Below the pieces are notes generated by a model that ran no database searches, was not told the DNA's origin, and saw only the letters and a program-made list of their open reading frames with translations. Positions 1 through 64,000 of a DNA stretch of 64,000 nt are shown in pieces. The position numbers and the translations under genes are program-made. The stretch's first letter is position 1; each line of letters starts with the position of its first letter. Origin of the DNA: Hemiscyllium ocellatum (lineage: Eukaryota); contig NW_026867509.1 in assembly GCF_020745735.1 (NCBI RefSeq), positions 1,736,001 to 1,800,000 of the forward strand. Reading direction: 5' to 3'.

Positions 1-864
1 CGACAGTGTGGACTCTCTGGGTGCACCACGTATTACTTGGTGGGGATAGCAGTGAGTGATTTTCTTGTGATCATCACTGGGTGCATCCTGAATCGGATCG
101 GTGGCATTTATTTCCGACACAGCACACTGTCCACGACCACTGCCTGCGCAGTCAGCACCGTGATGATCTATACCAGCCGAGATGGCTCAGTCTGGCTGAC
201 CGTGGCATTCACCATCGACCGTTTCGTGGCCATATGCTGCCAGAATATGAAGACCAGGTACTGCACTGAGAAAACTGCATCACTGTTCATTGGAGTAGTT
301 TGTGTCCTGAGCTGTATCAAAAATCTGCCTTCCTACTTCGTCTACCAGCCCTTGTACATTGTGGACGGGAGGTCCTGGTTCTGTGACTTCAGAGACACGT
401 ACTATAACTCACCTGCATGAAAATCCTATGACTGGCTGAATCACATCTTGACGCCTATTCTCCCGTTCCTTCTTATTCTACTGCTCAATGCCATGACTGT
501 CAGGTACATCTTGGTAGCCAGCAGTGCCCGAAGGAGGCTTCGGGGGTTGGCGAGCCACGGAGACTCAGAAATGGCCAACCGCAAGAGATCCATCATACTG
601 CTCTTCACTATCTCGCTCAGTTTCCTCCTTCTATGGGTCACCTATGTCGGGCGCTTCCTCTATGTGCGGGTTACAGGTGAGGCATATTTCAGCGGCTTAG
701 ATTTCACTGACCCACAGTTTATTCTCCAAGAAACGACGAACATGCTGCAAATATTAAGTTCCTGCAACAACGTCTTCATTTATGCAATATCCCAGAACAA
801 ATTCCGAGATGAACTGAAGAAAGTGATGTTGTCCCCCTTCACATCTCTCGCTGTGTGCAAATAA
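1..864 (+). pseudogene. GPR139-like class A GPCR copy A, exon 2 (5' part outside window), one in-frame nonsense codon
   Basis: Frame 1 reads RQCGLSGCTTYYLVGIAVSDFLVII..DGSVWLTVAFTIDRFVAIC..WFC..TPILPFLLILLLNA..NRKRSIILLF..SSCNNVFIY..VCK*. ORFs 37-420 and 448-864 are in the same frame and separated only by TGA at 418-420; copy E has TGG (Trp) at this position. Confidence 0.88.
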
Positions 865-2958
865 TGTTTTGACGTTTTCCATCGATCAGAGTGACTCAGT
901 GCATAAAATATTCTCTCCGACTAAAAAACTAAATAATGTTTGTGCGTTTCGTGCTTCACTACCTGAGATATGACCAGTTCATTTTCCAGCCTTTACATCG
1001 CCTGTTATTAAGACAAATGGAAAATAAATACCAGCCGAAGAAGTGTTTTTATGGATGTGAGACAAAACTGTCTTCTATGCATCTGATGACTGCCTTATAC
1101 TTCTCGTGGTCTCGGCTAAGTCATTTGATATTCATCTATTTTGCTGCTTCCCTCCTTCCCTCTCAGTCGCCATTCTATCCTTCCTTCCTCCTTCGCCATC
1201 ATTCGTGCTCAGGACTATTGCATCTATTTATTTGAATCGCTCACGTTGCCTTTTACTTTGACGTAGACCCGATGAACAGCTCATTACATCCTAAAAAATG
1301 TTCTCGACAGTTTTCATGTTCTCACTGCATCATACAATCCATGCCTCTCCTACTAAATCTCAGATTTACTTTTGGCAGCACCAGAGATCTAGGCTCCTCC
1401 ACCCCGTCCCAGCCTCTACACACCAAACCTTGACATGCAGACATATATTCTGGACCTAAAGTCAAATGTAACTCTCGTTCCTTTAACCACAAGAAAATCA
1501 AGGTTATTTTCTTGATTTCCCAACATTGCGTTTTGATCAATGTTCTAAAAAGCAAACAGAAACGATGCTTTGCTTGTACTACAGACAATTAATACATCTG
1601 CCAGGTCCTGATTGTTATTCCTCTCCTTTCCCTGTGTGAATATTGTTAAGGGTCAAAGGACACAATCTGGTGGTGGTTTCGGAAAAATTACGCGTCCATT
1701 TTCAATCAGAGAAATTTAATGTTTCTGCTATTTATTCTGCAATGAAATCGATATTATCATGAGGACAAACAATTGCTCCTCAATTTCAACTATTGAGGAC
1801 ATCTACATTGTTATTTATCTGTTTTTACTCACACTAATAACTTAATTTTTTTTTAAAAATGTGTGTCATACATTCTTAGGAAGTGAACGTATCCACTAAA
1901 GTTTCTTGCATATTATTCATGCTGTAATAGGGCTAGGATTTATAGAAGTTTCAACATTCATGCAAATTGAAAATGTAATGCAACAGGTGAATTGAACACC
2001 TTCCTTTAATTTACCATGTTCTTATCGTTGAGAGCACGGGTAAGTGGAGCTGAGTCCATAAAACAAATCAGCAATTAGCTTATTATAAGGTGGAGCAGGC
2101 TTAAAGCGTCGAAGCCCCTATTCCTGCTCCTAATTCGAGTGTTCCTATCACAGTCAACTGGAACACGCAGTTTTCTGATGAAGAGTCACCGGGCTCAAAA
2201 TTCTAACTCTGCTTTCTTCCAACAGCTGCTGCTAAATCTCCTGAGTTTCGCCAGCAACTTGAGTTTAGTTTCAGATCTTCAGCATGCACAGCACGTTATT
2301 TTATTGTTATGGTACAGACAATAATATGAAATATCAATTAACGATTGTCCTGATATAATGTTTGAAAGTTCTGTACAGGAAGTGGACTTTGACAAAACAC
2401 TTTTTTGTTTGCATATCTCGATGAGTTGGCAATTTGCACGACTTTAATCTTTCCTGTGGTGTATCTGTATGCTGCACAGTACAGTTATTTCAACGGCTAA
2501 CACCGACAGGTTTGCGTTATTCTGGACCTGCGAATCGACAGCATATCATTTCGGAGCTGTTATCATGAAGGCGCAATGGCAGTACGCAACAACCCACAAT
2601 GTGTTTAACGTTGTAGAGGTTGTTCCAGTGTCTCATTACTAGAATCTTGTGACAGGTCATTGTATCTCAAACAGGATACTGCAGTTCCCTGTTTTGCCTG
2701 AAGATTTTGCTGGATCAAAACGAGTCCCTGAATTTTCTATCGCACTTCATTCCTATAACAATAAAACATTTTGGAACACCATGAAGGATGTAAAATAAAT
2801 TAGTTGTTTTCGTTCTCGAAATTGACGGCATTCCGTTCAATAATAGATTTATACCAATTAAAGTGTTGTGTCCGAATGATAAGTATCAGCTATCACCTTG
2901 AACTCGGGAACCACATTAGATCCACTCCTGATCTCACTGTTTGCCTAGACCCTCCGAG

Positions 2959-2997
2959 AGTTTTTGTACACGGTCAGCCCAGTTCTGAGTCTCTGTG
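2959..2997 (-). other. Recombination signal sequence, 23-bp spacer (V1a)
   Basis: Minus strand: CACAGAG + ACTCAGAACTGGGCTGACCGTGT (23 nt) + ACAAAAACT, directly after the V coding end. Confidence 0.93.
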
Positions 2998-3803
2998 GGA
3001 CTCAGTGCGCAGTAATACACTGCAGTGTCTGTGAGTACTGTTTTCAAAACCTTCAGCTGCATAGTGCGGTTCACTTGGTCAAAGTCCCAGGAGAGCTTGT
3101 CTGATAGAAAACTCGTTTTCTGGCTATATTTGTTTATCTGCAGCAGAAAATTCATGGATCCGTTGGAAGGTTGACGGTACCAGAACAGAGCAGGATTGCT
3201 GTTTATTGTAGAGTACTTACAGAACAACAGGGCATCATCACCCTCGTTTACTGTGATTACAGTCGGAGTTTGTGAGACAGAATCGCCATGACAAAGTCCT
3301 GTAAGAGCCAAGAATAGTAGAAATTTAATGAGGCACTTCAACATTCTTATCTCATATACTCAGCCAGTTTACCTTCATCAACAACCCGAGAAAAAAAAAT
3401 CAGGGAATTTGGACTGGGATCAATTTCATATGAGGAGATCATTCCCCATTTCATCTCCCACAACGTGTAAGGAAAATTGAAATATATTGGTGAATAAAAA
3501 ACACTCCATTCTGTCGAATCATCTCAATGGCCTCAGTCCTGCCTGAATTTGCCGTCTAACTATTCCACTGCCATTCACTAACGTAAATTTGCTAATTTCT
3601 CCCGAAATCTGCTCATTGTTGGGGAAAGCTTAGATCTGAATAGTTTTATTTAGGAGAATGTATTCTTACTTCTGCATCACTCAAATTGATCGAGTAAACG
3701 TAAGTCCCAGCAAAGAGCTGACATACATAAGTAGACAAGCTTTCAACGTACCAGTGAGAAGACCTATAGTTGAGAGGAGTAAACAAAGAGCTCCAGGTAA
3801 CAT
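2998..3803 (-). CDS. TRAV: TCR alpha/delta-type V gene segment, family 1 copy a, apparently functional (leader exon 3803-3752, intron 3751-3299, V exon 3298-2998)
   Basis: 52-nt leader exon ATG TTA CCT..ACT G followed by GTACGT donor; acceptor TTGGCTCTTACAG. Spliced product MLPGALCLLLSTIGLLTGLCHG-DSVSQ..FC..WYRQ..DTAVYYCALSP has the Ig V-set Cys/Trp/Cys and ends at a 23-RSS. TRAV versus TRDV cannot be settled from this window. Confidence 0.92.
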
Positions 3804-4839
3804 GTTTGCAGAGAATTGCGGTGAATGTGAGCAGAACTGGCTGAAGCTAAAATGGGTTTCATCAAGAGTAGGGTAATTGAGGTTGAGTAATTTCCGGATC
3901 TCTCCTCGTTGGATCATTGTTGCTCAAGGCATCACATGATAGCCAATGAGCTACAGGCTCCCTTATTACTCAATTCCGCCAATCAGCTTCAAGCTCTTTT
4001 GAGCTCCACTTCATATTATAGTTGGTGTGAGAAAGGAACAAAGTTCTGAAAGATGTTTAGTAGAGCCGAAAAGTACACTCAGTTTTTTCTTCACAGTTGG
4101 TGCAAGACCTGCTGAGTCTCTCTAGTTATTTCTGTTTTTGTATTGGATTTCAAGCAACCACTGTTCTTTGTTATTTTTGTCAAGCCAACTGTTGTAATTA
4201 GAGCCATTGACCGTGAAGTCCTACATTGGGTTTTGAAACTTGGATCAGTCAGGGACCCCTGGGCCATGGGTATAAACAGCAGAATTTGAATCTCCTCACT
4301 TCAAGGACCGAATCCGAGCTGGATGACCACGGTCAGTGTACTCTCCATATTTAAATCAAGGGTTACTTGGCGACGGAATAGCAGCATCTGTGTAGTTATT
4401 TCAGGCGCAAAGTAAACTTGTTCACCTACAAGCAGGGTTTTGGACAGAAATTAAACAAAATATTGTCCCATAACGATTATTATTTCTGTAAGCAAATGCA
4501 GAAAATAAATTTGGTTCATGTTGTTTGAGTATCAGAAATGTTGTACCCCAGTTAACACAGCTCCTGTGGGACTTAAAAAGCCACTTCAGTTGATGCATAG
4601 GATGAATCGGCCTGGCTGATTCTGCTGCAATACTGAGGGAACGAAACAAACGAATTAACACACTTTCAATGCATGTAACTGGAGAATCGAATGTCGCTTC
4701 TAATGCATTTACTGGCATGATCCATTCTAACTGAATTTGTTTAATTTCACTTTGTGTCATCGAAAACATAGTTCCTGGGTATCAGAAACATTGCCGTGCA
4801 TCAAACACAGAGCTCACCGCCACGTTGCCTCAGGCTAAC

Positions 4840-5950
4840 ACATTTTATGAAGTAAAAAAAGACCGTCTGGTAAAGTCTCCCTCATTTGAATGGGAATGGT
4901 GAAAGGGCAGACGTACATGTCAACACAACTTCCAAATCCTCACTGAAGCGAATGCACGTTTGCCAGGTTTTCAAGTGATACAAAAATAAAAGGGCAGGTA
5001 ATTTGTGATGATGATCAAAGAGACTATAAAAGACCAAGCTACAGACTGTCTCAGTAGGTGTGACTATGGCGTACTCTGGTGAGGTCTCCAGGAAATTTAC
5101 CGGACCAGGAAATAAACAATTTATAAGTGGGGTAAAACCAAGTCATGAATTTTCATCAAACATTCTCTAGATGATGGCACACTGGTTTAAGGGTAACCAT
5201 TGCTGTCTGAAAGCACTAAAGACCCAAGTTCGATTTCAGCCTCAGGTAGCTGTAAGTATGGGGTTTCCACATTCTGTCTGAGCCTGACTAGGTTTCCTGT
5301 GGGTGTTCTGGTTTCTGGCCACAGTCAAACGTTGGGCAGGTTAGGTAAATTAGACATAGGAGATGCAGGGTAGTGTGGGTCTGGATATTATGTTCATCAG
5401 AGGCTCAATGGGCCGAATGGCATGCATCCACACAGCAGGATTCTATATTTAAATTGCGTAATGACTGACCTTTTTAATGTCTTTGTCTGTGGGATTTGGC
5501 GCCGCTAGCAGCCAGCATTTATTGCATATCACTAGTTGTCCTTATGACGGTGAGGGTGAGAGGAACCCCTGCAGCTCACTTGCTCTGGGTTGACTTACAA
5601 TGCGATTAAGAAGGGAATTCCAGGATTCTTCCCAATCGACAGTGAAAAAAAAATCAGTGCATATCCATGTCAGAATGGTGACTGCATTGGAAGGGAACTT
5701 GAAAGTGGTAGTGTTGTCACATATCTCCTGGCCATTGTCCTTATTGATGGAAGTGGTCGTAGGGTTGGAACGTTGTGTCTGAGGATCTTTGCTAAACGTC
5801 TGCATTCCATCGGTGGTTGAGGGAGTGGGTGGATGTGGAAGTAGTAGCAATCAAGTGGCTGCTTTGTCCTGAATGGTGACAAACATCTTGGGTGTTGTTT
5901 AGAATGTACTCAACTGGGCAAGTAGAGAGTATTCCCGTCACACCCTTGAC
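4840..5950. repeat. Shared upstream block (conserved segment + decayed V-SINE + CR1 3' fragment), repeated at about 7570-8690 and 61600-62700
   Basis: All three copies contain AAGTCTC(C/G)CTCATTTGAATG, then a degenerate SINE and a reverse CR1 fragment in the same order. Boundaries are approximate. Confidence 0.65.
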
Positions 5951-6494
5951 TTCTGCAATGTAGATAGTGGCAGGCTTTGGGGAGTCAGGAAATATGTTAA
6001 TAATCACAGAACTTTTTGTCTCTGACCTGCTCTTGTAAACATTGTGCTAATTTGTTGGATCCAGTTCAGGCTTTGGTCATTAAAGCCTCCACTATTTTGA
6101 CAGTGGGGAATTCAGTGATGCTAACAACATATTTCCTTCAAGTTTACTACAATTCTGATTTAACCTGATCTTTATTCTCTGTGCATCAAGCTCATTACTT
6201 TTCACATTCTTCAAATTCGTCTTCAACAGTTTCTCACCATTCTGCCCTCTGAGAGCATTACGACTTTATCTCTACCGTCCCTTTTCTCTATTAATGTTTC
6301 TGACTTGCAAATATATCCTTACTTCACCTCCATCCCCATATCCGATTGCTATCACTTCTGACAATCTTTAAATTTTGCTGTTCCATACTTTCCCCTGCAG
6401 TTTACTCCCATTTCCATTGTCTCTCATTTTGGAGTACAGAAGTAGTAACACTGATTCTTCAAGTTCAGCATAACAGGACTCCCCACTCTATACG

Positions 6495-6533
6495 AGTTTT
6501 AGTGAAACCTCGCCCTCTCTTTGTGACACTGTG
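6495..6533 (-). other. RSS, 23-bp spacer (V2a)
   Basis: CACAGTG + TCACAAAGAGAGGGCGAGGTTTC (23 nt) + ACTAAAACT. Confidence 0.92.
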
Positions 6534-6870
6534 CCCTCATTGCACAGAGGTAGATGGCGGAGTCATTAAGTCTGGCGTCTTTCATTGTCAGGATACTGGT
6601 CTTGTAGTCTCCATTGATTGAAGCCGTAATTCTCTCGGATGAAGTATCTTCCCTTTTGGCCATCACCAAATGCTGGGGTGGTTGATTCGGGAGCTGTCTG
6701 TACCAATGCACTGTTTTAAATGAAGTGGCAAAGGAGCAATTCATGGACACAATTCCCACTTCAGTAACAACCATCCACAGAGGATGTTTCTTCACTTCGC
6801 CTTCTCCAATTCCCTCCTTGGAGATCACTTTGGAAAACAGCAGGAGGAGACTGCAAATTCGAATCATCAT
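6534..6870 (-). CDS. TRAV: TCR alpha/delta-type V gene segment, family 2 copy a; leader and V in one exon
   Basis: Open frame MMIRICSLLLLFSKVISKEGIG-EGEVKK..SMNCSF..HWYRQLP..DSAIYLCAMR ending at a 23-RSS; 337 nt from ATG to heptamer. Confidence 0.88.
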
Positions 6871-6917
6871 CAAATTGCAAGAACAGTGGTGAAAACAATT
6901 GTCCACGACGCTTTGTT

Positions 6918-6949
6918 GAGGAAACAGCAATTAATTCTAACATTTATAT
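6918..6949 (-). promoter_or_regulatory. Putative V2a core promoter: TATA box (TATAAAT) and Ets-like GAGGAA
   Basis: TATAAAT on the minus strand at 6949-6943 and GAGGAA near 6918; both are kept at equivalent positions upstream of V2b (about 63640-63670). Confidence 0.5.
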
Positions 6950-7134
6950 GAGTAAGTAACGAGAAAAAACTTTCGTCTCCTGTTAAACTCTGAACGCCTC
7001 CCTGTTTGAGTTGTAGAAGAAGCTGAATCTCAGTGAATGTTACTGTAACAATCCTCTCATACTGACATCGCTCACACTGTCTGAAAGTTCATTCCTCCTC
7101 CAGACCTCTTTCACGATATTTATCATGGATTCGC

Positions 7135-7152
7135 ACTGACATCTAGTGGTGT
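7135..7152 (-). promoter_or_regulatory. Putative CTCF site upstream of V2a
   Basis: Minus strand CCACTAGATGTCAG versus the CTCF core CCASYAGRKGGCRS (one mismatch); identical at 63854-63866 upstream of V2b. Confidence 0.5.
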
Positions 7153-9179
7153 TTATAAGTAATTGCATTGTTCAAATTCCCTCTCAAATTGCGTGTCACC
7201 AATATGCTAAAGAAATTATGCATCTTCATCCCCCGTATAACACTGCGAACATGTGAGGCTCTGCATTTCAAATTCATGTGCAGCATCCACCGATTTCAGA
7301 CTATGTTTGCCCTGCACTGTGAGTAAATCTCTATTCCACAAGGAAAATTGGCAATGAATGAAGCAGCAAAATCGAAAATTGCTGTTCCTTGTAAGATTTA
7401 TTGTAAGATCCATCATAAGCGGAATTGGTTAGCTTTACTGTGTCACATTGTATACATAACCGTTGTATCTATATCAGATGCCTTGCAGTATGTCAAATTT
7501 ACGGCTAACGCCACATTGTCACACACTTTTTGAGGTAGATGTAAGCATTCCCAGCCACGCACACACAAGTTAAGCAAATGTGTTAAAGAGAAAGAATACA
7601 CACTGTGGTAAAGTCTCGCTCATTTGAATGGGAATGGTGAAAGAGCAGAGATTCATGTCAATGCACCAGCCAAATCCTGATTGAAGGGAATGTACCACTG
7701 TCACGTTTACAGATGAGAGAAAAATAAATGGGAAGGGAAATGGTGATGATGATTCAAACAACCTTAAAGAAGACGACGTTACAAACTATTTCAGTGAGTG
7801 TGACTATACAGTACCTTGGCGAGATCGCGAGGATGTTTGCATTGCCAGGAAATGAGCAATTTCTGAGTGGTGCATTACCGAATCATGAATTCTCAGGAAG
7901 CATTCTTCTGATGATGGCACGGTGGCTCAGTGTTTAGCACTGCTGTCTCCCTGCAGCAATCAGCTGGGTTCCTTTTCAGTCTCAGGCACGAGCCTGCGTG
8001 AAGTTTGCACATTTTCCCTCTCTCAGCATGAGTATCCTATAGGTGCTGTTGAATCCTTCCACAGTTCAAAACTGGATAAAGCAGGTAAGTTAGCAATTGG
8101 AGGTGCCGGGTTAGAATGTATCTGGGCGTGATGCACTTCAGAGATTCGATAAGCCGAATGCCATGCTGCCATGCTGGAGGGACATCATGCTTAGATGTGA
8201 AACTCTTTTCTTTATTATTGATTTTGTCAGACGTGGGCATCATTGACTGACCACCCTTTATTTACAATTCCTAGTTGCCCTTGGGAAGGTGGTGGTGAGC
8301 TGTCTTCTTGAACCGCTGCAGTTCATCTGCTGTGGATTGACCCACAATACCACAGAGGGAATTTCAGGACACTGACCCAGATACAGCGACAAAGAAGGAA
8401 TGGAGATCTATTTCAGGATGGTGAGTGGCTTGGACAGGAACTTGATGGTGGTCGTCTTCTCATTCATCAGCTGACACTTTTCCTTCCAGATGGATTTGGT
8501 CATGCGTTTCGAAGGTGCTGTGTGAGGGTCTTAGCTAAACTTTGGCAGTGCATCTTTTAGGTAATACACACGGAGAGTCGATGATGGAAGCAATGGGTAC
8601 TTGTGAATGCTGTGCCAATCAAGCTGGTTGATTTCTCCTGGATGGTGTTGAGAATCTTAAGAATTGTTGGGGCTGCACTCATCCAGACACGTAAGGAGCA
8701 TTCAACCTGACTTGTGCATTGTAGATGGTGGACCAGCTTTGTGGAGACAGCAAGTAAGTTACTAGGAGTGAAAACATCTTTTCCATGTTCGCTCTATTCA
8801 GGTTTCCAAGTATTCTATAAGTTTCAACCAGGTTCCCCATCATCCTTCTAAACTTATTCGAGTAGAGACCCAGAGGCTTCAATCAACTCTCATATAATAA
8901 GTGCTTCTTCCTGGGATCATTCTTGCAAGCCTCCTCTGAACCCCCTCCAAGGCCAACACATCTTTGCTTAGAAATGAGGCCGAAAATTGTTCACAACATT
9001 CCAAAATGTTGTCTCACTAGAGCCATGTACAGCCTCAGGAATACACCCCTGCTCTTGCATTCTAGCCTTCTCAAAATGAGTGCTGATACTGCATTTGCCT
9101 TCCCAACTGCTAACTCATAAGGTCATACAGCACTGAAATGATCCAGTCCCACTCATTAACTTGCTAAGCTTAATATTTG

Positions 9180-9420
9180 TGCGTGTGTGTGTGTGTGTGT
9201 ACGTGAATGTGCAGCTCAGTGCATATTATATCTGTGTGCATGCAAGTGTGTCGTTATTTTTCTATCTGTTTGTGTGTCCATCTACGTGTTCTTGCGTGTG
9301 CATCTCTCGTTCTGTCTGTCAATTTGTTTGTTTCTCTCCCTTTGTGGATGTCTGTGTATGGTTGTGTTTCTATGTGTGTCTATCATTGTGCTTTTCTGTC
9401 TGTGCATTCATTTCTGCAAG
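9180..9420 (+). repeat. Degenerate (TG)n/(TC)n low-complexity tract
   Basis: Runs of gtgtgt and tctgtc; explains the overlapping C/V-rich spurious ORFs. Confidence 0.8.
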
Positions 9421-12268
9421 CAGTGGGAGAAATATGGGTAGAGGTTGAATTAACCAAAAGCGTCTTTCACTGTTGCTCTCTTCTCGTTGAAATAATACAA
9501 ATAACACAATGCCACCACCTACTGGCGAATCGATGGTACTACACAAGCGATGGATTTATGAGAAGGCATCTTTTTTCAGGCTCCTCTTGGGAATTTCCAG
9601 GGGAGCGGAGCTCAACTTAAAGGTCATAGCTGAAAAATAAGGAGCCGTAAATCAAAACAGAGATGAGACGAAGCGATTCTGAGGCAGTTAAATTCATGGC
9701 ACCATGGCTTGCTCTGCTGCAGAGTGAGGGAGAAAGAAGCATAGAAATGCTATAATTATCGCAGATTCAACTGTAAGGGAAACAGATAGATCTTTTTGTG
9801 GCCACAAACGAGAGTCCAGGATGGTTTGTTCACTCTCTGGTGCTGACGTCCTGGATGTCTCAGAGCAGTTGCAGGACATTCTGGAGGATTAGGGAAAACA
9901 GCCAGTGGTCATGGTAAACGATGGTACTAAAGACACAGGTGTAAAAAGGGATGAGATCCTAAAAATAGAATACAAAGAATGATGCATAAATTTGAAGTGT
10001 AGGACGTAAAGTTAATCACATCAGGATTACTGACATTGCCGTGAACTAGTCAGAGTAGAAACAGCAGAAAAATATGATGAACGTTTGGCTGAAAAGACGG
10101 TGTGAAAGAGAGGGTATCAGATTATTAGCCAGTTGGGATCGCTTCAGGGGTTGGTGGGATATTAAAAACTGAACTTGTTGCACCTGGGCAGGTCCAGGAT
10201 TGATGTCCTTGAGGGTCAACTTAGTTAGAAGAGTTGAGGAGGTTTTAAACTAGTGTGGCAGGGGAATGCGAACCAGAGTAAAGCAACAACTGGAGAAATT
10301 AAGGGAGTTTTACAAACCATGGCAAATATGATAACGAACAACAACAGGTGGGGTAATGCTGCTGTAAAGAGCAGGGAAGATATCAGAAATCTATATGTTC
10401 CAATGTGAGAAATATAATAGGCAAGATAAATGAACTTAGGGCATTTAGTTAGAACTTGGAATTGTGACATTATTGCAATTACAGAGAGCTGAATGAAAGC
10501 GAGACAGGACTGGGGCATCTGAATATCCCAGGAATTAAATGCTTCAGGTGTGAGAGAAGGGGAGGCAAAAGGAAAGGGGGGAATTGCATTACTGGTAAAG
10601 GAGGATCAGACAGCTATACTGAAGGACAATACATGAGAGAACTCGTTTAGCAAGACAATATAGATAGATCTTAGGAGTAAGAAAGCTGAAATCGCATGCT
10701 GGAGGCAACTGTATGGGTTCCAAAAGCCAGCGGGAGATAGAAGAGACAATATGTAGAATGATTTTGATAAGAAGTAAAATCTGCAAGGTTTTTGTGATGG
10801 TTGACTTTGACTTATTTATATTGACTGAGACTCGCATTGTGCTTGGGGCTTGTATGGGGAAGAATTTGTAAAGACCATTCAAGAAGTTTTTTTTTAACAC
10901 AGCATTAAAACAGTCCAGCCAGGCAAGAGATTAGTGTGGATCGGGTTTTGGAAATTGAGCCTGGCCAGGTGAGCATTGTGGGATGAATAATCATAATACC
11001 TTGAGTTTTAAGATACTCATGGACAGGGATAAAAGCAGCCCTCGAGTAAAGGTTTTCAATTTTGGAAAGGTGAACTACAGCAACACTAGGCAGGAAATAA
11101 AGAAATTTGACTGGAGGCAACTGTTTATCAGTAAATCCACATCAGATATATGGAATTATTTAAAATGGTACTTAATACAATTTCAGGAGTTGAACGTGAC
11201 TGCGAGAATGAAGGAGAGACATGGAAAGTTACATGAAACTTTCATGGTAAGGGATCATATGACCTTAGTCACAATGAAAAAGTAAGCATGCATAAGGTCT
11301 AACAGGATGGGAACTGATGGTGACTCGAATGTCACAAGGAAAGTAGAAAAGAACTTAAACAAGGAATTAGAAGACCTGAAAGGGCTCATGAAAAGTCGTT
11401 AGTAAACAGGATAAAGGAAAATTCCATGGCATTTGTAGAATTTTTTAAGAAGCCAGAGGGAAGCCATGGAAAAGGTTGGCCCACTCAAGGACAAAGGAGT
11501 AAATCTACATGTGGAGTAGAAAAGGAAGGTGAGGTCTGAAACTACCATTTTGTGCTGGTATTTACGAAAGAGAAGTAACTAGTAGAATTTACAATTCAAG
11601 TTACCATTAAAAAAGAAGACATGTTGTGTGCCTTAAAAGTATCATTAAGTTAGATAGGTCCTCAGGTTCTCATCAGATCTAAGCCAGAAACTTGAGGGAG
11701 GCAAATAAGCAAATTGTTGAAGCATTGACAGACATGTTTATATCATGTTGGCTATAGGTGAAGTCCCAGAGTAGTGCAGAACGGTTAATGTTGTCCCGTT
11801 GTTTAAGAAGGGTAGCAGGGATAATCCAGGAAATTACAGTCCTGTGAACCTCAGGTCAATGGCACGGACATTATTGGAAAACATTCTCAGGGAGAAGATC
11901 TGTACGTATTCAGAGGCAATTGGACTTATTAGTGATGCACAGCACGGTTTTGTGCCGGGACGATTTAGCCCCACTAACTTGTTTGAGTTATTTGAGGAGG
12001 AAATTAAGATGACTGATGAAAGAAATGTGTTGATGTTGTCGACAGGGACGTAAGTAAAATATTTCACTCACACGCTCATGACAGACTGGTGTCAAACATT
12101 GAAGTCACACGGCATCAGAATGAGCTGGAAGATGGACACAGAACTGGCTTAGTAATAGGAGACAGATGGTAGGAGTGGAAGGCTGTTTTTCCGAATGGAG
12201 GTTTGTGACTAGTGATGCTCCGCATTGATCAATGCAGGGACCTTTGCTGATCGTGGTCTACATATATA

Positions 12269-14270
12269 GAACATAGAACATTACAGCGCATACAGGCCCT
12301 TCTGCCGTCGATGTTGCGCCGCCCTGTCATACTAATCTGAAGCCCATCCCAACTACACTATTACATGTACGTCCACTTGCCTGGCCAATGATGACTTAAA
12401 TGCTCTTAAACCTGGCGAATCTACTACCGAAGCAGGCAAAGCATTCCATACCCTTACTACTCTTTGAGTAAAGAAACTACCTCTGACAATTGTCTTATAC
12501 CTATCTTCCCTTACTTTAAAGTTGTGTCCCCTCGTTTTTGCTGTCCCCATACTTGGAAAAAGGCTCTCCCTCTCCACCCTATCTAATCTTTGATTATCTT
12601 GTGTGTTTCTATTAAGTCACCTCTCAACCTTCTTCTCTCTAACGGGGACAGCCTCAAGGCCCTCAGCCTTTCCTCGTAAGACATTCCTTCCATGCCAGGC
12701 AACATCCTAGTAAATCTCCTCTGTACCCTTTCCAAAACTTCCACATCCTTCTTACAATGCGGTGACCAGAACTGTACACAATACTCCAAGTGTGGCCGCA
12801 CCAGAGCTTTGTAGAGCTGCAGCATAACCTCCTGGTTCTGGAACTCAGTCCCTCTATTAATAAAGGCTAAAACACTGTATGCCTTCTTAACAACCCTGTC
12901 AGTCTGGGTGGCAACTTTCAGGGATCTGTGTATACGGACACCGAGATCTCTTTGCTCATCTGCACTCCCAAGAATCTTACCATTAGCCCAGTACTTTACA
13001 TTCTGATTACTCCAGCCCAAGTGTATCACCTCACATCTGTCCACATTAAACTCCATTTGCCAACTCTCAGCCCATCTCTGCATCCTATGTATGTTTCTCT
13101 GCAACCTATTACATCCTTCGTCATTATCCACAACTCCACCGACCTTAGTGTCGTCCGCAAATTTACTATCCCACCCTTCTAAGCCCTCATCCAGGTCATT
13201 TATAAAAATGACGAGCAGCATTGGACCCAACACCAATCCTTGCGGTACTCCGCTAGTAACTGGACACTAAGATGAACAAGTTTCATCAACTACACACTCT
13301 GTTTTCTTTCAGCAAGCCAATTACTGATCCAAACTGCTAGGTCTCCCACAATCTCATTACTCCGCATTGTGTATAATAGCCTACTGTGGGGAACCTTGTC
13401 AAATGCCTTGCTGAAATCCATATGCACCACATCAACCGGTTTACACTCATTTATCTGTTTGGTCACTTTGTCAAAAAACTCAATAACATTCGTTAGGCAC
13501 GACCTACCCTTCACAAAACCGTGCTGACTGTCCCTGAACCGATTATTCTTTTCTGGATGGTTATCAATCCTGTCTCTTATAAACTTTTTCACCACTTTAC
13601 CAACAACTGAAGTGAGACTCACTCGTCTTTAATTACCAGGGCTGTCTCTGCCACCTTTTTTGAACAAGGGAACCACATTTGCTATCCACCAATCCTCAAG
13701 CACTATTCCTGTAGAAAATGATTTTTTGAAGATCAATGCCAAAGACACGGCAATCTCTTTCCTTGCTTCCCAGAGTATCCTATAATCGATCCTAGGCAGC
13801 ACGGTGGCACAGTGGTTAGCATTGCTGTCTCACAGCGCCTGAGACTCGGGTTCAATTGCCGACTCAGGCGACTGACTGTGTGGAGTTTGCACGTTCTCCC
13901 CGTGTCTGCGTGGGTTTCCTCCGGGTGCTCCGGTTTCCTCCCACAGTCCAAAGATGTGCGGGTCAGGTGAATTGGCCATACTAAATTGCCCGTAGTGTTA
14001 GGTAAGGGGTAAATGCAGGGGTATGGGTGTGTAGCGCTTCGGCGGGTCGGTGTGGACTTGTTGGGCCGAACGGCCTGTTTCCACACTGTAAGTAATCTAA
14101 TTTATTCTAATCATCCCAACCGGCCCAGGGTACTTGTCTATTTTCACACTCTGCATTATTTCTAATAACTCTTCCTTGTGAACCTCAATCTCTTCTAGTC
14201 TAGATGTAAGTATCTCTGTATCTTCCTCGTCAACATTTTCATTTTCTATAGTGAAAATGTTTGCGAGGAA
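12269..14270 (-). mobile_element. 5'-truncated CR1 LINE with RT C-terminus and 3' tail, younger copy
   Basis: ORFs 13290-13622 (QHGFVKGRSCLTN, DFSKAFDKVPH) and 12583-13236 (FADDTKVGG, RPHLEYCVQFWSP); 3' tail seen as plus-strand agaacatagaacattacagcg near 12270. Confidence 0.92.
13795..14110 (+). mobile_element. tRNA-derived V-SINE (HE1-like shark SINE) nested in the antisense CR1
   Basis: A box TGGCACAGTGG, B box GGTTCAATTGCC, V-domain GTGTGGAGTTTGCACGTTCTCCCCGTGTCTGCGTGGGTTTCCTCCGGGTGCTCCGG, and an AATCT-type tail. Confidence 0.88.
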
Positions 14271-15659
14271 GATGATTTGAAGGAAAACGTAGCTGTTCTA
14301 ATAAATAATTCAGAGGAGCTTACAAAGATTGATAGAGTTGCGAATTGTAAAGAGGGCAGTGCGAGAATATATCAGAATATAGATCAGTTGGAGACATGGG
14401 CAGGAAAAAGGCAGATGGAATTTCATCTAGACAGATGTGAGGCGATGCATTTTGGTAAGTCAAATACTGCTGAAAATTATGAAGTGAATGCCAGAACATG
14501 TTGAAATTTTGATATGCGGAGCGATCTGCGTGTGCACATCCACAGATCACTGAAGGTGGCAGTGCAGATAAATAAGGTAGCAAAGTAAAGGCCTATGACA
14601 TGCTTGCCTTCATTTGAATGGACAAGAATATAAGGTCTGAAAGTTATGCTGCAGCATTATGAACTTCAATTAGGCCACACTTGAAATATTGACACGGTTC
14701 TGTTCATCATACTACCAGAAGGAAGTCGGCGAAGTGGGGAAAAGTTTTACAATAGTGTTGCCTGGTTAGGAACCAGTTTAACTGTCAAGAAAGGTTGAAT
14801 GTACTAGGATCATTTTCAATGGAATGCAGGAGGTTGAGGGGCGACCTGGTAGACTTTTTAATGTTGCAAATGGCATGATAGAGTGGAAAGTATGAGGACG
14901 TCTCCCAGGATGGAGGGGTTAGTTAGTAGGGGACAAAGGTTCAACGTGCGAGGAGGGAGGGTTTAAGAGAGCTGTGCGAGGCAAGTGTTTTGCACAAAGG
15001 GTGATGAGTGCCGGGAATATGCTGCTGCCCGAGCAGACGGTGGAAGCAGACAGTAGCAGAATTCAAGAAACAACTGGAAGAATACATGAATAGGAAGGCA
15101 ATAAAGGAACACATTCCTTTCCTTCACTCTTAATTTTTTCCATCATTCTGAATCGTCTTTTTTTTTGCAATTGTCCAGCTCCTATCTGCATACTGCGAAT
15201 CAAATCAATGATACTGATCCTCGGTTTTTGGCTTCCAGTGGATCTGACCATTATCAAAACAATGACAATTTCCTCCCCTGAAGTATGTTAGTGACTGAGA
15301 TGTTTTTTTTTTCTGGCAAGTGGCAATGGGTTCATAGACATCATTAGAGTATTAATTCCAGATTTTATTATTCTTTTTCCCTCAAATGATTTGAACATAG
15401 CACGAAACAAGCCTCCGGCCATTTGTATTTGCTACAATGAATTTTGATCACAGTCTTTCTGGCCAGTGCCGGTACTACTACACTTGAAGTACGAAAACGC
15501 AAAATAAAAATTTGAAAATGTTCTGATTAAAAATAGCTACCTCGGGCAGAGACAGGTTGCACTCATTGGCAAAGTGTGGCCATAATTCCATGGTCAATTT
15601 GACTATATTCCCAATATTCAGATATTTGTGCGAACTACAAATAGCCCAAACATCAGCTT

Positions 15660-15990
15660 AGAACACAGAACGTAGAACATACAACAGTACAGCAGAGTCT
15701 AGGCCATTCGGCCCACCATTTTGTACTGACCTTTCATCCTATTCTAAGATCTCACTAAGCTACACACACGCAATTTTACCATCAGTTATGTTCTGATCCA
15801 AGAGTAGCTTGAATGCCCCTAACGTATATGACTCGACAACCACTGCTTGCAATGCATTCGACGCACCCACCACTCTCTGTGCAAAGAACCTACCTCTGAC
15901 ATGTCCCCTAAGCGTTCCTCCAATCATCTTAAAATTTGCACCATCGTAATAGCCATTTCCTCTCTGGAAAATATATTTGGCTATCCACTC
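15660..15990 (-). mobile_element. CR1 3' end fragment
   Basis: agaacacagaacgtagaacatacaacagtac..ggccattcggccc tail, followed by reverse CR1 3' sequence. Confidence 0.7.
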
Positions 15991-16229
15991 TACCTAAGCC
16001 TTACATCATAACTTGTTTTAAAGTGGGAAGGCATTCCAAAGCAATGACGCAATGTCCGGACAAAGGTGCAAAATGACCATCCACGATCATTGACTATCAC
16101 CAGCAAGCAGAGAGTCGACAATGAGCAACATTCCGTTCTGAAAAGTAGAGACACACAGTTTGTCAATGGTCACTGGCAGTGCTCATTGGGTGTTAAACAC
16201 ATTGTAGACATTTTTAAACAACTGAGAGT

Positions 16230-17572
16230 TCTTGTTACGAACGTTTTGTACTCTTTCTAGGTGGCATCCTCAGTGCTTGGGAGCCTCCTGTGAAGCGCTT
16301 CTGTGATGTTTCGTCCGGCACTTATCGTGGCTTGTCTCTGGCACTTCCGATTGTCAGTTGCTGTCCGCTGCAGTGGCCAGCATATTGGGTCAGTGCCATG
16401 CCTCTAGGAATTCCCTGGCTGTTCTCTGTTTGGCTTGCCCTATAATAGTAGTGTTGGCCCAGTCGAATTCATGTTGTTTGTCATCTGAGTGTGCAGCTAG
16501 TTAGGATAGTTGGTCGTGTCGTTTCGTGCCTACTTGGTGCTCATGGATGCGGTCTGTTAGCTGTCTTCGTTTTTGTCCTATGAAGTGTTTTGTACAGTCC
16601 TTGCATGGGATTTTTTACACTACGTTTGTTTGCTCATGCTGGGTATCGGGTCCTTTGTCCTGGTGAGTTGTTGTCTGAGCGTGGCTGTTGGTTTGTGTGC
16701 TGTTATGAGTCCTAATGGTCGCAGCAGTCTGGCTATCAGTTCGGAAATGCTCTTGATGTATGGTAGTGTGGCCAGTCCTTTGGGTTACGGCATGTCCTCG
16801 TTCCATTGTCTTACCCTTAGGCATCTGTTGATGAAATTGCGCGGGAATCTGTTTTTGGTGAATACCTTGTATAGGTGTTCTTCTTCCTCTTTTTGCAGTT
16901 CTGGTGTGCTGCAGTGTGTTGTGGCCCTTTTGAATAGTGTCCTGATGCAACTTCGTTTGTGTGTGTTGGGGTGGTTGCTTTCATAGTTCAGGACTTGGTC
17001 TGTGTGTGTGGCTTTCCTGTATACGCCACTGAATTCTCCACTCGGTGTTCGCTGTACCATCATATGTAGGAATGGGAGCTGGTTGCCATTTTTTTCCTCT
17101 CTCGTGAATCGGATTCCTGTGAGTGTGGCGTTGATGATCTGGTGTGTGTTCTCTATTTCTGTGTGTTTTAATGATTACAAAGGTTTGGGTTGCATTTGCG
17201 CTAAGACTGTTTGTTCTAACCTTTGCATTACTGCTTCTGCTACCAGTCCAGAAATCGGTGAGCCCATGGGTGTTCCGTTGATTTGTTCGTCTATCTGGTT
17301 TTTGAATGTGAAGTGTGTTGTGAGGTACAGGTCCAGTAATTTAAGTATGCCGTCTTTGATAATAGGTTCAACGTCCTGTTGCCTGTTCTGTATGTCCATC
17401 AGGTTGGATATTGTTTCTCTGGCTAGGGTTTTGTCGATCGAGGTGAACAGTGCCGTTACATCGAATGAGACCATGGTTTCTTCCTTGTCTATGTGTATAT
17501 TTCTGATGATGTCCAAGAATTCTTGGGTTGACTGTATAGAGTGTCTGGATCCGCAGCTCAGGTGCTACAGCA
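16230..17572 (-). mobile_element. Penelope-like retroelement (RT plus GIY-YIG region), truncated by the gap
   Basis: MVSFDVTALFTSI, GTPMGSPISG, VYRKATHTDQVLNYESNHPNTHKRSCIRTLFKRA; degenerate hammerhead motif at its end (about 16235-16276). Confidence 0.88.
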
Positions 17573-18071
17573 NNNNNNNNNNNNNNNNNNNNNNNNNNNN
17601 NNNNNNNNNNNNNNNNNNNNNNNNNNNNNNNNNNNNNNNNNNNNNNNNNNNNNNNNNNNNNNNNNNNNNNNNNNNNNNNNNNNNNNNNNNNNNNNNNNNN
17701 NNNNNNNNNNNNNNNNNNNNNNNNNNNNNNNNNNNNNNNNNNNNNNNNNNNNNNNNNNNNNNNNNNNNNNNNNNNNNNNNNNNNNNNNNNNNNNNNNNNN
17801 NNNNNNNNNNNNNNNNNNNNNNNNNNNNNNNNNNNNNNNNNNNNNNNNNNNNNNNNNNNNNNNNNNNNNNNNNNNNNNNNNNNNNNNNNNNNNNNNNNNN
17901 NNNNNNNNNNNNNNNNNNNNNNNNNNNNNNNNNNNNNNNNNNNNNNNNNNNNNNNNNNNNNNNNNNNNNNNNNNNNNNNNNNNNNNNNNNNNNNNNNNNN
18001 NNNNNNNNNNNNNNNNNNNNNNNNNNNNNNNNNNNNNNNNNNNNNNNNNNNNNNNNNNNNNNNNNNNNNNN
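17573..18071. other. Assembly gap (499 N)
   Basis: Run of n. ORFs 17002-18123 and 17541-18110 cross the gap and are artefacts. Confidence 0.99.
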
Positions 18072-18459
18072 NGAAACTGGAAAAGGATGGGAAAGGATCT
18101 TAAGACCTAGATTTGAGATCTAGCTGTCTCTGCGGCTTGTTCTGATGACGTCTCGAAAATCTGTGGACAAAACTGTTGACACAAATAATAAGAGCACTCT
18201 TACAAATTAATTAAATACGTGAACTAATCTGAAATTTCAAAACAAACACTTAATTGAAGAGATAAAGTTGACGATCTTAGAAATGGAAATATGAATCATC
18301 AGCGGTTCAGTTGATGGAGAGAGAAAACTAGGTTTGTGGAAAGGTTGGAAGCACAGAATCCACGATTTTCCACAGATATAGAGCAAACATTTATTTTACC
18401 AATGATGCAGACTGAAGGCGTGAAACAGCACATTGAACTCGATGTTCACTGACCTGTAA

Positions 18460-19430
18460 AACGTGTGCTTGAATGCGGAAGTGGAAAGCTGGATGAGTAA
18501 ATTTGCCGATGATAAGAAGGGATGTGGAATGGTAGAGAGTTTGGAGGAATGTTGCAAGTTGCAACGGGACATTGAAAGCATGCAGAACTTGGCTGAGAAG
18601 TGGCAGATGGAGTTCAACCTTGGAAAGTATCAAGAAATTCACTTTGCAAGTTTGAATTTGAATGCAGAATACAGGGTCAAGGCAGCATTCTTGGCAATAT
18701 CGAGGAACAGAGAGATCTTGGAGTCCATGTCCACAGATCCTTCAAAGCTGCCACCCAAGTCAAAAGGGGCGTGAAACAGCTATATTGTGTTTTGGCTTTC
18801 ATTAGTAAGGGGATTGAGTTGAAGGGCCGCGAGGTTATGCTGCAGCTCTATAGAGCCATGGTCAGATCACACTTGGAATATTGCGCTCAGTGATGGTTAA
18901 CTCATGATAGAAAGTATGGGGAAGCCTTAGAGGTAGTGCAGAAGAAGCTTACCAGGATGCTTCCTGGTCTGGAGGGCATTTCGTATGAAGCAAATTTGAG
19001 AGAGCGAGAGCTTTACTCAATGGAGCAAAGAAGGATGAGAGATGACTTGATAGACGTGAAGAAGAGGATGAGTATAATAGATACAATGAATAGTCAGAGA
19101 CGTTTTCCCATGGTGGAAGTAGCTATCATGAGTGGGCATAATTTTATGTTGAATGGAGGAAGGTTTAGACATGATTTCAGGGGGTAGATTCTTTACACAG
19201 AGAGTCGATGGTGCGTGGAATGCACTGCCAACAGTGGTAGTAGAATTGGAAACTTCATCGAAATTTTACCGACTCCTGGATAGGGACATAGAAGATAGTA
19301 CAATGAGGGATATGTCGATTAGTCTGGTCAATGAGTAGAATAAACGTTCGGCACAATATCGAGGGCCCAATGGCCTGTATTGTGTTGCACTGTTCTGTTC
19401 TCGATGTTCGACGTTCGATGTTCTAAATCG
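18460..19430 (+). mobile_element. CR1 LINE 3' fragment
   Basis: SWMSKFADDKK, RSHLEYCAQ, GRFFTQRVDGAWNALP, and a gttcgatgttct tail. Confidence 0.85.
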
Positions 19431-19579
19431 TACTTTATATCTTCCCAAATTTGTCACTCACAATGTCCAGCTATTTATTTTACTAGACTAGATACTACAT
19501 CACCTACTCCTATAGAGAGCTGTGCCATTAATTACAGTTAACTTCACTTTGTCATTTCTCTCAGATTTGCTGGAATTAC

Positions 19580-21830
19580 GTTACACCCTGTCTCTGTTCA
19601 AAATAAGTTAGATTTTGGACTGGATAACGAACCCGGCCAGGTGTTAGGTTTGGAGGTAAGTTAGCACTTTGGTGATAGTCACCATAATTCATTTATGTTG
19701 ATTTTAGTGATGGAGAGGAATAGGTATGTAACGCAGGGCAAGAGTTATAGCTGGGGGAAAGATGCAATTAAGCAAGATTTATGATGCATAATGATGGGCA
19801 CAATTAATATGTGGAGCATATACAAGTTCCAGCTGCTGTGGGCCCTTCATAAGCATGTACCGATCAGGCAGGAACGAAGTTTTTGAGCGCAGGAGCCGTG
19901 GTTGATTGAGGAAGTTGAATCTATTTTCAAGAGGAGGAAGAAGGCTTATGTTATAATAAGCTGTGATGGCTCAATTGGGGGGCTTGTGAGTTACACGTTA
20001 GCCAGGAAATACCTAAAGAGAGAGCTAAGAAGAGCCAGGAGTGGACATGATAAGTCATTGGCGAACAGGATGAAGGAAAACCCTCAGGCTTTCGACAGAT
20101 ATATCAGAAATAAAAGAATGATTAGAGGAAGATTACGGCCAATCAAGCATAGTGGTGGGAAGTTGGAAGTGGTGCCAGAGGAAATAGGTGAATACTGTTC
20201 TTTGGTATTCACTTTAGAAAAAGATAACGTGCTCAGGGAGTACACTGAGATAAAAGCTACTAGACCAGATAGGACTGAGGCGCATAAGGAGGAGGTGTTA
20301 GCATTTCTGGAAAGTGTAAAAATATATAAGTCCCCTGTGCCGAATGGAATTTATCCTAGAATTCTCTGCGAAGCCAGGGAGGAGATTGCACAGCATTTGG
20401 CTTTGATCTTTATGTCACCATGATCTACAGGAACAGTGCCAGAAGATGGAAGGATAGCAAATGTTGTTCCCTTCCTAAAGAAGGGAAGTAGAGACAACCC
20501 TGGGTATTTTGCACCTGTCAGCCTTATTTCGGTTGTAGGTAAAGTGTTGGAAAGGGTTGTAAGAGATAAGATTTATAATCATCTAGAGATGTATAAGTTA
20601 TGGATAGTCCACGCGGTTTTGTGAAGGTTAGGTCGTGCCACACAAACTTTATTGAGATTTTTGAGATGGTGACCAACAGGTGGGTGAGGGTCAAGCGGTT
20701 GATGTGCTGAACATAGATTTAAATAAGGCAATTAATAAGGTTCCCCACAGTAGACTAGTGCGCAATGTACAGATGCATGAGATTGAGGGTGATTTAGACG
20801 TTTGGATCAGATATTAGCTCACTGAAAGAAGATAGAGATGGTTGGTGGCAAATGTTCATCCTTGAGTTCAGTTACAAGAGGGAGACTGCAAGGATCTGTT
20901 GAGCATCCGCTGTTGTTTGTCATTAATATAAATGACCTGGAACAAGGCATCGAAGTTTGGGTTAGTCAATTTGCGATTGACACTAAGGTGTGTAGAGTTG
21001 TGGATCGTGATGAAGGATGTTGGAGAGACGTGGATAAGCTGCAAAACTGGGCTTACAGGCGGCAAATGGAGTTTAATGCGGAAAGGTGTGAGGTGATTCA
21101 CTTTGAAAGGAGTAACAATAATGCAGAGGACTGTGCTCATGGTCAGTTTCTTGGATATTTCAGTGTCCAGGTACATAGATCCCTGAAAGTTGCCACCCAG
21201 CATGATAGGGCTGTTAAGAAGGCAAACGGTTGGTTAACTTTTATTGGTAGAGGGATTGAGTTTCCGAAGCATGAAGTCATGCTGTAGCTGGACAAAACAC
21301 TGGTGCAACATTTTGAGTGTTGCGTACAGTTCTAGTCACCACACTATAGAGAGGATGTGAAAGCTTTGGAAATGGCTCAGAGGATATTTACTGGGATATT
21401 GCCTGTTATGGAGGGAAGGTCTTACGAGGAAACGCTGAGGTGCCTGTAGCTGTTTTCGTTGGAGAGAAGAAGGTTGACACAACTTAATTGAAACATATAA
21501 AATAATCCGAGGGTTAGATAATTTGGACAGTGATAGTCGTTTTATCTCGGATGGCGATGGCTAGCACGATTCGATATAGCTTTAAATTGAAAGATGATAG
21601 ATACAGGACAGATGTCAGAGTTAGCTTCTTTACTCAGAGATTAGCAGGGGGCGTATAACGCATCCCATGCAACAGTTCTGGATTCGCAACCTTTCAGGGC
21701 ATTTAAGTAGTCATTGGATAGGCATATGGAACCAAATTGGAACTGGTAGGTTAGATGAACTTCAGATTGGTTCCATCAGTTGGCGCAACATTGAGTGCTG
21801 AAGGCTGGTGCTTAACTGTCACGTTTTATG
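19580..21830 (+). mobile_element. Decayed CR1 LINE, ORF2 3' part
   Basis: KENPQAF, SPVPNGIYPRIL, KKGSRDNPGYFAPVSLISVVGKVLE, QMEFNAERCEVIHF; many stops; CR1 3' tail. Confidence 0.85.
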
Positions 21831-22827
21831 TTCTGTGTCACTAATGTATGAAATTATCCTCTATCTTAATTATTGTTTCTTGGAACAGTGTCAATGGCAT
21901 TATGCAATCACGTTATTTACTGGATTTGACCTTGTTTTAGTTCATACTGCAACTTTACGTGTCTTAATTGCTACTGCAAATTTATATATCTCTTTCAAAG
22001 TTACACTACGTCTGTCCCAGTGAACACTTCAATCAGGTTCATCCCAATTGTTCCTGCAGACACTGTGGAATTTCTGCATTACATTGACCAAGTCTGCTTT
22101 GTTGATGAACCTGGCAACATATTTTAAAACAGCTTCCAGTCACTCGTTAACCTGATATTTCTGTCCTTATATTAAACATTGACATTGATCAACTGTTCCT
22201 GAACAAGCAACTGTGATCAGGAGCATCAGCACTTAAACGGCCTTTCGGCATTCTGATTGTTCAGATTAAATGAAGGATTTTTCAGATTCAGTGGGTGGGA
22301 GAAGATTTGCATTTGACAACCACTACGACATTAACGTCCCATGCTTGCTAACTTCCCATGCTTGTTTCCCAAAGGTTCAAACGCAAATTTATGAAAATGT
22401 TAAAATACCAGTCACTAAAAGATATATGAATGAACGCAAATGAAAATCTAGGACAACGCTTTAAATGATTAATCAACTGGGGAATAGCAGAAGTCAAAGT
22501 AGAAAGAAAGTTCAGATGCAGGAGCTCAGCTCAATGTCCACCATTGGCGGATCTCCCTGATGCAGACACAACATCATGATTTGTGGACATGGACGAAACA
22601 AAGCAATTCCAACGACCCTGTCCCGACCTCAAATACAATTATTCACCTTGTTTAAAGACATGAAGCAGAGAGTTAATCTCTTTGTGTAGCGAACTGTAAG
22701 TAAGGTGCATGCTGTTATTTAATTGTCACTCTCGAGACAATCACTTAGAATATATGAGAGCCCACTTGAATGTGTCACAGAACCAACATCCACAGCAACA
22801 GCCAACTGCTACCGTTTCTGAGCGAAG

Positions 22828-25213
22828 ATGCACGCGCCAGTCATTGCCCCCTTCTTTCTCATTTGCTATTCAATTCTCGCAGTTATTGGAGCCCCTGGTA
22901 AGACACTGACGCTCGAGAAAATCGTTCTCCCAATACTTTATTTGCAAAAAAATAATTTTTTTCACTTTCAGGATCCTGCAGATCTTTTAAAATATTGAGC
23001 GTTTTGATTTTAAGTGACTTCAACCGGATTCCTGTGCATACATTGCATTTTGGATCCGATAGTCCCAAGGCAAATAATCGTGCACTACTTCCAATTTCAT
23101 TTTAATACAAGGCAAGCTGTTCTTGTTTCTTATATGTTGTGTATTTATTGGAAAATGGTCCAATAGACGCCGAATTGTGAGAAACAACTACGCATGAATA
23201 TTAAATTGTAATTATTGTTACATATACTATCCATTCCAATTCAGCAGAATGCAATCGAGCCTTTCAGTTGATTGTGTGTTGAATACTTTGTCACAGTGTA
23301 GTGAAATGCTCTTCTGCATGGATCGCATTGCAGTATTTGAAGATGATTTATTTTGTGGTAGTACTTTATGAGATGTTTATTATTTAAATAAACATTTAGT
23401 GATCATATTAATCTACAGTGTGCGCTGTGGAAGGATATGTTAAAGTATAGAATTCCCAATGGATGGCACCAGTGGTTTCAGGAATGCATTCAATTTAATC
23501 CAAAGACGTCAGTGGAGATGCAATTTTTCAGCCATTGGTATTTTGATTCTCTGCAGCAAAGTTTCGAGTATTTTGGATAATTGTATTTTTATATAATTAC
23601 CCAGAGAAGCGTTGTTCACAACTGCGAGAAAGTGTAGTGGCGTTTCGCCTCGAAATGCCTCACTGTATGTAGCATTCACCAGAACAACTTCAGCAAACCG
23701 ATTTAGACTCGAGTAATGTGAGATATTGCCAAACGTTTTGATCAATGTAACATCTGATAGAAGGGCGCAGAAGCAGAACAGCTGAGGTGACAATTCCAGA
23801 TAGTGTTACGAGTGGCTTTATGAGTTAAATCTTTAAGTGACACAGTTAGTAGGATCAATTATAGGAGACACGGGAAACAGATTGAAGTTAGCTGAGATTT
23901 CAGATCATTTTGTATGATTTTCTGAAACCGATGTGGTGAGTCATCAGAAGTTCAGAAAAGTCGTAGGTTGATATTATAAAGAATGAGACATCACTCGTAA
24001 GGAGGTTCATCTTTATGAGTTGAAGGTTGACCGGGGTTTGGTATGAATAATTCATGGCAATAACATTACTTCATTTGTTCCTGAATTGTACAAATCACAA
24101 CTGGTATTTATTTAGTGACCAGAGAGTGATGTTCATTCCCAGGACTGATTATATTGATCGGTGTTTGATGCTGACAATGGATGTCCAATATTTGTCAACA
24201 GTTTCAGAAAATGCAGAGACTCGAAGTGGCAGGTTGATGATTGAAGAATGCACAAAGCAGCAATTAGTGTTTGGAATGCATTAAGTTATATCTTTCTCTT
24301 TTAATCTCTCACAGCCAACTTGTTGGCAATCATTGTCCTATTTCGAGGACGGTGCGGTCTCTCCCGGTGCATCTCCTACTACCTGGTGGCGATCGCAGTG
24401 ACAGACTTTCTTGTCATCATCTTTGCAGTCATCCTCAACCGAATCAGCCGCTTCTACTTCCGGGAAAGTGTCTTGTCTACCACTCCTGCATGCACTCTCA
24501 GCATCGTGGTAGTCTTTGCCATCTGGGATTGTTCGGTCTGGCTGACAGTTACCTTTACCTTCGACCGTTTTGTGGCCATCTGTTGCCAGAAATTGAAAAC
24601 CAGGTACTGCACAGAGAAGATGGCGTCATTGGTCATCGGGATAGTTTGTGCATTGTGCTGCATCAAGAACATCCCATTCTACTTTATCTATGAACCCATA
24701 TACGTCTTAGATGGGATATCCTGGTTTTGCAACGTCAAAGCCAATTACTACATCCAGCCAGCTTGGCAGGTTTATGATTGGTTCTTCCAGATGTATACTC
24801 CTTTTCTCCCATTCTTTGCCATTCTGCTGCTCAATGCCCTGACCATACGACAGATCGTAGTGGCCAACAGAGCCCGCAGGAGGCTCCGGGGCACAGAGAA
24901 ACAGCATGACTCAGAGATGGAGAACCGCAAGAGGTCAATTATTCTGCTATTCGCTATCTCTTTCAGTTTTCTCCTCCTGTGGGCCCCTCTTGTTGGACAT
25001 TTCATCTTCACGAAGCTTACAGCCGAGGGTTACTATGGTGGCCTTGATTTCAGTGACCCTCAGTATATCTTCCAGGAGGCAACCAATACACTTCAGTTAC
25101 TAAGTTCCTGCAACAACGTCTTCATTTACACAATATCTCAGAATATGTTTCGAGAGGATTTGAAGAATGTTCTGATCTACCCATTTGCCACCCTCATTAA
25201 TTGCTTTAAATAA
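22828..25213 (+). CDS. Intact GPR139-like orphan class A GPCR copy B, 322 aa (exon 1 22828-22897, exon 2 24315-25213)
   Basis: Exon 1 ATG CAC GCG CCA..GGA GCC CCT G|GTAAGA; acceptor TCTCTCACAG|CC AAC TTG; 70+899=969 nt, open to TAA. MHAPVIAPFFLICYSILAVIGAPANLLAIIVL.. has seven hydrophobic segments, TM2 Asp (AVTDFL), DRF, ECL1 TPAC and ECL2 WFC cysteines, LWAP, and SSCNNVFIY. The family assignment is from recalled similarity, not a search. Confidence 0.9.
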
Positions 25214-26469
25214 TGTGGGGAAAGAAACATCTCTTCATGTTGTTTCTTTTCTATAAGAGTATCGCAGAGTACAATGCTTAATCTGCATTTAATGCAGAAA
25301 ATTATGGAAAACCAGGACAAATAACAAAATGGCAGAACGTCCATTCTCCACCTCTGACAATTAACTGCAATCGATCCTGAGCAAATGTAGAACAATTGAA
25401 AATTCGTCCTTTCTAGAGGAGAGGCGAACTCATGATCTATGTCCCATCCCCAGCCCTACCTGCTTGCAGTCTGCAATGTTCTTGGCCAAGTGCAATTTGT
25501 TAATTTATTTATGACTCTCCCTATTTCAGTTCTTCCTAAATGTTCCCATCCATTCATTCTGTAAGCGCTCCTTTCATTCCAGCCTTGCTGCATCACTCTG
25601 TGCTCCATTGCCATTCTTTATTTTTCAGACCAATCGTTTCTATTCATCCCAGTTTCTTCTTCATGATAGCCTGAAATGTATCATTATTAAGAAGAAAACC
25701 CAGTACCCAGTCCAAATGTTTGAACCGCTTCCCCATGAATGATGTTTTCAATTGATCATTGACGCTGTATGTTTTACACTCCATGCTCCTACTGATCAAC
25801 CTCGGATTCTTTAACTGGGTATCAACATTACCAAGTTCTTACCCAGTTCCTGCATCAGATATCTTTTATTTCTCTCGATCTCTCTCTCTCTGTTCGTTTA
25901 TTCAGTTACAAAGTGGGAAATTTATGGTAATAATTACTGGAGAAGGTCCGCAGTTCTGGAGGCATCTGTGAAGAGAAAGCTGTGTTAACATTTCGAATGC
26001 AGTGACACTTATTCAGATTTTTTTTTGCTTGCACTCTTTGATATTTCTGCTTACACGTTTTGATTTATTTTTCAGGAAGACAGAAAGCATGTTTTCAGAT
26101 AGAATTTAGAGCTCCAATTCATTTATGCATTTGACCGTTACTCATTGCCATTCTAGTCTTTTACAAGAGTGAACTTTCCTAATGGTGCTGATGTGCAGCT
26201 GTAGGTGGTTCATTCAGTTATTATTTTTCTTTTATTAATACTGTCAAACTCGTTTCTAAGTCACTAGAAAATTTGCTTTCCTTATTTTTAACCTTTTAAT
26301 GAAATAATTCAAGGGAAGAATTCATGTTTTCAGATTGGAACTTACTTAAATAAAAATTCAAAAGCAATGTGGAATGTAAACCTCCATAGTTACCTGTCAG
26401 AAGTACTCCTCAGACAAACCAGACACTGAGTAGCTGCAATCTCGCGAAAGGAGAGTCAGGAATGGGAAG

Positions 26470-29400
26470 CGTTATGGACCAGGCTAGACTGCTCAAAACA
26501 GTTCAAGAAGGTAGCGCTGACCCCAACTTTGCTCGTGTTTTATGGAGGAATAAAGCGAATATTCCGGGGGGACGGGGGTGGAGAGAATGGATTTCAGGTC
26601 GTCAAACCACTTAGTTTCAAACAAAACATAATTTATTTACAAAATTACTGAATGAAGCACAAACAACATAAAACAGAATACTGAATAACTTGACCTCGCC
26701 GAAAACCCAACAGATCACTCCAACTAAATGATGCTGTTCCAAATATTTGCAGCAATCCCCATAAACACCCCTTCCCTCCAAAGGTAAAATCAAACTCAAA
26801 TTCTTTCAGGTGGAAGTCAGAAAGAGAAGTAAAAAGAGAGTCAGTAAACTTGAAAAGCTCGGCCTGAGGCAGGATCTGTTAACAGAATGGCACTAAAATC
26901 CGACGTCACAGATATTTCCATGTCTGTAACTTCCGGCCTCTGAAAATAAAACCACTGACTGCATAACTGTGTTAAAGTAGCAGCTTCGTCACACCTCCCC
27001 CTTTAAAAATAATGAATCAAAAATATCCAAAGATGGCTTAATTTTTCAGACATTTCAATATTTACTAGTATTCTAAGACACACATATGCCACTACATTTG
27101 CTATAAACGTGCAAATATGCACGTTTAGTCTGTTTTACTCCTGCCAACGAATACCTGCGCTTCTCATTCGAGTCTTGACAATACGTCGGCAATCACACTT
27201 TCCTGTTCTATCACATGCACAATTTTCAGATTGAATGGTTGTAACAACAAATTCGATCTGAAAGGTCTGTTTGTGTTGTCCTTTAACGTCTCCATGTTAA
27301 CCATTCGGTTATGATCAGGGTGCATGATTGTCTTAGATACATTACTGGGAACATAAACACTAAAATGTCGTAATATCAACACCAAACTCACATACTCCTT
27401 CTCAACTGTCGAATATTTCTGCTGATGTATGTTCAACTGCCTGGAGAAGTACCAGATATATACTTCTGTCTTCTCGTCAACTTTTTTTTAAGAGCGTTGC
27501 ACCAACAACCACATCACTTGCTTTGATAATCACCTTGAATGGTTTTACAGAATTAGATGTGGCTAATACAGGGGCAGTGGTTAACACAGGTTTCAGGCTG
27601 TGAAATGCCTTCTGACCACCCTGTTGTCCGCTGAAACGTCATGCTTTTGTTTAGCAATTCAGTGAGTGGAATAGTCACACTACCAAATTTGTGGTACAAA
27701 TTTTCGATGGCATTCACACAATCCCAGAAACCGCACGATTGCTCTTTTTGTCAATGGTATGGGCAATTTCCCAATTACCTTTGTTTTGCATCGTGTTGAG
27801 CTATTTGCCGTGTTCAATAACTTTTGCCAGGAAGGTCACTTGGGCTTTAACAAATTCGCTTTTATGCCTTCCAAAGCCGATTGAATAAGTCTGATAAAAA
27901 GTCGTAAATGTCACTTCTGTGTCGTGTATAACGATGACTAAAAGTCACCAGGCCATCGATATATGCGACGCAGTTAGGTAACCCAGCAACTGGTTAGTCT
28001 CTGAAACGTGGCTGGCGCATCTTTCATTCAAAGTGGCATGACTTTAAACTCCATTTGGTGTAATCAAAGCCGAAAATGTGTCTGGTCTTTCTGACAAAAG
28101 GACCTGTCAGTATCTCCGAGCAAGGCCAACTGAGAAAAATAAGTTGGTTCTCCCACCTTCATAACATAATCTTCCAATCACGGAATCGGGTATGCAACAG
28201 TCTTTATAACTGCATTGATTTTGTGATCGTCCACACATAACCGTTGAGTGCTATTTGGTTTTGGCACGATTACTATGTGTGAGTTCCAGTCATTGTAACT
28301 CACTTCAAATATGTCTTGGAGCATACATTCCATCTCCTTTTCAAGCTGTGCCAACTTTGAGGGTTATGCCTGTGAGGATGTTTCGACATCAGAACAGCAC
28401 GTTCTATATCTACATCATGCACAATTAGGTAAGTACTTCCTAGCTTAATTCCACATACCCGTCCCACCCAAGTGATAGCAGTAATTCTTTCAGGAAAAGT
28501 CGATTTTCCTCTGGAAAGTTAAGTCAATATTTTTTCCCAATTTTTGACAGTTTCCTCATTGTACAATTTAATTTGAGGAATGTCAAATTCAGAATTCTCT
28601 GAACTTCGCTCTTCCCTCTGTGTTGTAATTGGAAACATATTCTCCTGTTGCTTACCTTCCTTGTCAAAATACCTGTTGAGTATGGTCGCATGACGCACTC
28701 TATGAGATTTGTTTCTGTCGGGAGCCCTTATCAAGCTGTTCACCTCACTAAATTTCCATTCAAGTTGATAAGGTCCACAAAATCTTGCCTTTAAAGGTTC
28801 ACCTACCACTTGAAGTAACAATAATACCTTAGCCCCACAGAAAAATTGCGAAGTGTTGATTTCTTTTCTGCTTCCTGTTTCATTATATACTGTTATGCTA
28901 TTAAAACCCGTCTCGTCAACTCCTTAGCTCTATTTAATCGTTCCCTAAAATTTGACACATAATCCAATTAAGTCGCCTTTTACTTCTGACTATCAATTTA
29001 TTTTTTCATCGATTTTAACGGTCCTCTCACTCCGTTGCCAAAATCTAATTAAAATGGATTGAATTTGATCGATACATTTGGAGCATCTCTGATCACGAAA
29101 ACGCAAATGGAATGATCTTATCCCAATCGGCTGGATAGTCTTGAATATAAACCCTCAACATGGCCTCTAATATCTGATGCCCCCTTTCTAGCTCTCCCTG
29201 CAATGCTGAATGTTACAGAAGAGTAGAATTGTTTAAATCCTAAGATGTCCATAACTTCCTTGAATAATTTTGATGTGAAGTCTGACCCTTGATCTGATTG
29301 TATATCTGTGGGTAGTCCTTATTTCATGGAAAATTTGAGTAATATCACTACAAACCTTTTACCTGCAATTTTGTGTAATGCAACAGCCTCTGGAAATCTA

Positions 29401-30467
29401 GCCGTTTCGTAACACTCCTCTCTTTCTCTTTCATTATCTCCCTCTTCTCTCTCTCTTGCCATATCTTTTTCTTATGCTTTCAGTCGTAATTCGTTGTCCT
29501 TCGCCTCTAACCCAATATGCTTCATTTTGAATTGAGTTTTAACCATCTCTCAAGACTCTGAAGGCGTTTCCAGCAAACATCTATGCTGAGCTCTTGCTGT
29601 AGTTAATTCTCATTTCCTCACACAAGGAGGCAGCTCCAACTCCAGCTTATCTGCTAATTACAGCGGCTTGGCCTTAATCACCTTTAGTAAAACCCCGAAG
29701 CCAGAAAACTCTTGGTAACTGAAAAAGCCATTTCTATGCCAAGCACCATTTAAACTAACCAAAATCAACACCAAGAACAAAAGACGCAAGTACCTTACAC
29801 TCACTGCCTTTGAATCCAACAACTCGAATCCCAATTTGGAACGAGAGCAAATCCTGAACGAGCCCTCAATCTGTTATGGACCAGGCCAGACACCTCCAAA
29901 CATTTCAAGAAGGTATCCACAACCAAAACTTTACTTGTTGTTTTAAGAAGGTGTAAAGAGGATATTCCAGGAGATAATCAGCTGGGAAAACTCCGAGTGG
30001 TTTTAGAAAATAAAGAATTCATTTACTAGATCACTGAATGAAACACGACCACGAAAATAACAAATAACTTAATCTTTCCAAAAACCCAAAAGATCATCGC
30101 AAACTAATGATGCTGTTTCAAATATTTGGAAAAATTCCCAAACACAACTCATGGCACAAAAGTTCAAATCAAATGTAACGCCATCCAGAATACAAGTTAG
30201 AGAGAGTGTACCAGCCTAGACATGCTTCTGTAGATCCTGTTTTGACACCACTGTTAAAAAAAACAGAGATATCTGAACTCGTAGAAATGGCCACATCGCT
30301 TTCATTGTCCAGCTTTCTTTCACAGAAAGCCTCCGCATGAGGTAGTACCCGTTAGATATTATCAAATTCGTCCTAAAACCGTCCACACCAGACTTTTCAG
30401 CGTGTCATTTACGACTTCTCTGAAAAAAAGGACAACATAACTTTGTTAAAGGAACAGTCTCATCTCA
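26470..30467 (-). mobile_element. Decayed, internally deleted Gypsy/Gmr1-like LTR retrotransposon with both LTRs
   Basis: Direct repeats beginning (T/C)GTTATGGACCAGGC at 26470 and 29872. A tRNA-Pro-like PBS (TTGAGGGCTCGTTCAGGATTTG) adjoins the 5' LTR, and the PPT AAAGGGGGGAGG precedes the 3' LTR (26470-26993). Integrase remnants (FPEAVAL, IQSDQGSDF; ARFCGPY) lie upstream of RT and RNase H (QQKYSTVEKE). Confidence 0.85.
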
Positions 30468-30849
30468 GATGACACGAATTCTGAAACCCCGCTCTCAGTG
30501 CGCTGCTGTCTTGTGGTATCAGCTGGTCCCATATTGCTGATTAGTGCTAGTTTCTCATTGTCATTACACGAATGAACATAACATTCTGACACTATATCTT
30601 TTAGCAATTGGATGTAGTTCCTCAGATTTCCAGTAGTCTGGCTATGAAGATTTTTTTTTCTACATGTTCCACGTCTTCATTTTGTTACAGGTTATCTTGC
30701 TGCAAAGTTCATTTTTACGGCACAAATTGGCCATACACCCTCGCTCAATAGTTCCACCTGTTACAAAGTTGGAAGAGTGGATGCTCACGTTAAGGTACAT
30801 AGTGCGTTCTGAATTTGAAGAGTAAATTTGAAGTACAGCCACAACTGCC

Positions 30850-31567
30850 AGAATGCAGAACAGCGAAGAGACGGGCTGATTCAAAGTAGCTAAATGTCAC
30901 AAATGGTTGTTAAATGGTTGCCTGAGTTTTGGTTGTTGTTTTGACAACATTTCAAATTTGACCAATTGATTTAATTCGTTCCCAGGATACTAAAATCCAA
31001 TCGAGTTTGAATTTGTTGACTGAAAAAAATTGGGCCAATGAGAGGGAATGATATTGGGGGATTTAAAAAGCGTGCATTTTGCAAACTTACCAGAGCAACT
31101 GCCATCTGAAGATGTAAACATCTTGTCTCAAAGAAATTTCAGCATGCACTATCCATCAACAGTTTTTTTTCTCCCCTGTAAAAGCTGTAAAAAGTAAAAA
31201 GATGACCCAGGGAAGAATCGGAAGACTGGAAGGAAGACCGAAAGGAAGACAGCATAAGAGGCTTATGGAATTTGAGAAATTAAGCTAATGCAATGTTCGG
31301 TATTTGTGAAATTGGAACTGCATTTTAATGCAATTGTGTTCAGCTCAGGGATAGTGGTTGGTTATGGGAAAGAGTGTTTATCTTGACAATAGTTTTGGTT
31401 AGTTTTCTTTGCTGGGGTTAATTTGATAAATGGTTAAGTTTTATTATGGAGTGTAAATCTGAGACCTTCTTTCATTGAGATATTTTTAACAGATTACGAG
31501 ACGAGGTGAGCTTCTCTGGGTGTTTGGTTTCAATTAGCAGAGGGATTCATCGGCTGCATTATGCCAC
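30850..31567 (+). mobile_element. Possible solo LTR
   Basis: CCAAT, a TATA-like TTTAAAAAG and a GT-rich 3' part ending in CA. Family not verifiable here; boundaries approximate. Confidence 0.3.
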
Positions 31568-32699
31568 ACACCATACGAAACAGTTTGTGGAAACACAAGC
31601 TGCCCTTCTCTAAATTTCAACCCTCAAATCCCATTTCCTACATCACTGGACATAAGTTCAAAGTTAACTGTCAGCTACTCTATCGTTGTATCATTGTATA
31701 TATCAGCTTCAGCTATATAATGATCAAACACTGAGGGGTAGTCCTTGTGGTAAGATCAATAGCCTATTAGTATAAAGTGTTAGGTAATATGCGAGCAATA
31801 GGGATTTCAATCCTGCCATTGAAGACGATAAATCAGCAAAAAAGAGTTACCATTAAGAATTAATGATGACCTCGAATCAGCTTTCAGGAACATCCAATCT
31901 GGTCCAATAAATTGGTGTAGGAAAGGAAGCTGTCGTCCTCGCCTAGTCTAGTGAATCCTACACGTGACACCAAACGGAGAGCCATGTAGTTCTCACTTTA
32001 CTTTTGTCGGAAGTCTGACGGTACCAGGTTGTATTCCAACAGACGAAGCAGTGCTATGAAATATCATGACATTAAATAGACCTGTTGGACTCTAACTTGG
32101 TATTATCAGACTTCTGACTTTGTCCGCCCCAGTCCAAAGCTGGCATCTCTACATTGCAGGTAACTGTACGGATAGGGAAACAATTTCAGCCATACCAACA
32201 ATCATATGCATAAATTAAAAAGGAAATTTCCCTATGATTTTCCGTACTCACTCAGTATATCCTTTCAGCTCTACTAGTTCATTTCATCACCCTGCATTTT
32301 GACAGCAATCGGGGGAAATAAATATTGAAGGCGCCGTTTGTAACTGAATTTTGTTAAATTATCCTCTCTCAAATCAAAGTAACGCTGAGTACACTGTTAA
32401 AGACAGATTGCAACAGCAGGAGAGGATGAACCCCGATAAAGACAGAGAGACGCCATCAGAAGGGAATAAGACGGCACTGAATCATTCACTAATAAATTTG
32501 GGATGCTTTGTAGTGATGCAGAAAGCTACCAGAAGAGGAAAGAATGCACCAGAGCCACACAGTCAGGCGCGATGTTGTATCCTAAGTGGGTAGACAAAGT
32601 TCCATATCGTCGCATGAGGTATTCGAAGATTGACTCAGTATTTCTGTGATAGTTTAAAACTAACATCGTCAGTGAACACGAATTTGTATGAATTTCTGT

Positions 32700-33700
32700 G
32701 TTTACTACATTTTACCAGCTGACTGGAGGACAGGCAAAGTGGTAACGCTATTTCACAATGAAGAAAGGGATAAATCAAGAAACTGCAAGCCACTCACTCT
32801 GAACTCGATTGTTGGTCCTCTGACGGAAAGAAATAATATGCATTTGGATCGTCAGAGACTAACTAAGTGTGAACAGCACAGTATTGTTACGATTGGGGGT
32901 TTTGTGGCACAACTTGCTTGAATTTTTAGAATTGAAGAACACGTCTGTTAAAGAGGACAATGCAGTTAACATAGACTCCTTGGACTTCAAAAAGGCATTA
33001 GATTAGTTCCCGCAGAGGCCACTCAAAACAAAAATAATAGCCCATTCAATTTCAGAAATAATCGCTGTTTAGATCCAGATTTGGGTTTGGGACAGAAGTC
33101 AGTGTCATGGTCGGGCGAGTTTGTATAACTGAAATCCTGATTTCAGTGAAGTTCAGCAGAATCAGTGCTGGAATGATTCTGTCCGTGGCTATATAAGTTA
33201 TTTAAATATGAATGTTAGAAATGTTGATTGATTCGTTCGTGGATGATGTGTAAATTCGTTTTAAATATGTGTGATTAATATTGGGGAAGATAGTCGAACA
33301 TAACAGGAAGAGAGACGGGATTGTCTGATCGACTGATTAGAGGCAAGTTCAATTCAGTCTTCCTAAATGCGAGGCCATGCACGTGGGCGTGACGCCAAGG
33401 TAATGGAATGCATGATGAGCGATGGGACATTGCAAAGCGCCGTGGACCACAGAGACCTTGGCATGCATCTCCATTGGTCCGTTAAGGTGGTGGGATAGAT
33501 ATAAAAGTAACGGGGCATTTGTTTTTATAGCTAGGTCATAGTGCTTCGAATGGTGAGGTCTTGGCGGAACTGCATGCAATGTTGGTTAGGGTGCAGCTAA
33601 ATTACTGTGTTGAGGTTTGAAATTCACAATATAGAAAGAAGTGCATTGTGCAAGAGTGAGTGTCGAAGCAGATTTCTTCGATTTGACTTAGCTGACGAGA
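32700..33700 (+). mobile_element. Heavily decayed CR1 LINE fragment
   Basis: DWRTGKVVTLF..RDKSRNCKPLTL remnant and later RT-like fragments. Confidence 0.65.
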
Positions 33701-33919
33701 TTTATTTATGAATAAAGCATGGATTGACTTGGCTTACTTGCCTGGCAATATGGCAGGCTCAGCGATCATGATGGACAATTATGAAATTATGAGGACCGTC
33801 GATCAAAAGGACAAGAATCAATGTCAATAGAATGGAAAGGAATGAACGTTTCCTATTGGTGGACGTTTCAGTGACCGCTGAATAAATTTAAGGTAAGAGG
33901 CAGTGGGTTCACCGAAAAT

Positions 33920-34230
33920 GTAAAGAAATGTGGTTCTGTTCGCCGAGCTGGAAGTTTTTGCTGCAAACGTTTCGTTCCCTGGCTAGGGAACATCATCAGT
34001 GCTATTGGAGCCTCCTGTGAAGCGCTGCTTTGATGTTTCTTCCGGTATTTATAGTGGTTTGTTCTTGCTGCTTCCGGGTGTCAGTTTCAGCTGTAGTAGT
34101 TTGTATGTGGGGTCCAGGTCGATGTGTCTGTTGATGGATGTTCTTGCCGTTTCCGGGTGTCAGTTGCAGCTGTAGTGGTTTGTATATGGGGTCCAGGTCT
34201 ATGCGTCTGTTAATGGAGTTTGTGGATGGC
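33920..34230 (-). mobile_element. Penelope terminal (pLTR-like) fragment
   Basis: Similar to the 16260-16400 Penelope end (GGAGCCTCCTGTGAAGCGCT, CTGCAGTGG/CTGTAGTGG); ORF fragment RRIDLDPIYKPLQ. Confidence 0.8.
33963..34002 (-). ncRNA. Minimal type I hammerhead ribozyme motif
   Basis: GCA-CUGAUGA-U-GUUCCCU(AGCC)AGGGAAC-GAAAC-GUU-UGC: complete core, perfect 7-bp stem II, 3-bp stem I, palindromic ACGU in place of stem III. Confidence 0.75.
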
Positions 34231-34259
34231 ATACACCCGCACTTGTATCGATCCGCAGC

Positions 34260-35365
34260 ACGCCTCTCGATACCCAGCACCTCCTCTCATACCAGTCACC
34301 TCCTGAATCCCCCTGCACTCCTCACCCTGGCAGTCACCTCCTCCCTCATCCAGTCCCATCCTCCCCATATCACTTCCTCTCCATGCCCTGCACTCATCCC
34401 CCACCCAGTCATCTTCTCGTCATTCCCTGTACACCTCCCTATCCCAGTCGCCTCCTCCATCCACTGCACTGCTCCCACACCTCCTCCCAGTCACTTCTCT
34501 ATCCCCTGCACTCTTCCCGTCGCAGTCACCTTCTACCCCTCCCAGTCACATCCAGTACATCCCCACACTCCGCCTTCTCCCAGTCACCTCGTCTCCATCC
34601 CGTACACTCCTCCTTCTCCCAGTCCAATCCTACCTCTCCCAGTCCCATCCGCCATCCCGTGTATTCCTCCGCCACCCAGTCAACATCGCCCCCTTCCAGT
34701 AACCTCCTCCATCCCGTGCTTACTTCGCCTTCCCAGACACCTTCTCCAAACCCTGCACTCCTCCCCCTAACATCCACTTCCCTCTCCTTCCAGTCACCTC
34801 CTCCATCCGCTGAACTCCTCCCGCTCCAAGGGACACCTCCCCCTCCCAGTCGGATCCTGTTCATCCTAGTCACTTGCTCCACCCCATGCACACAATACCC
34901 TCCCAACCAACTCCTCCATCCCCTGCCGTCCATCCCATCATAGTGACCTCCTCCCCATTCAGTCACCTCCTCCATCCCCTGGACCTCTCCATCTGCATGT
35001 CACCTCGTCCATCCCCTCACTCCTTCCTTTCCCAGTCCCTCATCTACATTCCCTGCACTATGCCCTCTCCCATTCTCATCCTCGATTCCCGGCCCTCAGC
35101 CCTCTCCCCCTCCCCTCCTACAACCTCTGTACTCCTCCCACTCCCTCACCCAGTCAGGTACATCCCTTCCAGTCATTTCCTCAATCCCCTGCACTCCTCC
35201 CACTCCCAGTCACATCTTCCCCCGACACCTCCTTCCCCCAGTCACTCCTCTCCATCCCCTTCACTCCTCTACCACCAGCCACTTCCTCTCCATCCCCTGC
35301 ACTCCTCCTCCCATTCAACTCTCCCCCCATTAACTTCCTTCAATCCCCTGCACTCCAGTCTCTCT
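34260..35365 (+). repeat. C/T-rich degenerate minisatellite (CCCAGTCA, TCCATCCCCTGCACTC units)
   Basis: About 1.1 kb with strong C-rich skew; the Pro/Ser- and Gly/Trp-rich ORFs here are by-products of the repeat. Confidence 0.85.
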
Positions 35366-38300
35366 CGGGGTGGGGCACGGCCTGCTACCATACTGTAGGC
35401 ATTCTACATTGTCAAAAGCTGGTTTTCGTTGACTTCATCTTTCATAATCGCAAATGTAACTTTTGTAACCATATCAGATTCAGTGTATCAAAACGATCAC
35501 TCATCAACATATTGCCATTCACTATTAGATATAAATATCACCATTGCAAGCAGCACCATACAAGGACAATGGAACCTTCGAATAAAAAAAATGACTTTGT
35601 AGTAAAATATTCCTCATGAGAATAAAAATGGTGAAAGAGCAGAGATACACGTTGACACACTATTTAAATCCTGACTGAAGTGAACGTGCTATTGACAATT
35701 TTACAGATGACACAAATGTAAGCGGAAGGGCAAGTGGTGAGGGTGACTCAAAGTGTCCACAATTAGAAAAAGGCGCAGACTGTATCAGTGAGTGTGACTA
35801 CATCGCCCTCTGAGGGAATATCTGTGAAATTTGCACTGGCAGAAAATGAACAATTTCCAGAAGGGCAATGTCAAATGATGAATTCTTAGGATGCATTATT
35901 GAGGTGATTGTATTTCATTACTATTGTCGTCAAAGGAAGGGGAACCATAATTCCATCATGTTTCGTTGAATTGTGATTTAACCTGATCTTTACACTGTGT
36001 GCCACATACTTGTTGTTTTTCACTTTCTTGCAGTTCTCCTTCAACAGTTTCTAGCAATTCTGTCCTCGGCAAGTATAAGTATTGCATTTCCCCACTTTCA
36101 ATTTTTTACCTCAATATTTCTGTTTTAGAAATATATTATTCCAGCCCCTCCGACCACACAGCTAATTATCTTTACTTCTGACCATCTTTAACTTCTGCTT
36201 TTCGATATTTTCTGTTGCATTCTGGTCTCATTTCCCTTATCTCCAATTTCTGAAACCCAGAATTCGTAACACTGATGCTTCAAAATCAACATAACGGTAC
36301 TCTCGAGATCTGTTTATCCTCTTAGATAACATTCGTCATTGTCTATCATACCACCAATTTCGGTGTCATTCACAAATTACTAACCATACCTTCTATATTC
36401 TCAACTAACTTAGTTATGTACATGACAAACCAAAGAAGACCTAACACCTGAGGATAGTGAGTTGTGTGAACCTAAATGTAAGGAGTGTTCCAATACATCT
36501 TCTTCACTTGTCCATCTTGTTGCCAGACGTCGTGCAACTTAGAGATATTGCTGGTGGACCGTTGGTGAGAAACCACAGTCTACCTTACGATGGTGTATAC
36601 CACTGTCCATAGAATGATACTGGTGAAAGTTGCAGGGGGAAGTTTTAACGCCTGCGAATCATGTTGCTTTGCTATGGACGTTGTCGAGCATCTTGGAGTG
36701 TTTTGGAACTGCCTTGTTCCAGATAAGTACGGAGCATTTCAACACATTGCAAACTCCTCCCTTCTGGTCGGCAGACACGCATTGAGCAGACAGGGTATGA
36801 CGTACTTCAGGCAGTAAACCTAACTTCTCACTTATCATTGCATCTCCAATAATTATATCGTTAATCAACTTCAGCTTTTGATTGATAGTAATGCCAGAAA
36901 TTGTTGACAGTCTTAGATTCACGAGTGGCAACCTCTGGATGAAATATTTAGAACAAGTAATGTTTCAGATGTTCACTGCACGGAAATTGGTTGGCCCAAA
37001 TGTCACTTCCCCTTAACAATAGAAATTTGGGTGTTGTTGAGGTCTTCCACGGCATCATGTAGGTGTAATATTTCAATGTGTCAGGAGTCATGTATGATTC
37101 CAAATATTTTGCAATTATCATCGAATGTTCGCACTTTTGACATTGTAATGGAGGCAAGATCATTTATGAAGCAGATGAAGATTGATTGACCTCGAATATT
37201 ATCCTGAGGAACCCCTGCAGAGATGTCCTTGGGCTGAGAAGGCTGGTTTGCAACAACAATAACATATTCCTTTGTGTGAGACAGCGGAGAGCTGGTCTCT
37301 TGATTCCTATTAATTCTACATTTTAGGTGTCCGAGATGGCATATTACTCAAATGCGACCTCTAGTTCACGGGCAGTCATTCTTTTCTCTCACCTGGAGTT
37401 CATGTGTTGTTTCCACTTTTAAACTAAGGCTGCAATTAGAATCGGAGTGATCCTAGCGTGATCCAAGATGAGTATCTATCACCTGCACAAACACAACCTG
37501 ATGGCACTATCGACAGAATCATCCAGCAATTTCTTGTTGGACTGTTCGAACATTAATTGGCCGGGTTGGACTTGTTCTTATTTTTATAATAAGCAACGTA
37601 ATTCGGCAGCATTCCACTTTACAGATAAGTGTTCGTGTTGAAGATAAAATGGAATAGGTTGGCTGAGGGCACGAATGTTGGGAACACAAACCAGAGTTAT
37701 ATGCTCGAACACTGTTGGTTGAGTGACATACATTTCGTGCTTGAGGGATGTACAAGACAGCAGAACTGGAAGCATGTGGTGATAGCAGGTGTCTATGAAT
37801 TCGAAATGTATGCAAATGGAAACATTACTGTCCTTAGAATCTCATTACGATGAGATTAATCAAAGTGAGGTGATGCCAGGCGGATCACCAATCTAGGTCA
37901 AAATGCGTGGGTCAAGGGATGAAATGGATACTATACGAAGGTGAGGGATCCAGACTTGATTCCAGCCTTGTCTGTGTGGGGTTTTCATACTTTGCCTTCG
38001 GATTCGTAAGTTTCTGCTGCATTGTCAGAATTCCTCCCATAATCCAAGATATGCAGGTAAAATGGATTGACCAAGCTAAATTGCGCCATTGTGTCCAGGT
38101 AATGTGGAGGTTAGATGGGTTATCCATTAACAAAGCGGGGTTATGGGGTCATAGTGGGTATGGATGGGTTGCTCTCCGGAGATTTGGTAAATACTCGAAA
38201 CGCCAAACGGCCTCTTTCCACACCTTAGGTATTCTATTTTTCTATAAAGTTTGATTGGATAGGTGGATATTACCAGAAAGAAGAAATTGTAACGGGACAG

Positions 38301-38477
38301 ATTTCTGGAACTGCGGTATTGACAAATGATGTGTCCTGAGTGAGTCCATGTTTTAGAAGAGTCATTATCTCAGAGAGGTGAATGATTTTTTGAGATGATA
38401 TTAATAACAGGCTGGATAAGACAATGGCTGGCATTTGAAATTGCAATACTAGCCTCTCTCCCTTTTGACCACTTACA

Positions 38478-39331
38478 TGCAAGTTGATGGTAATCGTAAA
38501 CATGTCCTGAAGATGTTGCAGACTCCCACGTTGTATCACATACTAGCGATGGCGATAGGTTTCACGGATTTCCTTGTTATTATGACTGGGTGCATTCTGA
38601 TTAGAATCGGCCACATTTATCTTTGGTACACAATCTGATCTGTTACACGAGTGTGTGCGTTTAACGTAAGATTGGTATACATCAGCCGTGATGGATCAGT
38701 CTGGCTGATAGTGGCGTTCGCCATTGATTGTTTTGTGACAATCATTTGCCCGAATCTGAGTACCAGAAAATGCACCAAGAAAACTGCATTGCTCGTCATA
38801 GGCGTGATCTGATCCTTGTTTTGCAGAAAGAACGTTCCTTTGCATGTTGTCTCTCAACCCTTGGCTGTACTGGATGGGATGCTTTCGTCCTGTGGCATAG
38901 AGCCCCTCTTCTACGCTTCGCCTGTTTGGCAGGCCTACAACTACCTTGGCCGTATCTTAAGTCCATTTCTCCCGTTCATTCTCATTCTACTGCTCAATGT
39001 CCTCACTGTTGGGCATATCTCAAAAGTCATCGTATCTTGGTGATGATCAGGAGATGGCCAAACGCAGAAGGCCCATTGATTTGCTGTATGCTATCTCTTG
39101 CCAGACACATGTGTTGGACGATTCCTCTACATTCAGGTTACAGGAGAGGATTACATTGGTGGTCAAGATTTCAATGACCCACAATACATCCTCTCAGAGA
39201 TGACAAATATGCGCCAGTTACTCATTTCCTGCAAAAACGTCTTCATGTATGTGGTAGCTCAGAATAAGTCCCGAGAGGAATTGAAGAAGGTGCTAATGCA
39301 TCCTATTACCTTTATCACCAGTTGCCTTAAA
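38478..39331 (+). pseudogene. GPR139-like GPCR copy D, frameshifted pseudogene (exon 2)
   Basis: Remnants TDFLVIMTGCILIRIG, SRDGSVWLIVAF, SPFLPFILILLLNVLTV, TGEDYIGGQDFNDPQYIL, SCKNVFMY lie in shifting frames with stops. Exon 1 not located. Confidence 0.85.
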
Positions 39332-41708
39332 TTGCCAAAAAACGCAACAGAAAATCGCCACATAAGATTTCCTCCATCATTGTGTCTCAGAATGTTATGC
39401 TGCATTACAATGCTGAAACAAATGTTGGGTATTTAAGCTCCTGAACTTGTGAAATGTAAAACTCTCTTTGCTACCAATACTTATAAAATACAGAAAAATT
39501 GGAGGTTCTGCATTTCTGGGTGTCGTGGGAAATCAAAATCCAAATCGATGGTCACAATTATGAAATTCTGAGAGGGGGCAAGAAAACATTTAAAGAATTT
39601 CCCCATTGATGAGGAACACCAGGAACATCAAAATATAGGAAAGGTTACGCCTAATTGCTTGGGAAAAGAAAAGTTTTAATCCGGGTGAAGAATAAGTGTT
39701 TAAAATGATAATGACTCTGAATAGACTGGAAGAAGGTAACAGTTCCCTCAGATGTAAGGATTTGCTGGCAGCAAATCGTACACATTTCAGGCACATGGGA
39801 GACGAAAGGACAATGGTATCATAATTTCAATTAACACAGATAAAGTTTAGATGTTGTGGGAATCTAACTGAGAATCTGTTGCAGGCAGGATCTACAGAAA
39901 CGTTCAGAAAGGGAAAATAAATATAGTTCTCTTCTATGGAAGGCGACTGACCCAAGGTAAATTGTTCTTTCGAGCGCATTCACATTAGCCGAATGGCTCT
40001 TTTTGTATTCCAATATGTCAATGTTCCCAATATTCTTCTTAGGACCATGAACTCAAATTGACTTTTCATAGCATATCCATTACGAAAGTATGTCTTGTTC
40101 ATGGCATTGAAATCATGATAATGTATATTGCATGAATCTGTTTAAAAACATAACTGCACTGGAACCAGACTCAGTTTACATTACTTTAAACGAATCCATG
40201 TGCCCAGTCAGAGTACATCAAGTGATGCCTTTGATTATAATACAGCAAATCGTGACTCAATTTAACCTAAAAGCTTGCCCTGTTGCTTGATAGGAACATA
40301 TATCATAGGACTCGAATATGTGTCCATTCGTGCATGCTGCAATAATCAATGTCTGGTAAGGCTTTTCTCTCATTTTCACCTGTCGATTCTGCGTCATCAT
40401 TAAAATCATTAAAACCTACTTAAACTAGAATTGCATCAATTCAAAGCACTGGCGTAAAGTATCTTGTCGGGCAAGTGTTTTCATACAGTGATGGCCCTTT
40501 GCGGGATGCACAAGTCACTGCTCCAGTGACTTAAAAACGCGGTAAACAGTTTACTTGATTTCTGATGCAACTTCAATTTTTTTTATGTTTCAACTTGCGA
40601 AGCATTTTGCTGGATTGACTCTCGTTCTTTCCTCGAATTTTGGATTTCTACATTAGAATTTATGTTCCACATCAGGATTGTAACAGATTTACACTTGATC
40701 TGTAACTTGAAATTCACAGATTTGAATGATTGCGCTGGAATTTCCTCTGGATTTGAAAAACAATATTCCAAGATGAACTTTTCTGATTGATATTCCAAAC
40801 AATTTTATTAATTGCACGGATTAATATTCTGCAGACAGAGCGGCTAGTAGAACGACAATTCAGTTAACCTGGAATTACCTAGTTCATTTAATGCCGGACG
40901 TGATACGGTAAACAATTGATATGAGTTAAGTAAAACAATCTTTGATATCGTTTAGAAGTGTATTGCCAGAGTTCCCTGGTGTGCATGTGTCTCCTGACAA
41001 AGCGGTTGATTCTTAATTAATCTCCGGATATATTTTGCAATGCACAAAATTCAAAGGGCAATTAGGGAAGGGCAAAAATGCTGCCTTTACCAGTGACAAC
41101 TGCTGGAGATTTCTGGTATACTGCTTCTTCTCGTAGTTTGACCACGTGAAACGCTCGTTCCAGGTGAAAATGTTGAAAACAGAACTCACAAACTCTGCAG
41201 TGTATTGCTCCTCTCAGAGACCTATTCAAACCAGAATTGAAATGGTTCATCTTTTGACCGTACATATTCAAGCAAAACTTCAATATTTATAAAAAGATTC
41301 TTAAAATGAATTGATGCTGCCAGTTTAGGAAATGAAAAATAAAGAACGTGTTTTGGGCCTTTCTAAAAGTCTCCAAGTTTTTCCCATTAAACGATTGGGG
41401 CGCTGTAGAAATCCCAAGAACCAGTTTAGTAGAGTAATATCTTACTGTGAGGCAAGTAACTGCAGCACCGATTCGAGTAACATTGAAATGTTACATGATT
41501 CTAATACGAAAATACTTGAAGAGCCAGAATCATGTCAAACACAAAACAGTGGTGTGGTGTCATTGTATCACTTTAAACAGAAGAGGGAATAACAGGCACG
41601 CAGATGGAGAGAGAGAGAGATTCTGAGCCTCCTATTCATCAGGTTGAAAGTCATTCATTCAAAAGTCTCTCCAGGATAAAGGCCTTCACATTGCAGACAG
41701 AGATGATA

Positions 41709-41723
41709 ACACACACACACGCG

Positions 41724-41763
<40 letters not shown>
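41709..41763. repeat. Compound (CA)n(CG)n(CA)n microsatellite
   Basis: 55 bp of unbroken purine-pyrimidine alternation with a GCGCGCGCGCGC core. Confidence 0.95.
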
Positions 41764-41766
<3 letters not shown>

Positions 41767-42409
41767 CTATCGACCAGCAACACTTCATCACTTTAACAAC
41801 AAGAGAGACAGGTAAAGAAAAAGAGATGTTAACTCTGTTCTTCAGATAAAGCTCCGAAACAACAGACAAGCCATTGCACACAGGTACAGATATAGACATA
41901 CACAAACGGAGAAACGCACATGAATATACACTAAATACAAAAATACGTACTTACAAACACACATGGATAGTTACGGGAAGAGATACAGAAACATACAGAT
42001 GGAGAAACAAAAACACAAATAGATGGACGCATGTACTCACTGTCTGGGTCTCTCTGACAGTCCATCTCTTGAATTTCCCTTGTGCAATCTTGAAAACGTC
42101 AAACTTCGGAGACATTCTGAGAATAGAGTTCATGAAGCGCGTTCCCTGCGGGCTGGAATGTTGATAACTGTGCTCACATGCCCCGGATAATGCGTCAGTA
42201 ATTTAGGAATGAAGCGAGGAAACATTACTTCGCACAAATGATAATGAAACTTTGTAATTCTAAATGGAATTTGTAATGAATCACAAAACAAGTCTACCGC
42301 AATTATAAGACATATATAGACATCTTTACTCTTGGTGTGAAATTAATGAACGGTCACACCAGGGAAAGAGTGATTTGCCACAAAATTCCCCGGTCACTCT
42401 GCATTTTAT

Positions 42410-43010
42410 TTTGTATCGGGTGCAGGTTTGCTCGCTGAACTGTAGATTTGATATCCAGACGTTTCATTACCTGGCTAGGTAACATCATCAGTGGCGACCT
42501 CCAAGTGAAGCGAAGTTGTTGTCTCCTGCTTTCTTTTCATATCTTTCTCCTGGATTGGGTTCCTGGGGTTTGTGGTGATGTCATTTTCTTTTCGTTTTCT
42601 GAGGGGTTGATAGATGGCATCTAGATCTATGTGCTTGCTTATGGCGTTGGGGTTGGAGTGCCAGGTTTCTAGGAATTCTCTGGCATGTCGATGCTTAGCC
42701 TGTCCCTGGATAGATGTGTTGACCCAGTCGAAATGATTTTTTTTCTTCCGTGTGTACGGCTATGAGGGAGAGGGGGTCTTGTCTTTTTGTGGCAAGCTGG
42801 TGTTCATGTATCCTGGTGGCTAACTTTCTTCCTGTTTGTCCGCCGTAGTGTTTGGGGCAGTCCTTGCATGGAATTTTATAGATGACGCTGGTTTTGTCCA
42901 TGGGTTGTAGTGGGTCTTTTAAGTTTGTTAGTTTTTGTTTGAGAGTGTTGGTGGGTTTGTGTGCTACTAGGATTCCGAGGGGCCTCAGTAGTCTGGCTGT
43001 CATTTCTGAA
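42410..43010 (-). mobile_element. Penelope-like element 3' part (GIY-YIG endonuclease plus terminus)
   Basis: LGILVAHKPTNTLK..VIYKIPCKDCPKHYGGQTGRKLATRIHEHQLATKRQD, followed by a hammerhead-bearing terminus. Confidence 0.88.
42455..42494 (-). ncRNA. Minimal type I hammerhead ribozyme motif
   Basis: CCA-CUGAUGA-U-GUUACCU(AGCC)AGGUAAU-GAAAC-GUC-UGG; the stem II closing pair is G-U. Confidence 0.7.
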
Positions 43011-44979
43011 ACTGAGATATTTAGTATAATCACAGGATAAGTATGCAATAATAATTGCTTCAGATAAGTTAAATGAGGACATGAAGTTAACAGTGAGGTG
43101 ACCAATTCAGTTTTACAAATGCTCTGAAACTTTCGATGTGTACATGGATCCCATATAATGCGCAGTAGCAGCACAATACCCAATATTCCCTATATGATCT
43201 AACCAGGGTTTTGTACATCAGCAGCCAACCTGACTTTCCATCTTCTCTATCACAGCCACCACAATAGTTGTGTATGAACGGAGATTATTTTGAACGTTGA
43301 CTGATATAAATTAAGGTGTGTTGAACATGAAAAAATATCTTAAAATGGACATCAAATTTGAACTTAACTTCTTAAGTTCATACACAGAGTTACACAGCAC
43401 AGAAACGGACATTTTGGCTTGATTTGTTCATGCTAAGCAGAAGTTATAAACTGATTGTTTCATTTGCCAGCATTTGAACGATATCTATCAAACCCTTCCT
43501 ATTCATGTACCCATCCAAATAACTTTCAAATGTCCTAATTGTACGCAGCTCCAATAGTTTCTATTGGAGCTAATTACACTCATGCACCACCCGAACACCA
43601 TTTTTATTACGCTATTATTATTTCACAAACAGTATCAGAGCCCAGACTGCAAGCCGAGATTTTGTTGGGTATGGAAAATGCGTTAATAAACACAAACTCT
43701 GCATATGCCCTGAAACTACGCGGAATCAAATTCAGAAACATAAGCTTTTATCTCACAATATCTCCTGCCCATGTTCGGACCGTAGCAATAGCATCATGAG
43801 CAATGAAATACCGACTTGATCATGAGCCATAAATATTGTGAAAGGCGCATGCACGATAAGGTTACTTGGTCTCTGGCAAAAGTGAAAGAAAGCAGAATGT
43901 GGGAGGGTCATTGGAGGTGGTTGCAGGAGCTTGGAGCTTTCATAAACACCGAGTGCAGACCTCAAACCTCGAATAATGCACTCATGGCACTGCTTTGACA
44001 GCCACTAACCTGAAGCTATTCTGCCATGTATCTCAGCGACAAGCCTTGCCAAATGGTTGACATCATTTTTGGTGGGGTGCAATGACCATCAGCGTACATG
44101 CGCGCTCATTCTGAGTTCAGAGAGGAACGCCGTGAATATATCTGCAAAACGGACAGGGATGAAGTTTATAAAATCGTTTCGTTGGGGATTTATCCACGGA
44201 TAATTTAAACCAAGAGGAATGGTGAAGGAAGACTGGAAGTACAAATAAATTCATGTCTGGCAAAATCTTTGGAGGGACACGCAGCGTTCCTAATAATGTA
44301 CAAGAGTGGCTGAACTTGAAATGTTAGTCCTAATTTACTCTACAAACATGATGCTGGGCCAATTATGTTACTCTTTCATTTCAAATCTCCAAAACGTGCA
44401 GTATTGCATACTTATTCAAGAGAAATATTTATCACTTCGGCATTTCTATTAAGAGCTTGTATTGAAGGTTTTAATTATGTTTTTTTCTGCAGTGCCTTTG
44501 AAGCAGACAGTTTATCGCTGAGAAGCTTTGCTCAGCTGTCACAGGGTCGTGAAATTCTTCAAGATCTGAACATCATTTGTATTGAAGTTGGAACACAAAT
44601 GTCCATTTATTCTGTCTGTCGGCAACGCTGCAAATAACAGTAAGAGCCATTGGGTGGAGACCCAACTTCAATTGGTATGAACGGATTGGAGGCAGATAAA
44701 TTGCAATCACAATGATGGGTGAACATTGTACTGCTTTTAAGCAGAAATAGTTCTGACAAGATCAAGGTATATTCCCATCAACGGTGGACACAGTGGTCAC
44801 AAAGCCAAAGCTGTCTTGATGAAAATGTAAAGAGAGAAATTGACATTCTCAAGAAAAAGTCGCTTGTTGATAAGCTTGAGGTTGATAGTTTAATGATAAC
44901 CAGGATAAAGTTGGACTCATTCGACAGAATTGAATAAATAAATGTCAGAAGCGGAAACAAAATGTCAAAAGATGGTAAA

Positions 44980-45660
44980 GATAACTTGACTGCGAAGCAA
45001 AAGTACTTCAATCGGCATGTAACCAATAAATGTGCAATTAAATGAACATAAATTGAGTGTGAAGAAGTTTTCAAAAGATCATCCAAACTGGAGAGATTCA
45101 ATTTTACCTGCGCCACAGATTGTGGAAAAGGGTTGAAATACCCGTCCGAATTGGAAATTTATCAACAATATCACACTGAGTAGAAGATATTCATTTGTTT
45201 GAAGTATGGAAAGGGATTTATTTGGTATTCACATATGCTGACATCTCAGCGGTTTCACGCTGAAGAGGAAAGAGACCTTTTAAATATCCAAATTGCGTGA
45301 ATTTCTATAAAAGATCTAGTGAACTGAATCTTCATCAACGTGTTCATAAGGACAAGAGACAACTCGTCTTATCTCTCTGTAGCACTAGGTTCAAGTGATC
45401 ATCTCAACTCGTTGTACATCAGCGGGTTCACGCCACATGACATCATTCTCCCACTATGACTGTGGGAAAATATTTACCACTTCATCCAAACATTTGGCAC
45501 ACCAATGACTCATCTTGTCAATAGACCACACTCCTGTCTTGGGTGGGGAAGGGTTTCACTAATTCATCTGAACTGCTGATTCATCAGCGTCTTCACTCCA
45601 GAACAATGCCATTCTTTTGCCCTGAATGTGGGAAAGGATTCATTTTCATCCAATCTCGTC
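44980..45660 (+). pseudogene. Decayed C2H2 zinc-finger array
   Basis: Repeated remnants CEEVFKRSSKLE, DCGKGLKYPSELEI, CGKIFTTSS and [32 protein letters not shown], with stops and frameshifts. Confidence 0.75.
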
Positions 45661-45734
45661 ATAGAGCAACAAATTCACAAATGAGATCTCATTCACATCT
45701 TATAAGACACTGTTATATGTCTTGGGGTACACAA

Positions 45735-45915
45735 TCAATCTATCCAAAGATGTGCAGGTCAGGCGAATTGGCTGTGCTAAATTACCCACAGTGTTAGGTG
45801 CGTTAGGGGTAAATGTAGGGGAATGGGTCTGGGTGGGTTACTCTTTAGGGGTCAGTGTGGACTTGTTGGGCTGAAGGGCCTGTTTCATTTCTGTAGGAAA
45901 TCTAATTTAATCTAA
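45735..45915 (+). mobile_element. 3' half of V-SINE/HE1
   Basis: CCAAAGATGTGCAGGTCAGG..TAAATTACCCACAGTGTTAGG..GGGCCTGTTTC..AATCTAAT, matching the 13795 SINE. Confidence 0.8.
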
Positions 45916-46994
45916 ATACTTTGAAGAATGTCTATTTTAGATTGGTCATTGAGAAGATTGCCACAGAGACATCCAAGGTGTCAAACTGACCATGTGGCAA
46001 TTGTGGCTGGAGAGGTGTCACCAGGAAAGAAGTTTCCACTTACCTGATGATATTTGATTTTTTTACTGGGGCATCGATGACCTGATGGCATATTTTAATT
46101 GTAGTTGGATGGACGTTTACGGGGACATGATGGACAATACATTAAACACATGACTTGCGAATGTTCAATTCACTGCCTTTCAGGGTGGTGGACGAGAAAC
46201 TCAAAAGACATTTAACAAGAATTGAGATGGTCACACACAATGTCAATAAATGTCTACAATGTCAGTGATCCTGAAAATAATTCCATTTGTTTTAGCCTCC
46301 TTTACATAGTCCTAAAATGCATACATGTCTTCCTGAAACTATAAGCGTTCTGGCCTTGGAAGCCACCACATTTTAAGATTGACATTTTTGTTTAGCTCCA
46401 TGATTATAACCATTCCTGACGATGTAATCTCTGCAGAAACATAACCTTCTAAAATATATGCATTCATCTCACTCAGGTCAGTTATGCATTCTTGATTACT
46501 TCATGACTGAGCGCCATTCTCTTATTTTGCACACGTAAAATTCTCTAGAATTTCCTCCTTAAAGTGCTCCTCCTGTATACATCCCTTTCCTCCTTAAATA
46601 CCCCCCTGAACGAATTCCTCCATGACCAAACTATCTGTCAGCTGTTCTAATATCACCTAGACAAAAAAGGCAAAACATTCCCGAGCTGGATACCTGAAAC
46701 AAAAAAAGAAATTGCTGTAGAACCTCAGCATGCCTGGCAGTGTCTGTGGGAGAGAACGGTTTCTAATTAAGAATGACTGTTCTCCAGAACTGAAGAGACG
46801 TGGAACTTTGGTTGATTTGAGACTGTACAGAAGGGTATGTAATCAGTTTCTCCCCGTTCTAGACTTGCTGATGTTTAGCAGGGTGGATGACCGAGTGAAT
46901 CTCTTCCACAGTTCAGGCAGGTCAAAAGCTTTGTTTCAGTTTGATACCACCAAACCTCTACAGCGACAACAAATCCTGCAGTTTCTGAACGAAG

Positions 46995-48545
46995 ATGCAT
47001 GACCCAGCCATTGCGCCATTCTTCATTTTCTATTCAATTGTTGCAGCTATCGGTTGCCGTGGAGTCACTGATGTTCGAGAGAATCGATTAGCTCATCATG
47101 TCTTTCCAGAAGTTTTATTCTTTTCCCTTCCAGAATTCGGTAGCATTTTCTCCACGTGCAACTCCTTGATTTTAAGGCACATCCACAGGTCTCCAATCCG
47201 TATGATGCATCACAAAATAATATCTGTGCTACGGCAAATCATCATGAATTGCTTCCGACATCAGTATAATAAAGGGCACTGCGTTCTTCAACTTTCAATG
47301 CTGTAAACTTGGAGAAAAATCGTCTATGACACTCTGAACTGAGAAGTGTGGTGAATGACAATGCATGAATATTCAATTGTAATAGTGTCACAGATTGGAT
47401 CCAAATCCAATTCAGTAAAATGCAATTTGTTCCATTTTAGAATGAATTGTTTACCATGATGTGGCATGACGCATGGCCCGTGCTTCATATGAATATGTTC
47501 ATGGCAACCACATTATTCTTGTTATTCCGAATTGGACAAGTGGCTACTTAACATTAACTCAGTCACTGGAGAGCGATTTCGTTTCCTGGACTGATCATAT
47601 TGACAGATGATGTGATGGTGCAATGTTGGACTGGGGTGGAGAAAGTCAGACATGACAGTAGCCCAGGTTATTGTCCAGCGGGTTTGTTTGAAATAAGAAG
47701 ATTTCGGATTGCTGTTCCTTCATCACGTGTATTGCTAGATGTTTGATACTGCATTAGATGTCTAATACTGCAGTAGATGTCAAATAATTGTCAATGATTT
47801 CAGAAAAAGTAGACACTGGAAGTTGCAAGCTGATAGTTGAAGGCTGTTCCGTAAAATATTTCACGAGGTGACAGACAATATTTGCACTGAGTTTAGTAAT
47901 ATCTCATTTGATTTTTCACAAGCAACTTTTTGGCAATTATAATCTTAATGCAAGGATGGTGCTGTCCCTCGAGATGTATCACCTATTACCTTCTGGCAAT
48001 TGCAGTGAGTGATTTCCTCGTCATTACTACTGCCGTCACCTTCAACCGAATCAGCTGCATCTATTTTCGGGAAAACATTTTGTTCACTACTCCTGCGTGC
48101 ACTCTTAGCATTGTATTAGTCAATGCCACTCTGGATTGCTCGGTCTGGCTGACAGTGGCCTTCACCATCAGTCGCTTCACAGCCATCTGCTACCAGAGAC
48201 AGAAGACCAGATACAGCAAAGAGAAGGCTGCGTCACTGGTCATAGGAATGGTCTGTATTCTGAGTTGCATCAAGAACATGCCTTTGCGCTTTACATTCCA
48301 GCCTTTGTTCATTTTGGATGGGGTACCCTAATTTTATCTATGTGTGGTTGAAAACTAAGAGTGACTTCGATGGACTGGATTTCAGTAAACCGGAGTACAT
48401 CCTTGATGACAGCACCAACATACTCCAGTTACTTAGTTCCTGGAACAAGGTCTTCATATATACGGTCTCTCAGAATTTGTTTCAAACGCAAATGAAAAAA
48501 GTTCAGATTTACCCCTTCACTGCTCTCACCAGTTTCTTTAAATGA
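46995..48545 (+). pseudogene. GPR139-like GPCR copy C pseudogene (exon 1 about 46995-47061, exon 2 about 47923-48545) with internal deletion
   Basis: Exon 1 MHDPAIAPFFIFYSIVAAIG parallels copy B but lacks the GT donor at the equivalent position. In exon 2, ..FILDGVP* is joined directly to ..FIYVWLK..GLDFSKPEYIL..SSWNKVFIY, so TM5-TM6 is missing. Confidence 0.85.
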
Positions 48546-49289
48546 TGAAGGATTACAAAACGACTTCATATTTTTTTCTTTCCCAACAGTGTGGCCTAGC
48601 GTGCATTACTACCATCTATATTCGATGCAGAAATCTGATGAAAAGAAACACCAGTCATAAAGGGGCATAAGGCATGATATCCTGCTGTACAGATTCCTGA
48701 AGCATACCCTGAAAGAATGCAGAAATATTGGAAATTATTTCATTCTGGACATGAAGCGAACTTATGATTTGTATCCATCCACACTTCCTCCGATCCTCAC
48801 TGGTCTCATACAGTTCGCATTTGTTTATTCATTTCTTTCCCTCACTGTTTTGCTCTTGATGTCATTTTCCCATCTCTTCCCTCCTTACTCACAGCATTCC
48901 TTCCATGTTTCCTTCAGCACTGTCTCCCTGTTTGCCGTTATTTCTTTTCCGAGGGCTGTTTTATCTGCTCATTATAGTCTCCAGTTCACGATGTTGTGCA
49001 GAGTAACGTGATCTTCAAGAAGGCCCATAACCCAATCCCTGTGTTTGAACTGTGTCCACAGGAAAGATGTATTCCATTTATTGTTGAGTCTGCACGTTTC
49101 ACATTTACTCTCCTGTTGAATTCCTCGGAGTGTTGAACATTGTAACGATATCATTAGATTCTGCCCCAGTTTCTACATCAGAACTTCGTTTTCCTGCCCT
49201 TTTATTCAAATAAACAAAAATATATGCTAACCACAAAACCAAATCTCCAGAAAAACTCAACAGGTCTCTCAACGTTTTGAAGAAAAAGC

Positions 49290-50790
49290 TGAGGTGATAT
49301 TTCCAGCCCAGTGACTGGTCCTCAGAACGTCTCATTAAAATTTCTGCTCTTTCAGTCTGTATGGTCTCGCCAATATACCATGTCTGAGGACAACCTATCC
49401 TGCATCTTATGCGATAGACGATGTTGGCCGAGTCACATGAGTAACTGCCGGCCACCTGGCGAGTGGCGGCCCCACTTTTAGTTGCATTATCTACGTCAAC
49501 ACTCTGACACGCTTTGCACTGGTTGTCATGTGGGATTGTATGGTGTTGAGTTCAATGTCGTCCAGAAGGCTAGGCATTTTTCTGCAAGCTGTGGTTTGGT
49601 TATGCAAACCTATCACGACAACCACTGCAAGACCTGTCAGAATGTCGAAATAAATATTTTCAATACAAAGGGGGGACACTACCCACCTGGTGAGTAGTCA
49701 TGAGATTCGGCCAACATTCTTCATCTCAAACGCTGAGAAAGGATGCCTAGAGGCATGGTATATTGGTGACACCATGCGGACGTTGCAAAAGGAGATGAAT
49801 GGACACCACACAACAATTCCCAGACAGCAATGGCCATTCCCAGCCAGGAGCACTTCAGGTGTCCAGAAGAATCAGCTTCGGATCTTCGGGTGACCATCCT
49901 CCAAGGAAGACCTCGGGCTTGGCAGCAATGCAGATTTGACGAGCAGATGCTGAGAGTCAACTTCACTATTCATGAGATCAGTGTCAAACGGGGTCTTGGT
50001 TAATGTCACACCGCAGGGTACTCCACTGCAGTATATACGCTGACACGCACACACAAAAGCACACCAAATTACACAAACACATACACTCAGACACACGGTC
50101 ACATACTTTCTGTCAGCCAAACACACACACACTCATGCACTCACACTCATTCGCACACCATCTGAGAAGCATTTACTCTGTCACATTCAGGCACACACTC
50201 TATCAAACACACGCAGGCACGCGCACACACACACATGCACACTGTCTCCACCACACGTATGTTCTCTCTCTCTCTCCCTGATACCCATGTACACGCACAT
50301 ATAAATTTATGGGAAGAAATTGCATTTGCAGATTTTCTTTGCAAATACATTCTATTTTGTTTAAAACACACAATTTGCAGGCAGTCAGTCGATGTGACAT
50401 TTGAAAAATCCTACTTAGGAAACAAAACTAGACTGGCTTAATTTTGGGACACAGACAGACACGAACCACACACTGTGAATGTCTGAGCTGAGGTGTCACT
50501 ATTGTTTTTATGCTAAAAACTAAAAATTATCGGGACTGTGACTTGAAAGCAGGTCTGGATTTACATATTAATCAATCAAAACCTACATCCCCATTCTAAG
50601 GGATTAAAGACTTAACAGAAATCTAGTTTTCTTCAATGCATCGCATCAGTTGTATGATAGTTCGATATTTTACTCTAAATTCTGTGTTCTATGATGCTGC
50701 CACACTAGCTAACTGATGAAGGAGCAGCTCTCCAAAAGCTTTTTTTTTCAATTTAACTTATTGGAATGCAACCTGCTGCTATGTAATTTT
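49290..50790. mobile_element. Penelope-related GIY-YIG fragments in inverted arrangement, with CA-rich tract and degenerate hammerheads
   Basis: Minus-strand YSCDSANIVYRIRCRIGCPQTWYIGETIQT (about 49455-49350) and plus-strand KGCLEAWYIGDTMRTL (about 49740-49790). Hammerhead-like motifs at 49292-49329 (-) and 50713-50740 (+). Confidence 0.7.
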
Positions 50791-52060
50791 TCACTGTCCA
50801 ATATAATTATCCAGTCTGAGCTGGACTGAAGCCTCCCTTTCGCTTACACAAAATAAGTTATCACTTAGTTTCATAACATCAGCAATTTTTGAATAACTAT
50901 GACTGAGACAATCATTGTATAAATTGCCAAGCTCTGTCTCCCAGATTGTTACGGTACTCCAACTAATAACATTTGACCATCCTGAGGATAATCCATTCCC
51001 TTCTACAATTTGATTTCTCCTCATTATTTTCCGCAGCAACTTAATGTCAAACTCATTATCTATAATATATTTACCGATTTCCTGTCTGGCATGTTATCAA
51101 AAACTTTCAAAATAACGAAAACACAACACATCTGCTGGCTTCTCTGAATCGCTGCTACAATTAGCATCCGTAAAAGGAATTCCAGTGGGTTTGCCAAACA
51201 ATCCTTCCATTGTATAATTCCGTATTGACTCATCTCATACATACCATTGTTTCGAAATGTCTAGTTATCGTCTCCTTCATTATATGACCTGGCATTTCTT
51301 TATAATTGGAATTCAACAGTACTGTGGCCCTTGTTTTCTGATCGTGCCCTTCTTATAGAGTTGGGTTATTATCCCCTTTTTAATAGTCCTCAGGAACTTT
51401 TCTGGAATTTCGAGAATTTCCAATGGTAACCATCAGGGCACTCATTGCCTCTCCAGCCACCTCATGCAAGACTCTGGAATGGACCCCATTTGGCCCGGAA
51501 TTTATCAACCTTACTTCTTATCAACCTTTCTTACTTCGTATGTAAGAAGTTTTCTGTTCTCAGCATCCAACGGATTTTCATGCTCTGTACTCCTCCTCAA
51601 ATATCATCCACTATTGGTAAACAAACACTTCAAATTTTTGAAATTTACTTGTAGACGAATGTTAAGAGAGCGAAAGAGTAGAAGGGAAATATTTCACTAA
51701 TTTCACAACTAAAGACAGAAGCAGTTGGGGAAAACGCAGAGAAGGACTGAGATGTCCTTCAAATTAGGCATGAGACCTAAGCTCAAATTTTGCAATGGGA
51801 ACTCTATTTGATGGAATAATCAAAACACGTGGAAGGGGACTTCATAATTTGCAGGTAGCTGTTCTCGTTTTACGTGTGTGCAATTGTGCAATATTCCAAT
51901 GTTACATAGCAGGCATGACACCGGACCAGAAACGAAGATACATGTTCGAATGCAATTGACACTGTCCAGACTCTGAAATTGTATAAATTAGAGACCTTTT
52001 TGTTGAAGTCACAGAGCTCAAGCGAGGAGTTGTGAGATTTCAATTAGTTTATAACAAGTG

Positions 52061-53493
52061 ATGTATGGCCCAGCGAATGTCTCGTTTTAAGCCCTTTATT
52101 ATTCAGCTCTTGCTACTACTGGTGTCCCTGGTCAGTAACCGATTCTAAGTATTTGTTTTCAAGTGCAAAAAGTATTTCCGTTTTTTTCTAATTGCCACCG
52201 CTGAAGGAAACGCAGCCAGATCACCGTGTAAATGTAAAGTATTAAGTTATACTAACTTGCACGCGTTTGCAGTACACAGCAACATTATATCCAAGCTGTT
52301 GTATTGAGCAATTGGCGAATAATCGGTTACTAGATTACTGGTTTGTGAATTGCAATGTGTGGTATTGCCAGAATAATAATAAGATTAGCTGCTCAAAATT
52401 TAATTCTATTACATTGTTGAAACGTCAAACTGCTCTTTTTGCTGTTGTCTGGAATAATGCCTTATCATTGTGTTCGATATTTTTATGCACAGATGACATG
52501 ATGATCCCGAAGAAAATTATTGCAGATACGTCATTATTTTAAGGATTAAAAGTTTCATCTCGTGATTACTCAAGTCAGTTCAATAATCGTTTTCAATTTC
52601 CCCCAGTCAACCTGCTAGCGATCATCATACTATTACAAGGACAGTGCGGACTTTCTGGGTGCACAACCTTTTCCTTGATGAGGACAACAGTGAGTGATTT
52701 TCTTGTGATCATCACTGAGTGCATCCTGAATCGGACTGGCGACATTTACTTTTGGCACGGTGCCCTGTCCACGACCACTACCTGTACAGTACGCACCGTG
52801 ATGATCTATGCCAGCCGGGATGGCTCAGTCTGGCTAACTGTTGAATTCACCATCGACCGTTTCGTCGTTACTAGTTGCTGAAGTCTGAAGACAAGTTACT
52901 GAGTCGAAAAAGTTACTGCTCTTCGGAGTGTTTTGCATCATGAGATGCATCAAGAACCTGCCTTCCTACTTCGTCTACCAGCCCTTGTACATTGTGGACG
53001 TGGTGTCCTGGTTCTGTGACTTCAGAGACTCGTACTTAAACTCTGTATGGAAATCCTATGACTGGCTGAATCACATCTTGACGCCTATTGTCTCATTCCT
53101 CCTTATTCTGCTGCTCAATGCTGTGACTGTTAGATACTCCTTGGTGGCCAGCAGTGCCCGAAGCAGACTCAGGGGCACAGCGAGCCACAGAAACTCAGAG
53201 AAGGCCAAGTGCAAGAGGTCCATCAGACTGCTCTTCACCATCTCCATCAGCTTCCTCCTTCTAAGGGTAACCTATGTCGGGCGCTTCCCCTGTGCGGCTT
53301 GCAGTTGAGGCATACTTCAGCGGCTTGGATGTCACTAACACACAGTTCATTCTCCAGAGAATCGACGAACATCTGCAGATACTAAGTTCTTGCAACAACG
53401 TCTTCATTTATGCAATATCCCAGAGCAAGTTCTGAGATGAACTAAACAAGGTGATGTTGTCTCCCTTCACATCTCTCGCTGTGTGCAAACAAT
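52061..53493 (+). pseudogene. GPR139-like GPCR copy E pseudogene (exon 1 52061-52130, exon 2 52607-about 53493), paralog of copy A
   Basis: Exon 1 MYGPANVSF*ALYYSALATTGVP G|GTCAGT; acceptor TTTCCCCCAG|TC AAC CTG; stops after DRFVVTSC, frameshifts, and the terminal TAA changed to CAA. Closely similar to 1-864. Confidence 0.9.
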
Positions 53494-54624
53494 GTTATCA
53501 TGTTTTCCGTCAATCAAGGGGGCTCAGTGTGTAACACATTCTCTCCCTGTCGAAATTAAATGACATTTGTGCGTTCATGCTTCTGTACTGGAATTGTGGA
53601 CAGCGTATTTATCAGCCTTGACATACTCTGTTACTAATACTCATGGAAAATAAACTAGCAGAAGATGTATTTTTAAGGATGAGGAAGTCACCTGTGGTCC
53701 ATGCCTGTCATGATTATTTTACATGGCCAATGATCCGAGCTATATCATTTGATATTCATTTCTTTCTCTCCTCCGCCCCTTCCCTCTCGGTCGCCATTCT
53801 TATGTTACTTCCGTTTTCTCCCTCATTCGTGTCTCAGCACTATTTCATCTATTTATTTGAATCATTCACGTTGTCTTTCAATTTGACACAATCCTGATGA
53901 ATAGTTCATTATGTCCTCAACAATGACCTCAACAGTTTTTTTGTTTTCGCTGGATTACATAATTGATGCTTCTCTTGGTAAAACTCAAATTTAGTTAAAG
54001 CCTTTCACAGTATTTGCAGTTCCAAAGAACACAGCCCCCTCGCCCTTCCCCACTCCAGCAAAACCTCCCCACGCTAAACCTCGTCATACACACATATATT
54101 CGGTGCCTGAAGTCAAATGCGTGGTATTTCCTTCAGCTACAAGAAAATCAAGGTTAATTTCATGATTTTCCAATGTTATGTTTTGATCAATAATATGCAG
54201 GACGAACAGAAACGATGTTTCTTTTGTCCTTTAGACAATTAACACATTTGCCAGGTCCTGCTTGTCGTTCCTCGCCTTACCCTCTATGAAGGTTCTCAAT
54301 GTGATAAGGCATTCAGATAAATTACGTGCGGCGATTTTCAGTGACTAATATATGATGTTTCTTCTACTTGTTCTGCAATAACAATTATATTACCATGCAG
54401 ACAAACAATTGCTCCTCGATTGCAAGTATTGTGGACATCTTCATTGTTATTTATCTGCACACACACACACACACACACACACATTTGAATGTGTGCAATA
54501 TATTCTTGGGAATTGAACATCTCCACCAAGGTTGTTGCCTATTCTTCATGCTGCAGTGGCGGTTGGACTGACACAAGTTTCAACAAACGCGCAGGATGAA
54601 AATCTAACAGAAGTGATTTTTGGA

Positions 54625-54725
54625 AGTTATTGGGCTAGTATAGGTTAGGTAGGACTCGGTCGGCGCAACATCGAGGGCCGAAGGGCCTGTACTGCGCTGT
54701 ATCCTTCTATGTTCTATGTTCTATG
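54625..54725 (+). mobile_element. Short young CR1 3' tail insertion, absent from the paralogous site near 1980
   Basis: GGCGCAACATCGAGGGCCGAAGGGCCTGTACTGCGCTGTA..TCTATGTTCTATGTTCTATG. Confidence 0.75.
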
Positions 54726-55299
54726 ATTAATTGAACACCAACCTTTAATTTGACATGTTCGTATCGGTGAGATCTGTGTCACCAAAAAAAATTAGGGCAT
54801 GATCTTATTGAATGTTGGAGCAGGCTCGAAAGGTCGGGTGGCCTTCCCCTGCTCCTCGTTCTTATGTTCCCATGTTCTTATAAAAGTCAACTGGGACACG
54901 CAGTTTTCTGATGACGAGTTAGTGGACTCAAAATTTTAACTCTGTTTTCTCCTGACAGACCGGCTGAGTTTCATCAGCAAGTTCTGTTTGGCTTCAGATT
55001 TCAGCACTCACTTGTCTTATTTTATTGTTCGAGAACAGACAACAAAAATTAAATACAAACTAATGATTGTTCTGACAATACATTTGAAAGTTCTGAACAT
55101 GAAGCGGACTTTCACAAAACCACACATTTTTGTTTATGCAACTCGATGAGTTGACAAAGTGTCCGAATTTAATCTTTCCTGTGTAGCACCTGCCGCACAG
55201 TAGTATGTGCCGACACCTGAGTAAGACAATGCAAATTGTCACATCATCCAAGAGGCATTCTAGCCATTTTGTTGTTCAGCAATTTGCGCACTAAATTCA

Positions 55300-55620
55300 G
55301 TTTTCACAGTGACCCGATATGAAGACCATCAGAAAAAAACATCAACGTGCTTCAAATCATCAATAGCCCCAACATCCAAGTTACCAACACCTAGATCCCA
55401 CTCCGCTAGTCTGGACATATGATAGCATGCCTAAGCTATGACTATGAAAATAAATCATCTTCACTGAGCTCAAAGGAGTACTCAAACGTCAAGGAAACAT
55501 TTCAAACACATCCTGAAGACTTCCCTCCAGAAATGGAAGAGATGTAAACACGTGGGTGACCGTCTTTCTATTCTAATCCAGTGGCACAACTTCCAAGCTG
55601 AAACTTGGAACAGGAATTGT
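55300..55620 (+). mobile_element. Possible RTE-clade LINE 3' remnant
   Basis: GTCAAGGAAACATTTCAAACACATCCTGAAGACTTCCCT resembles the GQRKRFKDTLKASL end of RTE ORFs. Confidence 0.4.
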
Positions 55621-57089
55621 AGAAATGTCACGAATGTCGAACCCAAAACTTAATTCCAACTCCCTCAGCAATGGCCAAATTCATGATGTTAAGTGTGGAT
55701 CTTGGAGTTGGTAGGAGTCATGCCACAACCCACAGAAATGTGGCGAATATCATGGAATTTTCTCATCTGAAATCGAACGCTTTAATGACTAATATGAGAA
55801 TCATGACCAGTTTAGACACATTTCAACATCCACCAGAACATGGTGGGGTGACACCTATATCCAGCTAGGGAGCAGTCAGATGTGCTGTTCGTTGCATCAC
55901 GATTCAAGATCAGGATTTATCAGATATCCTGTGGAGTCTAGGTGTTAACAGAGCCATGAGCTGGAATAGTAACCTTCACAACCTGAACAAAAAGCGAGGG
56001 TAATAATTGATATTATTTAAATTGAGTCTTCAAAAGCCTTGTGTTTTTCTGGAAAGCAAACCGTGTTTGTTCTCATATGGAGGCTTCATTATCATCTCTT
56101 TCCGGTTGGAAATTTCTCTCTTTTCATTCGCAATTATTCTTCCATTATGTAATCCAGTCTCGTGAAATGTGCCTTCATGCCTAGTGCGAGTCTTTTGAAT
56201 TAAACACGTTGACCAAATTCATCGTGGAACTTCTGGCCATTTCAAGCGAGGGTTCTGCAATCAGACGAGTTGAATGACGCTTTTTATTGGTGATGTACAT
56301 TTGCTGCAGCTCAGCAGCTCAAAGCAGGCTCCTCCTCTCTTCTTTCATGCAGCACGGCTGATGAACAACATCAAATTATAACAATTCCACTTTCTTCAGA
56401 AAGAAACCCAAGGCGACAATATGAACCTGTTCAATCTTCAATGTTATGCACAGGATTGGAAGGACATTCCATTCGGCGCAACTGATACTGCATATTCCTG
56501 CACTAAGTATTTAGGAGAATCAGGTTGATGTGATGCTGGTGCCTCTTTAAGCATCACGTTGAAATAACTTTTGTCTTAAATTATGTGCTCTGCTTTATGG
56601 ATTCTCATTGAGCAACCTCTTTGTAAATATTTTGGAAATATGTTATGCTTTATGCAGACATACCTATTGTAGTCATTCACGATATGAACAATTATGTCAT
56701 AAGTACTTGTTTTTTAATTGCATTTAAATGTGCTTAGCATTTCAACGAAAAAAGTCATATGCACAAAGTGCACAGAGAGCCTGTAGCCAGGTGCATTTGT
56801 GAAAAGCATTTACATCACCATTTGGTCAGCACAGATATGATGGTCCAAAGGGTCTGTTTCTATGCTGTATTGTTATATGACTGACGGTGACTGCTGGTTC
56901 ACCCTCTTGACTGAATGAACACGAAATTATAACATTATTGATAAATAAAAACCAAAAGAACAGCAGATGCTAAAAATCAGGACCAAAAACAGATGTCACT
57001 GGAAATGCTGAATAGGTATGGCAACAATTGTGAAGAAAGATCTGTGTGGAAGTTTTGGGTCCGTTACTGCCAAGCTTTTGCAGCAACTT

Positions 57090-57440
57090 CTCTTTTTGTT
57101 CATTACTTTATTGGTACTGGTAGTACTGAGTTGTCAGACACTGCAGTGTTTCATTGTACAACCATGTGCTGACACAAATAAGAAGCACTCCCACAAACCA
57201 TCTTTCCAGCTGCCCATCAGAAACTCTCATGACTGTCGACTTCTCAAAACGTCATCTCATGTGTGATCCGATCAAAAGGTTTCACCTCTTCTATAACAAA
57301 ATTGTTATGCTGACTAACTTCTGAGGGATGCCACGTCCCTCGTGGATCGTCTAGTCTGCAGAACCATTCACTGGATCCAAAGCCCAGAGTCCGGAACTTT
57401 ACTTTTGTGAGTCGCTATCAAAATTGGATTTTGTTTCTCT
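57090..57440 (-). pseudogene. Possible highly decayed V-segment relic
   Basis: A DSDSQ-like start at 57419, a Cys-equivalent codon about 280 nt later, then CTCAGTA + 24 nt + ACAAAAAGA. Confidence 0.3.
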
Positions 57441-58614
57441 CACTTATCGCCAGGGGGAGAAGAGTAACCCGATCATTTATGTGCAGCTTAAATATCAAGA
57501 TGTGATTTGCTGATAAAGAGTTAGGGAATTTGCTGAGACGATGAAAAGTGTTCATTTCTGTACAGCCTAACAGAATCCTCAAGCACCTAAGACTTTTACT
57601 GGAGGCTCTGACTCATTAGTCAGCCACTCTTCAATGCTTTTAATTGGTTTGTGTAGTTCAGATGTGAGTTACATCCTATCATCTTGATATTTTAAGCATG
57701 TCACTGTTATCCTTGACCTGTGAATCGACCAATGTGTCATTCTGAAACTGTTAACATGAAGGTACGGATCAGGACTTAATGAAGCACAATATGTTTGACA
57801 TCATTCAAATATGCTGTCCATCGCATTGCCAGCCCCGGTCGCGTTTCCTCAGATATCCTGCAGAGTTGATGTGCTAACAGAGACAAGAGCGGGAATAGTC
57901 AACCTCCGAACCTGAACGAAAAGCAAAGATAATAACTGCGACTATTTTAACTGCGCAAAGATAATAACTGCTACTATTTCAACTGTAGTTTTCTGGTAAA
58001 CGAACTGTATTTTTGCCTATTTGGCTCCTTCACTGTCATCTCTTTTCCTGTTTGAAATTTATCCCTTTTTCATTCACAGTTATTCCTCCATTTTATAATT
58101 CATTCTCGTGAAATGTGCCTTCATGCCTCGTGCGAGGTCTTTTGAAGTCAATATCCTCAACAAATTCATCGAGGAACTTCTGGAAATTTTTAGCGAGGGT
58201 TCTGGATTCACACGAGGTGAAGAACAATTTTATTGGTGATGTGGAAAGAGTGCCTGCAGCATTTATGAAAAATATTTTCATCATCAGTTGGTCAGCACAG
58301 ACATGTTGGACCAAAGGGACTGTTTCTATGTCGTATTGTTCTATGACCGACTATGACTCTAGGTTCACCCTTTTGACAGAATGAACAATAATTAATGACA
58401 TTGTTGGTGAATTCAAAACAGAAAGATCAATGATCGTGAAAATCAGGATCAAAAACAGTAGTTATGGAATAGCTGAGTAGGTATGGCAACATCAGTGAAG
58501 AAAACTCCGACTGAAAGTTCTGGGTCTAATTTTAATGAAGGATCAATACATCGAAACATTAACTCAACTATTTTTTCACATATGTTGATAGACCTGCCAA
58601 GCTTTTGCAGCAAC

Positions 58615-58980
58615 TCCTCTTTTTGTTCATTACGTTATTGCTGGTGGTGGTACTGAGTGATCAGGCACAGTAGTGTATCACCGTACAAAGATGTGCTGAC
58701 ACAAAGGCTGAGCACTTCCACAAACCATTTTTGCAATTGCTTATCAGAAACTCTCATGACTGTCGTCTACTCAATACATCATCTCACATGTGATCGTTTC
58801 AAAAGGTTTCACTTCTTCTATAACAAAAGGGTTATGCTGATTGGCAGGATGCAGGATGCCGAGTTCCAAGTGCATCCTCTTTTCTGATAAACCACGTTTT
58901 ACTGGATCGAATGCCCAAACACAGGAACTTTATTTTTGTGACACGCTACCAAATTTCGACATTGTTTCTCTCACTTATCG
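58615..58980 (-). pseudogene. Possible highly decayed V-segment relic (duplicate of 57090-57440)
   Basis: GSVSQ (GGT AGC GTG TCA CAA), TGGTTTATCAGAAAAGAGGA, ..GAT A CAC TAC TGT GCC, then CTCAGTA + 24 nt + ACAAAAAGA. Confidence 0.35.
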
Positions 58981-59692
58981 CCAAAGGGAGAAGAGCAACT
59001 CGTTGGTCTATACGCAGCTTAAATATCTAGATATGATTTGCTGACAAAAAAAATTAACCTAGTTGCGAGAGGATAAACAATGCTCATTTTCCATCCATCC
59101 AAACAAAATAAACCTCAAGTAACTGAGAGTTTTACTGGTACCTCTGACTCATTAGGCAGCTGCTACTCAATGTTTTTAATTGATTCGTTTGGTTCCAATG
59201 TGAGTTACATCATATCTCCTTCTTGATATTTTAAAGCATGTCAGCGTTACCCTTGACTTGTGAATTGACAACGTGCCATTCTGGAATGGTTCACGTGAAG
59301 GTACAGGGGCAGCACTCAATAACGCACAATATGTATGACATTGTTCAGATTATTCTAATCGTACATTATGAGAGTCCTGTGGCAAGTTATTCTCTGAACC
59401 TGAATGCTGTACTTCCGTTTTACTGGAGGATATTGCTGGATCAAACAAAGTTGTTGAATTTTCCATAGCAGCTCATCGCTGTCACAGCATTTTCCACTTT
59501 CCTGAAATGCACCAAAAAAGTTGTTTGTTTTTCCTTTACATTCACGCAACAGTTTGTTCATTTCAATAATGGATTTATAATAATTAAAGCTTTGTGTCCG
59601 AATGACCAGTATCAGATATCACTGTGAGCTGGAGAAGCGCTTCAGATCTCACTGTTTGCTGAACACGCTAACATGTAGAGTGATGGTCTTCG

Positions 59693-59731
59693 AATTTTTG
59701 TACAGGATCAGCCCAGTTCTCATTCTGTGTG
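59693..59731 (-). other. RSS, 23-bp spacer (V1b), partly degenerate
   Basis: CACACAG + AATGAGAACTGGGCTGATCCTGT (23 nt) + ACAAAAATT. Confidence 0.85.
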
Positions 59732-60538
59732 GGACACAGTGCGCAGTAATACACTGCGGAGTCTGTTAGTTCTGCATTCAACATATTCAGTTTGATAGTG
59801 CGGTTCGCAGGATCAAAATTCCAAGAAAGCCGGTCCAGTAGAAAACTCCCCGTTTTCTCACTATTTTAGTCTTTCTGCAGCAGAAACTGCAAGGATCCGT
59901 TGGAAGTTTGACGGTACCAGTACAGGTCAGGATTGTTGTTTATTGTAGTGTAATTACATAACAGCAGCACATCTTCCCCTTCATTCAGTTTGATTGCAGC
60001 TGGTGTTTGTGAGACAGAATCGCCATGACAAAATTCTGGAAAAGCCATGAGTTATACAAAATTAAATAAGGAATGACAATACATTTATCGTCGAGAATTC
60101 GCCCGTGTACCTTGATCAATAAACCGAGAAATAAATGAGGGAAGTTGAATTAAATTCCATTTCATATGGGGTGATCATTTCCCATTTCATCTCGCGAAAC
60201 CTGTTGGGGAACATGAAAACTGTTGGTGGACATAAAAAAAATCTCCCCTCGATCGAATCATCTGAATGGCCTTAGTCCTGTTTGGGTTTCCAGCCAAAAT
60301 ATTCCACTGCCATTCGCTCGTGGACATTCACTAATTTCTCCCAAATTCTACTCATTGCTGTGGCAAATACATATACAATTTTTTTGGGAGAATATATTGT
60401 CGCTTCTATGTTGCGCAAAATGCTTGAATAAAATGCAATTCTCAGCAAAGAACTGAAACACATACATAGACAAATGTTCGACCTACTAGTTATAACAACT
60501 GCAGCTGTGAAGAGTAAACCCAGAGCTCCTGGCAATAT
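59732..60538 (-). pseudogene. TRAV: TCR V family 1 copy b pseudogene (leader 60538-60487, V exon 60035-59732)
   Basis: Leader starts ATA where V1a has ATG; GTAGGT donor and TTTTCCAG acceptor are intact. An in-frame TAA follows FLLQKD (59868-59866), then the frame continues to DSAVYYCALCP. Confidence 0.9.
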
Positions 60539-63216
60539 GTTTGTGGAGAGTTGACGGTGAATGCGAGCAGAATTGGCTGAAGCTAAAATGGTTCACGTCA
60601 AGAGTTGGGTAATTCAGATTGTGTAATTTCTGGATCTCTGCTCGTTGGACAATCTTTGGAAAGGCATCTTGTGAAAGCCAATGAGCATCAGGGTCCTTTA
60701 TTCTCCATTTCAGTCAATAAGCTTCAAGCGCTTTTGAACCTAACTTTATATTATGGTTGATGTGATAAAGCAACAAAGTTCTCAATAAGCGTTGCTAGAC
60801 CCGAAAGGTTCACTCAGCTTTCTCTTCACAGTTGCTGCCAGACCTGCGAGATTCTCCAGTTGTTTGCTTTTGTATCGGATTTCCAGCAACTGCAGTTCTT
60901 TGCTAATTTGTTTCACCAACGGTAGTGATTAGAAGCAGGTAAATCTCGTTGACGATGTGATCCTTCGTTTGGGTTGTTAAATTGACGGAGCTCTGTGCAA
61001 TTGGTTTGAACAGCAGATGTTGAGTCTCCTGATTTCAGGAACAGAATGCAAACTGGTTTCCCACGGCCAGTGCAATGTCCACATATAAATGAGGGGTGGC
61101 CTGGTGATGGAATATCAGACTCTGTGCAGTTATTTCAGGTGTAAATTAAATTTATTCATCGACAAACAAGGCCGTGGAGAGAAATGAAACCAAACGTCTC
61201 ATATCGATTAATATTTCTGTAAGCAAACGCAGAAAATGAAATTAGTTCATGCTGTTCGAGTACCAGAACCGTGGAACACCAGTTAACAAAGCTGCTCTCG
61301 GTCTTCGACAGCCCCATCAGCTGTTGCACAGGACCTGAGTGTCTGGGAGATTCTGAGAAAATAATGACGAAATAACTAAACAAATATTTTTTGAAAGAAT
61401 ACAACAGTAGAATCGAATGTTGCCTCTGATGCATTGGCTGGTAAGATCCATTGTAACTGACTTGCATTAACTTTACTTTGAGTCATCGTAAACATGGCTC
61501 CTGCATGGATATCAAATGCAATGCAGTGGATCAAACACATGGTTCACCTCCACATTGTCTCAGATTATACCAGGCTAACGTATTGCTCAACGAAAACATA
61601 AGAGATTCTGTCTAAGTCTCCCTCATTTGAATGCAAGTGGTGGAAGAGCCGAGGTAGATGCCAATGTAAATTCCAAATTTAGACTGAAGTCGTTAGACAT
61701 GATACAAAAATAAATGGGATGGCAATTGGCGATGAGTATTCAAAGAGTAGATACGATAACCAACTTACAGCCTGTTCCAATGACTGAGACGAGATGAGAC
61801 TCTGGCGAGATCTCCAGGAAATTTGAAGCAACGAGAAAGAAACAATTTATGAGTGGGTCGAAAGCAAATCATGAATTTTCATCAAATGCTTACATGATGA
61901 TGGCTTTGTGACTTAGTGGTCAGCAGTCCTGCTTTATAGCACCAAAGACCCTGGTTCGATTTCAGCCTCATTGAACTGTCATTTTGGCATTTGGACCTTC
62001 TCCCGATGTCAGCACGGACGTCCTGTGGGTTTTCTGGTTACCTCCCACAGTCAAAAATGGGCAGGTTAGATAAGTTAGATATACAAGGTCTGGAGGTGAC
62101 GTCCTTCAGAGGCTTGACGAACAAATGGCGTGCGTCCACATGCAGGGATTATTTCTTTAGGTTGTGTAAGTATTGACAATTTTATATGTATTTGTAACAT
62201 GTAAGTACCGCTGACTGGCCAGCGTTTATTACCTGACCTTCGTTGTCCTTGGTGAGAGTTGCCTCCTTGAACTGCTGCAGTTCACCTATTTTTGATTGAC
62301 TGACAATGCCGAGAGAGGGAATGATCTGTTTTTGACCAAGTGACAGTGAAGGACCGTCAATATATTTCCAAATCAAGATGGTTACTGGCTTGGGTATAAT
62401 ATTGAAGGTGGTGGTGTTCCCATATATCTCCTGGCAATTGGCTTTCCAGATGGAAGGTTTCATGCATATGGAAGGTTGCGTCTGAGGATCACTGGTAACC
62501 TTCTGCATTGCATCTTGTAGTTGGTATACACTGAGCCACGGTGGTTGAGGAAGTGAATGTTCATGGATGTAGTGTCACTTCAGCCTACCTGCTTTCCCCT
62601 CGATGAGAAAGTTCCTTGGGCATTGTTCGGACTGCACTCATCTGGGAAAGTAGACAGTACTCTGTCACACCCCTGATTCTGTCATGCATATTCTGGCAGG
62701 CTTTATGCCGTCAGGACAGACATTACTGGCGGCAGTGCTCCTCGTCTCCGAACTGCTCTTGTAGCCATTATGTTTATGCGTTGGGTACAGTTGAGGTTTT
62801 GGTCATTAAAACCTCAAGGATGTTGACCGTCGGAAATTCAGTGAGGCTAACACCATGTTTCTTTCAAATTTTCTTCAATTGTGATTTACCTTGATCGTTA
62901 GCCTCTGTGCATCATGCTTGTTATTTGATACTTTCTCCCATTTCATCTTCAACAGTGATTCACCATTCTGCACTCTGCAAGTACTATTACTGCATCCTTC
63001 CACTTTCCATTTTCCCCATTAATGTTTATGATTTCCAGATATACCCTTCCTTCACCTCTATCTCCATAACCAATTGTCATTACATCTGACTAAATGTTGT
63101 TGCTCCATACTTTCTAGTGTAATTTGCATTCATTTGCCTTATGTCTGATTATGAATCACACCATCAGTAATACTCATTCTTTAAACCCAGCATAACAGAA
63201 CTCCCGACCCCATGCA

Positions 63217-63255
63217 AGTTTTAGTACAGACTCACCCAGTGTTTGTGACACTGTG
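63217..63255 (-). other. RSS, 23-bp spacer (V2b)
   Basis: CACAGTG + TCACAAACACTGGGTGAGTCTGT (23 nt) + ACTAAAACT. Confidence 0.92.
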
Positions 63256-63592
63256 TCCTCATTGCACAGAGGAAGGTGGCGGTGTCATTAAGTCTGGCGT
63301 CTTTAACAGTCAGAATACTGACTTTATTCACTGTACTGATTGAAGCAGTGATCCTCTCAGATGGATTATCTTCTCTTTTGGCCATCACCAGATGCTGGGG
63401 TGGATGATTCGGGAGCTGAATGTACCAACGCACTGTGCTAATTGCACTGGCAAACGAGCAATTCATGGACACAATTCCCAATTCAGTTACGACCATCCAG
63501 GTAGGAAGTTGCTTCACTTCACTTTCTCCAGTCACCTCCTTGGAGATCAGAGTAGAAAACAGCAGGACGACACCGCAAATTTGGAACATCAT
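63256..63592 (-). CDS. TRAV: TCR V family 2 copy b; single-exon leader plus V, open frame
   Basis: MMFQICGVVLLFSTLISKEVTG-ESEVKQ..SMNCSF..RWYIQLP..DTATFLCAMR; 337 nt from ATG to heptamer, as in V2a. Confidence 0.87.
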
Positions 63593-63851
63593 CAGATTGC
63601 AAGATAGGTGATGAAAGTAATTAACCATGGAGCTTCCTTGAGGAACTGTAGTTAATTATTACATTTATACAAGTATCTATCTAGAGCAATGCACGGTTCA
63701 CGTCTAACTCACGCTTAACCTGTTGGAGCTGCTGAAAAAACTGAATCTGTGTTTGTTTCTGAATCGAGCCTCTCACACTGACAGTCGTTCACATTGTCTG
63801 GAAGTACACGCCTACACCGGCCCTCATCTTCGATATTTAGCATGGATTCAC

Positions 63852-63869
63852 ACTGACATCTAGTGGTGT
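63852..63869 (-). promoter_or_regulatory. Putative CTCF site upstream of V2b
   Basis: CCACTAGATGTCAG, identical to the site upstream of V2a. Confidence 0.5.
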
Positions 63870-64000
63870 TGATAAGTAATTGCATAGTTCAAATTCTCAC
63901 ACCAGTTCCGGTTCAATGGATCAACTCAAAATAACAGACATGGTCTCCTTCACCGCATCACACAGTGAACAGGTGAGCCCCTGCATTTCAAATTCATGTG

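Follow-up and report, generated by a model that had tools for sequence, protein, structure and literature searches.

Probable passive co-duplication of class-A GPCR genes with V segments in a putative TCR alpha/delta V region of the shark Hemiscyllium ocellatum

Introduction

Why do genes for G protein-coupled receptors (GPCRs) lie between the V segments of a shark T cell receptor (TCR) locus, and are the two held together by a shared function or by the way in which such a region duplicates? The question is raised by a 64-kb stretch of Hemiscyllium ocellatum DNA, hereafter called the window. There is a mammalian parallel, which the initial annotation of the window had rightly drawn: olfactory receptor (OR) genes are interspersed among the TRAV genes of human, mouse and sheep, and those in the TRA/TRD region include human OR10G2 and OR4E2 and mouse Olfr1507-1509, with further examples in sheep (PMC4574546). 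No paper on a GPR139-like expansion in sharks, or on its linkage to a TCR locus, was found in the literature.

Results

The inventory given by the initial annotation was confirmed by a tblastn search with GPCR copy B and a scan for recombination signal sequences (RSS). The window contained five GPCR loci on the plus strand and four TCR-alpha-like V segments on the minus strand, and all four V exons were followed directly 3' by an RSS with a 23-bp spacer (CAC-heptamer, spacer, A-rich nonamer). V1 (2959–3344; exon 3344–2998, RSS 2997–2959, CACAGAG-23-ACAAAAACT) is open and TCR-alpha-like, with an unsplit leader starting at ATG 3344. It matched the Pfam V-set model (2.1e-14), and its top PDB matches were TCR alpha chains. 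V2 (6495–6870; exon 6870–6534, RSS 6533–6495, CACAGTG-23-ACTAAAACT) represents a second V family and is also open, with an unsplit leader from ATG 6870. The first three PDB rows for V2 were antibody scDb/diabody constructs, none with a qualifying stretch; the top matches for which a stretch was scored were all TCR alpha chains. V3 (59693–60069; exon 60021–59732, RSS 59731–59693, CACACAG-23-ACAAAAATT, heptamer matching at 5/7 positions) is a pseudogene paralogous to V1; it lacks a leader ATG, and a TAA interrupts its reading frame near 59866. V4 (63217–63592; exon 63592–63256, RSS 63255–63217, CACAGTG-23-ACTAAAACT) is an open paralogue of V2, to which it is 82.6% identical at the nucleotide level (dN/dS 0.54, dS 0.31).

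Pfam V-set matches of V1, V2 and V4 ranged from 2e-8 to 2e-14. The Cys...Trp...Tyr-x-Cys framework pattern was present in V1 and V2; V3 is homologous but stop-bearing. According to the PDB matches, V1 and V2 were closest to TCR alpha/delta V domains, not to those of immunoglobulins or TCR beta/gamma, and the window is probably part of the TCR alpha/delta V region of this hemiscylliid shark. V1, V2 and V4 lacked a split leader (L-PART1, intron, L-PART2) and ran from the signal peptide into FR1 without an intron, as did a V2-type segment of the zebra shark. This intronless leader is an atypical structure that leaves the identity of the V segments unaffected.

A profile search in all six frames found no further V segment in the window beyond a V1-type FR3 relic on the plus strand (41137–41235; ...LKTELTNSAVY.C), a weak match (tblastn E 6e-6) without RSS. 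The profile contained one mis-framed V3 row, by which the strong matches were unaffected. Three other RSS-like sites (10980, 50540 and 59626) were discounted as they had no abutting V exon, the last being a chance match about 60 bp beyond the RSS of V3 itself. No TCR J or C was found within the 64-kb window. A homologue search with V1 gave no matches; shark V segments are seemingly not annotated as proteins of such length.

The GPCR genes have two exons each. Five loci do stand behind the 'GPCR array' of the initial annotation, but the term is overstated, with a single intact copy among them. Broken copies made up 4/5 of the GPCR loci versus 1/4 of the V segments. Copy B (22828–25213, plus strand) is the intact one and encodes 322 amino acids. 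Its exon 1 (22828–22897, donor G|GTAAGA) and exon 2 (24315–25213, tblastn 24320–25213, acceptor ...CACAG|CC) are separated by an intron of about 1.4 kb, and its product matched a rhodopsin-class 7TM domain (Pfam 7tm_1, 2.7e-19) and was 98.8% identical to H. ocellatum XP_060679352. Copy A (1–864, tblastn 4–864, plus strand) consists of exon 2 alone, exon 1 being cut off by the start of the window. It carries one nonsense codon, an in-frame TGA at 418–420 where relatives have Trp, and is otherwise open to the stop at 862–864; at the amino acid level it shared 98% identity with Chiloscyllium proteins and 96% with H. ocellatum XP_060677331.

The remaining three copies, all on the plus strand, are decayed. 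Several stops and frameshifts make copy C (38534–39331) a pseudogene, and an exon 1 search upstream of it did not find a first exon. In pseudogene D (46995–48545), exon 1 is open from 46995, with 21 codons matched up to 47054, and the donor expected after codon 23 (about 47065) has GA in place of GT; exon 2 (47930–48545) is frameshifted and misses about 90 codons. Copy E (52061–53486), a pseudogene paralogous to A, has a TAA in exon 1 (52061–52129) and stops and frameshifts in exon 2 (52612–53486). Exon 2 identity between A and E was 84.6%, versus 74% in the flanks.

The unit of GPCR, V1-type and V2-type segment was present twice in the same order (2–7280 and 52640–64000), as initially annotated. 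The two copies aligned collinearly through coding and non-coding DNA alike, which bears out the claim that an expanded GPCR family shares its duplication unit with V segments. Identity was 75.7% between 2–1978 and 52640–54607 and 71.5% between 2514–7280 and 59244–64000, and 1990–2458 matched 54729–55183. Both block ends run off the window, so the true size of the block is at least what is visible. Since non-coding identity between the copies was 72–74%, the duplication is old rather than an artefact of haplotypes or assembly. A stretch of about 4 kb (55184–59243) occurred in the second copy alone. Its first ~150 bp were common to the orthologous locus of the whale shark, and the length difference is therefore at least partly due to a deletion in the first copy. 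Flank identity was 73.9% between A and E, versus 69.7% and 67.9% when they were compared with the orthologous locus of the whale shark, and the tree topology was (whale shark,(A, E, XP_060677331)).

An assembly gap of exactly 500 N (17573–18072) lies amid retrotransposon fragments, with reverse-transcriptase fragments of opposite strand on its two sides, and crosses none of the GPCR or V features. The block copies are on different contigs, and their relative order and orientation therefore depend on the scaffold join.

Homologues of the receptors were numerous: 1840 database proteins matched at E<=1e-10, several Atlas clusters had 70–150 members each, and dozens of paralogues shared 55–70% identity. 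In H. ocellatum the family was spread over at least 11 scaffolds. The receptors probably belong to a large family of class-A GPCRs with two exons, which is present throughout elasmobranchs and auto-annotated as 'probable GPR139'. The dN/dS was 0.12 for copy A versus its whale-shark orthologue and 0.12–0.16 for copy B versus whale-shark and zebra-shark relatives; judged by these ratios, the GPCRs are real genes under strong purifying selection and are predicted to be functional as receptors in their own right. Among 120 listed homologues, names such as GPR139, galanin receptor and FMRFamide receptor occurred and none was OR, and copy B matched Pfam 7tm_1 and Srx alone, with no match to an OR-specific model. 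By sequence, the GPCRs lie outside the olfactory receptor family.

GPR139 and GPR142 are vertebrate orphan receptors activated by L-Trp and L-Phe. GPR139 was the only solved GPCR in the PDB that copy B matched at E<1e-5 (34 bits, E 1.6e-7). Shared with it are W-A-P in TM6, DRF/DRY in TM3 and an N-x-F/V-x-Y motif replacing NPxxY, and F3x33, W6x48 and N7x38 are conserved in copy B. The agonist pocket of GPR139 includes F109, H187, W241, R244 and N271 (PMC5430874). In copy B, the F, W and N were kept, while H187 (5x43) was replaced by Phe and R244 (6x51) by Leu; the family consensus reads Y/D/W/Y/N, with Asp and Tyr at these two positions. Both pocket readings come from a low-identity alignment with a possible off-by-one shift. 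The pocket-lining E108 (3x32) of GPR139 is replaced by Val/Ile. 'GPR139-like', as the receptors had been called, is a weak label for so distant a match, and the suggested analogy to Trp/Phe sensing does not carry over, because H187 and R244 of the agonist pocket, as well as the pocket-lining E108, are replaced. The shark family is also multi-copy with fast turnover, in contrast to the single conserved orthologue per genome of GPR139 and GPR142.

Linkage between the two gene families extended beyond the window, with whale-shark and zebra-shark relatives having TCR-type V segments within 10 kb. About 110 kb of DNA from other species was read, including five sampled 20-kb loci. V segments were found in 2/5 of these loci, and within 10 kb of the GPCR at 2/3 of the loci sampled on the whale-shark and zebra-shark cluster chromosomes, which are small. 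In the whale shark, the V segment lay upstream of the GPCR on the opposite strand; in the zebra shark, V2-type and V1-type segments lay downstream on the same strand. The search within 10 kb found no V segment beside the A/E orthologue of the whale shark, beside a paralogue that the zebra shark carries on a 108-Mb chromosome, or in a cluster of the little skate. All 10 whale-shark proteins among the best 120 matches mapped to one V-bearing chromosome of 11.7 Mb. In the whale shark, an annotated V-set gene (from 18026) lies beside the GPCR, its V exons being beyond the stretch read.

Discussion

The window is best read as passive co-duplication of GPCR genes within a duplication-prone TRA/TRD V region, much as with the ORs in mammalian TRA, and we regard this as probable. 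The region would grow and decay through tandem segmental duplication. In one such event, at least 7 kb would have been duplicated as a block, including a GPCR gene, a V1-type and a V2-type segment. It would postdate the split from the whale-shark lineage, at roughly 80% of the depth of that split (depth being relative to the whale-shark orthologue, with no absolute dates). Part of the spacer would then have decayed, along with E and V3, and A would recently have gained its nonsense codon, with V1, V2 and V4 still open. Co-duplication would in that case be the mechanical result of sitting in a duplication-prone V array, not the sign of a shared job. Of the two options offered by the initial annotation, the passive hitchhiker is therefore favoured: the family occupies at least 11 scaffolds and is not bound to V segments, the whale-shark A/E orthologue has none nearby, GPCR/V orientation and order vary between species, and OR genes among TRAV genes provide a precedent (PMC4574546). 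What counts against this reading is that the GPCR/V association is far above chance. The linkage is therefore long-lived and could reflect selection, not inertia.

As in mammals, class-A GPCR genes unrelated to immunity lie between TCR alpha/delta V segments and would undergo the same locus-scale duplications and deletions. The shark family is a different one, however, whose nearest match among solved structures is GPR139, and its copies are many and deep in the V array, whereas mammalian ORs number two or three at the 5' edge. Moreover, co-duplication with V segments is demonstrated in the shark, and the local copies are mostly pseudogenes. Tandem segmental duplication followed by divergence and pseudogenisation, with intact and dead copies mixed, resembles the birth-and-death evolution of V clusters and chemoreceptors; unlike in the usual clusters, two unrelated multigene families share one duplication unit.

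Among the alternatives, the receptors might form an elasmobranch chemosensory or neuro-sensory family resembling chemoreceptors, for which V-region chromatin (monoallelic, late-replicating and duplication-prone) would be a favourable home for stochastic choice, comparable to the mouse OR cluster beside Tcra. The size of the family (1840 proteins), the birth-and-death pattern in the cluster and the variation of pocket positions among subclades despite a low overall dN/dS are consistent with such a repertoire, as is the small number of ORs and GPCRs that the literature notes for cartilaginous fishes (PMC8455134; PMC11979771). Any connection of receptor choice to V-region chromatin is speculative, and we consider this alternative unlikely. 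Still less likely is a wider scenario in which OR-poor elasmobranchs would possess a large, conserved and previously undescribed class-A repertoire, one branch of which would have settled in the TCR alpha/delta V array earlier than the split of the sampled orectolobiform families and been kept there by stochastic, allele-exclusive or lymphoid expression from V-region chromatin. If true, the mammalian OR-TRA linkage would have an independent and deeper parallel in elasmobranchs.

Direct coupling, in which the GPCRs would rely on V-region enhancers or open chromatin, be expressed in developing or mature T cells as a sensing repertoire and be kept inside the V array by selection, appears improbable. 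It could draw on the linkage kept in three orectolobiform sharks and on the purifying selection acting on the receptors, but 4/5 of the copies in the window are dead, the orientation and spacing of GPCRs relative to V segments vary, the whale-shark A/E orthologue has no V segment nearby and many family members are on other chromosomes. In addition, the RSS of the V segments point toward lower coordinates, and deletional V-J joining would therefore excise the GPCR genes between the chosen V and J; by the standard V(D)J mechanism, such copies would be lost from rearranged alleles in T cells.

An artefact in which one locus was assembled twice, which the initial annotation had named as a possible refutation and which the 500-N gap between the contigs might seem to allow, has a negligible probability and is, contig order and orientation excepted, already refuted by divergence: 24–28% of non-coding sites differ between the block copies, haplotype divergence is never so great, and the copies carry distinct lesions and a 4-kb length difference.

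Passive co-duplication, in the form of ordinary segmental duplication, thus remains likeliest for the window, and a functional link to immunity is shown by neither of the two points that give the finding its wider meaning. The first is that non-immune GPCR genes lie interspersed in a shark TRA/TRD V region and duplicate alongside its V segments; set beside the mammalian case, this suggests that V arrays may repeatedly trap and amplify receptor genes. The second is the family itself: large, under purifying selection and found in animals reported to be poor in ORs and GPCRs, it is a candidate sensory or signalling repertoire that has so far gone unrecognised.

GPCR loci and V segments

The window was vertebrate DNA with a G+C content of approximately 41% and much retroelement debris. 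The window holds a single long GPCR reading frame, which as a tblastn query detected five plus-strand GPCR loci: A (4–864), B (24320–25213), C (38534–39331), D (47930–48545) and E (52612–53486). This frame lacked approximately 23 N-terminal residues of full-length database relatives. A search of the window with the N-terminus of these relatives located a short first exon for B (at 22828), D (46995) and E (52061), but none for C. The exons of B joined cleanly (donor G/GTAAGA, acceptor CACAG/CC) to encode a protein of 322 residues, in which the 7tm_1 domain is complete. The other four copies were damaged: A by one TGA at 418–420, where relatives have tryptophan, C by multiple stops and frameshifts, D by replacement of the donor GT with GA and loss of about 90 codons, and E by an exon 1 TAA together with frameshifts in exon 2. 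According to the protein tree, three subfamilies are mixed in this local array, with B and D in a second old clade and C in a third.

Interleaved with these loci, as the initial annotation had claimed, were four minus-strand V-set exons: V1 (3344–2998), V2 (6870–6534), V3 (60021–59732) and V4 (63592–63256). On its 3' side, each had a CAC-heptamer and an A-rich nonamer separated by a 23-bp spacer. They formed two distinct families, V1/V3 and V2/V4. The best matches among solved structures were T-cell receptor (TCR) alpha chains for V1, and also for V2 once three top-ranked antibody constructs without a qualifying stretch were set aside. V1, V2 and V4 were open; V3 is a pseudogene, since it has an in-frame stop and lacks the leader ATG. 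A six-frame profile search of the window found no further V segments except for a short V1-type FR3 relic (41137–41235, plus strand). The leader intron was absent in V1 (3344–3285), V2 (6870–6805) and V4 (63592–63527), in which a good signal peptide led directly into FR1. A V2-type segment of the zebra shark (locus L002, 19509–19600) was likewise unsplit, and a whale-shark V (locus L001, 4039–4329) apparently had the usual split leader.

Other sequences lay between these genes. The region 34000–35400 had 51% G+C, a GC skew of −0.41 and all three plus frames open; its ORFs were of low complexity and rich in Pro, Ser, His and Leu, and the only tandem repeat detected was a two-copy 79-bp repeat at its start. 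A 162-aa ORF on the minus strand (42695–43183) had no Pfam match; its GIY-YIG-like motif (IYKIPC...YGGQTGR...HEH) suggests a Penelope-like retroelement endonuclease. Relic C2H2 zinc-finger repeats were present at 45543–45797 (plus strand).

An assembly gap of the conventional 500 N (17573–18072) was flanked on the left by a weak minus-strand reverse-transcriptase fragment and on the right by a plus-strand LINE fragment with 45% protein identity to a copy at 12583–13236. ORFs called across the gap were runs of X. Neither the features reported here nor any reading frame crosses or relies on it. The gap places A, V1 and V2 on one contig and the other features on another, so that how the two contigs are ordered and oriented relative to each other is set by the scaffold join.

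Duplication of a GPCR–V block

Self-alignment of the window showed that 2–7280 (A, V1, V2) was collinear with 52640–64000 (E, V3, V4) in exons and spacers alike. Identity between the copies was 84.6% in GPCR exon 2, 73.9% in the GPCR 3' flank and 73.1% in the V1–V2 spacer; the coding sequences of V2 and V4 were 82.6% identical (dS 0.31, dN/dS 0.54). A haplotype or collapsed-assembly artefact was ruled out by the 25% neutral divergence, the differing lesions and a 4-kb length difference between the copies. Hence the proposed co-duplication held: one block carried a GPCR and V segments when it was copied, and the copies diverged afterwards and mostly decayed. Both ends of the block run off the window, which makes its aligned extent a minimum. 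An interspersed repeat of approximately 1.1 kb, with copies 63–70% identical, occurred in and beside the block (4868–6002, 7606–8764, 61614–62535, 35586–35908) and could have served as a substrate for unequal crossing-over.

The flanks of A and E were 69.7% and 67.9% identical to the orthologous whale-shark flank, lower than their identity to each other, and whale-shark protein P0047 was placed outside the group of A, E and XP_060677331. The duplication therefore postdates the split from the whale-shark lineage; judged from these divergences, its age would be roughly four-fifths of the depth of that split.

B was 98.8% identical to H. ocellatum XP_060679352, and A was 98% identical to Chiloscyllium proteins, which identifies the window as hemiscylliid. 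Counterparts 94–99% identical to the A-type and B-type genes were found on other H. ocellatum scaffolds (XP_060677331/2/3, with consecutive accession numbers, on a 6.18-Mb scaffold; XP_060679352 on a 188-kb scaffold). They point either to an additional large duplication of the A-to-B region at a much more recent date or to an alternative haplotype scaffold.

Identity and constraint of the GPCR family

The GPCR had 1840 homologous proteins (E ≤ 1e-10). Nearly all of the best 120 came from named sharks and rays, and most of these proteins were automatically named 'probable G-protein coupled receptor 139'. GPR139 was the sole match among solved structures, and a weak one (E 1.6e-7, 34 bits). Mutagenesis has assigned F109, H187, W241, N271 and R244 to the GPR139 agonist pocket (PMC5430874). 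In a HMMER alignment, B retained F, W and N, with H187 replaced by Phe and R244 by Leu; the consensus of 121 family members was Y/D/W/Y/N. The weak match and the replaced residues indicate that the family is remotely similar rather than orthologous to GPR139, whatever its name. The analogy with the Trp/Phe pharmacology of GPR139 drawn in the initial annotation should not be transferred.

The shark GPCRs are nonetheless real, constrained genes under purifying selection, with a dN/dS of 0.12 (dS 0.48) for A against its whale-shark orthologue and of 0.12–0.16 when B was compared with relatives in whale shark and zebra shark. Shark subclades differed at positions lining the GPR139 agonist pocket (residues 90–91, 181, 246–249 and 281 of B; 24315–25213): most members had Asp at 5x43, where the clade of B had Phe, and Tyr stood against Leu at 6x51. 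Such variation beside the low overall dN/dS would fit ligand diversification.

Linkage to V segments in other elasmobranchs

In the epaulette shark, the family occupied at least 11 scaffolds or chromosomes among the matches listed. Among the best 120 of the 1840 homologues, all 10 whale-shark proteins were located on a single 11.7-Mb chromosome and five of the six zebra-shark proteins on a 16.4-Mb chromosome.

V segments were sought within 10 kb of five GPCR loci from whale shark, zebra shark and little skate. In whale-shark L001 (at 2.49 Mb), a V with an RSS-like signal lay on the strand opposite to the GPCR, 5.7 kb upstream of it, and an annotated V-set gene started downstream. In zebra-shark L002, a V2-type V with a 23-RSS (5.5 kb) and a V1-type pseudogene (7.8 kb) lay downstream on the same strand. 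No V was found within 10 kb of the whale-shark orthologue of A and E (L005), whose homology to the window extends approximately 1.7 kb beyond the gene, of a zebra-shark paralogue on a 108-Mb chromosome (L004) or of a three-gene cluster in little skate (L003). If the number of V segments is taken as a few hundred and the genome size as approximately 3.5 Gb, a random site would have a V within 10 kb with a probability of approximately 0.002. The observed two of five is far above this, which indicates that one branch of the family became intermingled with TCR V segments before the sampled orectolobiform families diverged. The family is both widespread in the genome and concentrated near V segments. 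The geometry was not conserved: the V2-then-V1 pair recurred with the GPCR on either side and in either orientation. In V orientation, the V1-type segment followed the V2-type approximately 3 kb on in both epaulette shark (6870–2959, 63592–59693) and zebra shark (L002, 19545–22151).

Relation to known arrangements and origin of the linkage

In human, mouse and sheep, olfactory receptor (OR) genes are interspersed with TRAV genes (PMC4574546), which is the closest known arrangement. The shark arrangement differs in its GPCR family, in its far more numerous copies deep within the V array and in that co-duplication can be demonstrated. Shark genome papers have stressed a paucity of ORs and GPCRs (PMC8455134, PMC11979771). 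Our literature search, of incomplete coverage, found no description of the expansion of this family in elasmobranchs or of its TCR linkage, so that 'undescribed' is provisional.

The initial annotation had left open whether the GPCRs are hitchhikers or a receptor repertoire opened together with the V locus in lymphocytes. Co-duplication and a lineage-wide linkage are supported; functional coupling is not. The block was probably copied by unequal crossing-over or segmental duplication of the ordinary kind, within a V array rich in repeats, and the GPCRs passively went with it. As the V segments face lower coordinates, deletional V–J joining would remove any GPCR genes between the rearranging V and the J segments.
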